Origin: an uncultured Acidobacteriota bacterium | GTDB lineage: Bacteria > Acidobacteriota > Vicinamibacteria > Vicinamibacterales > 2-12-FULL-66-21 | DNA length: 64,000 nt | Direction of reading: 5' to 3' | Assembly (NCBI GenBank): GCA_963717745.1 | Contig: CAVQXJ010000025.1 | Coordinates: 106,817-170,816 of the forward strand | Shown here: piece by piece, positions 1-64,000 of the stretch | How the letters are laid out: each line of letters opens with the position of its first letter | How positions within the stretch are numbered: position 1 is the first letter of the stretch | Program-made: the position numbers and the translations under genes | The notes under the pieces: generated by a model | Told to the model about the DNA's origin: nothing | The model's input: the letters and a program-made list of their open reading frames with translations, nothing else | Databases searched by the model: none

Positions 1-998
1 TTCTTCAAGTACGGCACCCATTTCGTCGGCGTCGCGGGATCGATCCAGTAGACGATCGGCTTGACCGGCTCGGAGATCTCCGCCTTGGGATCCTTCTTCT
101 CGAGCCGCCAGCGGGTGATGTACCGGCGCTGCGGCGCGCGGTGCTCGTCCTGGCCGTAGTCGATTTTGCTGGTCGAGAAGTAGCCGACTCGCTCATCGAA
201 CAGCCGCGCCTGCATCGGCTTTTCCGGCAGCAGCACCATGCTGAAGTGCATCAGCACGGAGTGCGTGCCGGCGCGCAGCGGCGTGGCACCGCGTCCGCCG
301 GGCGCCGGCGGCGCGCCGCGGCCGCCGGCGGCGGGCTCCTGCGGCGGGTTGTTGTAGGTGTGGGTCGCTTCGACCTCGATGTTTTCCGGGAACGAGACGG
401 CGCGCTCGACGAACGATCGCGTCGCATCGAAGGCGCGGGCGCCGACCCGCGTACGTCCGCTGAACTCGGGCACGTCGGTGGTGAAGATCCGCGTCACGTC
501 GATGACCGCCGCATCGTCCTTGCCGAGCGCTTCGATGTTGAACGCCGCGACAATCGGGTTGTAGTTCGCCGCGTCCACCGCCTTGGCAATCGGGGTATTC
601 GGATCGGCGATGACGTCGTACGAGATCGCGCGCAGCAGGATCCGATCGCCGCGCCGCTCCCACTTGACGACGCGGTTGCCGGCCGCCTGACCGCCGTAGC
701 CGGCGCCGAGCGTGGTCTTGGCGATCTGGCTGACCCAGAGGAACTCGCGCCCGAGCCGGTCCTTGGGAATCTCGTAATAGATCCGGTCCTTGATGCGATG
801 GACCGTGAAGATGCCGTCGTCTGATTTGGCGTCCCTGGTGATGACCCGTTCGTACGGCCTGATTTCGGGCTCCGGAGCGCGGCCGCCCCGGCCGCCGCCT
901 TCCTGGCCCGCTCCCGCCGCCGGTGGATCCTGTGCGAATGCCGCACACGGCACGAGCACGCAGGCCAGCGCCCCGACAAACTTGCCAATATTGCCCAT
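1..998 (-). CDS. zinc-dependent metalloprotease, DUF5117/DUF4953-like (N-terminal part; gene runs off the window start)
   Basis: My own minus-strand translation starts at ATG (complement of 996-998) with a GGAGGAGG Shine-Dalgarno at 1003-1010. It reads [23 protein letters not shown] (signal peptide)...[33 protein letters not shown]...[18 protein letters not shown]... and stays open to position 1. It is absent from the ORF track because there is no stop in the window. The family call comes from recalled motif patterns. Confidence 0.65.
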
Positions 999-1125
999 CC
1001 AGCCTCCTCCCGAATGCGGACTCTTATATCAGAAAGCAGCGGGCGGCCTTCGAACGCGGCTAGTCCCCTGGAAGCGATGCCGGGATTGCTCTCGAGCAAC
1101 GATCTGTTCTACGTTGCCGGATCAC

Positions 1126-1721
1126 ATGACACGCACCTTCGCGACCTGGACGCCGTCCGAGGCGCTGGCGCTGATGGCGCGGCCGGCCCGGGAATACCGC
1201 CGGCGCGTGGCGGAGTCGCGCGACGCCCCCTGGCGCCAGGCGCTGGCCATCCCTGGTCTGCTCGCCCTGCTGTTGGGCATCGTCACTTCGGCAGCGGCGA
1301 CTGGCCGCGTGGTCGCTTCGCTGGTGATCAGCCAGACCGTCTGCTGGAGCTTCGTGCCCGCGCTTCAACTGATGACCGGCTCCAGCCTGATTGGATCGGC
1401 GGGGCCGCGTCCGGTCTCGTTCGCTCGCGCAATCGAACTGCTCTTCGCGGCGCACGGCCCGTGGTCGCTCTGGCTGGTGGCGATCGCCGCGCTGCAGATG
1501 CTGACGCCGAATCAGAACATCGTTTTCGCGAGCATCTCGCGCCGGCGATGTGGACCGCCTGGATCCTGTTCGCCTACTCGCGCGAAGTATTGGCCCTGCC
1601 GCCGGGGCAAGCGTGGGTCCGGGTGATCGCGCACCAGGCTGCGACCGCGCTCTTGATCCTCACCTACATCGAGCTGGGGAGCCGGCTGTCGGTCCGGGTG
1701 ATCGGGCTGTTGCAGCGATGA
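1126..1721 (+). pseudogene. hypothetical polytopic membrane protein, apparent 1-nt frame shift near 1530-1550 (or two overlapping small ORFs)
   Basis: From ATG 1126 the frame of ORF 790..1626 reads MTRTFATWTPSEALALMARPAREYRRR...LLALLLGIVTSAAATGRVVASLVISQTVCWSFVPALQLMTG...WLVAIAALQMLTPNQNIVFASI, then turns Arg-rich. The hydrophobic continuation MWTAWILFAYSREVLALPPGQAWVRVIAHQAATALLILTYIELGSRLSVRVIGLLQR* is in the frame of ORF 1014..1721. Its TGA overlaps the next ATG (ATGA at 1718-1721). Confidence 0.45.
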
Positions 1722-2575
1722 CGCTGCCGCGCGCGCTCGGCGTCGTGCTGATCCTCTCCGGAATTGCCGGCGCCACCGTTCACGATCGCCAACCGTCCCG
1801 CGACATCCCTCGCGCCGGCGGCCGGTTCGTCCTCACCGCCGATTTCCATGTTCACGCTTTCTTCGGCGATGGCGGCGTGGCGCCGTGGGAACTGGCGGGT
1901 GAGGCGCGCCGGCGCGGCCTCGACGTGATCGCGATCACCAACCACAACCAGTTGTTCGCGGCCCGGCTGGCAGCGCGTCAGGCGTCGAGTCCGATCGTAA
2001 TGGCCGGCCAGGAAGTGACGGCGCCGCGGTTTCACATGGTGGCCGCCGGCATCCGGGAAGTCGTCGACTGGCGCCTGAGCGCGAGCGAGGCGATTCGCGC
2101 CATTCATGCCCAGGGCGGAGTGGCGATCGCCGCGCATCCGGTGCCGCAGTCGTGGGGGGCGGACGATCCGGCCGCGCTGGCCCTGCTGGATGGATCCGAA
2201 ACGGCGCACTCGGCGGCAATCCGATCCTCGCGGGCGCGTCGTGAGCTGGCGGAGTTTTTCCGCGGCGCCGCCGCACGCAATCCATCACTTGCGCCGATTG
2301 GGTCCTCGGACTTCCATTTCGGCGGCGGGCTGGGACAGTGCCGCACTTATGTGTTCGTCGATGAGATCAGCGAGGCTGGCGTGCTCGACGCCGTGCGGGC
2401 GGGAAGGACCGTTGCCTACGACGGGCACGGCCGTCTCACGGGCGATCCGGAACAGGTTCGCACCGTGGAATCGCTGATTGCGCAGCGTCCGCCCCCGGTC
2501 CGTGCCGACACCCTCTCGAGAATCGCGAGCTGGATCAGCCTGGCAGGCCTGTTCGTGCTGTTGCTGTTCCGCTAA
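1718..2575 (+). CDS. PHP-domain metal-dependent phosphoesterase (CehA/McbA-like), N-terminal membrane anchor or signal
   Basis: Internal ATG 1718 of ORF 1550..2575. Reads MTLPRALGVVLILSGIAG...FVLTADFHVHAFFGDGGVAPWELAGEARRRGLDVIAITNHNQ...GGVAIAAHP...GSSDFHF, which gives the His/Asp motifs typical of PHP domains. Confidence 0.75.
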   Translation: MTLPRALGVVLILSGIAGATVHDRQPSRDIPRAGGRFVLTADFHVHAFFGDGGVAPWELAGEARRRGLDVIAITNHNQLFAARLAARQASSPIVMAGQEVTAPRFHMVAAGIREVVDWRLSASEAIRAIHAQGGVAIAAHPVPQSWGADDPAALALLDGSETAHSAAIRSSRARRELAEFFRGAAARNPSLAPIGSSDFHFGGGLGQCRTYVFVDEISEAGVLDAVRAGRTVAYDGHGRLTGDPEQVRTVESLIAQRPPPVRADTLSRIASWISLAGLFVLLLFR

Positions 2576-2581
2576 AGAGAG

Positions 2582-2615
2582 AAAGGCCGGCCGGAGTTCC
2601 CTCCGGCCGGCCTTT
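2582..2615. terminator. bidirectional stem-loop terminator between the convergent PHP gene and groEL
   Basis: Perfect 15-bp stem AAAGGCCGGCCGGAG / CTCCGGCCGGCCTTT with a TTCC loop. It has an A-rich 5' flank and T residues on the 3' side, and lies between two convergent stop codons (2575 and 2650). Confidence 0.6.
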
Positions 2616-2649
2616 GGTGATCGCGGGTTCGCGGTTCGCGAATCCCGAA

Positions 2650-4620
<1,971 letters not shown>

Positions 4621-4786
4621 TCCATCTGACAGCGCGGAGTTGACCTCCGCGGTTTGAGCGGAACCGGCGGTTCCGCGGGACGAGCGGAGCCCTCGGCTCC
4701 GCAGCTTCAGCGGGGCCAGACGGCCCCGGGCATCGAACGAAAGTCGTTGTAAATACGGTGTAAGCCGGCCGCGGAGCCACTGTCTT

Positions 4787-4813
4787 TTAGCAATCCGCGT
4801 GACCGACTGCTAA
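4787..4813. promoter_or_regulatory. CIRCE (HrcA operator) inverted repeat
   Basis: TTAGCAATC-N9-GACTGCTAA against the consensus TTAGCACTC-N9-GAGTGCTAA (8/9 in each half). It sits directly downstream of the predicted groES -10 box. Confidence 0.7.
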
Positions 4814-4840
4814 TTCTATAGAACGCACCGCGGTTGTCAA
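4813..4840 (-). promoter_or_regulatory. sigma70-type groESL promoter (TTGACA-N16-TAGAAT)
   Basis: The minus strand reads cTTGACAaccgcggtgcgttctaTAGAATtagcagtc. The -35 is the complement of 4835-4840 and the -10 is the complement of 4813-4818. The promoter is bracketed by the two CIRCE-like repeats. Confidence 0.6.
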
Positions 4841-4864
4841 GCAGTCGGAGGGTGGGAGTGCTAA
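4838..4864. promoter_or_regulatory. second, degenerate CIRCE-like repeat overlapping the -35 box
   Basis: CAAGCAGTC-N9-GAGTGCTAA. The right half is a perfect 9/9 match and the left half is 6/9. Confidence 0.35.
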
Positions 4865-5031
4865 ATCCCAAGCTCCAAGCTCCAAATCCCAACCACTCCC
4901 AACTACCAAATCCCAACCACAAATCCCAACTCCCAATTCCAACTCCCAACGGTGTTGGGGAGTGGCGGTCTTGTTTGGAGCTTGGGATTTGGGAGTGGTT
5001 GGGATTTGGAGCTTGGGATTTGGGATTTGAC
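4862..5031. repeat. family-A armed hairpin element, copy A1 (TCCCAA/GCTCCA units)
   Basis: Left arm: AAATCCCAAGCTCCAAGCTCCAAATCCCAACCACTCCCAA... Right arm: ...TTGGGAGTGGTTGGGATTTGGAGCTTGGGATTTGGGATTTGAC. The last ~50 nt are identical to copy A2. The element ends 6 nt from the stop of the Fis-type gene. Confidence 0.75.
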
Positions 5032-5036
5032 GATCT

Positions 5037-5243
5037 CTAACGACTCTTAATCCTGTATTGGCTCATCTTGCGGGTGACGGTGTTGCGGTGCAGGCCGAGC
5101 AGCTCAGCTGCTTCGCCGACGCCGCCGCTCGATCGCTCGAGGGCGCGGGTGATGAACACCTTTTCGAACTCCCGCCGGGCGTCGTCGTAGCGGACGCCGC
5201 GATCGAGCATCTGGCGCACGAGGCTTTCGAGCTGATCACGCAC
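5037..5243 (-). CDS. small Fis-type helix-turn-helix DNA-binding protein
   Basis: 68 aa with C-terminal GGVGEAAELLGLHRNTVTRKMSQYRI, a typical Fis/NtrC-type HTH. Confidence 0.7.
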   Translation of the reverse strand: MRDQLESLVRQMLDRGVRYDDARREFEKVFITRALERSSGGVGEAAELLGLHRNTVTRKMSQYRIKSR

Positions 5244-5252
5244 GAGCGGCGG

Positions 5253-6149
5253 CTACTGGAGCTCGGCGCCCGACAGCAGGCGGAAAGCTTCGACGTACTT
5301 CTCGCGCGTGCGGCGCACCACGTCGTCGGGCAGCGAGGGTACCGGCGGCTGCTTGTTCCACTTGATCTCTTCGAGGTAGTCGCGGACGTACTGTTTGTCG
5401 AAGCTCGGTTGGCCATGGCCAGGCTCGTAGGCGGCTTGCGGCCAGAAGCGTGAGGAGTCGGGGGTGAGGACTTCGTCGATGAGGATGATCTCACCGTCCG
5501 CCAAGCCAAACTCGAACTTCGTGTCGGCGATGATGATCCCCTTCGACTCGGCGTGCGCGACGCCGCGGCGATAGATCTCCAGCGTCAACGCTTTCAGCCG
5601 CGCGATCAGATCGGCCCCGACCAGCCGGCCGGCTTCTTCCTCGCTGATGTTCACATCGTGGCCGCTCTCGGCTTTGGTGGCCGGCGTGAAAATCGGTTCG
5701 GGCAGGCGATCGGATTCACGCAGGCCCGCCGGCAGCGTGATGCCGCAGACCTGCCCGGTCTGCTGATATTCCTTCCAGCCCGATCCCGACAAGTAGCCGC
5801 GCGCCACGCATTCGATCGGCACCGGCTCGGTGCGGCGGACCAGCATGGTCCGGCCCCGCAGCTGATCCGCGTGCTTGCGGGCGGCCTCAGGGAACGCGTC
5901 CACGTCCATCGAGATCAGGTGATGCGGGACGAGATCATCCATGCGACCGAACCAGAAGCCGGAGAGCTGCGTGAGCACGCGCCCCTTGTCCGGGATGCCC
6001 GACCCCAGCACGTAGTCGAAGGCCGAGATCCGGTCGGTGGTGACGATGAGCAGTTGATCGCCGATCTCGTAGACGTCGCGCACTTTGCCGCGGCGGTGGA
6101 GCGTCAGGCCATCGAGATCGGTGTGGAGGAGCGGTGCCGTGAATAACAA
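5253..6149 (-). CDS. purC: phosphoribosylaminoimidazole-succinocarboxamide (SAICAR) synthase
   Basis: 298 aa with GKVRDVYEIGDQLLIVTTDRISAFD...ECVARGYLSGSGWKEY...IADTKFEFG...LIDEVLTPDSSRFW, which are hallmark PurC motifs. Confidence 0.93.
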   Translation of the reverse strand: MLFTAPLLHTDLDGLTLHRRGKVRDVYEIGDQLLIVTTDRISAFDYVLGSGIPDKGRVLTQLSGFWFGRMDDLVPHHLISMDVDAFPEAARKHADQLRGRTMLVRRTEPVPIECVARGYLSGSGWKEYQQTGQVCGITLPAGLRESDRLPEPIFTPATKAESGHDVNISEEEAGRLVGADLIARLKALTLEIYRRGVAHAESKGIIIADTKFEFGLADGEIILIDEVLTPDSSRFWPQAAYEPGHGQPSFDKQYVRDYLEEIKWNKQPPVPSLPDDVVRRTREKYVEAFRLLSGAELQ

Positions 6150-6212
6150 GGTGGGCCTCTGAAAGACACGGAAGCTTACACGTGCTCGCGGCTCCGTGCA
6201 ACGTGCGGCGTA

Positions 6213-7406
6213 CTACTTTGTTTTTTCTTTCTCGAGCTTGTCGGCTGTGGGTGGGTCGGTGGTTTCCCGGGCCTGACGATCGGGGCCGCGGAGCACGAGG
6301 TCGGCGCGGGTGGACCGCACCGTGAGGGTCGGACCACCGCCTTTGACCTGGCCGCTGATGCGGGTTTCGTTCTTCTCGCCGGCCCGGTTGATCTTGAGGC
6401 CGAGCTCTTCCACGAGATCATCGGGAGTGACCCGGCCGTCCATCACCAGCGCGTCGAGCGTGAAGCCGGCGGGTGGCGGCGTGAGCACGACCCGTTCGCC
6501 CTCGTTGTAGATCTCGACCGGCGCCGCGGCTGCCATCACAACCGTGAGCTCGGCGTTCCGCACCTCGATGCGCGCCTCCGACCGCAGTCCCCTCATCGAG
6601 ATCTCGCCGCCGTTGGCGTTCACGCGGATCGGCCCGCGGGTCATCTCGAGATTGTCGAGCGTCAGGTCGACGTTCCGGGTCTCGACGTCGAGCTTCCCGG
6701 TCAGCCTGGCGGCCTCGAGCTCGCCCCCTTGCTCCATCTTGATCGCGGTATCGCCGCGCACCCCCTTCAGATTCACCGAGCCCGACCGACCGTTGAACTC
6801 CAGCGATCCGACATCCTCGATCGTCACTTCGCCGCCGCGGTGGGTGATCTCGACCCGTCCAGCGATTTGTCGGATGACGGCCTCGCCGCGCATCGACGTG
6901 ATCTCGACCGAGCCGACGTTCTTGACCGCCACCGTGCCCCCACCCGGCTCGATGCGGATGTGGAGGCGGGCCGGGACCTTGATCTTCAGGGTGCCGCGCT
7001 GCCGTCCGCCCTGGGGAAACTCCATCCGGAAAATCAGCGCCGAGGCGGTCTGGTCGGCGAGCAGCTTCGACTGGCGGATGTGTTCCTTCGCCTCCGCTTC
7101 GTCATAGCCGTTCGAGTGCACGAACAACGTGCTCTCGACGTCGGCCCGGTTCTCGCCGGTGACTTCGACTTCGGAGATCGGCCCGGTAATCCGGAGCTCG
7201 GTCAGCTCCGCCGGCAGCTTGTGGATCGTGGTGGTGGTGAGCTCTGCCGAGGCGCGATTGCCGCGGACTTCGCGGCGCGCTGCCTCGAGAAAACGGCCGA
7301 ACGAGAAGCCGCGCTGTCCCGGTCCTGGTTCGGGCGCGGTCACGTGATAGACCGCCGCCCCGACCATCACGAAACAGACGATGAGCAGTAACTCACGCTT
7401 GCCCAT
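6213..7406 (-). CDS. DUF4097-like beta-strand repeat protein (putative adhesin fold), N-terminal TM anchor
   Basis: ORF 6213..7460. The likely start is MGKRELLLIVCFVMVGAAVY (ATG complement of 7404-7406). It contains reiterated G-x-V-x-I/V-x segments such as GSVEITSMRGEAVIRQIAGRVEITHRGGEVTIEDVGSLEF. Confidence 0.65.
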   Translation of the reverse strand: MGKRELLLIVCFVMVGAAVYHVTAPEPGPGQRGFSFGRFLEAARREVRGNRASAELTTTTIHKLPAELTELRITGPISEVEVTGENRADVESTLFVHSNGYDEAEAKEHIRQSKLLADQTASALIFRMEFPQGGRQRGTLKIKVPARLHIRIEPGGGTVAVKNVGSVEITSMRGEAVIRQIAGRVEITHRGGEVTIEDVGSLEFNGRSGSVNLKGVRGDTAIKMEQGGELEAARLTGKLDVETRNVDLTLDNLEMTRGPIRVNANGGEISMRGLRSEARIEVRNAELTVVMAAAAPVEIYNEGERVVLTPPPAGFTLDALVMDGRVTPDDLVEELGLKINRAGEKNETRISGQVKGGGPTLTVRSTRADLVLRGPDRQARETTDPPTADKLEKEKTK

Positions 7407-7490
7407 AGACTTGGCGACGCTCCCCGTAGTAGAGTTCGCCGGGAGCGCGCCCTCGCACATCCCGGTTCCTGATCCCGACAGTCTTAACGC

Positions 7491-8507
7491 ATGCCGTCAC
7501 GCGTCCGCACGGTTCTGATCCTGCTGCTCACCATTGGTCTGCTGGGGTATTTCCTTCGGAACGCCGACATGTCGCAAGTCTGGGCCGAGATTCGCCGCGC
7601 CCGGCCGTCGCTGCTCGTCGGCGCCGTGCTCATCACCGGTCTGACCTACGTCCTTCGCGCGCTCCGCTGGCAATACGTCCTGGCGCCGCTCGGAGTGACC
7701 CACTTCTCGAACGCATTTCGCGCCACGGTTATCGGCTTTGCCGCGACCTTTCTGCTGCCGGCGCGCGCCGGCGAAGTGATCCGGCCGCTGCTGCTCGCCC
7801 GGCGCGAAGGCCTGCCGGCCACCGCGACCTTTGCCACCATCATCCTCGAACGGCTGATGGATATGGTGACCGTGCTCCTGCTCTTCGCCGTATTCGTCCT
7901 GACGGCCGATCCTGCCACGATGTCGGCGCACCCGGCGCACCTGGCGCGCGTCAAGGCCGGGGGACTGCTCGCGGCCGCCGCCGCCGCCGTCGCCCTGACC
8001 GTCGCGTTCGTGGCCGCCGGCCACCCGGAACGGCTCGGGCGCTGGGCGCTGCGCATCGAACGAGTGCTGCCCGCGAAGCTGGCGAGGATGGTCGCGACGT
8101 TCGTGGAGTCGTTTACGCAGGGACTCGGAGTGATGCGTCAACCACGCCGCCTGCTGGTCTCGCTCGCGCTGTCGATCCCGCTCTGGCTGTCGATCGCGGC
8201 CGGCATCTGGCTGACGTCGCTGGCCTTTCATATTACGTTGCCCTATGTGGGTTCGTTCCTGGTGATGACGATTCTGGTTGTCGGGGTGGCGATGCCGACT
8301 CCCGGCGCGGTCGGCGGCTTTCACGCCGCCTACCAGATCGGCGTGCAGTCCTTTTTCGGGGCGCCCGACGACCGCGCCATCGGGGCGGCGATCGTGCTGC
8401 ACGCGGTGTCGTTCGTGCCGGTCACCCTGCTCGGCTTGTATTTCATGGCCCGCGACGGCCTGTCCCTGTCGCGGGCCCAGGCGCTGGCCACCGCGAGGCC
8501 TGCCTGA
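7491..8507 (+). CDS. flippase-like / lysylphosphatidylglycerol-synthase TM-domain family membrane protein (UPF0104)
   Basis: 338-aa polytopic protein with [10 protein letters not shown]...[23 protein letters not shown]..., the pattern of the LPG_synthase_TM family. Confidence 0.7.
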
Positions 8508-8965
8508 TGAAATGTCCCTATTGCGCCCACCTCGGCGACAAGGTCGTGGACTCGCGCGAGAGCAAGGAAGGCGAGGTGATCCGCAGGCGCCGCGAATGCC
8601 TCGGGTGCGGCCGCCGCTTCACCAGCTACGAGCGAATCGACGAGATTCCGTATATGGTCGTCAAGAAGGACGGCAGCCGCGAGCGGTTCGAGCGGCAGAA
8701 ACTGCTTGCGGGATTGCTCAAGGCGTGCGAAAAACGTCCGGTCAGCGTCGCGTCGCTCGAGGCCGTGGCCGACCGGGTGGAATCGGCGCTCCAGGACAAG
8801 GCCGAACGCGAGATGAGCACGGAGGAGGTCGGGGCGTTCGTGATGAACGAGCTCCGGCACCTGGACAAGGTCGCGTACGTCCGGTTTGCCTCGGTGTACC
8901 GCCACTTCCGGGACATCGGCGAATTCATGACGGAGCTCAAAGATCTCCTCAATGCCAAGGAATGA
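8507..8965 (+). CDS. nrdR: transcriptional repressor NrdR
   Basis: [46 protein letters not shown]... gives a zinc ribbon plus an ATP-cone. Confidence 0.95.
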
Positions 8966-8996
8966 CCGGCTCGATGCAAAAGAGTGACGGGGGACG

Positions 8997-9534
8997 ATGA
9001 AGCGGGCGCTGATCTGCGGCATCGTGCTGCTGGCCGTTCAAGCTCTCGTTCACGCCGCCCAGGCGATCCAGGTGACGCCGCTGGTGCGCGACGGGCGCGT
9101 GTTGCGTGTCGTTCCAGTTGTCCGATGCCTTCGACAACGAGGACATCCGGGCCGCAGTGCACAGCGGCCTGCCCATCACGTTCATCTATGACGTCGAGCT
9201 TCGCCGCGGCGCCGCCGTCTGGCTCGACCGCACCCTCGAGTCATCAACGGTCAGCGCGGGGGTCCGGTACGACAATCTGGCGCGCCGGTATCACGTGACG
9301 CTCAGCGCCGACGGCCGCCTCGAAGCGTCGCGGACCCTCGATCGGGAGGACCTGGTTCGCGAGTGGCTCACCCGGTTCGATCGGCTCGACCTGTTCCACC
9401 GCGCCAGGCTCGAGCCGAATGCCGAGTACTACGTGCGCGTCCGCGCGCGCACCATGCCGCGCAACGCCTCGTTCGTCTGGCCCTGGCAGGGGACCGACGT
9501 GGCCGGCCTGGCCAAGTTCACCTTTCTGCGCTGA
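8997..9534 (+). pseudogene. DUF4390-domain protein, one extra base near 9103-9106
   Basis: ORF 8997..9191 (signal peptide, ...VTPLVRDGRVL) continues in ORF 9106..9534 (VSFQLSDAFDNEDIRAAVHSGLPITFIYDVELRR...). The junction is cgcgtgttg-c-gtgtcgttccag. Confidence 0.65.
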
Positions 9535-9541
9535 CGCGAGG

Positions 9542-9726
9542 AATCGCCAAAATTGCCAAAAGTGCCAACCTTGCCAAAATTGGGGGGATGTTCGACGAGA
9601 TAGCCACGACGGCCGAACCGGATGGTCACGGGCGTTCGAGGCGGTCTTCGGTCGGCGTCCGTGGCACGTAGCGGCGGAACACCCCCAAATTTTGGCAATC
9701 GTGGCACTTTTGGCATTCTTGGCAAT
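9542..9726. repeat. family-B armed hairpin element, copy B1 (GCCAA nonamer units)
   Basis: The left arm AATCGCCAAAATTGCCAAAAGTGCCAACCTTGCCAAAATTGGGGGG pairs with the right arm CCCCCAAATTTTGGCAATCGTGGCACTTTTGGCATTCTTGGCAAT. The centre is itself an extended hairpin. The element starts 8 nt after the DUF4390 stop and ends 5 nt before the kinase ATG. Confidence 0.8.
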
Positions 9727-9731
9727 CCCTG

Positions 9732-12030
9732 ATGGCCACCACCCTGCGTGACGTCCGGCCGGCGGCGCTGCCCGAGCCGCCGCGTGCCGCCGGGCAGGTC
9801 CCGGCCCGCCGGCCGTTCCGCGACAACCCCCGCCTGATCCTGCTCGGGATCGTGATCCTGCTGGTGGCGCTGGTCGCGATGGTCACCCTCGCCGACCGCG
9901 CGCCCGACTTCAATCCGAACTTCCTCACCGAGGTGCTGCTCTATGCACTCTCGGCCGCGGATCTGATGATGCTGCTGGCGCTGGGCTTCGTGCTGGCCCG
10001 CAACATCGTCAAGCTGGTCGTCGAGCGCCGGCGCGGTCTGCCGTTCTCGCGGTTCCGCGCCAAGCTGGTCGGCGCGCTGCTCGGCCTCACGATCATTCCG
10101 GCGTTGCTCGTCCTGCTGGTCGGCGGCGAGCTGATCCGCAGCAGCACCCGGAAGTGGGTGAGCCAGCCGGTCGACGCCGTGCTCACGTCGGCCCGCCAGA
10201 TCGCGAACGAGTACTACCGCGAGCGCGAGGACGAGGTGGTCCAGCGCGCCGCCGCGGTCGCGCGCGCCTTGCCGCCGGCGCTGGTCAAGGACGGCGCGTC
10301 GGAGGCGGTCCGGCGGCTGATCGAAGGGGGCATGACCGCGGCGCCGGTGCGCCGGGTCGAGGTGTATCGCGTCAGCGGCAACGCGGCGCCGGTCCTCGTC
10401 GCGGTCGTCGATCCGCGCCCGGGCCGCAGCGAATCGAATAGCGCCAGCGAAGGCTTCGTCTCGCGGGTCATGCGCGGAAGTGGGAACACGGCGCACGAAT
10501 CGCTCGCCGGTGGCGGCGAGCTGGTGCAGGCCGGCTCGCTCATTGTCGATCCCGGATCGAATCAGCCGGTCGGCGTGGTCATTGCCAGCGAGGAGCTGAC
10601 CGGGGCGCTGGCGACTGAATCGCGGAAAATCATCGGCGCGTACGAGAACTACACGCGTCTGCGGGTGATGACGCGTCCGCTGCAGGGCATGTACCTGTCG
10701 CTCTTCCTGATGATGACGTTGATGATTCTCGTCAGCGCCACCTGGATGGGCCTGTACCTGGCCAAGCGCATCACGCGGCCGGTCCACATGCTGGCGCAGG
10801 GCGCGCGCGAGATTGGCGCCGGCCACCTCGATCACCGCATCGAACCCGAGACCCGGGACGAATTCGGCGCGCTGATCGAGGCCTTCAACTCGATGGCGGG
10901 GGAGCTGGCGACCGGGCAGCGAACGCTGGAGCGCTCCCGGCTCGATCTCGAGCGCAAGAACCTCGAGCTCGAGGAACGGCGCCGCTACATCGAGACCGTC
11001 CTGGAGCGCATCGCCACCGGCGTGGTGTCGATCGGCGCGGACGGCCGCATCGAGACGGTCAACGGCGCGGCGCTGCGGCTCCTCGCGGTCGATCGCGGCG
11101 TGGTCGGCACGCTGGCGGCTGAAGTGTTCGATCGCGCCGATCTGCAGCCGCTCGGCGGGCTGCTGCGTCAGGCGCACGCCGGGGCCGGTCACGCCGCGCA
11201 CGAGGTCGCGATGGTCCGCGAGGGACGTGAGCTGCACCTGGCATCCGCCGCCACCGCCCTTCAGCGCGAGGACGGCAGCGTCGAAGGCGCGGTGCTGGTG
11301 TTCGACGACGTCACCCCGCTGATCCGGACGCAGCGCGTCGCCGCCTGGCGGGACGTGGCGCGCCGGCTGGCGCACGAGATCAAGAATCCGCTGACCCCGA
11401 TCCAGTTGTGCGCCGAACGGATGCGGCGGCACTTCATGACCGCCCCGGCGGCGGCGCGGGAGCTCGTCGACGAGTGCACCACGACCATCGTCGGCGAAGT
11501 GGAGTCGCTGAAGGGCCTGGTCGACGAGTTCGCGCATTTCGCGCGGATGCCGGCGCCGAAGGCGGTGCCGGAAGACCTGCACCGGATGCTGACCGAGGTG
11601 CTCGCGCTCTACAACGGGCTGTTCCAACGACATCCGCATCGACCGGAGGTTCGACGACGGCCTGCCGCCGGTGCGGATCGACGTCGAACAGATTCGGCGG
11701 GTCATCATCAACCTGGTCGACAACGCGGTCGAAGCGCTCGGCGGCAGCGCCGCCCGGCGCCCGCCGGCGGATCCGGCCGCGGCCATCACGGTCGAGACCC
11801 GCCACGACCCGGCGCAGGGGGTGGCGCGGATCGTGGTCGCCGACAACGGCCCCGGCATCTCCGCGGCCGATCGCGACAAGCTGTTCATGCCGTACTACTC
11901 GACCAAGGGACGAGGCAGCGGTCTCGGCCTCGCCATCGTCCGCCGGATCGTCGTCGAGCACGGCGGCAGCATCGAAGTGCACGACAATCAGCCGGCCGGC
12001 ACGCGCTTCGTGATCGAGTTGCCGCTGTGA
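9732..12030 (+). pseudogene. NtrY-like sensor histidine kinase (TM-HAMP-PAS-HisKA-HATPase), one extra base near 11625-11632
   Basis: ORF 9732.. carries the TM segments, HAMP, PAS and the H-box (RLAHEIKNPLTPIQL), up to ...LALYNGLFQ. ORF 11671..12030 carries the N/G boxes (VIINLVDNAVEAL...ADNGPGI...YYSTKGRGSGLGLAIVRRIV). The linking residues DIRIDRRFDDGLPPVRID read in the second frame. Confidence 0.85.
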
Positions 12031-12051
12031 TGAGAGTTGACCGGCTTTACC

Positions 12052-12161
12052 GGTTGCCAGTTGCCAGTTGCCAGTCAGCCAGTCACAAATTGCCGGTTGC
12101 CACGAAGGCTGCAACTGGAAACGGGAAAACGGCAAACTGGAAACTGTGAACTGGGAACTGG
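12052..12161. repeat. family-C armed hairpin element, copy C1 (GTTGCCA units)
   Basis: Left arm GGTTGCCAGTTGCCAGTTGCCAGTCAGCCAGTCAC...GGTTGC. Right arm GCAACTGGAAACGGGAAAACGGCAAACTGGAAACTGTGAACTGGGAACTGG. It lies between the kinase stop (12030) and the regulator ATG (12181). Confidence 0.75.
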
Positions 12162-12180
12162 TCTCCACAAGCCTGAACAG

Positions 12181-13564
<1,384 letters not shown>

Positions 13565-13572
13565 CCCGTCTA

Positions 13573-13590
13573 TTGGATTCGCGAATCCAA
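13573..13590. repeat. 18-bp perfect palindrome TTGGATTCGCGAATCCAA (shares the CGCGAATCC core with family E)
   Basis: Read directly; the sequence is its own reverse complement. It lies 9 nt after the regulator stop codon. Confidence 0.6.
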
Positions 13591-13769
13591 CCCGCCGAAT
13601 CATCCTCCCGCCGGCGCTTCTGGCCGTTCGACCGAACTGGTTCCCACTCAAGGACTTCCGAACGCGAACTGACGGTGCACCTGGCGGCGTGAATCCTGCA
13701 GTGACGAAGGACAGGTTTGATGGTTTTCGCGTGCGAGACTAGCGCTCCACGCACCCGCCGTGCGTGCCT

Positions 13770-13804
13770 GGGGGACCGAAGAAATGTTTGGTCCCCCTTT
13801 TTTT
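13770..13804 (+). terminator. rho-independent terminator
   Basis: GGGGGACC-gaagaaatgttt-GGTCCCCC followed by TTTTTTT. It lies ~205 nt after the regulator stop and 6 nt from the ftcD stop. Confidence 0.8.
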
Positions 13805-13809
13805 ACGTG

Positions 13810-14718
13810 CTACGTGCTGCTCGTCGTCTCGCTCAGCTTGTTCTCGAGAATCTGCGCGGGGCCGAAGCGTTCGAGCTGCAGGTAGTGCTCGGCCGCGCCG
13901 ACCAGCGCCGCGGCCGGGATCAGGCCGATGACTTCGCTCTCGAGCACGGCGACGCCGTGGCGCGCCGCCTCGCGGGCCACCATGTCGAAAACCCGATGGA
14001 TGGGTGTCTTCTGATAGTTCGTGAGGTTGATCGACACCTGCGCGATCCGCCGATCCTCGAGCATGACGCCCATCGCCTTCACATAGCGGAGTCCGCCGCT
14101 GCTGTGCCGGATCGCCGCCGCGATCCGGCGCGCCACCTCGAGGCGATCGGTGTTGAGGTTGATGTTGTAGGCGATGAGCGGCATCCGCGCGCCGATCACG
14201 CTCGCGCCCGCGGTTTCGTGCGGCGCCGCCGGCCCGTAGTCGGGCGACCATCCCGGCGACGCCATCTTCAGCGGCAGCCCCTCGAACTCACCGCGCCGGA
14301 TGTCTTCCAGGTTCTTGCGCATCGGGTTGTCCGATGCTTCTTCGTAGAGGAACACCGGTATCCCGAATCGTGCGGCGACGGCGCCGGCCACCTCGCGCGC
14401 GAGCGTGACGCAGTCGGCCATCGTGACCCCTTCGATCGGCACGAACGGGACGACGTCGACGGCTCCGACCCGCGGGTGCTCGCCGCGGTGGCTCCGCAGG
14501 TCGATCAACGGAACGGCGGCGTCATACAGCGCGAGGATCGCCTGCTTCAGCGCCGGGCCGTCGCCAGTCATCGTCAGCACCGAGCGGTTGTGCGAGGCAT
14601 CCGAGGAGTAGTCGAGCACTCTGACGCCGGGCGTGGCGCGCACCGCCGCGACCAGCCGCTCGACGACGTCGGGACGGCGTCCTTCGCTGATGTTGGGGAT
14701 GGTTTCGATGATTGGCAT
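13810..14718 (-). CDS. ftcD: glutamate formimidoyltransferase
   Basis: MPIIETIPNISEGRRPDVVERLV...HNRSVLT...HPRVGAVDVVPFVP... matches the formiminotransferase N/C subdomain pattern. Confidence 0.85.
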   Translation of the reverse strand: MPIIETIPNISEGRRPDVVERLVAAVRATPGVRVLDYSSDASHNRSVLTMTGDGPALKQAILALYDAAVPLIDLRSHRGEHPRVGAVDVVPFVPIEGVTMADCVTLAREVAGAVAARFGIPVFLYEEASDNPMRKNLEDIRRGEFEGLPLKMASPGWSPDYGPAAPHETAGASVIGARMPLIAYNINLNTDRLEVARRIAAAIRHSSGGLRYVKAMGVMLEDRRIAQVSINLTNYQKTPIHRVFDMVAREAARHGVAVLESEVIGLIPAAALVGAAEHYLQLERFGPAQILENKLSETTSST

Positions 14719-14798
14719 GGGCTCCTTCTATCACGGCCGAAGCGCGCGAGGCCGCGCTATAATTCGCGGAACTTGCCGACCGCGACCCGACTATCCGC

Positions 14799-15641
14799 AT
14801 GACCGACGCGCTCCGCTCCGATCGGCCCCCGACTTCGGATCTCTCCGATCGTGATCGCGACACCAGAATCGAAGAGCTGCTGCTGGCCGGCCTCGACCAC
14901 TACTTCGCGGGCCGGCACGATCTGGCGATCAACGTCTGGACCCGCGTGCTGTTTCTCGATCGTACGCACGGGAAAGCGCGCGCCTACATCGAGCGCGCTC
15001 GCGGCGCGCTCGCGGAGCGGCAGCGCGAAGCGGAAGAGCTCCTGCAGACCGGCGCCGATGCCCTGACGCGCGGCGACCGGGCGACCGCTCGTCAACTGCT
15101 CACGTCGGCTGCGCGCGCCGGGGGCGGCGAGGAAGCGCTGGCGCTGCTGCATCGGCTCGAACGGCTCGAAGCCGCGGTGCCGGCGGTGGCGCGGGCGCGG
15201 CACATCTCGCCGGCCCGCCCGCATCGGCGAGACGAGTCCGACGGTGTCGGCGGCCGTGAGGCGCGGCTGGCATGGATCATCACGGGCCTGGCCACCGGCA
15301 TCCTGCTGGCCGCGCTCGCGGGCGGCTATTTCTGGCTCGCCGAGGATCCGTTCGAGTTGACGGTCGCGCGGACCAGCGCGCCGGCGCTCGCCGAAACGCC
15401 GCTGCCGGTCCCGCCCGCCTGCGAGATCCGGCTGGCCAGGGCGCGGCTGTTCGTGCAGCACGGCAAGCTTCACGACGCGCAGGCGCTGCTCGAAGCCGGC
15501 GACCCCGATGCCTTGCACGGTGCCGCGTTCGACGAGCTCCGGGCGACAATCCAACGGCAGTTGATTGCTGACGGGCGCAGGCGCGCCGGATTCTCCACGC
15601 CGGCCGCCGACCCGCCCTCCGCCCGGGGCGGTCCCAGATAA
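14799..15641 (+). CDS. hypothetical TPR-like protein with one central TM helix
   Basis: 280-aa ORF. It has helical-repeat-like text (IEELLLAGLDHYFAGRHDLAINVWTRVLFLDRTHGKARAYIERA) and a TM segment AWIITGLATGILLAALAGGYFWL. Its stop overlaps the next ATG (TAATG). Confidence 0.5.
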   Translation: MTDALRSDRPPTSDLSDRDRDTRIEELLLAGLDHYFAGRHDLAINVWTRVLFLDRTHGKARAYIERARGALAERQREAEELLQTGADALTRGDRATARQLLTSAARAGGGEEALALLHRLERLEAAVPAVARARHISPARPHRRDESDGVGGREARLAWIITGLATGILLAALAGGYFWLAEDPFELTVARTSAPALAETPLPVPPACEIRLARARLFVQHGKLHDAQALLEAGDPDALHGAAFDELRATIQRQLIADGRRRAGFSTPAADPPSARGGPR

Positions 15642-16526
15642 TGCGGTGCCCGAAGTGTCAATACATCACGTTCGACAGCGACGATCGTTGCCGCAACTGC
15701 GGCTATGAGTTCTCTCTCTCCTCCCCGGCGCCAGACGAGCCCGTCGACGTTCGCATCGCCCGTGACGAGCCCGAGTCGGTGCGCCGCGGCGCCGACGCGT
15801 TCAGTGCGCTCGACACGCCGCTGACCGGAGCATCCGCGGCACCGGATCGCGCCGCCCACGGCCACGGAGCACGCCGCGGGATGACGCCTGCCGATCTGCC
15901 GTTGTTCATCGAGAGCGTGGCGGACGACCAGGCGCCGCTGGTCGCGCCGAACGCGGTGCCGCGCGCGCCGCTGGCCGTCCGAAAGGCGCCGCCGATCCGG
16001 CCTCGACCGCGCGGCCCCGCTCCCGACGAATTGCCGCTCGGGCTGCCGGACGCCGCCGATACCTTCAAACAAGCGGAGGCGCCCGCGGACGCCGCGCCGG
16101 CCAGCGACCACTCCGGCGTGGCCCGCCGGCTCGGCGCCGGGGTCATCGATGTCACCATTCTGGGCAGCATTGCCGCCGGCGTGGTGCTGCTGACGCTACG
16201 GGTGTCGGAGCTCACCGTGGAGCAGTGGCGGGTACTGCCGCTCGCGCCGATGCTGGCGTTCCTGCTGCTGCTGTGTGGCGGCTACTTCGTGCTCTTCACC
16301 GCGGCCGGAGGGCAGACGATTGGCAAGATGGCGACCGGGATCAGAGTCGTCAATGCCGCGGACAACCAGCCGGCCCGGGTTCCGTTCCGGGCGGCCGTCG
16401 TTCGAACCGTGAGCTGCCTCGGTTCGGTGCTGGCCGCTGGGCACCGGCTTTCTCCCCGTCCTCTTCAGCGGCGACGGTCGTGCGTTCCACGATCGCGTGG
16501 CCGAGACTCGCGTCGTCGCCCGGTGA
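15641..16526 (+). pseudogene. zinc-ribbon + RDD-family membrane protein, one extra base near 16433-16437
   Basis: MRCPKCQYITFDSDDRCRNCGYEF...RRLGAGVIDVTILGSIA...GGQTIGKMATGIRVV...SVLAA is followed in the next frame by LGTGFLPVLFSGDGRAFHDRVAETRVVAR* (TGA 16524-16526). The ORF track fuses this gene to pgpA because the shifted frame stays open. Confidence 0.7.
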
Positions 16527-16996
16527 CGCGCGTCGCCGTCTTCATCGCGACCGTCGGCTACTGCGGATATTCTCCGATCGCACCAGGGACGGTCGGTTCC
16601 GCGGCCGGTCTGCTGTTCTACCTGATCGTCTGGTGGGCGCAGTCGCCGCTGGTCGAGATCCTGCTCATCCTGCTGCTCTTTGGCGTCGGCGTCTGGGCCG
16701 GGACCACGTCGGAGCGCTATTTTGGCGGCATCGATCCCGGGCCGATCGTGGTGGACGAGGTGGTGGGCATGCTCATCACTCTCGCCCTCATCCCCGTCAG
16801 CCTCTCCGGCGCGTTGATCGGATTTCTCTTGTTCCGCCTGTTCGACGTGATCAAGCCGTTCCCCGCGGGGCGGTTCGAGAAGCTGCATGGCGGCCTCGGC
16901 GTGATGGCCGACGATGCGATGGCGGCGGTGTACGCGAACATCGCGCTGCGGGTCATCGGTTATCTGCGGCCCGAGTGGGTAGTGTCTTTTTCATGA
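16523..16996 (+). CDS. pgpA: phosphatidylglycerophosphatase A
   Basis: GTG 16523 overlaps the RDD stop (GTGA). Reads VTRVAVFIATVGYCGYSPIAPGTVGSAAG...GGIDPGPIVVDEVVGM...FRLFDVIKPFP...GGLGVMADD. Confidence 0.85.
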   Translation: MTRVAVFIATVGYCGYSPIAPGTVGSAAGLLFYLIVWWAQSPLVEILLILLLFGVGVWAGTTSERYFGGIDPGPIVVDEVVGMLITLALIPVSLSGALIGFLLFRLFDVIKPFPAGRFEKLHGGLGVMADDAMAAVYANIALRVIGYLRPEWVVSFS

Positions 16997-17003
16997 GTGT
17001 CTT

Positions 17004-17164
17004 GTCAAATCCCAAATCCCAAGCTCCAAGCTCCAACCACTCCCAAACGCCAAATCCCAAAGTTGTTGGAATTCGGGAGGTTGGGAGTTTGGAGTTGGAA
17101 GTTAGCTTTGGGAGTTGGGATTTGGGAGTGGTTGGGATTTGGAGCTTGGGATTTGGGATTTGAC
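17004..17164. repeat. family-A armed hairpin element, copy A2
   Basis: The left end GTCAAATCCCAAATCCCAAGCTCCAAGCTCCAACCACTCCCAAACGCCAAATCCCAAAG pairs almost perfectly with the right end CTTTGGGAGTTGGGATTTGGGAGTGGTTGGGATTTGGAGCTTGGGATTTGGGATTTGAC. It starts 8 nt after the pgpA stop. Confidence 0.8.
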
Positions 17165-18431
17165 GACGCCACATAATCTGCGCACCGTCGAAGTCATCGC
17201 AGTCGGTTCCGAACTCCTCGGATCCACTCGCCTCGACACCAACTCGCTCTACATCGCGGAACGGCTGCCGGCCATCGGCATCGAACTGCGCGCGAAAGCA
17301 GTGGTCGGCGACGATCGGGGGGCGATCGCCGACCTGGTGCGGCAGGCGCTGGCGCGAGTGGACCTGGTCGTGGTGACCGGCGGCCTCGGTCCAACCGACG
17401 ACGACCTGACCCGCGATGCGATCGCCGCCGTCGTCGGGCGGCCCTTGATCGAGCAGCGGGAGCTGGTCGAGCACATCGCGGCGCGGTTCGCGCGGCGCGG
17501 TCTTCAGATGCCCGACATGAATCGCCGTCAGGCGCAGGTGATCGAGGGGGCGACGGTGCTCGCGAACCCCAACGGGACGGCGCCGGGGCAGTACATCGAG
17601 CACGGCGAGCAGGTCATCGTGCTGTTGCCGGGACCGCCCCGCGAGCTGCAGCCGATGCTGAACGCACTCTGTGAAGGCGCGCTTGGCGCGCGCGCCGCCG
17701 GCGATCGGGTGTACCGGACCAGCCTGTTCGTCACCGGCCGTGGAGAGTCGCACGTCGAAGAGCTCGCCCAGCCGCTCTATTCGGTCTGGCGATCCGAGGC
17801 CGAACCGATCGAGACCACGATTCTCGCCACACCGGGCCAGATCGAATTGCACCTGTCGCTGCGCTCGTCAGATCCCGGCGCCGCGGAACGGCGGTTGCGC
17901 GACGCCTCGGCCGCGCTGATCAACGCCCTTGGCGCCGATGTCTTCAGCACCGACGGGCGGGGCATGGAGGAACTGGTCGGTGCGATGCTGCGCGAGCGTC
18001 GCTTGACCATCGCGGCGGCTGAATCGTGCACCGGCGGCCTGCTGATCTCACGGCTGACCGACGTCGCCGGCAGCTCGGAGTACGTCGCCGGAGGGCTCAT
18101 CCTCTACAGCAACGCGCTCAAGACGGACGTCGGACTGGTGCCGGCGGCGCTGATTGAGGCGCACGGCGCGGTCAGCGAGCCGGTGGCCGCGGCGATGGCC
18201 GAGGGAGTCCGCGAGCGCACCGGCGCGGACGTGTGCGTGGGGATCACCGGCATCGCCGGGCCCGGCGGCGGCACGCCCCAGAAGCCGGTCGGCACGGCGG
18301 CGATCGCCGTGCTGGCGCCGGGCGGTCCGGTTCGCGTCCGCACGTTCTCGCTGTTCGGCGGCCGGACGCAGGTCAAGTTCAACGCCACTCAGGCCGCGCT
18401 CGACATGGTGCGTCGCGCGCTCGGAGGCTGA
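17160..18431 (+). CDS. cinA: CinA-family competence/damage-inducible protein (MoCF-binding + PncC-like NMN amidohydrolase domains)
   Basis: ...RTVEVIAVGSELLGSTRLDTNSLYIAERL...VVVTGGLGPTDDDLT...TIAAAESCTGGLL...GITGIAGPGGG. The start is uncertain. The only in-frame canonical start near the conserved N-terminus is TTG 17160, which lies inside the A2 terminus. Confidence 0.8.
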   Translation: MTTPHNLRTVEVIAVGSELLGSTRLDTNSLYIAERLPAIGIELRAKAVVGDDRGAIADLVRQALARVDLVVVTGGLGPTDDDLTRDAIAAVVGRPLIEQRELVEHIAARFARRGLQMPDMNRRQAQVIEGATVLANPNGTAPGQYIEHGEQVIVLLPGPPRELQPMLNALCEGALGARAAGDRVYRTSLFVTGRGESHVEELAQPLYSVWRSEAEPIETTILATPGQIELHLSLRSSDPGAAERRLRDASAALINALGADVFSTDGRGMEELVGAMLRERRLTIAAAESCTGGLLISRLTDVAGSSEYVAGGLILYSNALKTDVGLVPAALIEAHGAVSEPVAAAMAEGVRERTGADVCVGITGIAGPGGGTPQKPVGTAAIAVLAPGGPVRVRTFSLFGGRTQVKFNATQAALDMVRRALGG

Positions 18432-18478
18432 GCGCTGGCGGACACCGGAAGATCGTTCGCGGCTGGGTTCGCGGTCAC

Positions 18479-18724
18479 GGCCGCCTGCGGCGGCACGACG
18501 ACACGACGAGACGACGAGACGACGTAAATACCAGGCCACGACGGAACGTCCGGGCATTTCCCAAGAGCCCCTCGTCTGCCGGCAGCCGGACACGTATCAA
18601 GGGCTCTCCCCGTTGGCGCCGACGCCAACGGGCAGCGTCCGTCGACGTGACTCACAAAGGTTTTCGTCGTGTCGTCGTGTCGTCGTCTCGTCCTGGCGCG
18701 AGGCGCCAGCCCGCCGCAGGCGCC
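18479..18724. repeat. family-D armed, nested hairpin structure (ACGACGA(C/G) units)
   Basis: Outer stem: GGCCGCCTGCGGCGG / CCGCCGCAGGCGCC. Arms: ACGACGACACGACGAGACGACGAGACGACG / CGTCGTGTCGTCGTGTCGTCGTCTCGTCC. Inner perfect hairpins: CCGTTGGCG-ccga-CGCCAACGG and CTGGCGC-gag-GCGCCAG. It lies between cinA and plsY. Confidence 0.7.
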
Positions 18725-18792
18725 GTGGACACGAAGGCAGCGCGACAGGCACGGCCGGTCTCTGAGCCGCTGCTGCGAGTACCATTGACCTG

Positions 18793-19371
18793 ATGTGGCC
18801 CGTCCTGCTCGGTTATCTCGCCGGATCGGTGCCGTTCGCGTTCCTGCTGGCGCGCCGCGCCGGGATTGACGTGCGGGTCGCCGGCAGCGGCAACGTCGGG
18901 GCCGCCAACGTCCTCCGAACAGCCGGCACCTGGCGCGGCGTGATCGTGATGGCGCTCGACGTCGCGAAGGGATCGCTGGCGGTGGTGCTGGCCTCCGTCA
19001 CGCACGCGGGAGTGACCCTCACGGCGGTCGCGGCGGCGGCGGCGGTCGTCGGCCACATCTATCCGGTCTGGCTGCGGTTCCACGGCGGCAAAGGGGTCGC
19101 GGTCGCGGCGGGCGTGTTCGCGGTCCTGACCCCGTTGGCGACCGGCGTGGCCTTCTCGCTGTTTCTGGTCATCGTGTGGATCACCCGGTATGTGTCGCTC
19201 GGCTCGATCGCCGCGACGCTGGCGCTGCCGCCGGCGGCGTGGCTGACCGGGGAGCCCGCGGCGGTGGTGAGCGCGGCGGCGGGTACCGGCGCGCTGATCC
19301 TGTTCCGCCACCGCGGGAACATCCGGCGCCTGCGGGCCGGCACCGAGCGTCGCGTGGGCGCGCGCGCATGA
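18793..19371 (+). CDS. plsY: glycerol-3-phosphate acyltransferase PlsY
   Basis: LGYLAGSVPFAFLLAR...GSGNVGAANVLRT...HIYPVWLRFHGGKGVA. Confidence 0.9.
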   Translation: MWPVLLGYLAGSVPFAFLLARRAGIDVRVAGSGNVGAANVLRTAGTWRGVIVMALDVAKGSLAVVLASVTHAGVTLTAVAAAAAVVGHIYPVWLRFHGGKGVAVAAGVFAVLTPLATGVAFSLFLVIVWITRYVSLGSIAATLALPPAAWLTGEPAAVVSAAAGTGALILFRHRGNIRRLRAGTERRVGARA

Positions 19372-20408
19372 GTGAGGCGATAGGCGCGCTCATGCCCGAG
19401 CGCGATTCGGGAACGTCGAGCGTCGCGGTGCTGGGGGCCGGCAGTTGGGGCACCGCCCTGGCAATTCACCTGGCTCGAACCGGCCACGAGGTCCGCCTGT
19501 GGGCCAGGGACCCCGGCGTCGTCGTCGAGATCGAACGGACCCGCCGCAACTCCCGGTATCTGCCGGAACTGGTCATTCCTGATCTGGTTGCACCGACCTG
19601 CGACATGCGGGGCGCGCTCGGTGGCGCGTCGCATGTGGTGTTCGCGCTGCCCTCGCACGTGCTCCGTACGATCGCCCGCGAGGCGGTTCGCTCGCTCGAA
19701 TCGACGGCGGTGGTGATCAGCGCGGCGAAAGGGCTCGAATCCGGGTCGCTGGCGCGGATGTCGCAGATTCTGCGCGAGGAAACCGCGGACACGCGGCCGG
19801 TGGTCGTGCTGTCGGGTCCCAGCTTTGCGCTCGAAGTCGCGCGCGGGCTGCCGACCGCCGTCCTCGCCGCCTCGGCCGACGCCGGCGCCGCCGAAGCCGT
19901 GCAGCATGAATTCCGCGGCCCGGCTTTCCGGCTCTACGCGAGCGACGACGTGATCGGCGTCGAGATTGGCGGCGCGCTGAAGAACGTGATTGCGATTGCC
20001 GCCGGCGTCGTCGAGGGCACCGGACTTGGCTACAACGCGATGGCGGCGCTGATCACGCGGGGTCTCGTGGAGATCTCACGTCTCGCGACGGCAGAGGGCG
20101 GACGCCGTGAGACATTGGCGGGCCTGAGCGGCCTCGGGGATCTGGTGCTGACGTGCACCGGCGATCTGAGCCGCAATCGCCGCGTCGGCGTCGAGCTCGG
20201 TCGCGGCGGCGCAGTCCAGGACGTGCTGGCCGGCATGCACATGGTCGCGGAAGGCGTGCGGACGACCGGCGCCGCGCTCGCGCTCGGCGAACGCCATGGC
20301 ATCGAGCTTCCGATCACGGCGCAGATGGCGGCGGTGCTCGATGGCCGCCGCACGCCGCGCGAGGCGGTCGAGGCGCTGATGGTCCGGCCGCAGCGGCAGG
20401 AGGCCTGA
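19368..20408 (+). CDS. gpsA: NAD(P)H-dependent glycerol-3-phosphate dehydrogenase
   Basis: ATG 19368 overlaps the plsY stop (ATGA). Reads VAVLGAGSWGTALA...RNSRYLP...GPSFALEVA...GGALKNVIAIAAG...GLGDLVLTCTG..SRNRRVG. Confidence 0.9.
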   Translation: MSEAIGALMPERDSGTSSVAVLGAGSWGTALAIHLARTGHEVRLWARDPGVVVEIERTRRNSRYLPELVIPDLVAPTCDMRGALGGASHVVFALPSHVLRTIAREAVRSLESTAVVISAAKGLESGSLARMSQILREETADTRPVVVLSGPSFALEVARGLPTAVLAASADAGAAEAVQHEFRGPAFRLYASDDVIGVEIGGALKNVIAIAAGVVEGTGLGYNAMAALITRGLVEISRLATAEGGRRETLAGLSGLGDLVLTCTGDLSRNRRVGVELGRGGAVQDVLAGMHMVAEGVRTTGAALALGERHGIELPITAQMAAVLDGRRTPREAVEALMVRPQRQEA

Positions 20409-20410
20409 CC

Positions 20411-20551
20411 ATTGCCAAGAATGCCAAGATTGCCAAAATTGCCAAAATTTTGGGGGAGTTCGGTCAACTAGCCATGATGGTCGGCTCTAGCCAGGACCGG
20501 CGCATTGCCCCCCAATTTTGGCATTCTGGCATTCTTGGCACTTTTGGCAAT
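20411..20551. repeat. family-B armed hairpin element, copy B2
   Basis: ATTGCCAAGAATGCCAAGATTGCCAAAATTGCCAAAATTTTGGGGG...CCCCCCAATTTTGGCATTCTGGCATTCTTGGCACTTTTGGCAAT. It starts 3 nt after the gpsA stop and ends 15 nt before the ftsY ATG. Confidence 0.85.
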
Positions 20552-20566
20552 AGACAGGATTCACCC

Positions 20567-21490
20567 ATGGGATTTTTCGACAAGATCAAGCAGTCGCTGA
20601 CGCGGACGAAGGAACAGTTCGTCGGACGGTTCGACGAAGCGGCGCGGCGCGCCGACGATCCGGACGCGCGGCTGCGGCCGATCGACGTGGACACCGTTGA
20701 GGCGCTCGAAGAAGCGCTGATTTCCGCCGACGTGGGCGTGGCGGCCACGAACCGGATCGTCGAGGCGGTCCGCAGCCGCAAGTCGCGCGGGGAATCGCTG
20801 CGCGCGCTGGTCAAGGCGGAGATTCTCGAGATCCTGCGCGGCGTCGAGAGCGCGACGCCGAACGGGCACCTCCCGCACGTGGTCCTGGTCGTCGGCGTGA
20901 ATGGCACCGGCAAGACGACCACGGTCGGCAAGCTGGCGCGTCTGATCCGCGATTCCGGCAAAGCGCCGCTGATTTGCGCGGCGGATACGTTTCGCGCGGC
21001 CGCGGTCGAGCAGTTGGAAGTGTGGGCGACGCGGGCAGGCGTCGACATCATCCGTGCGCGCGCCGGCGCCGACCCGGCGGCGGTCGTATTCGATGCCATT
21101 GCGGCCGGGAAGGCGCGCCACCGGGATGTGGTCATCGTCGATACCGCCGGACGGCTGCACACCCGCGTGAATCTCATGACCGAGCTCGACAAGATCCGGC
21201 GGATCGCCGCACGGGAAGTCGACGGGGCGCCGCACGAAGTGCTGCTGGTGCTCGATGCGACCGTCGGCCAGAACGGGCTCGTTCAGGCGAAGGAGTTCAT
21301 GGCGGTCGCCGGCGTCAACGGCATCATCCTCACCAAGCTCGATGGGACCGCGAAGGGAGGGATCGCGGTCGCGATCGCCAACGATCTCAAGCTGCCGATC
21401 CGATACGTGGGAGTCGGGGAGGGCATCGACGATCTCGTCCCGTTCGCGCCGGAGGAGTACGTGGACGCGCTGTTCGAGGAGAAATGGTAA
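20567..21490 (+). CDS. ftsY: signal recognition particle receptor FtsY
   Basis: Internal ATG 20567 of ORF 20153..21490. Reads MGFFDKIKQSLTRTKEQF...VVGVNGTGKTTTVGKLA...DTFRAAA..QL..W...IVDTAGRL...TKLDGTAKGG. Confidence 0.95.
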   Translation: MGFFDKIKQSLTRTKEQFVGRFDEAARRADDPDARLRPIDVDTVEALEEALISADVGVAATNRIVEAVRSRKSRGESLRALVKAEILEILRGVESATPNGHLPHVVLVVGVNGTGKTTTVGKLARLIRDSGKAPLICAADTFRAAAVEQLEVWATRAGVDIIRARAGADPAAVVFDAIAAGKARHRDVVIVDTAGRLHTRVNLMTELDKIRRIAAREVDGAPHEVLLVLDATVGQNGLVQAKEFMAVAGVNGIILTKLDGTAKGGIAVAIANDLKLPIRYVGVGEGIDDLVPFAPEEYVDALFEEKW

Positions 21491-21514
21491 GCCAGGATCG
21501 GCGTTGGTAGAGGG

Positions 21515-22615
21515 ATGTCCACCGACGCGATTCACATGGCCCGTGCGCTCGCGCTGGCGGAGCGCGGCCGCGGCCGCACCAGTCCGAACCCGATGGTTGG
21601 TGCAGTGGTCGTGGACGACGAAGGCGTCGTGGTCGGCCGCGGCTCGCACGAGCAGGCCGGCGGCCCGCATGCCGAAGTTCATGCGCTGGCCGACGCCGGC
21701 GGCCGGTCGAGAGGGGCCACGCTGTACTGCACGCTGGAACCGTGCAGTCACACCGGGCGCACCGCCCCGTGTGCGCCACAGGTGGTCGCGGCCGGCATCC
21801 GCAGGGCGGTGATCGCGATCGAAGATCCCAATCCGCTCGTCCAGGGCCGGGGTCTGGCCTATTTGCGCGAGCGCGGCGTCGATGTCTCGGTCGGCATCCT
21901 CCGCGGGCAGGCCGAACGCCTGAATGCGCCGTTCCTGAGCGTGATGCGGCGCGGGCGCCCGTTCATCACCATGAAGGTGGCGCTCAGTCGTGACGGCTTC
22001 GTGGCCGGACCGGGCGGGGCGCGGGTGCCGTTGACCGGCTCTGCCGCCAACCGCTTCATTCAGCGCGAGCGGGCGGAAGTCGACGCGATCGCGGTCGGCG
22101 CGGGCACCATCGCCGCCGACGATCCGCTGTTGACCGCGCGCGGCGCCTTCCGGACGCTCCCGTTCACCCGCGTCGTGTTCGATCGAGGGCTGCGGACGCC
22201 GCCCGGGGCCCGGTTACTGGCCACCGCCGCCGCGGGGCCGATAATAGTGTTTGGGATGGCCGCCGATGACCCCGCCGCCCGCGACAGGGCCGACCTGCTG
22301 TCCCGAGCCGGTGCCCACATCGAGTGGATTCCGCGGCAGCCGTCGGACGGATTCCTGAGGGCGTCGTTCTCGCGGCTGGCCGCCAACGGCGTCTCGTCCG
22401 TGATGCTCGAAGGCGGCCCGCGATTGCACGCCGCGGCCTGGGAGGCCGGCCTCGTGGACCGTGTGCAGGTGTTCCGGACGTCAAAGGTGATAGGGGCTGG
22501 CGGGCTGGCCTGGCTGGATCCGGCGGGGTTCACGACGGCGGATCTCGACGACGTCACTACGGTGCGGCTGGGAGACGATGTGATGGTGGAAGGTCTTGTT
22601 CACCGGGCTGGTTGA
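21515..22615 (+). CDS. ribD: bifunctional riboflavin biosynthesis deaminase/reductase RibD
   Basis: RGRGRTSPNPMVGAVVV...HAEVHAL...LYCTLEPCSHTGRTAPC..., followed by the reductase half. Confidence 0.9.
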   Translation: MSTDAIHMARALALAERGRGRTSPNPMVGAVVVDDEGVVVGRGSHEQAGGPHAEVHALADAGGRSRGATLYCTLEPCSHTGRTAPCAPQVVAAGIRRAVIAIEDPNPLVQGRGLAYLRERGVDVSVGILRGQAERLNAPFLSVMRRGRPFITMKVALSRDGFVAGPGGARVPLTGSAANRFIQRERAEVDAIAVGAGTIAADDPLLTARGAFRTLPFTRVVFDRGLRTPPGARLLATAAAGPIIVFGMAADDPAARDRADLLSRAGAHIEWIPRQPSDGFLRASFSRLAANGVSSVMLEGGPRLHAAAWEAGLVDRVQVFRTSKVIGAGGLAWLDPAGFTTADLDDVTTVRLGDDVMVEGLVHRAG

Positions 22616-23201
22616 GGCGCTCGGTGAAATCACCGAAGTCAAACCGACACCCGGCGGGTTTCGACTGCGATTGAGCACGTCGCTGGCGCCCGAGCTGGCC
22701 AATGGGGACAGCCTGGCGGTGAACGGCGTCTGCCTGACCGTGATTGCGGCCGATCCGTATGCCGTCCACCTCGACGTGTCGCCGGAGACGGTCCGTGTGA
22801 CCACGATGGGCACGCTCAAGCGGGGGTCCATGGTGAATCTCGAGCGGCCGCTGCGCGCCGATTCGCGGCTGGGCGGCCACTTCGTCCAGGGGCACGTGGA
22901 TGGCATCGCCACCGTCGAAGACGTGCGTCAGGACGGCGACTCGTACTGGCTCACCATCATGTTCCCGCCGGCGCTCGCCGCGTTCATCGTGCGCAAGGGA
23001 TCCATCACGGTGAACGGAGTCAGCCTGACCGTGGCCGGCGTCGACGATCGCCGACTCGACGTGCAAATCATTCCGTACACGTGGACACACACGAACTTCC
23101 AGGCACTGAAGGCGGGCGAGACGGTGAATCTCGAGTGCGACATCCTCGGCAAATACGTCGCGCGGGCGATCGAGCTGTCCGGGACCGCGGAGCGCAGATA
23201 G
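22596..23201 (+). CDS. ribE: riboflavin synthase (alpha chain)
   Basis: [12 protein letters not shown]...[13 protein letters not shown]...NLERPL....[12 protein letters not shown]...[15 protein letters not shown] start; overlaps the ribD 3' end by 20 nt. Confidence 0.9.
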
Positions 23202-23203
23202 AC

Positions 23204-24433
23204 ATGACACCCACACGAGCCCGGCGCAAGTCGGCCTTCGCCCCAATCGACGAGGCGGTCGAGGCCTTTCGCAACGGCGACATGATCATCGTCGTCGACG
23301 ACGAGGACCGTGAGAACGAAGGGGATTTGACGGTCGCGGCCGAGAAGGTGACGCCGCAGGTGATCAACTTCATGGTCACGCATGGCCGCGGCCTGGTCTG
23401 CGTGGCCTTGACCGAGGACCGGCTCGCCGAGCTCGACCTGCCGCACATGGTCCGCGAGAACACCTCCCAGTTCGAGACCGCGTTCACGGTCACCATCGAT
23501 GCGAAAGGCGTGACCAGCACCGGCGTGTCAGCGGCCGATCGCGCGGCCACGATTCTGGCGACGATCAATCCGCGCACCCGTCCTTCGGACCTGGCGCGGC
23601 CGGGCCATGTCTCGCCGCTGAAGGCGCGCAAGGGCGGGGTCCTGGTGAGAGCGGGGCAGACCGAGGCGGCAGTCGACCTGGCCCGCATCGCCGGGTTGTA
23701 TCCGGCCGGCGTCATCTGCGAAATCATGAACAAGGACGGCAGCATGGCGCGCGTCCCCGAGCTCACGCGCTTCGCCAAGCGGCACAAGCTGCCGATGATC
23801 ACCATCGCCGATCTGATCCAGTACCGGATGCGGACCGAGGCGCTGGTGCGGCGGGTCGCGTCGGCGGCGCTGCCGACCGCGCAAGGGGACTTCCGGGTCA
23901 TCGCGTTCGAGAGCCAGCTCGACGGCGAAACCCACGTGGCGCTGGTCCGCGGCGAGATCGGCGACGGCGAGAACGTGCTGGTGCGCGTCCACTCGAAGTG
24001 CCTGACCGGCGACGTCTTCCACTCGGCGCGGTGCGACTGCGGTCCGCAGCTCGACGCGGCGATGACCCGCATCGCCGACGAGGGGCGCGGCGTGCTGCTC
24101 TACCTCAATCAGGAAGGCCGCGGAATCGGGCTGGCCAACAAGATTCGCGCCTACGAGCTGCAGGATCAGGGGCTCGACACCGTCGAGGCGAACGAGCGTC
24201 TCGGCTTCAAGGCGGATCAGCGCGACTACGGCATCGGCGTCCAGATTCTGAAGGATCTCGGCGTGCGGTCGATGCGCCTGCTGTCGAACAATCCCCGCAA
24301 GCTGGTCGGCATCGAGGGCTACCAGCTCTCGGTGGCGGAATGGCTCCCCCTGGAGATCGCGCCGTCGGACCACACGCGCGGCTACCTGAAGACCAAGAAA
24401 GAGAAGCTCGGCCACAAGCTCACCTCGGTCTGA
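23204..24433 (+). CDS. ribBA: bifunctional 3,4-dihydroxy-2-butanone-4-phosphate synthase / GTP cyclohydrolase II
   Basis: Internal ATG 23204. Reads ...[16 protein letters not shown]...RPGHVSPL...[12 protein letters not shown]...[21 protein letters not shown]...[12 protein letters not shown]. Confidence 0.95.
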
Positions 24434-24441
24434 CGCCCCGC

Positions 24442-24659
24442 ATTGCCAAGAGATGCCAAGATTGCCAAAATTAGCGGGCCATTCGCAGCCTCGGGGCTGA
24501 ATTCGTCAGTCCGGGTATCTCGCGGCGCTGTTGATCGCCTACCTTCGAACAGAACTCAAACCGACGGCGCGGCGGATCACCCAGCCAGTTCTGGAATCCC
24601 CGACCTTCGACAAACCCCCAAATTTTGGCACTCTTGGCATTTTTGGCATTCTTGGCATT
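24442..24659. repeat. family-B armed hairpin element, copy B3 (longest centre, ~150 nt)
   Basis: ATTGCCAAGAGATGCCAAGATTGCCAAAATTAGCGGG...CCCCCAAATTTTGGCACTCTTGGCATTTTTGGCATTCTTGGCATT. It starts 9 nt after the ribBA stop. Confidence 0.8.
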
Positions 24660-24743
24660 TGACGACCGCGCGTGAGCGCGTTACGATAAACGTTTGTTTC
24701 GTAAGCCCTTAGCGTCTCAGAGAAGGCCGTAACCGCTTCCCCG

Positions 24744-26096
24744 ATGTTCGACTCACTCAGCGATCGCCTGCAGGGGGTGTTCCGCTCGCTTCGCGGCGAA
24801 CGCCTGACGGAGCAGACCGTCGAGGCGGCGCTGCGCGAGATCCGCCTGGCGCTGCTCGAAGCGGACGTCAACTTCAAGGTCGTCAAGGCGTTCATCGACC
24901 GAGTGCGCGACCGCGCGGTGGATCAGGATGTCCTGAAGAGTCTGACGCCGGAGCAGCAGGTGGTCCGCATCGTCCGCGACGAGATGCTGGCGCTGTTCGG
25001 CGACACCCAGGGAGGCCTGCCGCCGTCGCAGGCCCGGCCGCGCGTGATCCTGCTGCTTGGCCTCCAGGGTTCGGGCAAGACGACAACCTCGGGGAAGCTG
25101 GGGCGATGGCTGGCGAAACAGGGGCGTCATCCGCTGCTGGTGTCGACCGACGTCCGGCGTCCCGCGGCGATTCAGCAGCTGGCGGTGGTCGGCAAGCAGG
25201 CGGGGGTACGGGTCTACGACCCGGCCGACGAGATGGATCCCGTCAAGCGCGCGAGCGGCGCGCTGACCGAAGCGCGCAACGCCGGGTTCGACGTCGTGAT
25301 CGTGGACTCGGCGGGCCGCCTGCACATCGACGATGAGCTGATGGACGAACTGCAGGCGATCAAAGCCGCGGTTCAGCCCTCGGACCTGCTGTATGTCGCG
25401 GACGCGATGACCGGGCAGGACGCGATCAAGAGCGCCGGTGAGTTCAACCGGCGGATCGGCATCTCCGGAGTGGTGCTCTCGAAGATGGACGGCGACGCCC
25501 GCGGCGGCGCCGCGTTGTCGGTCGTCGGCGTGGTCGGCGTCCCGATCGCGTTCGTCGGCAGCGGCGAGCGGCTGCAGGATCTGGAGCCGTTCCATCCGGA
25601 TCGTGTGGTGTCGCGGGTCCTCGGGATGGGCGACGTGCTGTCGCTGATCGAGAAGGCCGAGGAAGCGGTCTCGCAGGAGGACGCCGAAAAGCTCGAGCGC
25701 AAGATCCGGATGAACGAGTTCACGCTCGAGGATTTCCGCGATCAGCTGCGCACCATCAAGAAGATGGGACCGATCGAGCAGATTCTCGGCATGCTGCCCG
25801 GCATGGGCAATCTGAAGGAGCTCGCGGCGAACCGCGAGCAGGTCGACGAGAAGCAACTGGGGCGGGTGGAGGCGATCATCAATTCGATGACCCCGCAGGA
25901 GCGGCGCAATCATCAGTTGCTCAACGGGAACCGTCGCAAGCGCATCGCCCGCGGCAGCGGGACGTCGGTCGAGGAGATCAACCGCCTGCTGAAGCAGTTC
26001 GTGCAGATGCAGAAGATGCTGAAGCAGCTCGGCGGGATGGTCGGCGGCAAGAAGAAGATGCGCGGCCTCGGGGCGATGAAGGGGATGTTGAAGTAG
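24744..26096 (+). CDS. ffh: signal recognition particle protein Ffh
   Basis: MFDSLSDRLQGVFRSLRG...LLGLQGSGKTTTSGKL...DVRRPAAIQQL...DSAGRL...SKMDGDARGGAA, with a Met-rich M domain. Confidence 0.95.
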   Translation: MFDSLSDRLQGVFRSLRGERLTEQTVEAALREIRLALLEADVNFKVVKAFIDRVRDRAVDQDVLKSLTPEQQVVRIVRDEMLALFGDTQGGLPPSQARPRVILLLGLQGSGKTTTSGKLGRWLAKQGRHPLLVSTDVRRPAAIQQLAVVGKQAGVRVYDPADEMDPVKRASGALTEARNAGFDVVIVDSAGRLHIDDELMDELQAIKAAVQPSDLLYVADAMTGQDAIKSAGEFNRRIGISGVVLSKMDGDARGGAALSVVGVVGVPIAFVGSGERLQDLEPFHPDRVVSRVLGMGDVLSLIEKAEEAVSQEDAEKLERKIRMNEFTLEDFRDQLRTIKKMGPIEQILGMLPGMGNLKELAANREQVDEKQLGRVEAIINSMTPQERRNHQLLNGNRRKRIARGSGTSVEEINRLLKQFVQMQKMLKQLGGMVGGKKKMRGLGAMKGMLK

Positions 26097-26100
26097 ATAG

Positions 26101-26176
26101 TTGCCAGTAGCCAGTTACCAGTTGGAAGACGAGATCACGGCTGGAAACCGGGAACTGGAAACTGGGAACTCACTGG
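26101..26176. repeat. family-C armed hairpin element, copy C2
   Basis: TTGCCAGTAGCCAGTTACCAGTTGG...CTGGAAACCGGGAACTGGAAACTGGGAACTCACTGG. It starts 5 nt after the ffh stop. The right arm runs into the rpsP Shine-Dalgarno (GGAG 26175-26178). Confidence 0.75.
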
Positions 26177-26183
26177 AGCTGAG

Positions 26184-26477
26184 ATGTTAGCTATTCGACT
26201 GAGACGTACGGGTTCGAAGAAGCGGCCGTTTTTCCGCGTGGTGGTCACCGACTCGCGCACCGCGCGCGACAGCAGCTTCGTCGAGATACTCGGGTTCTAC
26301 AACCCGCGCACCAAGCCGGAGACGCTGACCGTGAAGCGCGATCGGCTCGAGCACTGGATGAAGCTCGGGGCGCAGCCGTCGGACACCGTCCGCACGCTGG
26401 TGGACCGGATGCCCGCCGCGCCGCTGGCTGCGGAGGCGGCATCTCAGCCCGCCGCCGTGGAGCAGCCCGCGTCGTGA
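26184..26477 (+). CDS. rpsP: 30S ribosomal protein S16
   Basis: MLAIRLRRTGSKKRPFFRVVVTDSRTARDSSFVEILGFYNP. Confidence 0.95.
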   Translation: MLAIRLRRTGSKKRPFFRVVVTDSRTARDSSFVEILGFYNPRTKPETLTVKRDRLEHWMKLGAQPSDTVRTLVDRMPAAPLAAEAASQPAAVEQPAS

Positions 26478-26719
26478 GCCGGGCACGCGACGTCGTCGAG
26501 GTGATCGCGCGGGAGCTCGCGGATCAGCCGGACGGAGTCCGGGTGACGGAGCAGGCGCATCGCGGGCAGACCCTGATCGAGCTGTTCATGGCGCCGGGGG
26601 ATCTCGGCCGCGTGATCGGGCGGCAGGGGAGAACGGCCGCGGCATTGCGCACGTTGGTCGCGGCCGCCGCGGAGCTCGACGGCGCCAAGGTCACTCTCGA
26701 GTTCCGCGATCGGGATTGA
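26474..26719 (+). CDS. KH-domain RNA-binding protein (UPF0109 family)
   Basis: 81 aa with GRVIGRQGRTAAALRTL, in the conserved position between rpsP and rimM. Confidence 0.85.
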   Translation: MSRARDVVEVIARELADQPDGVRVTEQAHRGQTLIELFMAPGDLGRVIGRQGRTAAALRTLVAAAAELDGAKVTLEFRDRD

Positions 26720-26762
26720 CGCGGGCGCAGAGTCAAGGGAGAAGGGATTCCTTGTCATCGAA

Positions 26763-27290
26763 GTGAGTGATCTCGTTCTCGTCGGCCGGGTCGCGCGGGC
26801 GCATGGCAACCGGGGGCACGTGATCGTGAACCCCGATACCGATTTCCCGGACGAGCGATTCCGCATCGGTGCGGTGGTCCTGGTGGGGCCCGCGGCCACG
26901 GCTCGGACGATTCGTGCCGCGCGATTCCAACAGGGACGGCCGATCATCGCGCTCGAGGGGATCGAGACGATGGACGACGCAGAGGCGCTGGCGGGGGCGG
27001 AATTGAAGGTGCCGGCCGGGGCTGCCGGGTCGCTGCCGGAGCACACCTACTATCACTACGACCTCATCGGATGTGAGGTCGCCGACCCGGCCGGCAAGAC
27101 CATCGGCCCGGTCACGCGCGTGGAAGGCACGATGGAAATGAGCCGGCTGGTGGTCGCCGGCAGCCGTGGGGAAGTGCTGATTCCGCTGGTCGCGGACATT
27201 TGCACGGAGATCGACGTGGCCCGGCGGCGAATCGTGGTCAGCCCGCCGGCCGGTCTCCTCGAGGTGAACGAGCCCGGCGGGCAGTCGTGA
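26763..27290 (+). CDS. rimM: 16S rRNA processing protein RimM
   Basis: [19 protein letters not shown]...[11 protein letters not shown]...; GTG start. Confidence 0.9.
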
Positions 27291-28042
27291 GAATCGACAT
27301 CGTCACCATCTTTCCGAAGATGGTGAGAGGGCCGCTCGAAGAGGGCATTGTCGCGCGGGCGATCGCGAAGGGGCTGCTCGACGTCGCGGTGCACGATCTG
27401 CGCGACTTCACCACCGACCGGCACCGGGTCGTCGACGATGTGCCGTTTGGCGGTGGACCGGGGATGGTGCTGAAGCCCGAGCCGCTGTTTTGCGCCGTCG
27501 ATGCGATTCGCGAGCGGGCGGGTGAGCCGGATGCAATCGTGCTGACGTCGCCGGACGGCCAGCGCTTCGGCCACGCCGACGCGCAGCGACTGAGCCGGCT
27601 GGGTCATGTGGTGATGCTGTGCGGCCGCTACGAAGGGGTTGACGAGCGGGTACGGCTCGGCCTCGCCACCGAGGAGCTCTCGATCGGCGACTACGTGGTG
27701 TCGGGCGGTGAGCTGCCGGCGCTGGTGATCACCGACGCGATTGCCCGGTTCGTGCCGGGTGTGGTCGGCGACGAGTGTTCGGTGGCGCGCGACACGTTCG
27801 CGCGCGGGCTGCTGGATTTCGCGCAGTACACGCGGCCGGCGGAGTTCAGGGGCGTGGCGGTGCCGCCGGTGCTGCTGTCCGGGCACCACGCCGAGATCGA
27901 GCGGTGGCGGCGGCGCGAGGCGTTGAAGCGAACGATCGAGCGCCGGCCGGATCTGCTGGGCGATCCCGCATCGCTGGATCCCGCGGATCGGGCGCTGCTG
28001 ATGGAACTGTTGGAACAAGGTGAGAAGGGAGCGTTGGAATGA
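27287..28042 (+). CDS. trmD: tRNA (guanine37-N1)-methyltransferase TrmD
   Basis: GTG 27287 overlaps the rimM stop. Reads [11 protein letters not shown]......[17 protein letters not shown]...[11 protein letters not shown]...[17 protein letters not shown]...YTRP. Confidence 0.93.
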
Positions 28043-28386
28043 CTGCCGTTGAAACCGTCGAACAGGCGCAGCTTGCGACCCGTCCGGCGATCAAGCCCGG
28101 GGACACCGTCAAGGTGCACGTCAAGGTGCGCGAAGGCGACAAGGAACGCATTCAGGTGTTCGAGGGCATGGTCATCGGAATGCACCGGGGCGGCGCCCGC
28201 GCGACGTTCACCGTCCGCAAGGTGTCGTTCGGTCAGGGAGTCGAGCGCATCTTCCCGCTCCACTCGCCGATCATCGACAAGATCGACGTGGTCCGCACCG
28301 CGCGGGTCCGCCGCGCGAAGCTGTACTTCCTCCGCGAACTGAAGGGCAAGGCGGCGCGGATGAAGGAACAGAAGCGGCCGGTCTAG
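28039..28386 (+). CDS. rplS: 50S ribosomal protein L19
   Basis: [32 protein letters not shown]...[20 protein letters not shown]. Confidence 0.95.
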
Positions 28387-28427
28387 TCCGCCGCCCCGAG
28401 CTCGACGCGGCAATCCGGCGGGCGTGC

Positions 28428-29054
28428 ATGGTCAAAGTGCGGGCGTTCAGGACGCTGGAGAATACTTTCCGGCGCATGGGCTTCAATCACATCGCCGGTG
28501 TGGACGAGGTCGGTCGCGGCTGTCTCGCCGGGCCGGTGGTGGCGGCGGCGGTGGTGCTGAATCCCGACCGCTACGTGGCCCGGGTGTGCGATTCGAAGAC
28601 GGTCACGGCGCTCGAACGCGAGCGGCTCTATCTCAGCATCACGCGGACCGCGGTGGCCTGGGGAGTCGCCGCCGCGGAGCCGGAGGAAATCGACACCATC
28701 AACATCCACCAGGCGTCGCTGCGCGCGATGCAGCGCGCGGTGCTGATGCTGGCGCCGTCGCCGGATTGCGTGCTCGTCGACGCGTTCCGGATCCCGGATC
28801 TCCTGATGGCGCAGCGCGCGGTGGTGCACGGCGATTCGCGCTGCACCGCCATCGCCGCGGCATCGATCGTGGCCAAAGTGACGCGCGACCGGATGATGCA
28901 CGAGCTCCACGCGCGCGATCCCCGGTACGGCTTCGACAAGCACAAGGGCTACGCGACCCGCGAACACCTCGACGCGGTCGCGCGATTCGGCTATTCCGAG
29001 GTCCATCGGCGTTCGTTTCGACCGCCGACCCTGTTTGATAGGATGGAGCCGTAA
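28428..29054 (+). CDS. rnhB: ribonuclease HII
   Basis: IAGVDEVGRGCLAGPVVAAAVVL...DSK...ASIVAKVTRD...GYGFDKHKGY.T.EH. Confidence 0.93.
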   Translation: MVKVRAFRTLENTFRRMGFNHIAGVDEVGRGCLAGPVVAAAVVLNPDRYVARVCDSKTVTALERERLYLSITRTAVAWGVAAAEPEEIDTINIHQASLRAMQRAVLMLAPSPDCVLVDAFRIPDLLMAQRAVVHGDSRCTAIAAASIVAKVTRDRMMHELHARDPRYGFDKHKGYATREHLDAVARFGYSEVHRRSFRPPTLFDRMEP

Positions 29055-29112
29055 CGCCCGCAGCGCCGACAATCTCCCGCCCGCGCTACCAGGCTCGTGG
29101 AGAACGCCCAAG

Positions 29113-31002
29113 GTGCCCATCGATCGCGAAGACACGCTGAAAAAAGCGGAAAAGCTGGTCAAGCAGGGGAAGCTCGACGCCGCCATCGCCGAGTACCTCC
29201 GCGTGGTCGAAGACCAGCCACGCGATTGGGCCACGGCCAACACCCTGGGCGACCTCTACGTGCGGGTCGGACAGCCCGACCAGGCGGCCGCGCAATACGC
29301 CCGGATCGCCCAGCACTTCATGGTCGAAGGCTTTTTTCCGAAGGCCGCCGCCCTCTTCAAGAAGCTCCTCAAGCTCACGCCGGACGACGAAGTCTCGCAG
29401 TTGAACCTGGCGGACATCTCACAGAAGCAAGGCCTCCTGGCCGATGCCAAGGCGCGGCTGAACGCGGTCGCGGTAAAGCGGCGGGCCCGCGGCGACCAGA
29501 CCGGCACCGCGGAGATCGTCGTGCTGCTCGGGTCGCTGGACCCTGCGGATTTCGAGGCGCGGAACGCCGCCGCCCGGACGCTTGCGGGAATGGGCCGGGT
29601 CGATGAGGCCGCGGCGCGCTTTCGTGCCATCTACGAGGATCTGCTCGAAAAGGACCGGCCCGCCGACGCGCTCGCGGCACTGCGGCAAGCGGTGGAGCTC
29701 AATCCAACCGATCAGGAGGGCCGCGCCGCGCTGGCCAAAGCCGCGGTCGACGCGGGGGACTTCGAAGGGGCGCGGCGCTTCCTGGATCGCGAGACCGCCG
29801 GCGCCGATCCCGCCCTGCAGCTGGCGCTCGTCGAAATTGAGCTGAAGGCGGGAAGGCTCGACGTGGCGCGAGAGCTTCTGCCGGCGCTGCTCGACCGGGG
29901 GGCGGACGAGCGACAGCCGTTGATCGAACTGGCTTGGACGCTGGCCGGCTCGAATCCCGACGCGGCTTGGACGATCGTCGAAGCCGCGGCCGGGGCGGCG
30001 GCGGCCCGATCGGAGTTCGGCGATGCCGTCGCGATGCTGCAGGAATTCGTGACCCGCGTTCCGAGACAGATTCAGGCGTTGCTCAAGCTGGCGGAAGTGT
30101 GTGTCGAGGGGGGCCTCGAGTCCACGATGTACGAGGCGCAAGCCGAGCTCGCGGATGCGTACCTCGCGACAGGTCAGGCGGCCGAGGCGCGCGGCATCGC
30201 CGAGGATCTCGTCGCCCGCGAGCCATGGGAACGGGCGCACATCGAGCGATTCCGTCGCGCTCTGGTGATGCTGCGGGTGGACGACCCGGACTCCGTGATC
30301 GCGGAACGCCTCAGCGGTCTGCAGCCGTTCACCGCGCAGGACGTGTTCGCCGCCGAGAGCAGCGGGTCGACCGAGTGGGAGTCGGCCCAGGCCAGCGAGG
30401 TTGCGTCCCCGGAGCCGGCTGCGGATTTGCCGCCCGAAACGCCCGAAGCCTCGCCGCCCGGCGCCGAGCCCGAGCCTGAAGCCGATCAAACCGAGTGGGC
30501 GCCTCTCCCCGATGCTCTTGGCGAGTCCAAGGACGCTGGCTCCGAAAACGAGGCCGGCCACAGCGAGGCGTTCGCCGCGGTCTTCGGTCAGCATGGAAGC
30601 CCGCCCGCGGACGAGCCCGACGCCGACACAGCCGAGGATCATATGACGCTGGCCCGCACCTACCTGGACATGAGCATGCCAGACGAGGCGGTCGAGCCGT
30701 TGAAGGAGGCGTTCAAGACACCGCAGTTCCGGTTCGAGGCCGCGGCGATGCTGGGCCGCCTGCACCAGCAGCGCGGCGACGTCCCGGAGGCGATCGAGTG
30801 GCTGGAGCGCGCGGCCGGTGCGCCCGCGCCGACGCGCGACGAAAGCCACGCGGTGCTCTACGATCTCGGCGTGCTGATCGAGGAAAGCGGCGACACCGCC
30901 CGGGCGCTCGCGCTCTTCCTCGAACTGCAGGCCGATGCCGGCGTCTACCGGGATGTGGCGGAGCGTGTCGAGCGCCTCGCACGGGTCGAAACCGGAGGCT
31001 GA
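29113..31002 (+). CDS. tetratricopeptide-repeat protein with an acidic low-complexity linker
   Basis: ORF 29035..31002. Plausible GTG start at 29113 (VPIDREDTLKKAEKLVKQGKLDAAIAEYLRVVEDQPRDWATANTLGDLYVRVGQPDQAAAQYARIA...). TPR-like helices occur at both ends. Confidence 0.6.
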   Translation: MPIDREDTLKKAEKLVKQGKLDAAIAEYLRVVEDQPRDWATANTLGDLYVRVGQPDQAAAQYARIAQHFMVEGFFPKAAALFKKLLKLTPDDEVSQLNLADISQKQGLLADAKARLNAVAVKRRARGDQTGTAEIVVLLGSLDPADFEARNAAARTLAGMGRVDEAAARFRAIYEDLLEKDRPADALAALRQAVELNPTDQEGRAALAKAAVDAGDFEGARRFLDRETAGADPALQLALVEIELKAGRLDVARELLPALLDRGADERQPLIELAWTLAGSNPDAAWTIVEAAAGAAAARSEFGDAVAMLQEFVTRVPRQIQALLKLAEVCVEGGLESTMYEAQAELADAYLATGQAAEARGIAEDLVAREPWERAHIERFRRALVMLRVDDPDSVIAERLSGLQPFTAQDVFAAESSGSTEWESAQASEVASPEPAADLPPETPEASPPGAEPEPEADQTEWAPLPDALGESKDAGSENEAGHSEAFAAVFGQHGSPPADEPDADTAEDHMTLARTYLDMSMPDEAVEPLKEAFKTPQFRFEAAAMLGRLHQQRGDVPEAIEWLERAAGAPAPTRDESHAVLYDLGVLIEESGDTARALALFLELQADAGVYRDVAERVERLARVETGG

Positions 31003-31284
31003 TCATTTCCTTCTCGACGCGTCTCCTCTTCGCCGCCTACTTCCTGGAAGCTGGCCTGATCCTCGATCGTCGCGCCGTGGTCCTCGTTCTGGGACCGCAA
31101 TTTCTTCGCCGCGACGCTGCCCGTGCTTGCGGGCGTCGTGGCGAGTCCCTACGCGCGCGGGGCGGTGACCGGCGTCGGACTGGTGACGCTGCTGGCCGGT
31201 CTGGCCGACCTCGCCGCCGCCTTCGCGTCCAGACGGGCGACGCCGAACCTGCCGTCGCGTCCGACCCTCCCGTCCGACCGATGA
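30999..31284 (+). pseudogene. small hypothetical membrane protein, apparent extra base near 31063-31066; start codon unclear
   Basis: LIISFSTRLLFAAYFLEAGLIL (the frame shared with ORF 30495..) continues one frame over as IVAPWSSFWDRNFFAATLPVLAGVVASPYARGAVTGVGLVTLLAGLADLAAAF...*. Its TGA overlaps the thiE ATG (ATGA 31281-31284). Confidence 0.35.
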
Positions 31285-31967
31285 CCGCGGGGCTGAGCCG
31301 GCCCATTTTCTGCCTCGTCACCGAACGCAGCCGGCTGTCGCCGGCCACTGACTCCGAGCTCGTCCGTCTGGCCGGTCACGCTGCCGCGGCTGGCGTGACC
31401 CTCATTCAGATCAGAGAACGCGATGCGGAGGGCGGGCGCCTGCTTTCCCTGACCCGCGCCGTGATCGCAGCCGTCGCGGGGACGGGGGCAAAGGTGGTCG
31501 TCAACGATCGGACCGACGTCGCCCTGGCCGCTGGGGCCGACGGCGTGCATCTCCGTGCAGATTCGCCACCCGCGTGGCAGGTCAGGTCCATCGTCCCTCC
31601 GGGTTTTTTGATCGGACGGTCCGTGCACGACGACGTCGAAGCCATCAGTGCCGCCGGCACCGGGGTGGATTACCTGATGCTGGGAACGATCTTCCCGTCG
31701 GCCAGCAAGTCAGCCGGCACCACGTGGCTGGGCCCGGAGGCGCTCGAGCGGGCCGCCCGCGCGACCGCGATTCCAGTGCTGGCGATTGGTGGCATAACCG
31801 CCGATAAGGTTGCCAGCATCGCGGCGGCCGGCGCGGCGGGGGTCGCCGCGATCGGGTTGTTCGCCGATCTTCAGAGGGATGCCACGGATGACGCAGTCGC
31901 CATGTCGCTTCGCAGGCTCGTGGGTGACCTACGGGCCGCGTTCCACGGAGGCGCCGCCGCGCGCTGA
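31281..31967 (+). CDS. thiE: thiamine-phosphate synthase
   Basis: Internal ATG 31281 of ORF 30495..31967. Reads ...GVTLIQIRERD......VNDR.DVALAAGADGVHL......GRSVH......GVDYLMLGTIFPS.SK......PVLAIGGI. Confidence 0.85.
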   Translation: MTAGLSRPIFCLVTERSRLSPATDSELVRLAGHAAAAGVTLIQIRERDAEGGRLLSLTRAVIAAVAGTGAKVVVNDRTDVALAAGADGVHLRADSPPAWQVRSIVPPGFLIGRSVHDDVEAISAAGTGVDYLMLGTIFPSASKSAGTTWLGPEALERAARATAIPVLAIGGITADKVASIAAAGAAGVAAIGLFADLQRDATDDAVAMSLRRLVGDLRAAFHGGAAAR

Positions 31968-31972
31968 CGACA

Positions 31973-32482
31973 GTGATGTCTGATTTCGGGACCGCGCTGC
32001 GTGAGGCGCGGGAGCGGCGCGGGATCACGCTCCGGCAAATCTCCGATCACACCAAGATCTCGATTGCCTCGCTCGAGGCGCTCGAACGCAGCGACGCGTC
32101 GCGTCTTCCCGGCGGGATTTTCGCCCGTTCGTTCGTCCGTTCGTACGCGGCCGAGGTGGGGCTCGATCCTGACGCGACCGTGGAGGCCTTCCTCGATCGC
32201 TTCGGCGACGACGCCCGGTTCGCCGTCATTTCCGGGACAGCACCCGCGGAGCCGGCGCCAGCGGCCCTTCGACTTCGCTCAGGGCAGGCCCCTGGCCTGG
32301 CCAGCACGGTCCTGAAGCTGCTGGTCCTTGGGCTGGTGGCGATCGGGATCATTCTGTATCTCACGGTGATCAAGAACGCGTCCGATCAGTTGCCGGATCA
32401 GCGGCCCGACTCGGCGCGCCGTGCCACCCGCCGCGTGGCCGTGATGGAAAGTGTCAAGACTGGCGCGAATGACGTAAGCTGA
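31973..32482 (+). CDS. RodZ-like helix-turn-helix (XRE-type) membrane protein
   Basis: FGTALREARERRGITLRQISDHTKISIASLEALE....LPGGIFARSFVRSYA, followed by the TM helix LLVLGLVAIGIILYLTVI. Confidence 0.6.
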   Translation: MMSDFGTALREARERRGITLRQISDHTKISIASLEALERSDASRLPGGIFARSFVRSYAAEVGLDPDATVEAFLDRFGDDARFAVISGTAPAEPAPAALRLRSGQAPGLASTVLKLLVLGLVAIGIILYLTVIKNASDQLPDQRPDSARRATRRVAVMESVKTGANDVS

Positions 32483-32520
32483 TTGAGTCGGCTGGAGACG
32501 CATCGCAGCTTACGCCCGCT

Positions 32521-33306
32521 ATGGAACCCGGTTACCGTTCTCCACTGATCGATCAGTTCCGGCACAGCGACACGACTCGCGAGATGCGGCTGCTCGCGGC
32601 CCAGGGCGGGCTGGAGGGTACCGCTCATGAGCAGCTCGCGCTCCTCCTGCTCGTGGCCGACGACCCCGACAGCGAGGTGGCGGCGGCCGTCCAGGCGACG
32701 GTGCGGGCGCTCCCGGTCGAACCGCTTCGTGCCTACCTCGCCCGTGCCGACGCGCCGGCGGAGATCAAGCAGTTCTTCGGCAATCTCGGGTTCGAACCTG
32801 GACCGGTGCCGGCCGACGACGCGTCGGCGCCGCTGCTCGAAGCGCCCGACGAGGACGATGAGCCGCTGATCGAGGCCGTGGCGCCGACGGCGGCGGCGCC
32901 AGTCGAGTCGAAGCTCCTGTCCGGCCTCCCGGTCAAGCGGAAGGTCAAGCTCGCCTTCAAGGGCACCCGGGAGCAGCGGGCCCAGTTGATCCGCGACCCC
33001 AACAAGCTGGTGGCGTCCGCCGTGCTGAGCAGCCCGAAGCTGACCGGCGCGGAGGTGGAGTCGTTCGCGAAGATGGGCAATGTCAGCGAGCAAGTGCTGC
33101 GGGTCATCGGCACGCACCGCGGTTGGCTGAAAAGCTACGGCGTCGTCCTCGGCCTGGTCAAGAATCCGAAGACCCCCGGGGCGATCTCGATGCAGCTGCT
33201 GCAGCGGGTCAGCGAGAAGGACATGAAAATGCTGGCGGTCGATCGCAACGTTCCCGAGTCCCTGCGGCTGGCGGCCCGCAAGTTCGTCGTCAAGAACCTC
33301 AAGTAG
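32521..33306 (+). CDS. hypothetical alpha-helical repeat protein
   Basis: 261-aa ORF with coherent composition. I recognise no family. Confidence 0.45.
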   Translation: MEPGYRSPLIDQFRHSDTTREMRLLAAQGGLEGTAHEQLALLLLVADDPDSEVAAAVQATVRALPVEPLRAYLARADAPAEIKQFFGNLGFEPGPVPADDASAPLLEAPDEDDEPLIEAVAPTAAAPVESKLLSGLPVKRKVKLAFKGTREQRAQLIRDPNKLVASAVLSSPKLTGAEVESFAKMGNVSEQVLRVIGTHRGWLKSYGVVLGLVKNPKTPGAISMQLLQRVSEKDMKMLAVDRNVPESLRLAARKFVVKNLK

Positions 33307-33547
33307 CACCCTTTCCCCGCTTCCGGTTCTTCCAGTCCCTTCGCATCTCGGCCAGGCCTTCCATGTAGACCGTGGCCCGCTGCCGGTCCTCGGGCAGCCG
33401 TATGGTCTTGAGCAGGTCGATCGCGCGATCGAAATCGCGGTCGATTGTGTGGGCGGTGGCCTTGAAATAGAGCTGGCGGATCTCGGCGATGACTTCCGCG
33501 ACCGGACGCTCGTCCGGCACCTCGTTCAGGGGGATTCGGCGAGCCAT
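33299..33547 (-). CDS. hypothetical small protein, translationally coupled to PolX
   Basis: 82-aa ORF. Its ATG shares a base with the PolX stop (TGATG at 33545-33549). I recognise no family. Confidence 0.4.
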   Translation of the reverse strand: MARRIPLNEVPDERPVAEVIAEIRQLYFKATAHTIDRDFDRAIDLLKTIRLPEDRQRATVYMEGLAEMRRDWKNRKRGKGAT

Positions 33548-35287
33548 CAGCGAGTCGCACCGGCGGCGTGGTGGCGGCGCAGGGCAGCCCGGAAGCCCTC
33601 GAAGGTGCGCGTGTTGAGGACGTCATCCGGTTCCAGCCATGCCCGGCGGGCGACGGTGACGCCCCAGCGCAGATTGCCGAGCGCGGCGGGTGAGTGAGCG
33701 TCGGTATCGATCACGATGGTCACGCCCCGCTCGCGGGCGCGCCTGGCAAGGGTATCGTCCATGTCGAGACGCTCCGGCTGACTGTTGATCTCCAGCGCCA
33801 CGCGGTGGCGCACCGCGGCGTCGAAGACGACGTCCATCCTGGCACGGGAGGGTTCGCGGCGGAGAATCCGCCGCCCGGTGGGGTGCGCGATCACGTCGAC
33901 CCACGGGCACTCGATGGCGCGGAGCAGCCGCTCGGTCATCTGGGTCTCGTCCTGATCGAAGGCGGAATGGACGGACGCGATCACGATGTCGAGCTCGGCC
34001 AGACAGTCGGCGGCGAGGTCGAGCCGCCCATCGGGCAGGATGTCGCACTCGATGCCGGCGAGCACGCGAAGGCCGTCGAGGTCGTCGCGGCCGTTCAGGG
34101 CGCGAATCTGCCGCGCATGCTCGAGCGCGCGCCGTTCGTCGAGGCCGTTCGCCATCGCGAGCGCCTTGCTGTGATCGGTGATGGCGATGTATTCGAGTCC
34201 GGTATCGCGGGCGGCGCGCGCCATGGTCCAGGCGTCGGCCCGGCCGTCGGTGGCCGTGGTGTGCATGTGCAGGTCGCCGCGAAGATCCTGCTGGGTGACG
34301 AGATGGGGAAGGGTGCGGGCTTCGGCCGCGGCAATCTCTCCGCGGTTCTCGCGCAATTCCGGCGGCACGTAGTGCGAGCTCGAGCGCTTCGTAGATGCTC
34401 TCTTCCGTCTCGCCCGCCACCAGCGTGCCGTCGTCGACTCGATAGAGCCCGTATTCGTTCAGCTTGAAGCCGCGCTGGATCGCCCGATCGCGCAGGGCGA
34501 TGTTGTGCGCTTTCGATCCGGTGAAGTACTGGAGCGCCGCGCCGGCGCTCGGTCCGGGCACCAGCCGCAGATCCGCCTGGAATCCACCCCACAGCATGAC
34601 ACTCGACTTGGTGTCGCCGTGCGCGAGCACGCGCTCGACCTGACGATAGGTGGTGAAGGTGTCCATCAACGAGTCGGGACCGCCGGCGGCGAGGACGTCG
34701 AGATCGCCACAGGTTTCACAGCCGCGCCGCAGGCTGCCCACCATGGCGATCGCCGCCCCGGGAGCCGCCTCGCGGAGCGATGCGACCAGCGACGCCGCCG
34801 TATCGTAGGCCTCGGCGATGAGCCTCCGGCCGGCGATGCGGGTCCGTTCCTCGAGGGCCCGCAGGATCTGCGACTCCTTCTTCGCGCCCATGCCTTTCAG
34901 CGCGCGCAGCCGGCCTTCCCGTCCGGCCGATTCGAGATCCTCGAGCGTCTTGATCCCGAGCTGGTGGTAGAGCAGCGCGACCGTCTTCGGACCGACGCCC
35001 TGGAGGTGGAGCAGGTCGAGGATGGTCGGTGGAAACTCCTGCAGGAGATCCTGGTGATACGCGATGGCGCCCGAGTCGACGAGCTCGCCAATTTTCGCGG
35101 CGAGGTCCTTGCCGATGCCGGGCAGGGCCAGGCGATCCGCCGCCGTGAGCGCGGCGACGCGGTCGGGATGGTGCGCGACCGTTTCCGAGGCGTTGCGATA
35201 CGCGCGGATCTTGAACGGGTTCTCGTTCTTGATCTCGAGGAGGTCGCCGATTTCCGCCAGCACGCGTGCGATTGCCAGGTTGTCCAT
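33547..35287 (-). pseudogene. polX: DNA polymerase/3'-5' exonuclease PolX (Pol-beta-like + PHP domains), one extra base near 34372-34378
   Basis: ORF 33623..35287 covers the N-terminus: MDNLAIARVLAEIGDLLEIKNENPFKIRAYRNA...GIGKDLAAKI...GVGPKT...GSLRRGCETCGDLDVL...YFTGSKAHNI...EEIYEALEL. ORF 33547..34368 covers (Y)VPPELRENRGEI...DLHMHTTATDG...ITDHS...SVHS...IAHP...DTDAH. The junction gagctc-g-cactacgtgccg would read ALELHYVPPELRE without the extra base. Confidence 0.9.
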
Positions 35288-35298
35288 TTCCGTCTCTA

Positions 35299-35304
35299 TA
35301 TAAT
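35299..35304 (+). promoter_or_regulatory. TATAAT -10 box 6 nt upstream of the nagZ ATG (candidate leaderless transcript)
   Basis: ctcTATATAATgcgtcgATG lies in a 23-bp AT-rich gap between the divergent polX and nagZ start codons. Confidence 0.35.
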
Positions 35305-35310
35305 GCGTCG

Positions 35311-36410
35311 ATGTCGATTCGGGACATACGCCGGCACGCGGGTCAGCTCGCGCTCGCCGGATTCGCCGGCCACGCGATTCCGGCGGAGCTGCGGGCGCTG
35401 GCGAAAGAATTCGACCTCGGCGGCGTGATCCTGTTCGCGCGCAACGTCGAATCGCCGGAGCAGGTCGCGGAGATCGCTCGCGAAGCGCAGTTGATGGCGG
35501 GCGAGCTGCCGCTCTGGGTCAGTGTCGATCAGGAGGGTGGGCGGGTCGCGCGTCTGCGCTCGCCCTTCACCGTGTGGCCGCCGATGCAGACGCTCGGCCG
35601 GAGCGGCGACGACGCGCTGGCGGTTCGATTCGCGAAGGCGCTGGCCTCCGAGCTGCGGGCGGTCGGCGTGACGCTGGACTTCACGCCGGTCCTCGACATC
35701 CTCACCAACCCCAAGAACCCGGCGATCGGCGACCGGGCGCTGGCCGAACACGCCTGAAGACGTCGCCCGGCTCGGGGCCGCGATCATCGAGACCCTGCAG
35801 GCCGAAGGCATCGCGGCCTGCGGGAAGCACTTTCCGGGGCATGGCGACACCAGCGCAGACTCCCATGACGAGATGCCGCTGATCGAGCATCCGCCCGATC
35901 GGCTGGACGCCGTCGAGCTGGTGCCGTTCAAGCGCGCCATCGCCGCCCGCGTCGCCGGCGATCATGACGGCGCACATTCTGGTGCCGGCCATCGACGACG
36001 AGCGGCCGGGGACGCTCTCCCCGGCGATCGTCACCGGACTGCTCAAGGAGAAGCTGGGATTCCAGGGGATGGTGTTCACCGACGACATCGGCATGAAGGC
36101 GATCAGTGCGCGGTACACCATCGCCGAGGCCACGGTTCTCGCGATCGCGGCCGGCTGCGACGCGGTGCTGATGTGCGGCGATTCGCAGGAGCCGCAGTTC
36201 ACGGCGCTCGAGGCCGTGGTTCACGCGGTGGAAGACGGAACGCTGCCGCTCCCGCGCGTCGAGGATGCGCTCGCGCGTCATCGCCGCACCAAGGAGCGGT
36301 TCCTCGCACCACCGCAACCGCGGCCGCTCGACGCGCGCGCGCTGCGCATCCTCCTCGGCCGCGACGAGCATCAGGCCGTCGCCGCCGAAATGGCCCGGTT
36401 TGCGTCCTGA
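35311..36410 (+). pseudogene. nagZ: beta-N-acetylhexosaminidase NagZ (GH3), two extra bases (about 35755 and about 35960)
   Basis: Three successive frames carry the protein. First: MSIRDIRRHAGQLALAGFAG...GGVILFARN...VSVDQEGGRVARL...NPAIGDRALAEHA. Second: EDVARLGAAIIETLQAEGIAACGKHFPGHGDTSADSH...AIAARVAG. Third: IMTAHILVPAIDDERPGTLSP...GFQGMVFTDDIGMKAI... Confidence 0.85.
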
Positions 36411-37337
36411 TCTCAAGCCGCGCGCCCTGCGCGCCGGCGACCGCATCGCCATCGTGGCCCCGGCCAGCCCGTTCGCCCGCGACGAGTTCGAGCTCGGCGT
36501 GATCGAACTGGCGCAGATCGGCTTCCAGCCCGTGTACTCGAGCCGACGTCTTCGCCAGGGCGGAGTATCTCGCCGGTTCGCCGGCGCTGCGAGCCGCGGA
36601 TTTTCGCGCGGCCTGGACGGATCCGACGATCGCCGCCGTCGTCGCCGCGCGCGGCGGATATGGCAGCGTGCACCTGCTGCCGCTGCTCGACGCCGCGGAA
36701 ATCCGCCAGCACGCCAAGGTGTTCATCGGCTACAGCGACAACACGTCGCTGCTGACCTGGTTGAATCAGGCCTGCGGAATGGTCGCGTTTCATGGCCCGA
36801 TGGTCGAAGGGCGATTCGCACGGGGGCCGGAGGGCTACGACCAGCGAGTCATTCCTGCACGCCGTCACCAGGGCGGAGCCGCTCGGGGAAATGCCGGTCG
36901 ACGGCGTCGAGAGCCTGCGTGACGGAGAGGCGCGGGGGCTCCTGGTTGGCGGCACGCTCACCCAGCTCGTCGCCTCGCTCGGCACGCCGTTCGCCTTCGA
37001 CCCGCCGAGCCTGGCTGCGTGCTGTTCCTCGACGACGTCGCGGAGCGGCCGTACCGTCTCGATCGGATGCTGACGCAGCTGCGGCTGAGCGGCATTCTGG
37101 GCCGGGCGTCAGCCATTGTCTTCAATGCGCTGCCGCGCTGTGACGAGCCGGGGGGCAGCCCCACCGCTCGCGATACCGTGCGGCTGGTGCTCGACGGCTT
37201 TCCCGGACCGGTGCTGTACGGACTTCCGTCCGGCCACACCGATGGGCCCTCCTTGACGCTGCCGTTCGGCGTCAGCGCACGGGTGTCAGGCGGGCCGGAA
37301 GCCGTCGCTGATCATCGAGGAAGCGGCGGTCCGGTGA
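36400..37337 (+). pseudogene. ldcA: LD-carboxypeptidase (peptidase S66, LdcA-like), at least three and probably four frame breaks
   Basis: TTG 36400 opens (M)RPDLKPRALRAGDRIAIVAPASPF...IGFQPVY. Then DVFARAEYLAGSPALRAADFRAAWTDPTIAAVVAARGGYGS...FIGYSDNTSLL...FHGPMV. Then ESFLHAVTRAEPLGEMPV...GGTLTQLVASLGTPFAFD. Then PAEPGCVLFLDDVAERPYRLDRMLTQLRLSGIL...GLPSGHT...LPFGV. The probable end is ...SLIIEEAAVR* (TGA 37335-37337). Confidence 0.75.
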
Positions 37338-37368
37338 GGCACTGGACGCCCAGGGGCGACGCGACGGC

Positions 37369-38777
37369 ATGACACGAATCCATCTGATCGGCGTGTGCGG
37401 GACGGCGATGGCCACGCTCGCGGCCCTGTTGAAGAGCCGCGGCTATGACGTGCGAGGCTCGGATCAGAACGTCTACCCGCCGATGAGCGACTTCCTCCGG
37501 GATCAGGGCATCACCACGCTTCAGGGCTACCTGGCCGAGCACATCAGCGCGGACATCGATCTGGTGGTGGTCGGCAACGCGATCTCGCGCGGCAACCCCG
37601 AGCTCGAGGAAGTGCTCGATCGGAAGATTCGCTACTGCTCGCTGCCCGAGGCCGTGCGCGATCATTTCCTCTGGGGCGCGCGGTCGATCGTGATCGCCGG
37701 CACGCACGGGAAGACCACGACGACATCGCTGACCGGCTGGCTGCTCGCGCACGGCGGCGCCGATCCCAACGTCTTCATCGGCGGGATCGCCGAGAACTTC
37801 GAGAGCAGTTACCGGCTCGGCGGCGGACGCGACTTCGTGATCGAGGGGGACGAGTACGACAGCGCCTTCTTCGACAAGACCGCCAAGTTCCTGAAATACC
37901 TGCCCGACATCGCCGTCGTCAACAACATCGAGTTCGATCACGCCGACATCTATCCCGACCTGGCGGCGATCCGGCTGGCGTTTCAGCGGTTCGTGAACCT
38001 GATCCCGCGGCGCGGCCTGCTGCTGCTCGGCGCCGACAACGCCGAGGCGGCGGCGCTCGCCAAACGCGCGCATTGCCGGGTCGAAACGTTCGGCCTGTCG
38101 AGCGGCGCCGACTGGCAGGCGCACGACCTGCAGGTCGACGGCACCTCGACCACCTTCAGCGTGCGGCGCCGCGGCGAGCCGATCGGCACGCTTCGATGCT
38201 GCCGCTGCTCGGCGCGTTCAACGTCCGGAATGCGCTGGCCGCGCTCGCGGTCGGCGCGGCCGTCGGATTGAACACCGTACGCGATGGCGGCGGCGCTGCA
38301 AAGCGTTCAAAGGCGTGCGCCGGCGCATGCAGCTGCGCGGCACCGCCGCCGGGGTCTCGGTCTACGACGACTTCGCCCACCATCCGACCGCGATCGCCGA
38401 GACGCTGGCCGGCGTGCGCTCCGCGTTTCCGCGCCGCCGGATCTGGGCGATCTTCGAGCCGCGTTCCGCCACATCCTGCCGCAGCATCTTCCAGTCCGAC
38501 TTCGCCCGCGCGCTGTCGGCGGCCGATACCGTGGTGCTGCCGGCGGTCTTCCGCTCCAGCCTGCCCGAGGACGAGCGGCTCTCGGCCGATCAGCTCGTCG
38601 CCGATCTGAAGGCGGCCAATGTCGACGCCCGCTACATCCCGCAGGTCGACGACATCGTCGCGACGGTCGCGAAAGAGAGCCGGGACGGCGATCTCGTCGT
38701 CGATCATGTCGAACGGCGGCTTCGACGACATTCACCAGAAGCTGTTGACGGCCCTGGCGGCGCGCCCGCACCGGTGA
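37369..38777 (+). pseudogene. mpl: UDP-N-acetylmuramate:L-alanyl-gamma-D-glutamyl-meso-DAP ligase (Mpl), about four frame breaks
   Basis: MTRIHLIGVCGTAMATLAALLKSRGYDVRGSDQNVYPPMS...IAGTHGKTTTTS...EGDEYDSAFFDK...NIEFDHADIY is intact to about 38190. The text continues as LLGAFNVRNALAALAVGAAVGL, then AMAAALQS, then FKGVRRRMQLRG...VYDDFAHHPTAI...FEPRS, then IMSNGGFDDIHQKLLTALAARPHR* (TGA 38775-38777). Breaks lie near 38190, 38281, 38305 and 38701. Confidence 0.85.
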
Positions 38778-39472
38778 ACGACGAACCTTCGCCCGGTCTC
38801 GTGCGCGTGGTCTGCGCCGGTGATTCGGCGCTGGTTGCGGAGTTTCCCGGCCGCATCGATCCGGACGTCAACGAACGGGCCACCGCGCTCGCGATGCACC
38901 TGCGCGCGAGATGGGGCGCGATCCTGCGCGACGTCGTGGTCGGTTACTGCACGGTCACCGTCTACTTCGATCCGCTGCGCGTCGACGCGCCGTGGCTCGA
39001 ATCGGAGATCCGGGCGGGTGCCGAACAGCCATCGGAGGCGCCGCAGCGGCGCGACGCCGTGGTCGACGTCCCGGTGTGCTACGAGGCTGATCTTGCGCCG
39101 GATCTGGACGACGTCGCGGCGTTCGGCGGGTGCTCGCCAGACGAGGTGGTGGCGCTGCACACCGGGCGCACGTATCGCGTCTACATGGTGGGCTTCGTGC
39201 CGGGATTTGCCTATCTGGCCGAGGTCGACCCGCGCATCGCCGCGCCACGGCGGGGCACGCCGCGGACTGCCGTCCCCGCCGGTTCGGTGGCCATCGCCGG
39301 CGGCCAGACCGGAATCTACCCGGCCGTGACACCCGGCGGCTGGAACATCATCGGCCGCACCGCGCGGAAGCCGTACGATCCCGCCCGCGCCGATCCCTTT
39401 CTGTTGCAGGTCGGCGATCAGGTCCGCTTTCACGCGATCACCCGCACCGAATTCGAACAGGGCCCGGCGTGA
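38774..39472 (+). CDS. pxpB: 5-oxoprolinase subunit PxpB (KipI / allophanate hydrolase subunit 1 family)
   Basis: GTG 38774 overlaps the mpl stop (GTGA). Reads VRVVCAGDSALVAEF......VVGYCTVTVYFDP......VPVCY......YRVYMVGFVPGFAYL......PRTAVPAGSVAIAGGQTGIYP..TPGGWNIIGRT. Confidence 0.8.
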   Translation: MNDEPSPGLVRVVCAGDSALVAEFPGRIDPDVNERATALAMHLRARWGAILRDVVVGYCTVTVYFDPLRVDAPWLESEIRAGAEQPSEAPQRRDAVVDVPVCYEADLAPDLDDVAAFGGCSPDEVVALHTGRTYRVYMVGFVPGFAYLAEVDPRIAAPRRGTPRTAVPAGSVAIAGGQTGIYPAVTPGGWNIIGRTARKPYDPARADPFLLQVGDQVRFHAITRTEFEQGPA

Positions 39473-40399
39473 CGACGGTGACGGTGGTGCGCGGCGGGAT
39501 GCTGACGACCGTGCAGGATCTCGGACGATGGGGCCATCAGGCGAACGGTGTGCCCGTGGCGGGGCCGATGGACGTGTACTCGCATCGGCTGGCGAACCGG
39601 CTGGTCGGGAACGACCGTGACGCGGCCGCGCTGGAGATTACGCTGGTCGGACCCGAGCTCCTCGTTCACGGCCATGTTCTCTGCGCCGTCTGTGGCGCCG
39701 CCTTCGAGCTGTCGGTGGACGGCCGGCCGGCGCCGCGGAATCAGCCGTTCGAGGTCCGGCGCGGGGAGCGGCTGACATTCGGGCGGCGCGTCGCGGGCGC
39801 GCGGGCGACGCTGGCGGTCCGTGGCGGCATCGACGTGCCGCCGGTGCTGGGCAGCCGGGCCACCAGCCTCGTGAGTGCGATGGGGCCGTTCGGTGGACGG
39901 GCCTTGGCCGCCGGCGATGTGCTGCCGATCGGACCGGACCTGGCGCGGCCCATCCCCGCCGCGTCAGCCTGGCCGCTGCGCCTGCCCGAAGGCGGAGCGC
40001 CGCTGCGGGTCATCGTCGGTCCGCACGAGCAGCGGTTCACCGCCGACGCCCGTGATCTGTTCTTGCGCGGGCGGTTCGTACGTGACGACGAAGTCGAACC
40101 GCATGGGGTACCGGCTCGACGGCCCGGCGCTCTCGCACGGGCCGGGCGCGGACATCCTGTCCGACGCCACGCCGATCGGGTCGGTGCAGGTCCCGAAGTC
40201 GGGGCAGCCGATTCTGCTGATGGCGGATCGGCAGACGACCGGCGGATATCCGAAGATTGCCACGGTGATCACTGCCGATCTGCCGCTCGCCGGCCAGCTC
40301 GCGCCCGGCGACTGGGTCACGTTCGTGCCGTGTGCGCGACGGGACGCGCTCGACGCGCTGCAGCGCCTCGAACGGCGTCTGGCCGGGCAGGCCGCATGA
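39469..40399 (+). pseudogene. pxpC: 5-oxoprolinase subunit PxpC (KipA / allophanate hydrolase subunit 2 family), one extra base near 40088-40091
   Basis: GTG 39469 overlaps the pxpB stop. Reads VVRGGMLTTVQDLGRWGHQANGVPVAGPMD...LEITLVGPEL... up to RGRFV. It continues in ORF 39875..40399 as TTKSNRMGYRLDGP...QVP.SGQPILLMADRQTTGGYPKIATVI.ADL. Confidence 0.8.
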
Positions 40400-41381
40400 C
40401 CGCGCTCGTCGACGCGCTGCGGGCCGCGTTCGGCGACCGCGTGCAGGTCGGATGAGCCACTCTCGCCGTTCACCACGTTCAAGGTGGGCGGCCCGGCCGA
40501 CCTGTTCGTGACGGTGGACCGGCCCGAGCAGCTGCAGCAAGCCGCGACACTCGGCGTGGGCCGCGAGCGTGCCGGTCACCGTCATCGGCGGCGGATCGAA
40601 CTCCTGATTGCGGACAGCGGGGTCCGAGGGCTGGTGATACGCGTGCGCGGCGGCGAGGTCCGCGAGGGCGGCCCAGGACGGGTGCGCGCCGATGCGGGCG
40701 TCACCATCAACGGACTGGTGCGCTGGACCATCGCCCACGGGCTCGCCAGCCTCGAAGCGTGGGCCGGCACGCCGGGGACGGTCGGCGGCGCCATCTATGG
40801 CAACGCGCATTTTCAGGGGCGCAACATCGGCGATCTCGTGGAGGCGGTCCGGTTGCTGGATCGCGACGGCCGCGTCCAGGACGTGCCGGCCGCCGACATG
40901 GAATTCGCCTACGACTACAGCCGGCTGCAGCGGACCGGGGAGATCGTGCTGTCCGCCGATTTCCGGGTGACCGCCGGCGATCCCGAGCAGTTGCGCGCGG
41001 TGGCGCGCGAGTCGCTGGCGTATCGAAAGCGCACCCAGCCGCTCGCGATGCCGAGCGCCGGCTGCATCTTTCAGAATCCGGCGCCGGACCACGATTCGCT
41101 GCCGCCCGGCATGCCGTGGTCGGCCGGAGCGCTGGTCGATCGCGCCGGGCTCAAAGGCGCGCGCGAAGGAGAGGCCCGGGTGTCGCCCACCCACGGCAAC
41201 TTCATCGTCAACGAAGGCGGGGCCTCGGCCGGCGACGTGCGGCGACTGATCGATCGGTGCACGTGACGGCGTGTATCGGAAGTTCGGCGTGCGGCTGCGG
41301 GAAGAGATTGTGAGCATGGGGTTCGAGCGCGGCGTGGACACGGCCATGCGCGCGGCGACGTCGGAAGGGACGGAGGACTGA
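40396..41381 (+). pseudogene. murB: UDP-N-acetylenolpyruvoylglucosamine reductase MurB, about four frame breaks
   Basis: ATG 40396 (ATGA overlap with pxpC) gives MTALVDALRAAFGDRVQV. Then DEPLSPFTTFKVGGPADLFVTV. Then SAWAASVPVTVIGGGSN. Then LLIADSGVRGLVIRV...AGTPGTVGGAIYGNA...SAGCIFQNP...SPTHGNFIVN. Then DGVYRKFGVRLREEIVSMGF...* (TGA 41379-41381). Breaks lie near 40450, 40548, 40601 and 41262. Confidence 0.85.
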
Positions 41382-42641
41382 TGGCGACATTGCGGATCGA
41401 GGGAGGACGGCGGCTGTCGGGCGCGGTGACGGTCGAAGGGAACAAGAACTCCGCGCTGCCGCTGATTGCGGCCTGCCTGCTGACCGACGAGGAATGCACG
41501 ATCGCCAACGTGCCCCGCATCCGCGACGTCGAGGTGCTGCTCGAGCTGCTGCGCGGGCTGGGCGCCACGGTCGAGGGCGCGGGCACGCCGACGTTGCGCA
41601 TCCAGTGCGAGACGGTGACGACCGAGCGGCCCGATCCGGTGCTGGTGGGGAAGCTGCGCGGCTCGGTGCTGCTGCTCGGGCCGCTGCTGGCGCGGCGCGG
41701 GGCGGCGCGGCTCGCGCCGCCGGGCGGCGATTTTCCGGCGCGCCGCACCATCAGCACGCACCTGCAGGCGCTGGTGGCGCTCGGGGCCGTCCCGCGTCGA
41801 CGAGCCGGGGCATGCGCTGGACGCGCCGGATGGCCTGACCGGCGCGTCCTTCTATCTGGACGAGGCGTCGGTCACCGGCACCGAGACCGCGCTGCTGGCG
41901 GCGGCCGCCGCCCGCGGCCGGACCGGAGATCCGCCACGCGGCGATGGAGCCGCACGTCGGCGAGCTGTGTCACTTTCTCCGGGCCATGGGCGTCGGCATC
42001 GAGGGCATCGGCACATCGACGATTCGGGTCGACCCGCCGGCCCGGTGCACCGGCGCGACCCATCGCCTCGCACGGCGACTACATCGAGGCGGGCAGTTGG
42101 GGAGTCGTGGCCGCGATCACCGGCGGCGAGATCGACCGTCACCGGCGCCCGCGCCGAAGACATGGAAGTGATTGCGGCGCCGCTGCGCCAGATGAACCTG
42201 CAGTGCAGCTACGAGGACAATCGGTTCACGGTGGAGCCGTCGACGCTGACCGCGACCCGCCGGATCACCACCGGCCTCTGGCCGGGCTTTCCGAGCGACA
42301 TGGTCAGCCTCGTCACCGTGCTCGCGACCCAGGCCGAGGGCCGCACGCTCGTCCACGACTGGCTCTACGAGCTGCGTCTGTTCGCGCTCGAGCAGCTGAG
42401 CGCGATGCGCGCCGATCTGTTTCTCTGCGATCCGCACCGCATCATCGTCAGCGGCCCGAAGAAGCTGCGCGGCCGGATGCTCGACGCGCGCGATCTCCGG
42501 TCGGGGATGGCGTTGATTGCCGCCGCGCTCGCCGCCGACGGCGAGAGCCGGGTGACGCCGCTCGAGACGGTCGAGCGCGGCTATGCGTCGCTGGTCGAGC
42601 GGCTGCGGTCGCTCGGCGCGAGCGTGGAGCGGGAGAACTGA
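41381..42641 (+). pseudogene. murA: UDP-N-acetylglucosamine 1-carboxyvinyltransferase MurA, four extra bases
   Basis: MATLRIEGGRRLSGAVTVEGNKNSALPLIAACLL...KLRGSVLLLGPLLARRG...PGGDFPARRTISTHL..L.ALGA. Then VDEPGHALDAP...FYLDEASVTGTETALLAAA. Then EIRHAAMEPHVGELCHFLRAMG. Then GDYIEAGSWGVVAAITGGEI. Then VTGARAEDMEVIAAPLRQMN...GFPSDMVSL...DLRSGMALIAAALAADGES...VERGY..L.ERL..LGA. Breaks lie near 41790, 41923, 42068 and 42137. Confidence 0.9.
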
Positions 42642-42645
42642 CTCT

Positions 42646-42784
42646 ATTGCCAAGAATGCCAAGATTGCCAGATGCCAGATTGCGGGGAAGATCCGCACGG
42701 CATCTCACGTCCCGCCGATTGAGCCAGTTCGAGAAGTTGCCCGCCAAATTTTGGCAATCTGGCACTTTTGGCATTCTTGGCAAT
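42646..42784. repeat. family-B armed hairpin element, copy B4
   Basis: ATTGCCAAGAATGCCAAGATTGCCAGATGCCAGATTGCGGGG...CGCCAAATTTTGGCAATCTGGCACTTTTGGCATTCTTGGCAAT. It fills the gap between the convergent murA stop (42641) and secretin stop (42788), leaving 3-4 nt on each side. Confidence 0.85.
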
Positions 42785-42787
42785 GCC

Positions 42788-44675
42788 CTACCCGCCGCCG
42801 CCCTTCTTCACCGGCGGCGGTGGCGTCGCCGGCGGCAGGATCGGCGCGGCCGTCCCGGGCAGCGTGCCTTTCATCGGATCGGTCGCCGGGGCGCCGGGCT
42901 GGCGGGGCTGCGGAAATGTTGGCGCCCGGGGCGTGTTCGGGTCGGTCCCATCGGGATCGCGGTCGCGCGGAATGGTCGCCGGCTGCTCGGGCATCTGAGC
43001 TGGGGGCGGCGCCGCCGCATCCCGGCCGAGCCTGAACGGACGCAGATCGGACTCGGACAGGTCGAGCACGCGCACGATGTGCGGCGTCAGCGTCAGGACG
43101 ATGTCGGATCGTGCACTTCCTTGCGAGTGGCTGGCGAACAGCCGGCCGATCAACGGCAGATCGCTGAGGCCGGGAAGCCCGGTCATGACCGTCCGCTCCT
43201 CATCGCGGATCAGTCCGGCGAGCATGTTCGTCTCGCCGTCCTTCAACCTGATGGTCGTGGTGATCTCCCGGTTGCCGAATGTCGGCAGTCCGTTCAGCGA
43301 TCCCGAGATGTTGCTGAGCGAGATCTTCAACGTCAGCGACACCTCGTCGTCGTGGTGCGTCCGCGGCGTGATGTCGATGTTGACGCCGATCGGCTCGTAG
43401 ACGACCGAGGTGATCGGCTGCTGATTGATGCCGCCGGTGGCGATCGGCGCGAAGGTCGTCACCGGGACCGGGACCCGCTCTCCGAATCGCGCCGTCGCTG
43501 CCACGCCTTCGGACGCGCGCAGCTGCGGATTCGCCAGCGTCCGGGTGGACGAGTCGTTCTTCAGCAGGCGGTAGTAGAGCGCCGGCAGTCCCGTGACCAG
43601 CACCTGCGCCTGGGTCAGGTTGCGCAGATCCCTCATCGTCAGGCCCTCGCGATTCGGCGTCGAGCGACCCGGCGATCCCGTCGCTGCCGGGAGTCGCGAA
43701 CTGGAGCCCGTACTCGCGGATCCGGTTCCGATCGACTTCGAGCAGCTCGACGTCGATGACCAGCTCCGGGCGGGCCTTGTCGATCGCGGCGATCAGCCGC
43801 CCCGCCGCCGCGATCCGCTCGGGCGTGTCCTTGAGCGAGATGGCGTTGATGGCGGTCGTTGGTGAGATCTGCCGCACGTCGACGACGACGCGCAGGAGGT
43901 CGATGACTTCCTTGAGGTCCGCGTTGCTGACGTAGAAGGTCTGGACGATCTGTTCTTCGTACTCGCGGCGCTTCGCCGGGGTGTCCGGAACGATGGTGAT
44001 GGTCCGAGGCGCGGTCACGCGATAGAAGGTCCGCGTCGTCGCGGTCAGCGACGCCAGCGCGGTCGCGAGGGTGGTGTTCCGGAAGTCGGCGGTCACGCGT
44101 TCGTCGCGGAAGGCGGGATCGAACACCACGTTCAGGTTGGCCCACTTCGCCAGCGCCTGGAACACCAGCCGGCTGCCGACACTGAACGTCATGGAATCGG
44201 GCAGCTTCGGGCCATCCGGCAGCTCGAAGCCGATTGGCCCCAGCGCCCGCGAGCGTTCGATCAGCGCCTGCAGCTCGGTCTTGTCGCCGCGCTCGATCGC
44301 GACCTTGGTTCGCAGCCGGTGCCGAACCTCCCGCAGCTCCGACTCCGCTGTCGCGTTGGTGGGGTTGAGCTCGGTGGCGAGCTGCAGCTCGACCGCCGCT
44401 TCCTGATAGCGCTCCGACGCCGACAGCCGGCGCCCCCGCATGTAGTGTTCTTCGGAGGCGCGAATCCTGACCCGGTCGAGCGACATCCGGGCCGCGCGAT
44501 TGTCAGGATTCCGGCGCAGGGCGTTGGTGTATTCGACGACGGCGCGGTCGAAGTCCGACCGCCGCTCCGCCTGCTCGGCCAGACGCATGGCGCTGCCGCT
44601 GGCGCAGGCGGCACAGAACAGGCCGGCGGCCAGGACGACGATCAACGCAGGCCGTGCGTCAGGGGGTCTTGCCAC
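42788..44675 (-). pseudogene. secretin-family outer-membrane channel (GspD/PilQ superfamily) with TPR-like N-terminal region, one extra base near 43644-43646
   Basis: ORF 43200..44675 reads ...LAAGLFCAACASG..., TPR-like helices, then N-domain text (TFYVSNADLKEVIDLLRVVVDVRQISPTTAINAISLKDTPERIAAAGRLIAAIDKARPELVIDVELLEV). ORF 42788..43636 holds the secretin core (NPQLRASEGVAATARFGERVPV...VGVNIDITPRTHHDDEVSLTLK...TTTIRLKDGETNMLAGLIRDEE....GLPGLSDLPLIGRLF...LTLTPHIV). Confidence 0.8.
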
Positions 44676-45387
44676 TGCTGATGACCTCGGTGCCCCGCGG
44701 GATGGTGAACTGGAACATCTTATCGGCTAGTCCGGCGTTTTCCTTGAAATTGCTGAAGGCGAACGACGATCGGCCACCCTGGGCATCCGCGGCCGTGAGG
44801 CCCACAATCTGCAGCGTGCGGCGGTCGGCCGCCACTTCGAGCCAGTCGTACTCCGTCTGTCGGGTCTTCGGGTCCAGGCGCAGCCGATAGACGGTGTCGC
44901 TGCCCCCCTCGCCCCAGCGGATGTTGAAATCCCTGACGATGTCCCCTTTTCCCATCAAGAACAGGACGGCGCTGGTGGCCTGATCCTGGTCCGGCACCGG
45001 GTTCTTCATGACCTGCCGGTCGGCGGGGAAATACAGGAACATGGTGCGGCCGTCGGATACGAACAGCTTCTTCTCGGGCGAGGTGTAGTCCCACCGCATC
45101 TTGCCGGGCTTCTTCACGTAGACCAGGCCGCTCTCCGACGCTTTCCGCCGCAGCACGCCGCCCTCGTAGGTCTGCGTGAAGGCCGCGGAGAAGTCCTTGA
45201 TCGAGTCGTACTTGCGCTGGAGCGCCGCGGCGACGTCGGCGGCCGGCGGCCGGACCTCCGGCGTCGGCACGTTCTGGGCCGGCGGCGCGCTCTGCGCTGC
45301 TGCTGAGGCGGTAATCGACATCAGGAGCAGCGCCGCCGCTGCCGACAGCCGTTTGCGTGATCTGAACACGTTCGCGCGGGACTGCAT
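44659..45387 (-). CDS. lolA: outer-membrane lipoprotein carrier protein LolA
   Basis: Internal ATG (complement of 45385-45387) gives MQSRANVFRSRKRLSAAAALLLMSITASAAAQ (signal), then ...LQRKYDSIKDFSAAFTQTYEGGVLRRKASESGLVYVKKPGKMRWDYTSPEKKLFVSDG. Confidence 0.8.
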   Translation of the reverse strand: MQSRANVFRSRKRLSAAAALLLMSITASAAAQSAPPAQNVPTPEVRPPAADVAAALQRKYDSIKDFSAAFTQTYEGGVLRRKASESGLVYVKKPGKMRWDYTSPEKKLFVSDGRTMFLYFPADRQVMKNPVPDQDQATSAVLFLMGKGDIVRDFNIRWGEGGSDTVYRLRLDPKTRQTEYDWLEVAADRRTLQIVGLTAADAQGGRSSFAFSNFKENAGLADKMFQFTIPRGTEVISSGKTP

Positions 45388-45431
45388 ATATCTGTATGGG
45401 GTAATGACTTCGGGTCCAGACCGGCAGTGTA

Positions 45432-47114
45432 CTACCGTCGCAGGCCCCGCTTGGCGGCGATGAACGCCCGGACTTCCGGCAGCGGGCGGGTGTTCAGGAC
45501 GTGCCGTGGCTCGACCCAGCCCCGGCGGGCGGTCCCAACCCCGAGCCGCATCTGGCGATCGAGCAGGGCCGCCTTGTGGCAATCACTGTCGATCGTGACC
45601 GTGACACCGGCGGCGACTGCCGCGCGTGCACGCTCGCCGTCCATGTCGAGATGGCTCGGCGCGCCGTCAATCTCGAGCGCGGTGCCGGTTTCGGCGGCGG
45701 CGGCGAAAATGGCGGGGAAGTCGAGATCGTAGCCGCCGTGGCGGCCCACCAGGCGATTGGCCGGGTGCGTGATGACGTTGACCAGCGGGTGAGCGATCGC
45801 GGCGAGGCAGCGGCGCGTCAGGCGCTGCGCATCGTGCCCGGCGTGGTCGTGCAATGAGGCCAGCACGATGTCCAGCGACGCGAGCACGTCGTCGGCAAAA
45901 TCCAGGCGGCCGTCCGGGAGGATGTCGACTTCGATACCGTGGAGAATCGCCATTCCCGGTGTGCGCTCGCGCAGCCGCGCGATGTCGTCGCGCTGACGCT
46001 CGAGCGCGTCGAGCGTCACCGTTCGCGACGCGGCCGCCCGTGTCGAGTGGTCGGTGATGGCGATGTATTCGTAGCCGAGCGCCGCGGCGGTGCGCACCAT
46101 GGCCGGCAGCGCGTCGCGGCCGTCGCTGTAGGTGGTGTGCATGTGCAGATCGCCGCGCACGTCCTCCCGCGACACCAGCCGCGGCAGCGCACCCGATGCG
46201 GCAGCTTCGATCTCGCCGTTCGCGTGCCGCAGCTCCGGTGCGATCCACGCAAGGCCGGCCTGTGAGTAGACCTCCTCCTCACGCGCGCAGACCCGCGTCG
46301 CGCCGTGCTTCGCGCGGACCGCCGCGACGTGTGCGGCCGATCCCGTGGCCAGGTGAAGCGCCGATCCGTACTCGTCGCGCGCCACGATGCGGACGTCGAC
46401 CTCGGCCTGCTGATAGCGGAGCAGCACCCGACGGCCGGTTTGATGGACCGCGCACTGGATCATGGGAATGTCGCAAATCCGCTGCAGCGTGGCCGGCGGA
46501 TCCGGCGCGGTGCCGACGATGACCAGCGTCTCGACCATCGGCTCGAACCGGCGCACATCGCCGGCGACGACGAGGCCCTCGATCTCGGGGCACGCCGCCG
46601 CGATCAGCAGAATCAGGTTGTCTGTGAAGTCGACAGCGCGGCCGAGCGGCTGCCGCGCGTGCTCCGTCTCCAACCCGGCAGCACCACGCCGCAGCACGAC
46701 CTCCAGACCAGGAAGCTGCTTGCTTACGCGGCCGTCCGTGAGCGCCGTCTGGAGGTCGCTGAGTGTGACGATCCCGTTCCGGGCAAGCGCCGCGGCCCCG
46801 TCCGCGTCGATGCTGCGGAGCTCGACGAGACGCCGGAGGAGCCAGGGAATGGAGACAGGGGGGCGGAATCCATCAGTGCAGGGCCATCGATGATGATGCC
46901 CCGGAGCGTCTGGTGGAGTGAAGCAGGAAGATTCGCCAGCTCCGCGACAGCGTTTCGCCGGACTGAGATCGGTCAGCCGCGCTAGTTCGGGAGCGCCAAG
47001 CCGGGCGAGATCGGACGCGAGACGGCGCCAGGCGGTCGCGTCATGCGACTCGCCGCGAATCTCGGCATAGGCGCCGAGCTGGCGAAGCAGTGTGGAAAGC
47101 TCGGACGCCGTCAC
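45432..47114 (-). CDS. PolX-like protein: degenerate Pol-beta-like domain + intact PHP domain; contains a compensated out-of-frame stretch
   Basis: Probable GTG/TTG start (complement of 47112-47117), reading TASELSTLLRQLGAYAEIRGESHDATAWRRLASDL. The PHP motifs are intact: DLHMHTTYSDGRD, ITDHS, SLHD, THP, DSDCH. Text between about 46860 and about 46965 reads better one frame over (VRRNAVAELANLPASLHQTLRGIIIDGPALMDSAPL). Confidence 0.7.
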   Translation of the reverse strand: MTASELSTLLRQLGAYAEIRGESHDATAWRRLASDLARLGAPELARLTDLSPAKRCRGAGESSCFTPPDAPGHHHRWPCTDGFRPPVSIPWLLRRLVELRSIDADGAAALARNGIVTLSDLQTALTDGRVSKQLPGLEVVLRRGAAGLETEHARQPLGRAVDFTDNLILLIAAACPEIEGLVVAGDVRRFEPMVETLVIVGTAPDPPATLQRICDIPMIQCAVHQTGRRVLLRYQQAEVDVRIVARDEYGSALHLATGSAAHVAAVRAKHGATRVCAREEEVYSQAGLAWIAPELRHANGEIEAAASGALPRLVSREDVRGDLHMHTTYSDGRDALPAMVRTAAALGYEYIAITDHSTRAAASRTVTLDALERQRDDIARLRERTPGMAILHGIEVDILPDGRLDFADDVLASLDIVLASLHDHAGHDAQRLTRRCLAAIAHPLVNVITHPANRLVGRHGGYDLDFPAIFAAAAETGTALEIDGAPSHLDMDGERARAAVAAGVTVTIDSDCHKAALLDRQMRLGVGTARRGWVEPRHVLNTRPLPEVRAFIAAKRGLRR

Positions 47115-47232
47115 CAATGTGGCCGGGACAGCACGGTGGCTCGTCGCCGTACTGCTGGATCGGGCGCAGGGTGCCACGGCCGTATTGTCAGCAGGGCAGC
47201 GGGATGGGGTCAACTGCGGACCACCGGTTCGA

Positions 47233-47376
47233 TCAGCCAGATGCCTGGTCGTGCCGATGGACAAGCCAGCCGTGTGAGCGCTTTCCGCACAGAACGCAGC
47301 GCAGGAACATCGCTCCGCCTTTGCAGCCGACGCTGTAGTCATGCCCGTGGACATAGCACGCGATCCAACTCCACAT
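47233..47376 (-). CDS. unlisted 47-aa Cys/His-rich (zinc-ribbon-like) small ORF
   Basis: My own translation: MWSWIACYVHGHDYSVGCKGGAMFLRCVLCGKRSHGWLVHRHDQASG*. GAGG lies 7 nt upstream of the ATG, and third-codon positions are mostly G/C. It is below the 60-aa cutoff of the ORF track. Confidence 0.35.
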   Translation of the reverse strand: MWSWIACYVHGHDYSVGCKGGAMFLRCVLCGKRSHGWLVHRHDQASG

Positions 47377-47535
47377 AATCTTGCCTCGCTGTGATTACGG
47401 AACCAGCAGCTACATGGCAAAGGGAGTGCCAGCGTCATCTCACAGAAATATACGGAAGATACGAGAATAGCTGTTGAAAACTTTGAAAGTCGGGTGGGTC
47501 TCGCACCCAAAAATCGGTGCTCGATTACCGAACTG

Positions 47536-50397
47536 TTATGGCTTGCTCATGTCGACGCTCACGGCAACGGGGGCTTTGCCCTTCACCGTGACGGTCACAC
47601 GTCGTTCGCCAAGCTGCGGATGACGGAAGGTAATCTCGCGCACACCGAGTGTGAGTTGGAGGTTCGCGAGCGGCGTATCGCCAACCTTGCGTCCCTCGAC
47701 CCAGACTTCCGCCCAGGGCGTGGCGTTGAGGTTGACGAGGCCGCGGGGATCGATACTGACCGACTTCACCTCGCCCGGCTCGATGTCGACCGTTTGCGCG
47801 GACGAGTACTCGAGGTCCCGATTCACCAGCGTCAGGTCATGCCGACCCGGGCTGAGCATGATCCGCGGCTGTTCGGTGCTGCCGATCACGCGCCCGCCCT
47901 CGACGACGTCGACGACGAACGGGGCGTAGATCCCGACCCAGCCGGAGAAGATCGGCACGTCGAGCTTGGTGGTGCGGCCGGCCTCGATCCGGATCGTGCG
48001 CTTCACGGAACCGGACGACGAGATGAACGTGACGGCGTGCCGGCCCGCCGCGATCCCGTCGAGCGCCACCGGCGATTCCCCCGCTGGCTTGCCATCGATG
48101 AGGATGCGCGCTCCCGCCGGCTGCGTTTCGATCTCGAGCCGGCCGGCGTTCGCGACGACGCTGACCGGCGCGCTGGCCGCGGGTTGCGCCTGAGCGGCCG
48201 GCGGTGGGACGGTCGCCGTTCCCCGGTTGGAACTGGTCGCTGCCGCGTCGTCTGTGGGCACGCCTTTCGCGGGCAGATACACACGGCCGCCGACAATCGC
48301 CACCACCATGATCGCCACCGCAACGGCTGCCAGCTTCCACGGGAAAGCGGTCGGCTCGATCTCTTCCGTGGAAGAGGGAGCCGGGGAATAGATCTCGATG
48401 CTGGGCTCGGGCGCGCGGGTGCCTCGAGGGCGGGCCGGCTGCTCCTTGAGCTTGGCCGTCGTCAGCAGCGGTATCGGGTCAGCCGCGTTGATGGTGACCG
48501 GCGACGGTGTCCACGGGGGCGGCGGGGTGTAGCTCGGTGCGATCGAGCCGACCGACCGGGAGAATCCGGCTTCGACCGCGACCGCGCTGACTGTGGGCGC
48601 CGGCGGCGTGTAGACCGAGACCGGAGGCGGCGGCGCCGTGTAAAGCGGTACGAGTGGCGGAGTCGGGAACGGCGTGACAGGGGATGGCGCCGACGCAAAG
48701 ACGTTCACCGGAACCGGGGCGGCTGCTGGCGAGCTTTTCGGATCCGCGCCGCCGAATACCGGCACGATCGACACCGTCGGTTCGTACGAGGCCGCCCGAT
48801 CGGGAGAGACCAGCCACGGGGTTGCCGCGGGTTTCTTGACCTCCGGCACCGGCGCGGGAACCGGATCCGGCGGCTGCGCCGTGACCACAGCCGGCGCGTC
48901 GGACTCCGACACCGAGCGCAACTTGTCCTTGCGTGCCCGGGCCGAGCGCGTCGGCCGCTTCGCGCGTCGAGCGCGCACGGCGGCGATCTCGACCACTGCC
49001 GAAACCCCGTCTGAAGGCGCCGTCTCGACGGCCTGCGGTTCCGTCGTTTCTTCAGGCGGCGACAGGTCGACCGCTTCGATCTCGGGTTCGGAATCCTCCA
49101 GAGCGGAAACCTCGGCGGTACTCGTCGTCTCGAGCGGGATTGGATCCTCTCCGCCATCGTCGATCGACGCCGGCCCTATCACGGGTTGAAGAATCGCGGC
49201 GTGATCGGTGACGGTCTCAACTCCGGACGCCGCTGCAACCTGAATCCAGTCGACCGGCTCGTCGTCGCTTCCGTGCGGCGCGGGCACTTCGTAGAGCTCC
49301 ACCGGCTGATCGATGAGCACCTCGTACGGCTCGTCTGCAACGAGATCGTCGAGATTCAGTTCCGCGTCCGCACCGTCGGTCAACTCGACGTCAGCCGCCT
49401 CGACATCAGCGCCTCGACATCCGGGAGGTCTCCGATCCTGAAGACTAAAGCTCTCGATTGCCTGCGCCAGATCGTCGTCGTCGGCGGGATCCACCACGGA
49501 GAGCTGCGGCGACTCCATCTGTTCGATGAAATCCACCAGCGCCCGGCGGCAGACCTGCACGCCAAGCTCGCTCGCGAGCTGGCGCACCTCGAAGAGGGCA
49601 TCGTCTGTTGACGAGTAAGGAAGGCTCGAGTCGAGTGCGAGTGCGCGGTTGAAGAAGTCCTGGGCGGCGTCGGCGAAGGCAGCCGAGCTGCGAATCTGCG
49701 CAACCTCGACCACCTCCTGAACGAGTCCGGACAAACCGGTCATGTACTCGTTGGTCCGGAGCGGGCGACCAAGCACGAGCATCAGCGCGGCAAGCGCCGC
49801 CTGCGCGATGTCAGCCGCGGCATCGAGGCGGGGCGCCCCCTGAATGTTGTCGGCAGCCGCTACGCCGAATTCCTCCCAAAGCTTGCGCCGGCCATAACGG
49901 AGATGCGTCAGCGCCTCGCCATAGATGCCGTCGAGCAGCACGATCTGTCCGGCTGGCGTGAGCACTGTGCGCGCGGGCGTGATGGTGCCGTGCGCAAAGC
50001 CGACCCCCGCGTGCAGGCCGCACAATGCCGGCAGCACGTCCAGGAGAAAGCCCAGCGCCGCGTCCACGCCAGGGACGTGCCGGAGATCGGCCGACGTGTC
50101 GAGGAGATCCGAGAGGCGGCTGCCCGGGACGAACTCGGATACGACGACGAGGCCGGTGGATTCACGTTCGAGGCTGCGCGGGCGGGCGAGGCGCTCGTCC
50201 TCGAGCCCGGCCAGCCGCTCGATCCGTTCACGCAGGCCCGCCTCGAACGCGCCGAGTTCCGGACGGAGCACCAGCCGCTCGAGCATCGCGCCCTCTTCGC
50301 GATCGAACGCGAGTATCCGCCGGCCGAGCCCATCGGCGAAGCCAGAGGACGACGTCGAACCGGCCTGCGCCGTTGCGTTTGATGAGGAAGGAGGCAT
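47536..50397 (-). CDS. large membrane protein: N-terminal kinase-like (apparently catalytically dead) domain, long Pro/Ala/Asp-rich linker, one TM helix, C-terminal PEGA-type beta-domains
   Basis: 953-aa ORF with a TM helix (WKLAAVAVAIMVVAIVGG). The C-terminus has repeats such as LEIETQPAGARILIDGKPAGESPVAL and VNLNATPWAEVWVEGRKVGDTPLANL (the PEGA pattern). The N-terminus has a kinase-like layout but lacks HRD/DFG. Confidence 0.65.
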   Translation of the reverse strand: MPPSSSNATAQAGSTSSSGFADGLGRRILAFDREEGAMLERLVLRPELGAFEAGLRERIERLAGLEDERLARPRSLERESTGLVVVSEFVPGSRLSDLLDTSADLRHVPGVDAALGFLLDVLPALCGLHAGVGFAHGTITPARTVLTPAGQIVLLDGIYGEALTHLRYGRRKLWEEFGVAAADNIQGAPRLDAAADIAQAALAALMLVLGRPLRTNEYMTGLSGLVQEVVEVAQIRSSAAFADAAQDFFNRALALDSSLPYSSTDDALFEVRQLASELGVQVCRRALVDFIEQMESPQLSVVDPADDDDLAQAIESFSLQDRRPPGCRGADVEAADVELTDGADAELNLDDLVADEPYEVLIDQPVELYEVPAPHGSDDEPVDWIQVAAASGVETVTDHAAILQPVIGPASIDDGGEDPIPLETTSTAEVSALEDSEPEIEAVDLSPPEETTEPQAVETAPSDGVSAVVEIAAVRARRAKRPTRSARARKDKLRSVSESDAPAVVTAQPPDPVPAPVPEVKKPAATPWLVSPDRAASYEPTVSIVPVFGGADPKSSPAAAPVPVNVFASAPSPVTPFPTPPLVPLYTAPPPPVSVYTPPAPTVSAVAVEAGFSRSVGSIAPSYTPPPPWTPSPVTINAADPIPLLTTAKLKEQPARPRGTRAPEPSIEIYSPAPSSTEEIEPTAFPWKLAAVAVAIMVVAIVGGRVYLPAKGVPTDDAAATSSNRGTATVPPPAAQAQPAASAPVSVVANAGRLEIETQPAGARILIDGKPAGESPVALDGIAAGRHAVTFISSSGSVKRTIRIEAGRTTKLDVPIFSGWVGIYAPFVVDVVEGGRVIGSTEQPRIMLSPGRHDLTLVNRDLEYSSAQTVDIEPGEVKSVSIDPRGLVNLNATPWAEVWVEGRKVGDTPLANLQLTLGVREITFRHPQLGERRVTVTVKGKAPVAVSVDMSKP

Positions 50398-50628
50398 GTG
50401 CGGGGTTCACTGCCGCGAGTGCAACGGCCGCTCCATCCCGGACAGAATCTGGAGTGCCGTTAAGGTGCTACCAGTGTAGGAGTTGAGGGGGGTTTCGATG
50501 GCCTGTCCCGAACGGCCCAGGTAACCAGAGCGTAAGCGACTCGACGAATTCGTGATCGGGTGATCGGCCGTGACCGGAACTCGCGAGACCTCACGATCCC
50601 GGTCGCCATGGCAGCTCTTCAGGTCGCG

Positions 50629-50877
50629 CTAGTTCGTGAAGGGACCGCGCCAGCCGTCCGGCAGGATCTCGGGCCCGCCAACCTGCGCCCACGACTCCGC
50701 CTGGAGACGTGCCTCGATGTCGGCCACGCGCGCCTCGAAGGCCGCATGATCGCGAAAGCGTTCGATCTCCAACGGACGATTTGCCCAGTCGATTTCGAGG
50801 ACGTATTCGCGGGATGCGTTGTCGAACCGCGTTTCCACCCGCACTGCTTCGTTGCCTCGCGCAAAGAACCAGATCAT
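50629..50877 (-). CDS. hypothetical small protein
   Basis: Internal ATG (complement of 50875-50877) gives MIWFFARGNEAVRVETRFDNASREYVLEIDWANRPLEIERFRDHAAFEARVADIEARLQAESWAQVGGPEILPDGWRGPFTN. The upstream part of ORF 50629..51333 looks like antisense shadow. Confidence 0.45.
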   Translation of the reverse strand: MIWFFARGNEAVRVETRFDNASREYVLEIDWANRPLEIERFRDHAAFEARVADIEARLQAESWAQVGGPEILPDGWRGPFTN

Positions 50878-51012
50878 CGAATCCTTCCAACCCTCGCAGC
50901 CGCGTCCATTGTAGCGTCCCAGGGACCGGCCACGAACGGAGTGCCGTGAACGTTGGGATGAATGGCGTGCCGCGCCGTGCACGCGGCGGACGGTCAGGAC
51001 GTTCGAGAATGA

Positions 51013-51138
51013 CCGACAGATGCCGAGCCGAATATCCGGTGCGCGAGCACCGTCAACCGCGCCGGTCCGCGCGGGTTGAGCCCGGTCGACGAGCACGAGA
51101 TCCACTACCTCGAGAATCTGATCCTGAAGCCGCGCTGA
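51013..51138 (+). other. short coding-like remnant ending ...RAGPRGLSPVDEHEIHYLENLILKPR*, preceded by an in-frame TGA
   Basis: Third-codon positions are almost all G/C in this frame but not in the overlapping minus-strand ORF. In-frame stops occur at 51010-51012 and further upstream. It lies ~215 nt from the tRNA-Ala 3' end. Confidence 0.3.
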
Positions 51139-51353
51139 ACCCGCCGGAGGCCCTGCGCCCACCTTTAGCTTCGCCCGAAAAGCGAGCCGGTCCACCGTCG
51201 CGGCGGCTGGAGCTGACGGCGCCGCTATGGTGGACACTCTTCGCGTATCGCTGAACGAGCTCGCTTGATGATGCGGGTGCCCTTCGCCTGCGATCGAGAG
51301 CGAAGGTTGGCTTGCCACCCGCAGCTCGCTCATGAATGCAGGCGAGCGAGGGG

Positions 51354-51429
51354 TGGTGGACGGCAGGAGGATCGAACTCCCGACCTCTGCGTTGCGAACG
51401 CAGCGCTCTCCCAGCTGAGCTAGCCGCCC
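51354..51429 (-). tRNA. tRNA-Ala (anticodon CGC)
   Basis: The reverse complement folds as GGGCGGC-TA-GCTC-AGCTGGGA-GAGC-G-CTGCG-TTCGCAA-CGCAG-AGGTC-GGGAG-TTCGATC-CTCCT-GCCGTCC-A-CCA. It has the G3:U70 alanine identity pair and an encoded CCA. Confidence 0.9.
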
Positions 51430-51568
51430 CGATGTGGTTGGTCTCTCCGCTCGCGGAGCCAGGCTCTGCGCCTGTTCTCGCGCGACAGGAACTCAGAATT
51501 CTAGCACGCACCCTTCGGGTGCGGCAACGCGCTCAGGGCCGCCGCGCAGAAGCGCGAAGGCGGGGGGA

Positions 51569-51853
51569 TCACCGGCCGGCGCCCTTGGACGAGGGCACGA
51601 CGCGGCCATTCAGCTTGGCCCAGCCGCCGCTGTTGGTCGCGGCCTGATAGATCCGGAACTCGATCACCCGGCCGTCCGGCAGCACGAAGTGCAGACCCTC
51701 GCTCTGGGCCGGCATCAGGTCCATGTCGCCGGCGGACGACTCGGCGCGAATCTGGCCGGCGACGGTGCCGTCGGGCGCGATGCGCAACTGGCGCAGCACC
51801 GCCCGTTGGAGCACCAGCTCTTCCCCGCGGTAGACGTCAACCTCATCGACCAT
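51569..51853 (-). CDS. hypothetical small protein, translationally coupled to dedA
   Basis: 94-aa ORF. Its ATG overlaps the dedA stop (TGATG). I recognise no family. Confidence 0.4.
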   Translation of the reverse strand: MVDEVDVYRGEELVLQRAVLRQLRIAPDGTVAGQIRAESSAGDMDLMPAQSEGLHFVLPDGRVIEFRIYQAATNSGGWAKLNGRVVPSSKGAGR

Positions 51854-52503
51854 CAGGCCGCCGAACTTCGTTGGTGGCGCAGGAACTCCACCAGAATCGG
51901 CAGCACCGACACGAACACGATCCCGAGTGCCACCAGCGTGAAATTCTCGCGCACCACCGGGACGTTGCCGAACGCGTATCCGAACAGGGTGCAGATGCCG
52001 ACCCAGATGATACCGCCGGTGATGTTGTAGAACGCGAAGGTGGAGTAGGTCATGGTGCCGGCGCCGGCCACGAACGGGACGAAGGTCCTGACGATCGGGA
52101 CGAAGCGGCCCAGGATGATCGCTTTGCCGCCGTACTTCTCGAAGAACGCGTGGGCCTTGTTCAGGTGATCGCGGTTGAGGAGCCGCTGCCAGAAGCTGGT
52201 GCGATCGACCGAAGTGAAGATGCGAGGCCCGACCGCGTCGCCGACGGCGTAGTTGACCGCGTCCCCGAGGATCGCCGCCACGATCAGCAGCGGCACGAGG
52301 ATCCAGATATTGAACGCCCCGGTCGCCGCCAGCGCTCCCGCCGCGAACAGCAGCGAGTCACCGGGCAGGAACGGCGTCACGACCAGCCCGGTCTCCGCGA
52401 AGATGATCAGGAAGAGCGCCCCGTACACCCAGACCCCGTAGGTCTGGACGAACTGCTCGAGATAGGTGTCGAAGTGGATAAAGAGATCGATCAACGCTTC
52501 CAT
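51853..52503 (-). CDS. dedA: DedA-family membrane protein
   Basis: YGVWVYGALFLIIFAETGLVVTPFLPGDSLLFAAG...FFEKYGGKAIILGRFVPIVRTFVPFVAG. Confidence 0.85.
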   Translation of the reverse strand: MEALIDLFIHFDTYLEQFVQTYGVWVYGALFLIIFAETGLVVTPFLPGDSLLFAAGALAATGAFNIWILVPLLIVAAILGDAVNYAVGDAVGPRIFTSVDRTSFWQRLLNRDHLNKAHAFFEKYGGKAIILGRFVPIVRTFVPFVAGAGTMTYSTFAFYNITGGIIWVGICTLFGYAFGNVPVVRENFTLVALGIVFVSVLPILVEFLRHQRSSAA

Positions 52504-52560
52504 GCAACCTGGTCAGTGTATCCGCTCGCTCCGAACCGCGCCAACCCATCGCCCGGAAAT

Positions 52561-53732
52561 CTACGACAGCACGTCGAGATATTTCAGGGCGCCGCCGGTG
52601 TTGAAGAGCACCACGGTGTCGCCGGCCCCGACCTGCCCGTCGGCCACCAGGCGCTTGAGCGCCTGCAGCGCGGCGCCGCCTTCCGGCGCCGCGCTGATGC
52701 CTTCGCGGCTGCCGAGCTCGCGCATCGCGGCGACCATTTCCGCGTCGGTCACCGCCAGCGCGGTGCCGCCGCTCTCGCGCACCGCCCGCAGCACCAGGAA
52801 ATCTCCGACCGCCTTCGGGACCCGCAGCCCATCGGCGATGGTCCGGGCGCCAACCCACGGATCGGACCGTTCGGCCCCCTGCTCGAAGGCGCGCACGATC
52901 GGCGCGCAGTGTTCCGCCTGCACAGAAATCATCCGCGGGCGGCGCTGCGGCGCGAGCCATCCGATCCGCTCGAGCTCGTCGAACGCTTTCCACATGCCGA
53001 CCATGCCGGTGCCGCCGCCGGTCGGATAGATGATCCAGTCGGGCAGCCGCCAGTCGAGCTGCTCCCCGAGCTCGTAGGCCATCGTCTTTTTGCCCTCGAT
53101 CCGGTACGGCTCCTTGAGGGTCGAGACGTCGTACCACCCGAGCGGTCTTGCCCGTTTCAGCGGCGATGCGGCCGGCGTCGGTAATCAGGCCGTCCACCAG
53201 CGTGACTTCGGCGCCGTACAGCTCGGACTCGCGGATGAAGGGGACCTTCACATCGCGGGGCATGAAGACCTTCGCCGGGATGCCGGCGGCGGCCGCATAG
53301 GCGGCCAGCGCAGTTGGCGGCGTTCCCCGCCGACGGGACCGAGAGGACGCGTGCGCCGAGACGCGCGGCCCGGGTCACCGCGGCCGAGAGCCCCCGCGCC
53401 TTGAATGAATTGGTCGGGTTGAGCGATTCGTCCTTGACGAACACCCGGGAGAGCCCCAGGTCGGCGCCGATCCGCGTCGCATGGATCAGCGGCGTCCATC
53501 CTTCCCCGAGGGTGATCGGCGACTCCCCGTCGAACAGCGGCATCAGCTCGCGGTAGCGCCACATGTTCGGGACGCGGCCGGTGAGCGTGCCCTTCTGCCA
53601 GGCGCGGGCCGCGTCGAGATCGTAGCGGGCGAGCAAAGGCGCGCCGCAGGTGCACAGATGCTGCTCGCGCCGTGGATCGTAGTGGTCCGCTCCGCAGGGA
53701 GCGCTGCATTCGAGGTGCGTGAAATACGACAC
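52561..53732 (-). pseudogene. thrC: threonine synthase, two extra bases (about 53140 and about 53312)
   Basis: Three pieces make up the protein. ORF 53157..53732: MSYFTHLECSAPCG...FVKDESLNPTNSFKARG...SAGNAAN. Middle piece: ALAAYAAAAGIPAKVFMPRDVKVPFIRESELYGAEVTLVDG....GKTA. ORF 52561..53082: GWYDVSTLKEPYRIEGKKTMAYE...YPTGGGTGMVG... Confidence 0.85.
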
Positions 53733-54301
53733 TACTTGCCCAGCAGCTCGCCGTCCTTCTTCTTCTGCAGCTCGTCGATCATCGTCACGTGCTGATCGGT
53801 GATCTTCTGGACGTCTTCGAGACCCCGCCGCTCGTCGTCTTCCGAGATCTGGTGATCTTTGAGCAGCTTCTTGAGCCGATCGTTGGCGTCGCGCCGCACC
53901 TGCCGGACGCCGTTGCGTCCTTCCTCGGCGTACTTGTGCACCAGCTTCGACAGCTCCTTGCGCCGTTCCTCGGTCAGCGAGGGAATCGGGATCCGCACCA
54001 CCTTGCCGTCGTTGGTGGGATTCAGGCCGAGGTTCGAGCTGCGAATCGCCTTCTCGATCGCCCCCATCAGCGAGGGATCGAACGGCTGCGCGACGATCAG
54101 CGTGGGCTCGGGAATCGAGAGCGACGCCACCTGATTGAGCGGCATGTGGGAGCCGTAGGCTTCGACGTGCACGGTGTCGAGGATGGTGACCGACGCCCGG
54201 CCGGTGCGCACGCCGCCGAACTCGCGCCGCACGTGATCGAGCTGCGTGTCCATCCGCTTCTTCACTTCCGCTGCCAGTTCCTTCAGATCACTGACGTCCA
54301 T
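53732..54301 (-). CDS. frr: ribosome recycling factor
   Basis: ...VRTGRASVTILDTV.VEAYGS.MPLNQVA....PE......QPFD.S....IEKAI..S.LGLNP..DG...RIPIP.LTEERR. Confidence 0.95.
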   Translation of the reverse strand: MDVSDLKELAAEVKKRMDTQLDHVRREFGGVRTGRASVTILDTVHVEAYGSHMPLNQVASLSIPEPTLIVAQPFDPSLMGAIEKAIRSSNLGLNPTNDGKVVRIPIPSLTEERRKELSKLVHKYAEEGRNGVRQVRRDANDRLKKLLKDHQISEDDERRGLEDVQKITDQHVTMIDELQKKKDGELLGK

Positions 54302-54317
54302 AACTCCTCACTCAGGG

Positions 54318-54442
54318 GAATGCCAAAAATGCCAAGACTGCCAAGATTGCCAAAATTTGGAGGTGGCTCGCGGCTACTGTCCGGACGCTCGGACCTGCCC
54401 CCAAGTTGTGGCATTTTTGGCACTCTTGGCATTTTTGGCAAT
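54318..54442. repeat. family-B armed hairpin element, copy B5
   Basis: GAATGCCAAAAATGCCAAGACTGCCAAGATTGCCAAAATTTGGAGG...CCCCCAAGTTGTGGCATTTTTGGCACTCTTGGCATTTTTGGCAAT. It lies between the pyrH stop (54448) and the frr Shine-Dalgarno/start (54301). Confidence 0.85.
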
Positions 54443-54447
54443 GGGAT

Positions 54448-55164
54448 TCAGGCTCGCACCGTCGTCCCAACCGGGTCGCCCATGATGACGCGACGGACGT
54501 TGCCCGCCGTTCGTAGATTGAACACCACGATCGGGAGCTTGTTGTCCATGCAGAGCGAGATGGCGGTGGCGTCCATCACTTTGAGACGGCGCTCGAGCAC
54601 CGTCATGTAGGAGATGTCGTCGTACTTCGTCGCGGTCTTGTCGAGCGCCGGGTCGGCGGTGTAGATGCCGTCGACCTTGGTGCCCTTGAGGATGACGTCA
54701 GCCTTGATCTCCATCGCTCGCAGGGCCGCCGCGGTGTCGGTGGTGAAGTAGGGGTTGCCGGTGCCTGCCGCGAAGACGACCACCCGCCCCTTCTCGAGAT
54801 GGCGCACCGCCCGCCGCCGGATGAAGGGCTCGGCGACCGCGCGCATCTCAATCGCGCTGGCGACCCGCGTCAGCACGCCCTGATGCTCGAGCGCGTCCTG
54901 CAACGCCAGCGCGTTGATCACGGTTGCGAGCATGCCCATGTAGTCGGCGGTCGCGCGATCCATGCCCTTCGCGCTGGCCGCCAGCCCGCGGAACAGGTTG
55001 CCGCCGCCGATGACGACCGCGGTCTGCACACCGAGACCCTGGATTTCGGCGATGTCCTTGGCGATCTGCGTGGTGATGGCGGGGTCGATACCGAACGCCT
55101 GTTCGCCCATCAAGGCTTCACCGGAGAGCTTGAGGAGCACACGGCGGTACGCGGGGTCTGGCAT
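54448..55164 (-). CDS. pyrH: UMP kinase
   Basis: [13 protein letters not shown]......GID.........I.......[13 protein letters not shown].......[24 protein letters not shown]. Confidence 0.95.
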
Positions 55165-55193
55165 ATCCGGACGATTATATTCGGAGCTTCGCT

Positions 55194-55290
55194 GTTCGCG
55201 TCCGCGGGCCGCGGTCCGCGAATCCTCGATGCTCGTCGAGAGCCTGATTCGGGATTGCCGGACGGCGGTCCGCGGATCGCGGTCAGCGGG
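55194..55290. repeat. family-E armed hairpin element (GTTCGCG/GTCCGCG units), copy E2
   Basis: GTTCGCGTCCGCGGGCCGCGGTCCGCGAATCC...GGATTGCCGGACGGCGGTCCGCGGATCGCGGTCAGCGGGTTC lies between the tsf stop and the pyrH start. It shares CGCGAATCC and AATCCCGAATCAG with 2619-2652. Confidence 0.6.
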
Positions 55291-55291
55291 T

Positions 55292-55894
55292 TCAGGCAGT
55301 TTCGCCCAGCTTGAAGCGGACGAAGCGCGCGACCGAGATGTTCTCCCCCAGCTTGGCGATCGCCGCCTGCACCGCCTGGCCGATGGTGAGCTTGGGGTCG
55401 CGGATCGACGGCTGATCGAGCAGACAGACCTGCTCGTAGAAGCTTCCGAGCTTGCCCTCGACGATCTTGTCGATCACCGCAGGCGGCTTGTTCTGGCCGG
55501 CCATCTGGCCGCGATAGATGTCCTTCTCACGCTCGATGACGTCGGGGGGCACGTCGTCGCGCTTCACGTACTGGGGGCTGGCGGCGGCGATGTGCATCGC
55601 AATCTCGCGGGCGAGGTTCTGGAAATCCTCGGTGCGCGCCACGAAGTCCGACTCGCAGTTCACTTCCACCAGCACGCCGATCTTGCCGCCCATGTGGATG
55701 TAGTGGCCGATCAACCCTTCGTTGGTCGATCGGCCGGCCTTCTTGGTGGCCTGCGCCAGCCCGCGCTTCCGGAGAATCGTCGTCGCGGCCTCGATGTCCC
55801 CGTTGGCCTCGGTCAGTGCCGCCTTGCACTCCATCATGCCGGCGCCGGTGATGTCGCGCAGTTTCTTGACTATTGCTGCCGTGATCTCTGCCAT
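55292..55894 (-). CDS. tsf: translation elongation factor Ts
   Basis: [37 protein letters not shown]...LRKRG.A.A.KKAGR...EG. Confidence 0.95.
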
Positions 55895-55985
55895 GTCGCT
55901 GTTGCTCCTGCTGTCAGTTCACGAATCGGTCAACCGGATGCCGCGGCGGCCCGGCGGGTCGGGACGCGGACCGGCGTACGTAACA

Positions 55986-56012
55986 ACGCCGGCCCGTGAA
56001 TCAGGCCGGCGT
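55986..56012 (-). promoter_or_regulatory. intercistronic stem-loop between rpsB and tsf (possible attenuator or processing site)
   Basis: Perfect 9-bp stem ACGCCGGCC / GGCCGGCGT with a 9-nt loop. There is only a weak U tract after it on the coding strand. Confidence 0.4.
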
Positions 56013-56036
56013 CAATCGGGTCTGGAGTCGAGCCCC

Positions 56037-56840
56037 TTACACGGACGCGGGAGAGGCCTGCTCGGAGCGCGGCTGACGGGGAGCCGGCCTGGGCGGCCTG
56101 CGGCCGCCCCGATCGTCGCCCTCGCCCTCGCCGCCATCGTCGGCGTGGGCCGACTCGCGGGCGCCGCGGCCGGAGAGCACCGCGTCGGCGATGCGCGAGG
56201 CGAACAGCCGGATCGCCCGCAGCGCGTCGTCGTTGCCGGGGATGACGTAGTCGACTTCGTCAGGGTCGCAGTTGGTGTCGACCACGCCGATGACCGGGAT
56301 CTTGAGCTTGCGAGCCTCGTCCACGGCGATCTTCTCTTTGCGGGTGTCGACCACGAACAGCGCGTCGGGCAGGCGCGACATGTTGCGGATGCCCTCGAGA
56401 TTCTTCTGGAGCTTGCGCTTCTCCTTCTCGAGCTGCGCGATCTCCTTCTTGGAGAGGGTCTCGTAGCGGCCGTCGGTCTCCATGGCTTCGAGGTCGCGCA
56501 ACCGGGCGAGACTGCGCTGGATGGTCGTGAAGTTGGTCAGCAGACCGCCGAGCCATCGCTGATTCACGAAGAACATCCCGCTACGCTGCGCCTCTTCGGC
56601 GATGGCGTCCTGGGCCTGGCGCTTGGTGCCGACGAACAGCACGGTCTTGCCCTCGGCGGCGAGGTTGGTCGCGAACTGTTCCGCCTCGCGGAACAGCCTG
56701 GCCGTCTTCGCCAGATCGATGATGTAGATCCCGTTCCGCTCACCGAAGATATAGGCCTTCATCTTCGGGTTCCAGCGCTTGGTCTGATGTCCGAAGTGGA
56801 CGCCTGCCTCGAGCAAATCCTTTAACGCGATGCCGCTCAA
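56037..56840 (-). CDS. rpsB: 30S ribosomal protein S2
   Basis: [36 protein letters not shown]... Confidence 0.95.
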
Positions 56841-56858
56841 GCTACCTCCAAAGAAACA

Positions 56859-57257
56859 CTATCTCTTGCTGAACTGGAAGCGCTTGCGCGCCCCCTTCTG
56901 TCCGTACTTCTTGCGTTCCTTGATGCGCGCGTCGCGGGTCAGGAAGCCGGCCTTCTTCAGGCGCTGCCGGAGCTCGAGATTGAACGTGACCAGCGCCCGG
57001 GCGATGCCGAGGCGCAGGGCGCCGGCCTGTCCGGCGACGCCGCCGCCGGCGATGGTCGCCAGGATGTCGAACTTGTCCGCGGTCTCGGTGATCGCGAGCG
57101 GCTGCTTGATCTGGGTTCGCAACGCCTCGGTGGGGAAGGCCTGCTCGATCGGCTTGCGGTTGATGACGATGCCCCCCGTGCCGGGCCGGAGGAATACGCG
57201 GGCGGTGGACGTCTTGCGGCGACCGGTTGCGTAGTACTGAGCTCCTGCTACTGCCAC
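56859..57257 (-). CDS. rpsI: 30S ribosomal protein S9
   Basis: [23 protein letters not shown].........GGG..GQAGA.R.GIARAL......[19 protein letters not shown]...[10 protein letters not shown]. Confidence 0.95.
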
Positions 57258-57716
57258 TTATGCGACCTCTTGCTTGCTCGTTTTCGTGACGGGAGTGCGG
57301 GAACGGGGCTTCTGCGCCTGATGCGGATGGTCCGCGTTCACGTACACCTTCAACTTGCGCCACATCGCATCACCGAGCTTGGTTTTCGGCAGCATGCCGC
57401 GCACTGCTTCCTCGACCATGCGCACCGGATTCTTCTGACGAAGGTCCTTGGCGCGCTCTTCACGCAGCCCGCCCTCGTAGCCGCTGTGATACCGATACAG
57501 CTTCTGTTCTTCTTTCCGGCCGGTCAGACGGACCTTCGCGGCATTGACGATGACCACGTGGTCGCCGGTATCGATGTAGGGGGTGTAGACCGCCTTGTGC
57601 TTGCCCTGCAGGAGCCGTGCGGCGTCGCTGGCAATGCGTCCGAGGACCTGCCCCTCGGCGTCGATGACGTGCCACTGCCGTTCCACGCTACCAGCAGTGG
57701 GAACAAACGAACCCAT
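57258..57716 (-). CDS. rplM: 50S ribosomal protein L13
   Basis: Internal ATG (complement of 57714-57716). Reads ...RQWHVIDAEGQVLGRIAS.AA.LL.GKHK..YTP..D.GD.VV..NA.KV..TG.K...K.YYRHSG. Confidence 0.93.
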   Translation of the reverse strand: MGSFVPTAGSVERQWHVIDAEGQVLGRIASDAARLLQGKHKAVYTPYIDTGDHVVIVNAAKVRLTGRKEEQKLYRYHSGYEGGLREERAKDLRQKNPVRMVEEAVRGMLPKTKLGDAMWRKLKVYVNADHPHQAQKPRSRTPVTKTSKQEVA

Positions 57717-58100
57717 GTAATCCCTTTCGGCCTTCCGACGTCTTCGTCCCAAGCTCCGGAAACCGCCCCCCGTCGATCACGGAGCGGAGAACCTCGGGGT
57801 GCTCACCACCGGCGCAGTCAGCCAGGCAGTCAGCGTCTTTCAAAGGACGGCAAACCAAGAGGATAACGACGATCACCGTAACTGTCAAGCCGGCGCGGAC
57901 CCGATCCGCTGTGACCGCACACGGAGGAATACGCTGCAGGTGGCAGATTTAGCGTTACAGAACTGTACGCCAAGTACGAAATTGTTGATCGGTCTCCGGG
58001 GTCTTCAGGCTCCCACCATTACCGAAAGCGCGGCAAACAGCCGAAAACTGGGATCGGACCAGCGGTGGCACTCGACTTGCCCCCAGGCTACCGCCGGAAC

Positions 58101-58134
58101 GCGCAATTACCGCGGAGGTCCCCGGTAATTGCGC
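58101..58134. promoter_or_regulatory. 12-bp perfect inverted repeat upstream of pilM (operator or 5'-UTR hairpin candidate)
   Basis: GCGCAATTACCG-cggaggtccc-CGGTAATTGCGC lies 63 nt upstream of the pilM start, in the 480-bp divergent rplM/pilM gap. Confidence 0.4.
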
Positions 58135-58196
58135 ACGACTTGCGGCGACTCACGGCGGGATTCGACCCCGCCCTACAAGCAAGATAGGACACGCCG

Positions 58197-59258
58197 GTGT
58201 TTCGTAGAGTGAAGTCTCTGGTCGGTTTGGACATCGGCTCGAGCGCGGTCAAAGCGGTCGAGCTGAAGCCAGCCGGCAAAGGCTACAAGGTCACCGCCTT
58301 CGGCGCCGAGCCCATTCCGCCCGACAGCATTGTCGACGGCGCCATCATCGACAGCGCGGCCGTGGCGGACGCCATCCGGCGGCTGTTCGACATCAACAAG
58401 ATCCAGACGAAAGAGGTCTGCGCGTCCCTGTCGGGCAACGCGGTGATCGTCAAGAAGATCACCCTGCCGGTCATGACCGACGCTGAGCTGGCGGAGTCGA
58501 TCCACTGGGAGGCCGAGCAATACATCCCGTTCGACATCCAGGACGTCAACCTCGACTATCAGATCCTCGATCCCGGCGACGCGGCCAACGGCAGGGCGAC
58601 GATGGAGGTCCTCCTGGTGGCGGCGAAGAAGGAGAAGATTGCCGACTACACCGGGGTGATCGAGCAGGCGGGACGCAGCGCGGTGGTGGTGGACGTCGAC
58701 GCCTTCGCCCTCCAGAACGCCTTCGAAGTGAACTACGGGATCGAGCCCGGCCAGGTCGTGGTGCTGCTGAACGCGGGCGCCAGCGCGACCAACATCAACA
58801 TCCTCATGGGTGATCAGTCGGTGTTCACCCGCGACATCTCGATCGGCGGCAACGCCTACACCGAAGCGCTCCAGAAAGAGCTCAACCTGCCGTTCGAAGA
58901 CGCGGACCGGCTGAAGCGCGGAGAGCCGGTCGACGGCGTCAGCTTCGAGGACGCGCGCCCCGTGCTGCGCGCGGTGAGCGAGAACGTCATGCTGGAGATC
59001 CAGAAGACGTTCGACTTCTTCAAGGCCACCGCCGCCTCCGATCGCATCGATCGCATCATCGTCAGCGGCGGCGCGGCGAAGGAGGAAGGGTTCCTGGAGA
59101 TGCTGCCCGATCGCTTCGAGACGCCGGTCGAGCTGTTCGATCCGTTCAAGACCGTGGCGTTCGACGCCAAGCGCTTTGGCGTGGACGCGGTGAGCGACAT
59201 TGCTCCGACCGTGGCGGTCGCCGTGGGTCTGGCGTTGCGAAGGGCGGCGGACCGATGA
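58197..59258 (+). CDS. pilM: type IV pilus assembly ATPase-fold protein PilM
   Basis: VGLDIGSSAVKAVEL.......V..FG..P.P...I.DG.I.D...VA.AI...F......VVVDVDAFALQNAFE.NY.....NAGAS.TNINI. GTG start. Confidence 0.9.
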   Translation: MFRRVKSLVGLDIGSSAVKAVELKPAGKGYKVTAFGAEPIPPDSIVDGAIIDSAAVADAIRRLFDINKIQTKEVCASLSGNAVIVKKITLPVMTDAELAESIHWEAEQYIPFDIQDVNLDYQILDPGDAANGRATMEVLLVAAKKEKIADYTGVIEQAGRSAVVVDVDAFALQNAFEVNYGIEPGQVVVLLNAGASATNINILMGDQSVFTRDISIGGNAYTEALQKELNLPFEDADRLKRGEPVDGVSFEDARPVLRAVSENVMLEIQKTFDFFKATAASDRIDRIIVSGGAAKEEGFLEMLPDRFETPVELFDPFKTVAFDAKRFGVDAVSDIAPTVAVAVGLALRRAADR

Positions 59259-59870
59259 TTCGCATCAACCTGCTCGTTGTCGACCGCCAGCGCGCCCGGA
59301 GCCGGGTGCTGATCCCGGCGGCCCAGAGGGTGACGATCGCGCGCGACGATAATCCTGCTCGCCACCGCCGGGCTGATCGGCTGGTGGTTCTGGTCGCTGC
59401 GGACCCAGTCGCTGCAGCTGGACGAGGACCTGCTGGTGGCGGAGGCCGAGACCAGGCAGGTCCGGTCGGTGCTCGAGCAGGTGCGGAAGTTCGAATCGCA
59501 GAAGGCGCTGCTGCAGCAGCGGGTCACGCTGATCGAGCAGCTGCGCACCGGCCAGTACGCGCCGGTCCACGTGCTGGACGAGATCAGCAAGAGCCTGCCC
59601 GATCGGTTGTGGCTCAACGATCTCGCGCAAACCGGCCAGGACTTCACGATCGGCGGGATGACCGACTCGCTGACCGCCGTCTCCGACTTCGTCGCCAACC
59701 TGGAGTCGACCCGCTGGTTCAAGAAGCCGGTGGAGATTCTCGACAGCCAGGTGCAGACCGACGCCAAGGCCGGCGACCTCATTCGGTTTCAGGTCAAGGC
59801 GCAGTTCGTCGATCCGACGGTGCCGCAGGCCGCCGTCAAGCCGCCGGCCGGGCGCGCCGGCGGCAAATAG
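59255..59870 (+). pseudogene. pilN: type IV pilus assembly protein PilN, one extra base near 59337-59345
   Basis: MIRINLLVVDRQRARSRVLIPAAQRVTIA (ATGA overlap with pilM) is followed one frame over by ATIILLATAGLIGWWFWSLRTQSLQLDEDL...LIEQLRTGQYAPVHVLDEISKSLPDRLWLNDL... Confidence 0.85.
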
Positions 59871-59938
59871 CGTGAGCCCGGCCGCCGGAAGGCTAACGAT
59901 GCGCCGCGGCGGCACCGATACCAATCAGGACTGAGACT

Positions 59939-60550
59939 ATGGAACTGTCGCTCAGCAAACTTCCCATCCACTGGCAGATTGGTGCATTCGTGCTCGTGTC
60001 GGCGGGCGCGGTCTTTGGCTTCTGGAACTTCTACGTGTCCGAGCTCAATACCGATATCGAGATGCGGCAGTCGCGCCTGGTCGCGATGAAGGCCGACATC
60101 GCCAAGGGCGTCGCGGCCGAGAAGCAGTTACCGCGCTTCCGGGAGCAGGTCACCGAGCTCGAGAGCCGGCTGGAGAATCTGCGGCAGGTGCTGCCCGAGG
60201 AGAAGGACGTCGCGGACACGCTCCGGCGCATCCAGGGGCTCGCCACCCGCTCCAATCTGGCGATTCAGCGCTTCCAGCCAGGCAAGGTGGTTCAGCAGAA
60301 GATGTATGCGGAAATTCCGTACCGGTTGGAGGCGGAGGGGACGTATCACAACCTCGGCGCGTTCTTCGACCAGATCAGCAAGTTCCCACGCATCATCAAC
60401 ATCAGCGAGATCAAGATCCGCGCGAAGCAGCCGGTCGAGCCGAACCGCACCATCATCGCCGAGTGCGTGGCCACGACGTTCGTGCTGCTCGAAGGTGCGA
60501 TTGCCAGTAAGGGAGGGACGGTTCCGAAGCAGCCGTCACTGGGTAAATGA
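59939..60550 (+). CDS. pilO: type IV pilus assembly protein PilO
   Basis: 203 aa with an N-terminal TM helix, a coiled coil, and then ...YAEIPYRLEAEGTYHNLGAFFDQISKFPRIINISEIKI. It sits in the conserved position in pilMNOPQ. Confidence 0.85.
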   Translation: MELSLSKLPIHWQIGAFVLVSAGAVFGFWNFYVSELNTDIEMRQSRLVAMKADIAKGVAAEKQLPRFREQVTELESRLENLRQVLPEEKDVADTLRRIQGLATRSNLAIQRFQPGKVVQQKMYAEIPYRLEAEGTYHNLGAFFDQISKFPRIINISEIKIRAKQPVEPNRTIIAECVATTFVLLEGAIASKGGTVPKQPSLGK

Positions 60551-61077
60551 GCGTACTCGCCCCCGTCGTCGAGGTCGCGTTCATGACTCGCCTGTTCCGG
60601 ATGATGGCCGCGGCGGTCATCTGCGCCAGTGTGTGGTCTACCGGCTTGTCGGCACAGCAGAAGCCGGAGGCGCCGGCCCGTCCGAGCCCGACCACCGGCA
60701 CTTCGGCACCAGCATCGGATCCGACGCCCCCGTACAGCTACAACCCTGAGGGCCGGCGTGACCCCTTCATCAGCCTGCTGTCTCGCGGCAGCGATCCCGG
60801 GTCGGCGACCAACCGTCCGTCCGGCCTGGCGGGGTTGCTGATCGCTGAAGTCGCGGTCAAGGGGATCATCCGCGACCGCACCGGCTTCATCGCCATGGTC
60901 CAGGGCACCGCGCCCAAGACCTTCACGATACGACCGGGCGACAAGCTGATGGACGGAACGGTCAAGGCGATCACCGCCGACAGCGTCGTGTTCTCCGAGG
61001 ATGTGAACGATCCACTCTCCATGGTGAAGCAGAAGGAAGTCCGGAAGACGGTTCGACCGGCCGACGGCGGACGGTAG
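60547..61077 (+). CDS. pilP: type IV pilus assembly protein PilP
   Basis: 176 aa, ...YSYNPEGRRDPF........L.G.............A.V.......F.I..GD.L.DG.V..I....V.F. Position-based call plus the RDPF motif. Confidence 0.75.
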   Translation: MSVLAPVVEVAFMTRLFRMMAAAVICASVWSTGLSAQQKPEAPARPSPTTGTSAPASDPTPPYSYNPEGRRDPFISLLSRGSDPGSATNRPSGLAGLLIAEVAVKGIIRDRTGFIAMVQGTAPKTFTIRPGDKLMDGTVKAITADSVVFSEDVNDPLSMVKQKEVRKTVRPADGGR

Positions 61078-61122
61078 CAAGGTGAGGCGGATACCTCGTT
61101 ATTTCTCGAGAGAGCCCAACCG

Positions 61123-63681
61123 ATGATGGCGTACAAGGCAGCAGCAGTCACGACCGCGCTCCGGCGCGCGACGCTCGGCATCGCCGGCGCGACGGTCGTA
61201 TCCGCGGCGGTCGCCGGCAGCATCCTGCTGACGGCCGCATCCGCGTCGATCCGCCTCCTGAGCGTGACGACGCAGGGAGCGGCGGTGGTGATCGAGGCGA
61301 CCGAGCCGGTGGCGTATAGCGTCAGCCGGCCTGACGCGTTGACGCTGCTCGTCGACCTGCGGAACGTAGCCGTGGCGGAGGCGACGACCCGGGTGGATCC
61401 GAAAGGCCCGATCACCGCGGTCCGGCTCGAACAGGCCACAGCTCCGGACGGCCTCGGGGTGGCCCGGGTTCGCATCTCTCTCGCGCGCGCCGCCGAATAC
61501 AAAGTGCGAAGCAGCCGCAACGCGATCAGGGTGGAGTTGAGCGGCCCCTCGACCCCGCTCGGGGCAGGTCCGGCGTCCGCTGCGGCTGCGGCTCCGATCG
61601 CGTCGGCGACACCGCCGGTCGTGCCCGCGTCGCGCGAGGCGGCGATCGGACCGGTGCGGACCGCAGAGAAGCCGGACGCTCCGGTCAAAACCGCCGGCCC
61701 TGCTGGAGTCGCGGAGGAGGCGGCGGTGCCGGGGCCGATGGCCACGTCCATCGAGCGCGTCCGCACCACCCGGAACGGGAAATCGACCATCGTCACGATC
61801 TCCGGCAACGGCAGGCTCACCCCGACCGGTGTCACCGAATCGCGCGACCTGCCGCGGCGGGTGATTCTCGACTTTCCGAACGTGTCGCCAGCCGCCCCGG
61901 GTCCGACCCCCGGCGACGGCGAACTGGTGCGCCGGGTCCGCGTCGCGCTGAACAACAACACGCCGCTCGTGACCCGGGTGGTGATGGAGATTTCCGACAC
62001 CGCGACCTACACCGTCCGCCGCAATTCGCCGACCGAGCGCGAGCTCACGCTGGTGTTCGACCGGCCGTCGCCCGCCGGCACCTCGGGCAGCGCCGCCGCA
62101 AAGGAAGATGCGGCCCTGGCGGCCTTCGGCGGCGAGACGATCACGCTGGCGCAGGCCCTGGTCAACGGCGCGCCGCTGGCTCCGCCATCCGACGCGACGA
62201 TTAGCAGTGGCGCGATGTCCGCGTTGAAGACCTCGGGCATCGCGGCTCGAGCCACGGCCACGCCAGCGCCCGCCGTCGGGGTGCAGGCGCAGCCGCCGGC
62301 CCCGGCGCCCGCCACTTCTCAATCTCCGGCCCCGGTTCCGACCACCCCGGCGCCCGCCACGTCACCAATCCTGCAGCCGAACGAGAACCAGATCGCCACC
62401 GGCCAGGAGAAGAAGTACACCGGCCATCCGATCAGCATGGATTTCCAGGGCGTCGATCTGCGCTCGGTGCTGCGGACATTCGCCGAGATCAGCGGCCTCA
62501 ACATGGTCATCGATCCCGACGTCCAGGGCACGGTCGACATCGTGCTCACCGACGTGCCGTGGGATCAGGCGCTCTCGGTGATCCTCGGCGGCAATCAGCT
62601 CGATTACACCGTCGACGGCACCATCGTCCGGATTGCCAAGATTGAGACGCTGCGGCGCGAGCAGGACGCGCGGACCCAGCTGGCCCAGTCGGCGGCGAAC
62701 GCCGGGGCGCTTGCCGTCCGGACCTACGCGCTGAGTTATGCGAAGGCGGATCAGGCCGCTCCGCTCGTGAGGAGCTCGGTGCTCTCCCCGCGCGGCAACG
62801 TCCAGATCGATGCCCGCACCAACACGCTGATCATCACCGACCTTCCGGCGCGTCTCGACACCGTCTCGTCGCTGCTCGGCACCATTGACCGCGCCGAACC
62901 GCAGGTGGAGATCGAGGCGCGAATCATCACGACGACCCGCGACTACGCGCGCGCGCTCGGCGTGCAGTGGGGCTTCAACGGTCGCGCCAACTCGACGATC
63001 GGCAATACCACCAACCTGACGTTCCCGAACAACGGCTCGCTCGGCGGGCGGGTGGGGTCACAGGGCGCGGCCCAGAGCGGCGACACCCGCGCCAATCCGG
63101 TCGACGACGTCGGGACCGCCGTGAACCTGGCGGCGGAGGCGGCATCGAGCGCGGTGGGCCTGGCGCTGGGATCGATCAACGGCGCGTTCAACCTCGACGT
63201 CGCGCTCTCGGCGCTGGAGCGTCAGGGCAAGGGACGCATCCTCTCCACGCCGCGGGTGACGACGCAGAACAACGTCGAGGCGGAGATCACCCAGGGCGTG
63301 CAGATTCCGGTGCAGACCGAGGCCAACAACACCATCACGGTGACGTTCAAGGATGCGGCGCTCACGCTGAAAGTGACGCCGCAGATCACCGCGGCCAACA
63401 CCGTGATCATGCAGATCACGCTCGAGAACGCCACGCCGGGTACCCCGGTGCAGGGCATTCCGTCGATCAATACCCAGCGCGCCATCACCCGCGTGCAGGT
63501 GTCCGACGGGATGACCACGGTCATGGGCGGCATCTTCGTCAGCCGCGAATCCACGGTCCAGGACCGGACGCCCGTCCTGCACCGCATCCCGTTCCTCGGC
63601 TGGCTGTTCAAACGGGACAACCAGACCGACAGCAGCGACGAGCTCCTCATTTTCATTACGCCGAGAATTCAGAAGGGCTAG
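61123..63681 (+). CDS. pilQ: type IV pilus secretin PilQ with two N-terminal AMIN-like domains
   Basis: 852 aa. AMIN-like blocks: LLSVTTQGAAVVIEATEPVAYSV...LLVDLRNV and TIVTISGNGRLTPTGVTESRDLPRRVILDFPNV. Then ISMDFQGVDLRSVLRTFAEISGLNMVIDPDVQGTV. Secretin core: STPRVTTQNNVEAEITQGVQIPV...VTPQITA.NTV.M.I.....TRV.V.DG.T.V.GGI.......PVL..IP.LGWLFK......ELLIFITPRI. Confidence 0.92.
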   Translation: MMAYKAAAVTTALRRATLGIAGATVVSAAVAGSILLTAASASIRLLSVTTQGAAVVIEATEPVAYSVSRPDALTLLVDLRNVAVAEATTRVDPKGPITAVRLEQATAPDGLGVARVRISLARAAEYKVRSSRNAIRVELSGPSTPLGAGPASAAAAAPIASATPPVVPASREAAIGPVRTAEKPDAPVKTAGPAGVAEEAAVPGPMATSIERVRTTRNGKSTIVTISGNGRLTPTGVTESRDLPRRVILDFPNVSPAAPGPTPGDGELVRRVRVALNNNTPLVTRVVMEISDTATYTVRRNSPTERELTLVFDRPSPAGTSGSAAAKEDAALAAFGGETITLAQALVNGAPLAPPSDATISSGAMSALKTSGIAARATATPAPAVGVQAQPPAPAPATSQSPAPVPTTPAPATSPILQPNENQIATGQEKKYTGHPISMDFQGVDLRSVLRTFAEISGLNMVIDPDVQGTVDIVLTDVPWDQALSVILGGNQLDYTVDGTIVRIAKIETLRREQDARTQLAQSAANAGALAVRTYALSYAKADQAAPLVRSSVLSPRGNVQIDARTNTLIITDLPARLDTVSSLLGTIDRAEPQVEIEARIITTTRDYARALGVQWGFNGRANSTIGNTTNLTFPNNGSLGGRVGSQGAAQSGDTRANPVDDVGTAVNLAAEAASSAVGLALGSINGAFNLDVALSALERQGKGRILSTPRVTTQNNVEAEITQGVQIPVQTEANNTITVTFKDAALTLKVTPQITAANTVIMQITLENATPGTPVQGIPSINTQRAITRVQVSDGMTTVMGGIFVSRESTVQDRTPVLHRIPFLGWLFKRDNQTDSSDELLIFITPRIQKG

Positions 63682-63684
63682 CAG

Positions 63685-64000
63685 ATGATGGCGCAACGAA
63701 TCTTCCGTCTTGGACTGGTGGCGGTGGCGCTGGCGTCAGCGTCGTGCGGCGGCGTGGTGCGCGAAGGCAACGGCACCTCGTTCTTGATCATCCAGGCACT
63801 GGAGGCGGTGTCCGGCGCGCAGCCCGGCCAGTTCAGCACCGGTCTGCAGTCCGACGTCATTACGGTCGTGGACGACGTCCCGACGATTTTCAGTGACAGC
63901 GGCCGCGTTACCTTTCAGCTGGGACTGAAGGATGCCGGGCCGCCAGGCGCGCCGGCCCAGCCGTCGCCGAATCAGTCGATCACTGTCGACCGATACCGGG
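63685..64000 (+). CDS. hypothetical lipoprotein (5' part; runs off the window end)
   Basis: My own translation: MMAQRIFRLGLVAVALASASCGGVVREGNGTSFLIIQALEAVSGAQPGQFSTGLQSDVITVVDD... It has a lipobox (LASASC) and stays open to the window end. Confidence 0.55.
   Translation, partial: MMAQRIFRLGLVAVALASASCGGVVREGNGTSFLIIQALEAVSGAQPGQFSTGLQSDVITVVDDVPTIFSDSGRVTFQLGLKDAGPPGAPAQPSPNQSITVDRYR

Follow-up and report, generated by a model that had tools for sequence, protein, structure and literature searches.

Hairpin elements with inverted tandem-unit arms behind stop codons in a Vicinamibacterales chromosome segment

Described repeat systems and the elements of the window

In Xanthomonas, GGGAATC heptamers form arrays of 2 to 26 tandem units, mostly as inverted pairs able to form stem-loops (Rehm et al. 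2015, PLoS One, PMC4692102), which that paper terms "convergent." These arrays are 89 to 93% intergenic, lie mostly between open reading frames (ORFs) of the same direction and rarely between divergent ORFs, and are on average 28 nt from the stop codon of the upstream ORF versus 160 nt from the next ORF; their length and sequence vary among close relatives, and no function has been assigned (PMC4692102). The cyanobacterial STRR and the TAACTGA heptamers of Beggiatoa are intergenic tandem repeats with no assigned function and a patchy phylogenetic distribution (PMC4679880). The REP monomer is an imperfect palindrome of 20 to 40 nt with a GTAG (or CGTC) tag (PMC2817692, PMC3116915, and PMC3733652). 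For Acidobacteria, e.g., Koribacter versatilis, Di Nocera et al. 2013 (PMC3733652) describe TIR repeats that adjoin TIRYT (RAYT-like) genes, in moderately abundant families of singles, dimers, or clusters, some with a GGGGWSAS motif.

We analyzed a 64-kb stretch of DNA (the window), a Vicinamibacterales (Acidobacteriota) chromosome segment of 68% G+C from a soil acidobacterium. The window holds 11 main copies of non-coding, hairpin-forming elements, each made of two inverted arms of 25 to 60 nt around a copy-specific center; the arms are themselves series of degenerate tandem units 7, 8, or 9 nt long. The assignment to families A to D and of E1 to family E in the first-pass annotation of this DNA stood, but its two partial copies of family E (E2 and E3) are small palindromes whose membership is weak.

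A1, 4862..5031, unstranded: heptamer-armed hairpin of AATCCCA/AGCTCCA units (hairpin score 32), with a minus-strand fis-like HTH_8 gene (stop codon 5037) on one side and, on the other, the groES promoter with a CIRCE-like operator
A2, 17004..17164, unstranded: heptamer-armed hairpin (hairpin score 41), flanked by pgpA (stop codon 16996) and cinA
B1, 9539..9730, unstranded: nonamer-armed hairpin (hairpin score 25), between a DUF4390 gene and an ntrY-like kinase gene
B2, 20411..20551, unstranded: nonamer-armed hairpin (hairpin score 18), between gpsA (stop codon 20408) and ftsY
B3, 24442..24659, unstranded: nonamer-armed hairpin (hairpin score 17), between ribBA (stop codon 24433) and a conserved ffh promoter-like motif
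B4, 42646..42784, unstranded: nonamer-armed hairpin (hairpin score 22, arms 93% complementary), between a convergent murA-like gene and secretin gene
B5, 54318..54442, unstranded: nonamer-armed hairpin (hairpin score 25), between pyrH (stop codon 54448, minus strand) and frr
C1, 12049..12162, unstranded: heptamer-armed hairpin, GTTGCCA against ACTGGRA with one regular mismatch in each unit (period-7 arrays and fold only), between an ntrY-like kinase (stop codon about 12030) and an ntrX-like regulator (ATG 12182)
C2, 26099..26176, unstranded: heptamer-armed hairpin (Tandem Repeats Finder, fold, and orthologous copy), between ffh (stop codon 26096) and rpsP
D1, 18479..18724, unstranded: hairpin with octamer arms CACGACGA/GACGACGA (hairpin score 21), an outer G+C-rich stem, and a structured center, between cinA and plsY
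E1, 55194..55290, unstranded: G+C-rich hairpin of GTCCGCG/GTTCGCG units (fold and orthologous copy), between tsf (stop codon 55292, minus strand) and pyrH
E2, 2619..2649, unstranded: small hairpin of two GTTCGCG units that follows the groEL stop codon without a gap and precedes a canonical terminator (2582-2615); doubtful member of family E
E3, 13573..13590, unstranded: perfect 18-nt palindrome TTGGATTCGCGAATCCAA after the ntrX-like stop codon; doubtful member of family E

Among described systems, the inverted GGGAATC arrays of Xanthomonas come closest (PMC4692102). Common to both are arrays of tandem units in inverted pairs, an intergenic position close behind a stop codon, scarcity in divergent gaps, and length and sequence differences among close relatives, and GGGATTT, the unit of family A, is similar to GGGAATC (and GGGGATT). 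However, the elements of the window belong to another host phylum, have other unit sequences in several families (of period 7, 8, or 9), mostly lack G tracts, and resemble terminal inverted repeats in that their arms carry a fixed, complex unit order common to loci. A further difference is that the present elements were shown to vary in presence between strains. The first-pass annotation had recognized no named family, but the architecture is not unprecedented: the Xanthomonas arrays precede it, and tandem-unit hairpins also turned up in a control scan, in Prevotella, Cylindrospermum, and other Acidobacteriota.

Like the REP/BIME/REPIN sequences of RAYT tyrosine transposases (PMC2817692, PMC3116915, and PMC3733652), the elements are extragenic, dense, mostly downstream of genes, and probably transcribed within operons; both form long hairpins from inverted dimers with a variable spacer, vary in presence between strains, and lack target-site duplications. 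In contrast to REP, a single arm is not self-complementary but made of tandem units, there is no consistent tag, and no RAYT was found among the window genes. The resemblance to bacterial MITEs (Correia/NEMIS, ERIC, RUP, Nezha, and Chunjie) lies in a length of 75 to 250 bp, conserved terminal inverted repeats, intergenic non-coding sequence, insertion polymorphism, and hairpins in transcripts. However, the elements have no target-site duplication and no known parent insertion sequence, their interiors are not conserved between copies, and their terminal repeats are internally tandem-repetitive. The TIR families also have acidobacterial hosts, and the family B arms end in GGGGG-W-GTTCG, but of the 8 positions of the described GGGGWSAS motif, only 6 agree. 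STRR and TAACTGA arrays are likewise intergenic tandem heptamers, but they are mostly one-armed and direct, and those of Beggiatoa are frequently found shortly before a start codon, whereas the present elements are long hairpins behind stop codons. The elements are not REP/BIME, classical MITEs, attC sites, CRISPR, or canonical terminators, in agreement with the earlier exclusion of REP/BIME, ERIC, Correia, and CRISPR. An Rfam search of the elements gave no match.

Architecture and placement of the elements

Tandem Repeats Finder detected arrays of period 7, 8, or 9 on both sides of each listed locus, and an inverted-repeat scan paired the arms over 23 to 74 nt with 77 to 96% complementarity (59 nt and 90% for A2). 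The RNAfold energies were -101 and -106 kcal/mol for A1 and A2; -102, -71, -91, -75, and -70 kcal/mol for B1 to B5; and -46, -25, -143, and -61 kcal/mol for C1, C2, D1, and E1, respectively. As a control for chance, an ungapped Watson-Crick hairpin scan with a score threshold of at least 16 was applied to the window and to ten dinucleotide-preserving shuffles. The window gave eight such hairpins (scores of 17 to 41), exactly A1, A2, B1 to B5, and D1, while the shuffles reached a maximum of 15, indicating that these eight are not due to chance. The scores of C1 (12) and E1 (13) fall inside the shuffle noise. Together, these analyses bear out the first description of the loci as hairpins with tandem-unit arms.

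Arms are common to copies and centers are not, as had been proposed. Identical arm stretches of 25 to 49 nt connect unlinked copies (49 nt between one A1 arm and one A2 arm; 25 nt for B1/B4 and B2/B4), and comparisons of the centers gave no match between any two copies within a family. The B1 arms consist of nonamer WWTGCCAAR units with an inner TTTGGGGG. The end of the family B arms is conserved, as first reported, but is longer than stated: read from the sequences, the conserved region continues through TTTGGGGG-N-GTTCG into the supposed center. The 5- to 6-nt unit core T(G/C)CCA(A/G), also written TNCCA(A/G), was confirmed for families A, B, and C. However, this core is all that links the three, and unit sequence gave no link of family D or E to them, so that a "superfamily" A to E, implying common descent, is not sustained.

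All elements are intergenic, and none interrupts a coding sequence, as the first-pass annotation had held; none was found in a divergent gap of the window. It had also placed their starts 2 to 12 nt after a stop codon. The distance is instead 0 to 8 nt for most: 0 nt for E2, 1 nt for E1, 2 nt for B2, 2 to 4 nt for C2, 4 and 3 nt on the two sides of B4 (convergent genes), 5 nt for A1 and B5, 4 to 7 nt for B1, 7 nt for A2, and 8 nt for B3 and E3. The largest gaps are those of C1 (about 20 nt) and D1 (47 nt). The elements precede, and often adjoin, the next promoter or ribosome-binding site, e.g., the CIRCE-like operator and promoter of groES and the ffh motif TTGACG-17-TACGAT. The GGAG ribosome-binding site of rpsP overlaps the last C2 arm unit, and cinA probably starts at a TTG (about 17159) within the terminal bases of the A2 right arm.

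Comparison between strains

The elements were shown to be insertions relative to close relatives. Contigs with 94 to 99% identical flanks lack A1, C2, and, judged by gene coordinates, B1, which provides the presence/absence polymorphism that had been suggested as a test. The A1 site is empty in L131 and holds a longer version in L133. C2 is missing from L129 despite 98.8 to 99.3% identical flanks, while in the more distant L004 its left arm is identical and its right arm one unit longer. The gap at B1 is 50 nt in one contig with an identical NrdR, versus 194 to 276 nt in others. The B3 site is empty in L004 (TGAAG-GCATT-TGACGG), and the site behind ribBA carries different hairpins in different lineages. 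In relatives, pgpA and cinA overlap without an element at the A2 site, the gaps at the B2 site contain no B element, and the D1 stretch has short intergenic gaps and LigT between cinA and plsY, without the element. No duplication of target site or flank was visible at any empty/filled pair compared. At some sites, the element could have been lost by deletion rather than never acquired; C2 predates the split of the window and L004 yet is missing in L129.

Orthologues differ by whole units (A1 versus L133, B1 versus L138, L070 versus L127, and C2 versus L004). The B1 orthologue in L138 has the same center (96.8% identity) with one unit fewer and a nested 89-nt insertion in one arm. Arm complementarity was shown to survive between strains through changes on both arms. 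Such changes were found in the L136 orthologues of E1 and B5. In E1, the center is kept, and the arms show one double change, two one-sided changes, and no broken pairs. In B5, arms and center have diverged, with TGGCAA and TTGCCA altered together on both arms. Among the five window copies of family B, two arms from one element are hardly more alike than two from different elements, and per-element coevolution therefore rests on a few orthologue comparisons.

A 22-mer of the arms also occurs in other Acidobacteriota contigs (Vicinamibacterales and Terriglobia), and 30 identical arm nt occur in a viral contig. The case for a genome-wide family is drawn from the 11 copies in 64 kb, the copies in other strains and lineages, and the short-read contigs that start or break within arms (L132, within an A1 arm, and L125).

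Possible origins of the elements

We give about an even chance to the explanation that these are non-autonomous, non-coding palindromic repeat elements whose insertion leaves no duplication, whose arms are prone to slippage, and which the genome tolerates in "safe" slots just past stop codons. The elements would spread by a duplication-free mechanism, through a trans-acting enzyme recognizing arm ends or the single-stranded hairpin or, alternatively, because copies recombine ectopically or convert one another. Once inserted, the arms would be reshaped by replication slippage, and strand-internal template switching or selection would uphold their match. Copies may survive only in the narrow slot from the stop codon to the next promoter or ribosome-binding site. 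There, folding of the transcript into a long hairpin would place the upstream stop next to the downstream start again, so that operon expression would be little disturbed; any benefit, as a 3' exonuclease barrier or RNase III site, would be secondary. Several points count against this explanation, including the possible deletions, the scarcely closer match of arms from one family B element, and the lack of a consistent strand bias in fold energy. Centers that are unique to each copy and gave no match are unusual for copy-and-paste elements, which would require many subfamilies outside the window or frequent center replacement, and no transposase or other mobilizing gene was found among the genes of the 64-kb window.

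A rather unlikely alternative is that each intergenic site needs a stable stem, as a 3'-exonuclease barrier, RNase III processing site, or translational-coupling device, and that functional RNA hairpins grew in place via short-unit slippage and quasi-palindrome template switching, with arm likeness across sites due to convergence or conversion rather than transposition. The different hairpins behind ribBA, the pairing kept by two-arm changes, and the position 0 to 8 nt behind stop codons agree with this; one-armed arrays of other Acidobacteriota could be precursors, and the Xanthomonas arrays are mostly transcribed (PMC4692102). However, A1, C2, and B1 are wholly absent from strains with near-identical flanks, indicating that the hairpin is dispensable at those sites, and relatives have overlapping genes at the same junctions. 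The empty sites lack the centers, which are therefore not local sequence, and convergence cannot account for arms of unlinked loci that are identical over 43 to 49 nt in a complex order of units. Sense and antisense RNAfold energies of the window elements showed no consistent bias and thus gave no evidence of selection on the mRNA strand.

Action at the DNA level is improbable. Here, the 7- to 9-nt units would be iterated sites for a conserved acidobacterial protein (a nucleoid protein or recombinase), or the B arms would serve as promoters of the sigma-70 type that face inward. The core common to families A, B, and C fits such sites, as does the 22-mer common to Vicinamibacterales and Terriglobia although copies evolve quickly. 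However, no candidate protein is known, units of 7 to 9 nt are short for a binding site, and cruciform extrusion from double-stranded DNA is unlikely with loops of 34 to 136 nt. The B arms match TTGCCA-16/17-(TG)CCAAAAT and account for 3 of the 5 promoter-like matches in 17 kb, versus 1.1 expected, but these matches reach only 9 of 12 positions and are produced by the 9-nt period. None of the other four families has such a match.

We consider it very improbable that the elements are G-quadruplex or i-motif simple-sequence repeats, as proposed for the GGGNATC arrays of Xanthomonas and Nostoc. The unit GGGATTT of the family A 3' arms, which contain at least six G3 tracts, is near the GGGGATT of Nostoc and the GGGAATC of Xanthomonas. 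However, families B to E lack runs of G3 tracts, so the architecture needs no quadruplex, and in all families the G-rich arm pairs with its complementary arm, in competition with a quadruplex.

Chance inverted repeats or artefacts of assembly can practically be dismissed: although frameshifted genes are abundant in the window (groEL, the ntrY-like kinase, the ntrX-like regulator, murA, and a secretin), and its sequence is probably an error-prone long-read assembly, and although C1 and E1 score within shuffle noise, eight elements exceed all shuffles and elements recur at the same sites in independent short-read contigs from other samples (L133, L136, L138, and L004) and are thus not assembly artefacts, which refutes this explanation for 10 of the 11 main elements, C1 having neither support.

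One-armed arrays are present in other Acidobacteriota, and relatives bear the further unit types GCTTCCA, GCCAGTA, and GCTCGTN.

Architecture of the hairpin elements

The intergenic hairpins with tandem-unit arms described in the first-pass annotation proved to be real. Tandem Repeats Finder placed arrays at both ends of every listed locus, with a period on both arms of 7 nt in families A, C, and E, 8 nt in D, and 9 nt in B. The arms paired over 23 to 74 nt at 77 to 96% complementarity in an inverted-repeat scan, and each element folded into one long stem of -25 to -143 kcal/mol. In an ungapped Watson-Crick scan of the window, eight hairpins scored 17 to 41, and these were exactly A1, A2, B1 to B5, and D1, compared to a maximum of 15 in ten dinucleotide shuffles of the window. 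The proposed count of at least 11 copies holds less evenly for the remaining three. C1 and E1 scored within shuffle noise; E1 and C2 have orthologous copies in other contigs, while the support for C1 consists of its tandem arrays and its fold.

Intergenic hairpin elements in the window
4862-5031, A1, family A
17004-17164, A2, family A
9539-9730, B1, family B
20411-20551, B2, family B
24442-24659, B3, family B
42646-42784, B4, family B
54318-54442, B5, family B
12049-12162, C1, family C
26099-26176, C2, family C
18479-18724, D1, family D
55194-55290, E1, family E
2619-2649 and 13573-13590, E2 and E3, small hairpins or palindromes, doubtful members of family E

Single arms are A/C-rich or G/T-rich unit runs (AAATCCCAAGCTCCAA, ATTGCCAAGAATGCCAAG) that cannot self-pair, and pairing occurs solely between the two arms of an element. 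The elements fill about 2.6% of the window, at roughly one per 6 kb. Strong hairpins occurred at 0.125 per kb in the window and at about 0.035 per kb in about 0.9 Mb of unrelated bacterial loci examined with the same scan. Tandem-unit hairpins were also found in control loci from Prevotella, Cylindrospermum, and other Acidobacteriota. The architecture is thus enriched in the window but not unique to its organism.

The expectation of compensatory changes between arms was supported in two comparisons with contig L136 but not by the five family B copies of the window. In E1 the centre was kept and both arms were changed: one pair was altered on both sides, two went from C-G to U-G, and none was broken. 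A TTGCCA unit in one B5 arm lies opposite an odd TGGCAA unit in the other. Across family B, own arms matched slightly better than the arms of other copies (0.67 versus 0.60; permutation p of about 0.001), an excess driven by distant members, and the five window copies showed no clear excess of own-arm matching over arms of different copies. Because own arms match hardly better than those of other copies, most arm complementarity reflects a palindromic family consensus. Fold energies of the sense and antisense strands showed no consistent bias.

Gene context and variation among relatives

Vicinamibacterales, an almost uncultured order, rank among the most abundant bacteria in soil, and no description of their repeat content was found in the literature searched. 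The window has a G+C content of 62 to 72% and carries core genes that include ffh, ribBA, cinA, pgpA, an ntrY/ntrX-like two-component pair, frr, pyrH, and pilQ, as well as groEL, purC, nrdR, murB, murC, rpsB, rpsI, rplM, pilM, and a tRNA-Ala gene. Its Ffh is 86 to 91% identical to proteins of contigs labelled Vicinamibacterales or Acidobacteria, and several long Vicinamibacterales metagenome contigs share its gene order between the RDD/pgpA genes and DNA polymerase X. Since several housekeeping genes are split by frameshifts, the window probably represents an error-prone long-read assembly with indel errors rather than a set of pseudogenes. ORF-based positions were therefore corrected by hand, and the gene limits used to position the elements were taken from G+C third-position frame analysis and homology.

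Genes split between reading frames in the window
2650-4250, groEL
9732-12030, ntrY-like kinase; C-terminal stretch in a second frame ending at 12030
12182-13564, ntrX-like regulator; HTH_8 domain in another frame
41381-42641, murA
42788-44675, secretin

The elements had been placed 2 to 12 nt behind a stop codon. Of the 13 elements, 11 in fact start 0 to 8 nt past the upstream stop codon; C1 (about 20 nt) and D1 (47 nt) start farther away. Their location mostly between same-strand neighbours was borne out: 12 of the 13 lie between genes of the same direction and B4 lies between convergent genes, with no element in any divergent gap of the window gene map. The divergent rplM/pilM gap contains a near-perfect 16-bp palindrome (58101-58134) that may be an operator.

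Element ends adjoin the expression signals of the next gene. A1 adjoins a CIRCE-like inverted repeat and the TTGACA-16-TAGAAT promoter of groES, B3 ends exactly at the -35 hexamer of a TTGACG-17-TACGAT promoter-like motif (24663-24691), the last C2 unit overlaps the GGAG of rpsP, and the probable TTG start of cinA lies within the last bases of A2. All relatives (L001, L002, L004, and L005) conserve the motif at B3, and the AAACGTTTG after it, upstream of ffh. In the groES upstream region (4786-4865 and 4645-4713, minus strand), the promoter lies between two TTAGCA..TGCTAA arms of the CIRCE-like repeat; the 26-nt arms are unusually far apart, at 28 nt, and the leader after the promoter forms three small tandem hairpins with a 26-nt period that are conserved in related contigs.

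We compared these sites with relatives at two distances. In syntenic relatives of 70 to 84% nucleotide identity, pgpA and cinA overlap at the position of A2, genes in the D1 region are tightly spaced, and the gpsA-ftsY gap, which holds B2 in the window, is without a B element. Closer contigs, with flanks 94 to 99% identical, were found through identical RpsP, GroES, PyrH, and NrdR proteins, with groES read from its ATG; exact-protein look-ups with a 953-amino-acid ORF, frr, and groES from an upstream GTG start returned no match.

Element sites in comparison contigs
C2, L129: absent; 24-nt gap
C2, L004 (more distant): present; left arm identical, right arm with one additional unit
A1, L131: absent; stop codon, 2 nt, then operator
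A1, L133: present; same centre, arm about 30 nt longer
A1, L132: contig begins inside the arm
B1, L138: present; centre 96.8% identical, one unit fewer, 89-nt structured insertion in right arm
B1, another contig with identical NrdR: gap of just 50 nt (gene coordinates only)
B3, L004: absent

The predicted presence/absence polymorphism was therefore found for A1, C2, and B3, and for B1 by gene coordinates. No convincing target-site duplication was present in the three empty/filled pairs, namely, A1 (L131 against the window and L133), B3 (L004), and C2 (L129); at B3, the GCATT present at each end overlaps with the arm unit. The 89-nt insertion in L138 (1967-2055; -49 kcal/mol) lies inside one nonamer unit with a target-site duplication of at most 1 nt, and no relatives of it were found in the sequences compared. 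In L131, the part on the HTH_8/purC side is 93.8% identical to the window and the part on the groES side 99.0%; the step falls exactly at the empty A1 site (around position 433) and may mark a recombination breakpoint. The elements sit inside core operons (ffh-rpsP, tsf-pyrH-frr, and groES) and differ between strains of 94 to 99% identity. They are thus a source of rapidly arising variation in regulation and structure, could be used as strain markers, and cause contig breaks in metagenome assemblies.

Shared arms and comparison with known repeat classes

As claimed in the first-pass annotation, copies within a family share arms but not centres, which neither align with one another nor match anything else. 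The ends of A have about 40 nt in common (GTCAAATCCCA..AATCCCAACCACTCCCAA), and those of B have ATTGCCAAGAATGCCAA and an inner AAATTTGGGGG. One arm of A1 and one arm of A2 are identical over 49 nt of complex unit order, and the same A1 arm differs in its L133 orthologue, which suggests exchange between dispersed copies. B1 and B4, and also B2 and B4, have 25-mers in common. The 22-mer CACTTTTGGCATTCTTGGCAAT recurs in another acidobacterial metagenome-assembled genome (MAG) (L070, orthologue L127), a Terriglobia MAG (L066), and a related metagenome contig (L128); copies of this type form hairpins in L125, L126, and L104 and one-armed arrays behind stop codons in L029 and L070/L127. Four contigs were matched by a 22-mer in the metagenome scan. 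For the 17-mer ATTGCCAAGAATGCCAA, the matches listed in genome contigs were mostly chance or coding, with at least about five real arrays among them (L017, L029, L066, L070, and L104). Relatives also bear hairpins with other units (GCTTCCA, GCCAGTA, and GCTCGTN) at other sites.

In all families with a CCA core, the 5' arm consists of ..CCA(A/G) units and the 3' arm of (C/T)TGG.. units, whichever strand is read. This polarity was seen in A, B, and C, at L005 11363-11527 and L001 6821-6878, and in L104, L125, and L126; the mirror arrangement, with the TGG arm 5', was never seen among these few independent families.

Three scans of viral contigs gave two chance matches and one real 30-nt match to an A arm, in a viral contig of 58% G+C (L144 11120-11160; IMG/VR UViG_3300012354_000005). 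The match is part of the coding sequence for a signal-peptide-like stretch (LLLGIWSLGFGIS) with which a long ORF opens, and it had no inverted partner.

The closest precedent comes from Xanthomonas, whose GGGAATC heptamer arrays are mostly inverted pairs, intergenic, near the upstream stop codon, variable in length between species, and of unknown function (PMC4692102). Like them, the present elements consist of two inverted arrays of units of about 7 nt (periods 7, 8, and 9) and are intergenic, near a stop codon, not seen in divergent gaps, and variable in length. However, the Xanthomonas unit GGGAATC/GGGNATC with at least four G3 tracts, and hence quadruplex potential, was not found here; G3 tracts occur in family A only (unit GGGATTT). 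The elements are real and belong to a known kind of bacterial repeat that is poorly understood.

The assignments to MITEs, CRISPR, and REP/BIME that had been doubted at first reading are indeed wrong, given the lack of a shared interior or target-site duplication, the inverted arms, and a monomer that does not self-pair. MITEs have conserved terminal inverted repeats, as do the A and B ends, but differ in their flanking duplications and in having a shared interior or parent insertion sequence. The monomer of REP, BIME, and REPIN elements is an imperfect palindrome of 20 to 40 nt with a conserved GTAG (or CGTC) end, which is absent from the B, C, D, and E ends. CGTC precedes AAATCCC at one end of both window A copies, and the A1 orthologue of L133 is without it. 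That class also features a gene for RAYT, a Y1 HUH transposase, flanked by repeats; a Pfam scan of 40 window ORFs detected no transposase domain. Repeat families with terminal inverted repeats adjoin RAYT-like genes in other Acidobacteria (PMC3733652) and might provide a lead to a candidate mobiliser. The related contig L122 (18598-18915), and also L123 and L124, contain a BIME-like cluster of REP-like palindromic units of about 35 nt (GACGAGCCGCGGATTCGCGCGGATCCCTTT) in both orientations, whose motif resembles the family E units.

In a CRISPR array, direct repeats of 24 to 48 nt alternate with unique spacers at regular intervals in a single locus, whereas the arms here are inverted, with one centre per locus and loci dispersed over 50 kb. 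Integron attC sites, whose R''/L'' and L'/R' core sites follow gene cassettes adjacent to intI, were rejected because the ends are GTCAAATCCC and ATTGCCAAG rather than GTTRRRY and because syntenic housekeeping genes, rather than cassettes, flank the elements. Intrinsic terminators were rejected as well: none of the arms is followed by a T run, and several of the elements are located within operons. The window does have canonical terminators with T tracts (2582-2615 and 13770-13797), indicating that the elements are not the organism's ordinary terminators; the one at 13770-13797, downstream of the ntrX-like gene, has an 11-bp stem and T7. A sigma-54 promoter reading of TGGCAC..TTGGCA failed on a GG-to-GC spacing of 10 nt rather than 12 nt. 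No element matched any Rfam family, in line with the first reading, tRNA-Ala being the sole match at the gathering score in the 64-kb window.

Origin and possible role of the elements

The best fit is that these are non-autonomous palindromic elements that insert without duplication, with arms that are slippage-prone, microsatellite-like arrays. They would persist only in the slot from a stop codon to the next promoter or ribosome-binding site, where folding would rejoin the two flanks, so that they would do little harm, and they may have a role in mRNA stability or processing. The main rival, that they are locally evolved functional RNA hairpins, is weakened by their absence from close strains, by long arm identities at unlinked loci, and by the absence of the centres at empty sites.

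A DNA-level role is a minor possibility, either as protein-binding arrays or through inward sigma-70-like promoters in the B arms. A sigma-70-type pattern, TTGCCA-16-CAAAAT with an upstream TG, points into the centre in three B arms (9553-9580, 20412-20439, and 20523-20550), and B arms accounted for three of the five such matches in 17 kb, compared to 1.1 expected from shuffles. A quadruplex role is likewise a minor possibility, limited to family A.

Capture of phage or plasmid DNA as the source of the centres received no support from BLAST against collections that are poor in acidobacterial sequence: only borderline chance matches were obtained for the centres of B3 and D1 (phages) and of B1 (plasmids), and A2 had no plasmid match. 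Derivation from local or duplicated genomic sequence was rejected, as the centres had no match in the window or loci beyond orthologues and were absent at empty sites.

A bolder extension of the insertion model, which we consider improbable, is that the arms are recognition arrays of a dedicated, previously undescribed mobilisation or recombination system common to Acidobacteriota. It would place hairpin cassettes immediately after stop codons, leaving no target-site duplication, and each centre would be cargo swapped through the arms rather than decayed filler. Such a system would explain the copy-specific centres, the invariant polarity, and why contigs of Vicinamibacterales and Terriglobia have a 22-mer in common even though turnover is fast. 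By analogy, similar systems might lie behind the heptamer arrays of Xanthomonas and cyanobacteria; we know of no accepted mechanism or function for the excess of heptamer-type repeats in these groups. The coexistence of several unit families here, together with the empty, filled, and resized alleles available for comparison in public metagenomes, makes the origin of such hairpins, by transposition or by slippage and template switching, testable.
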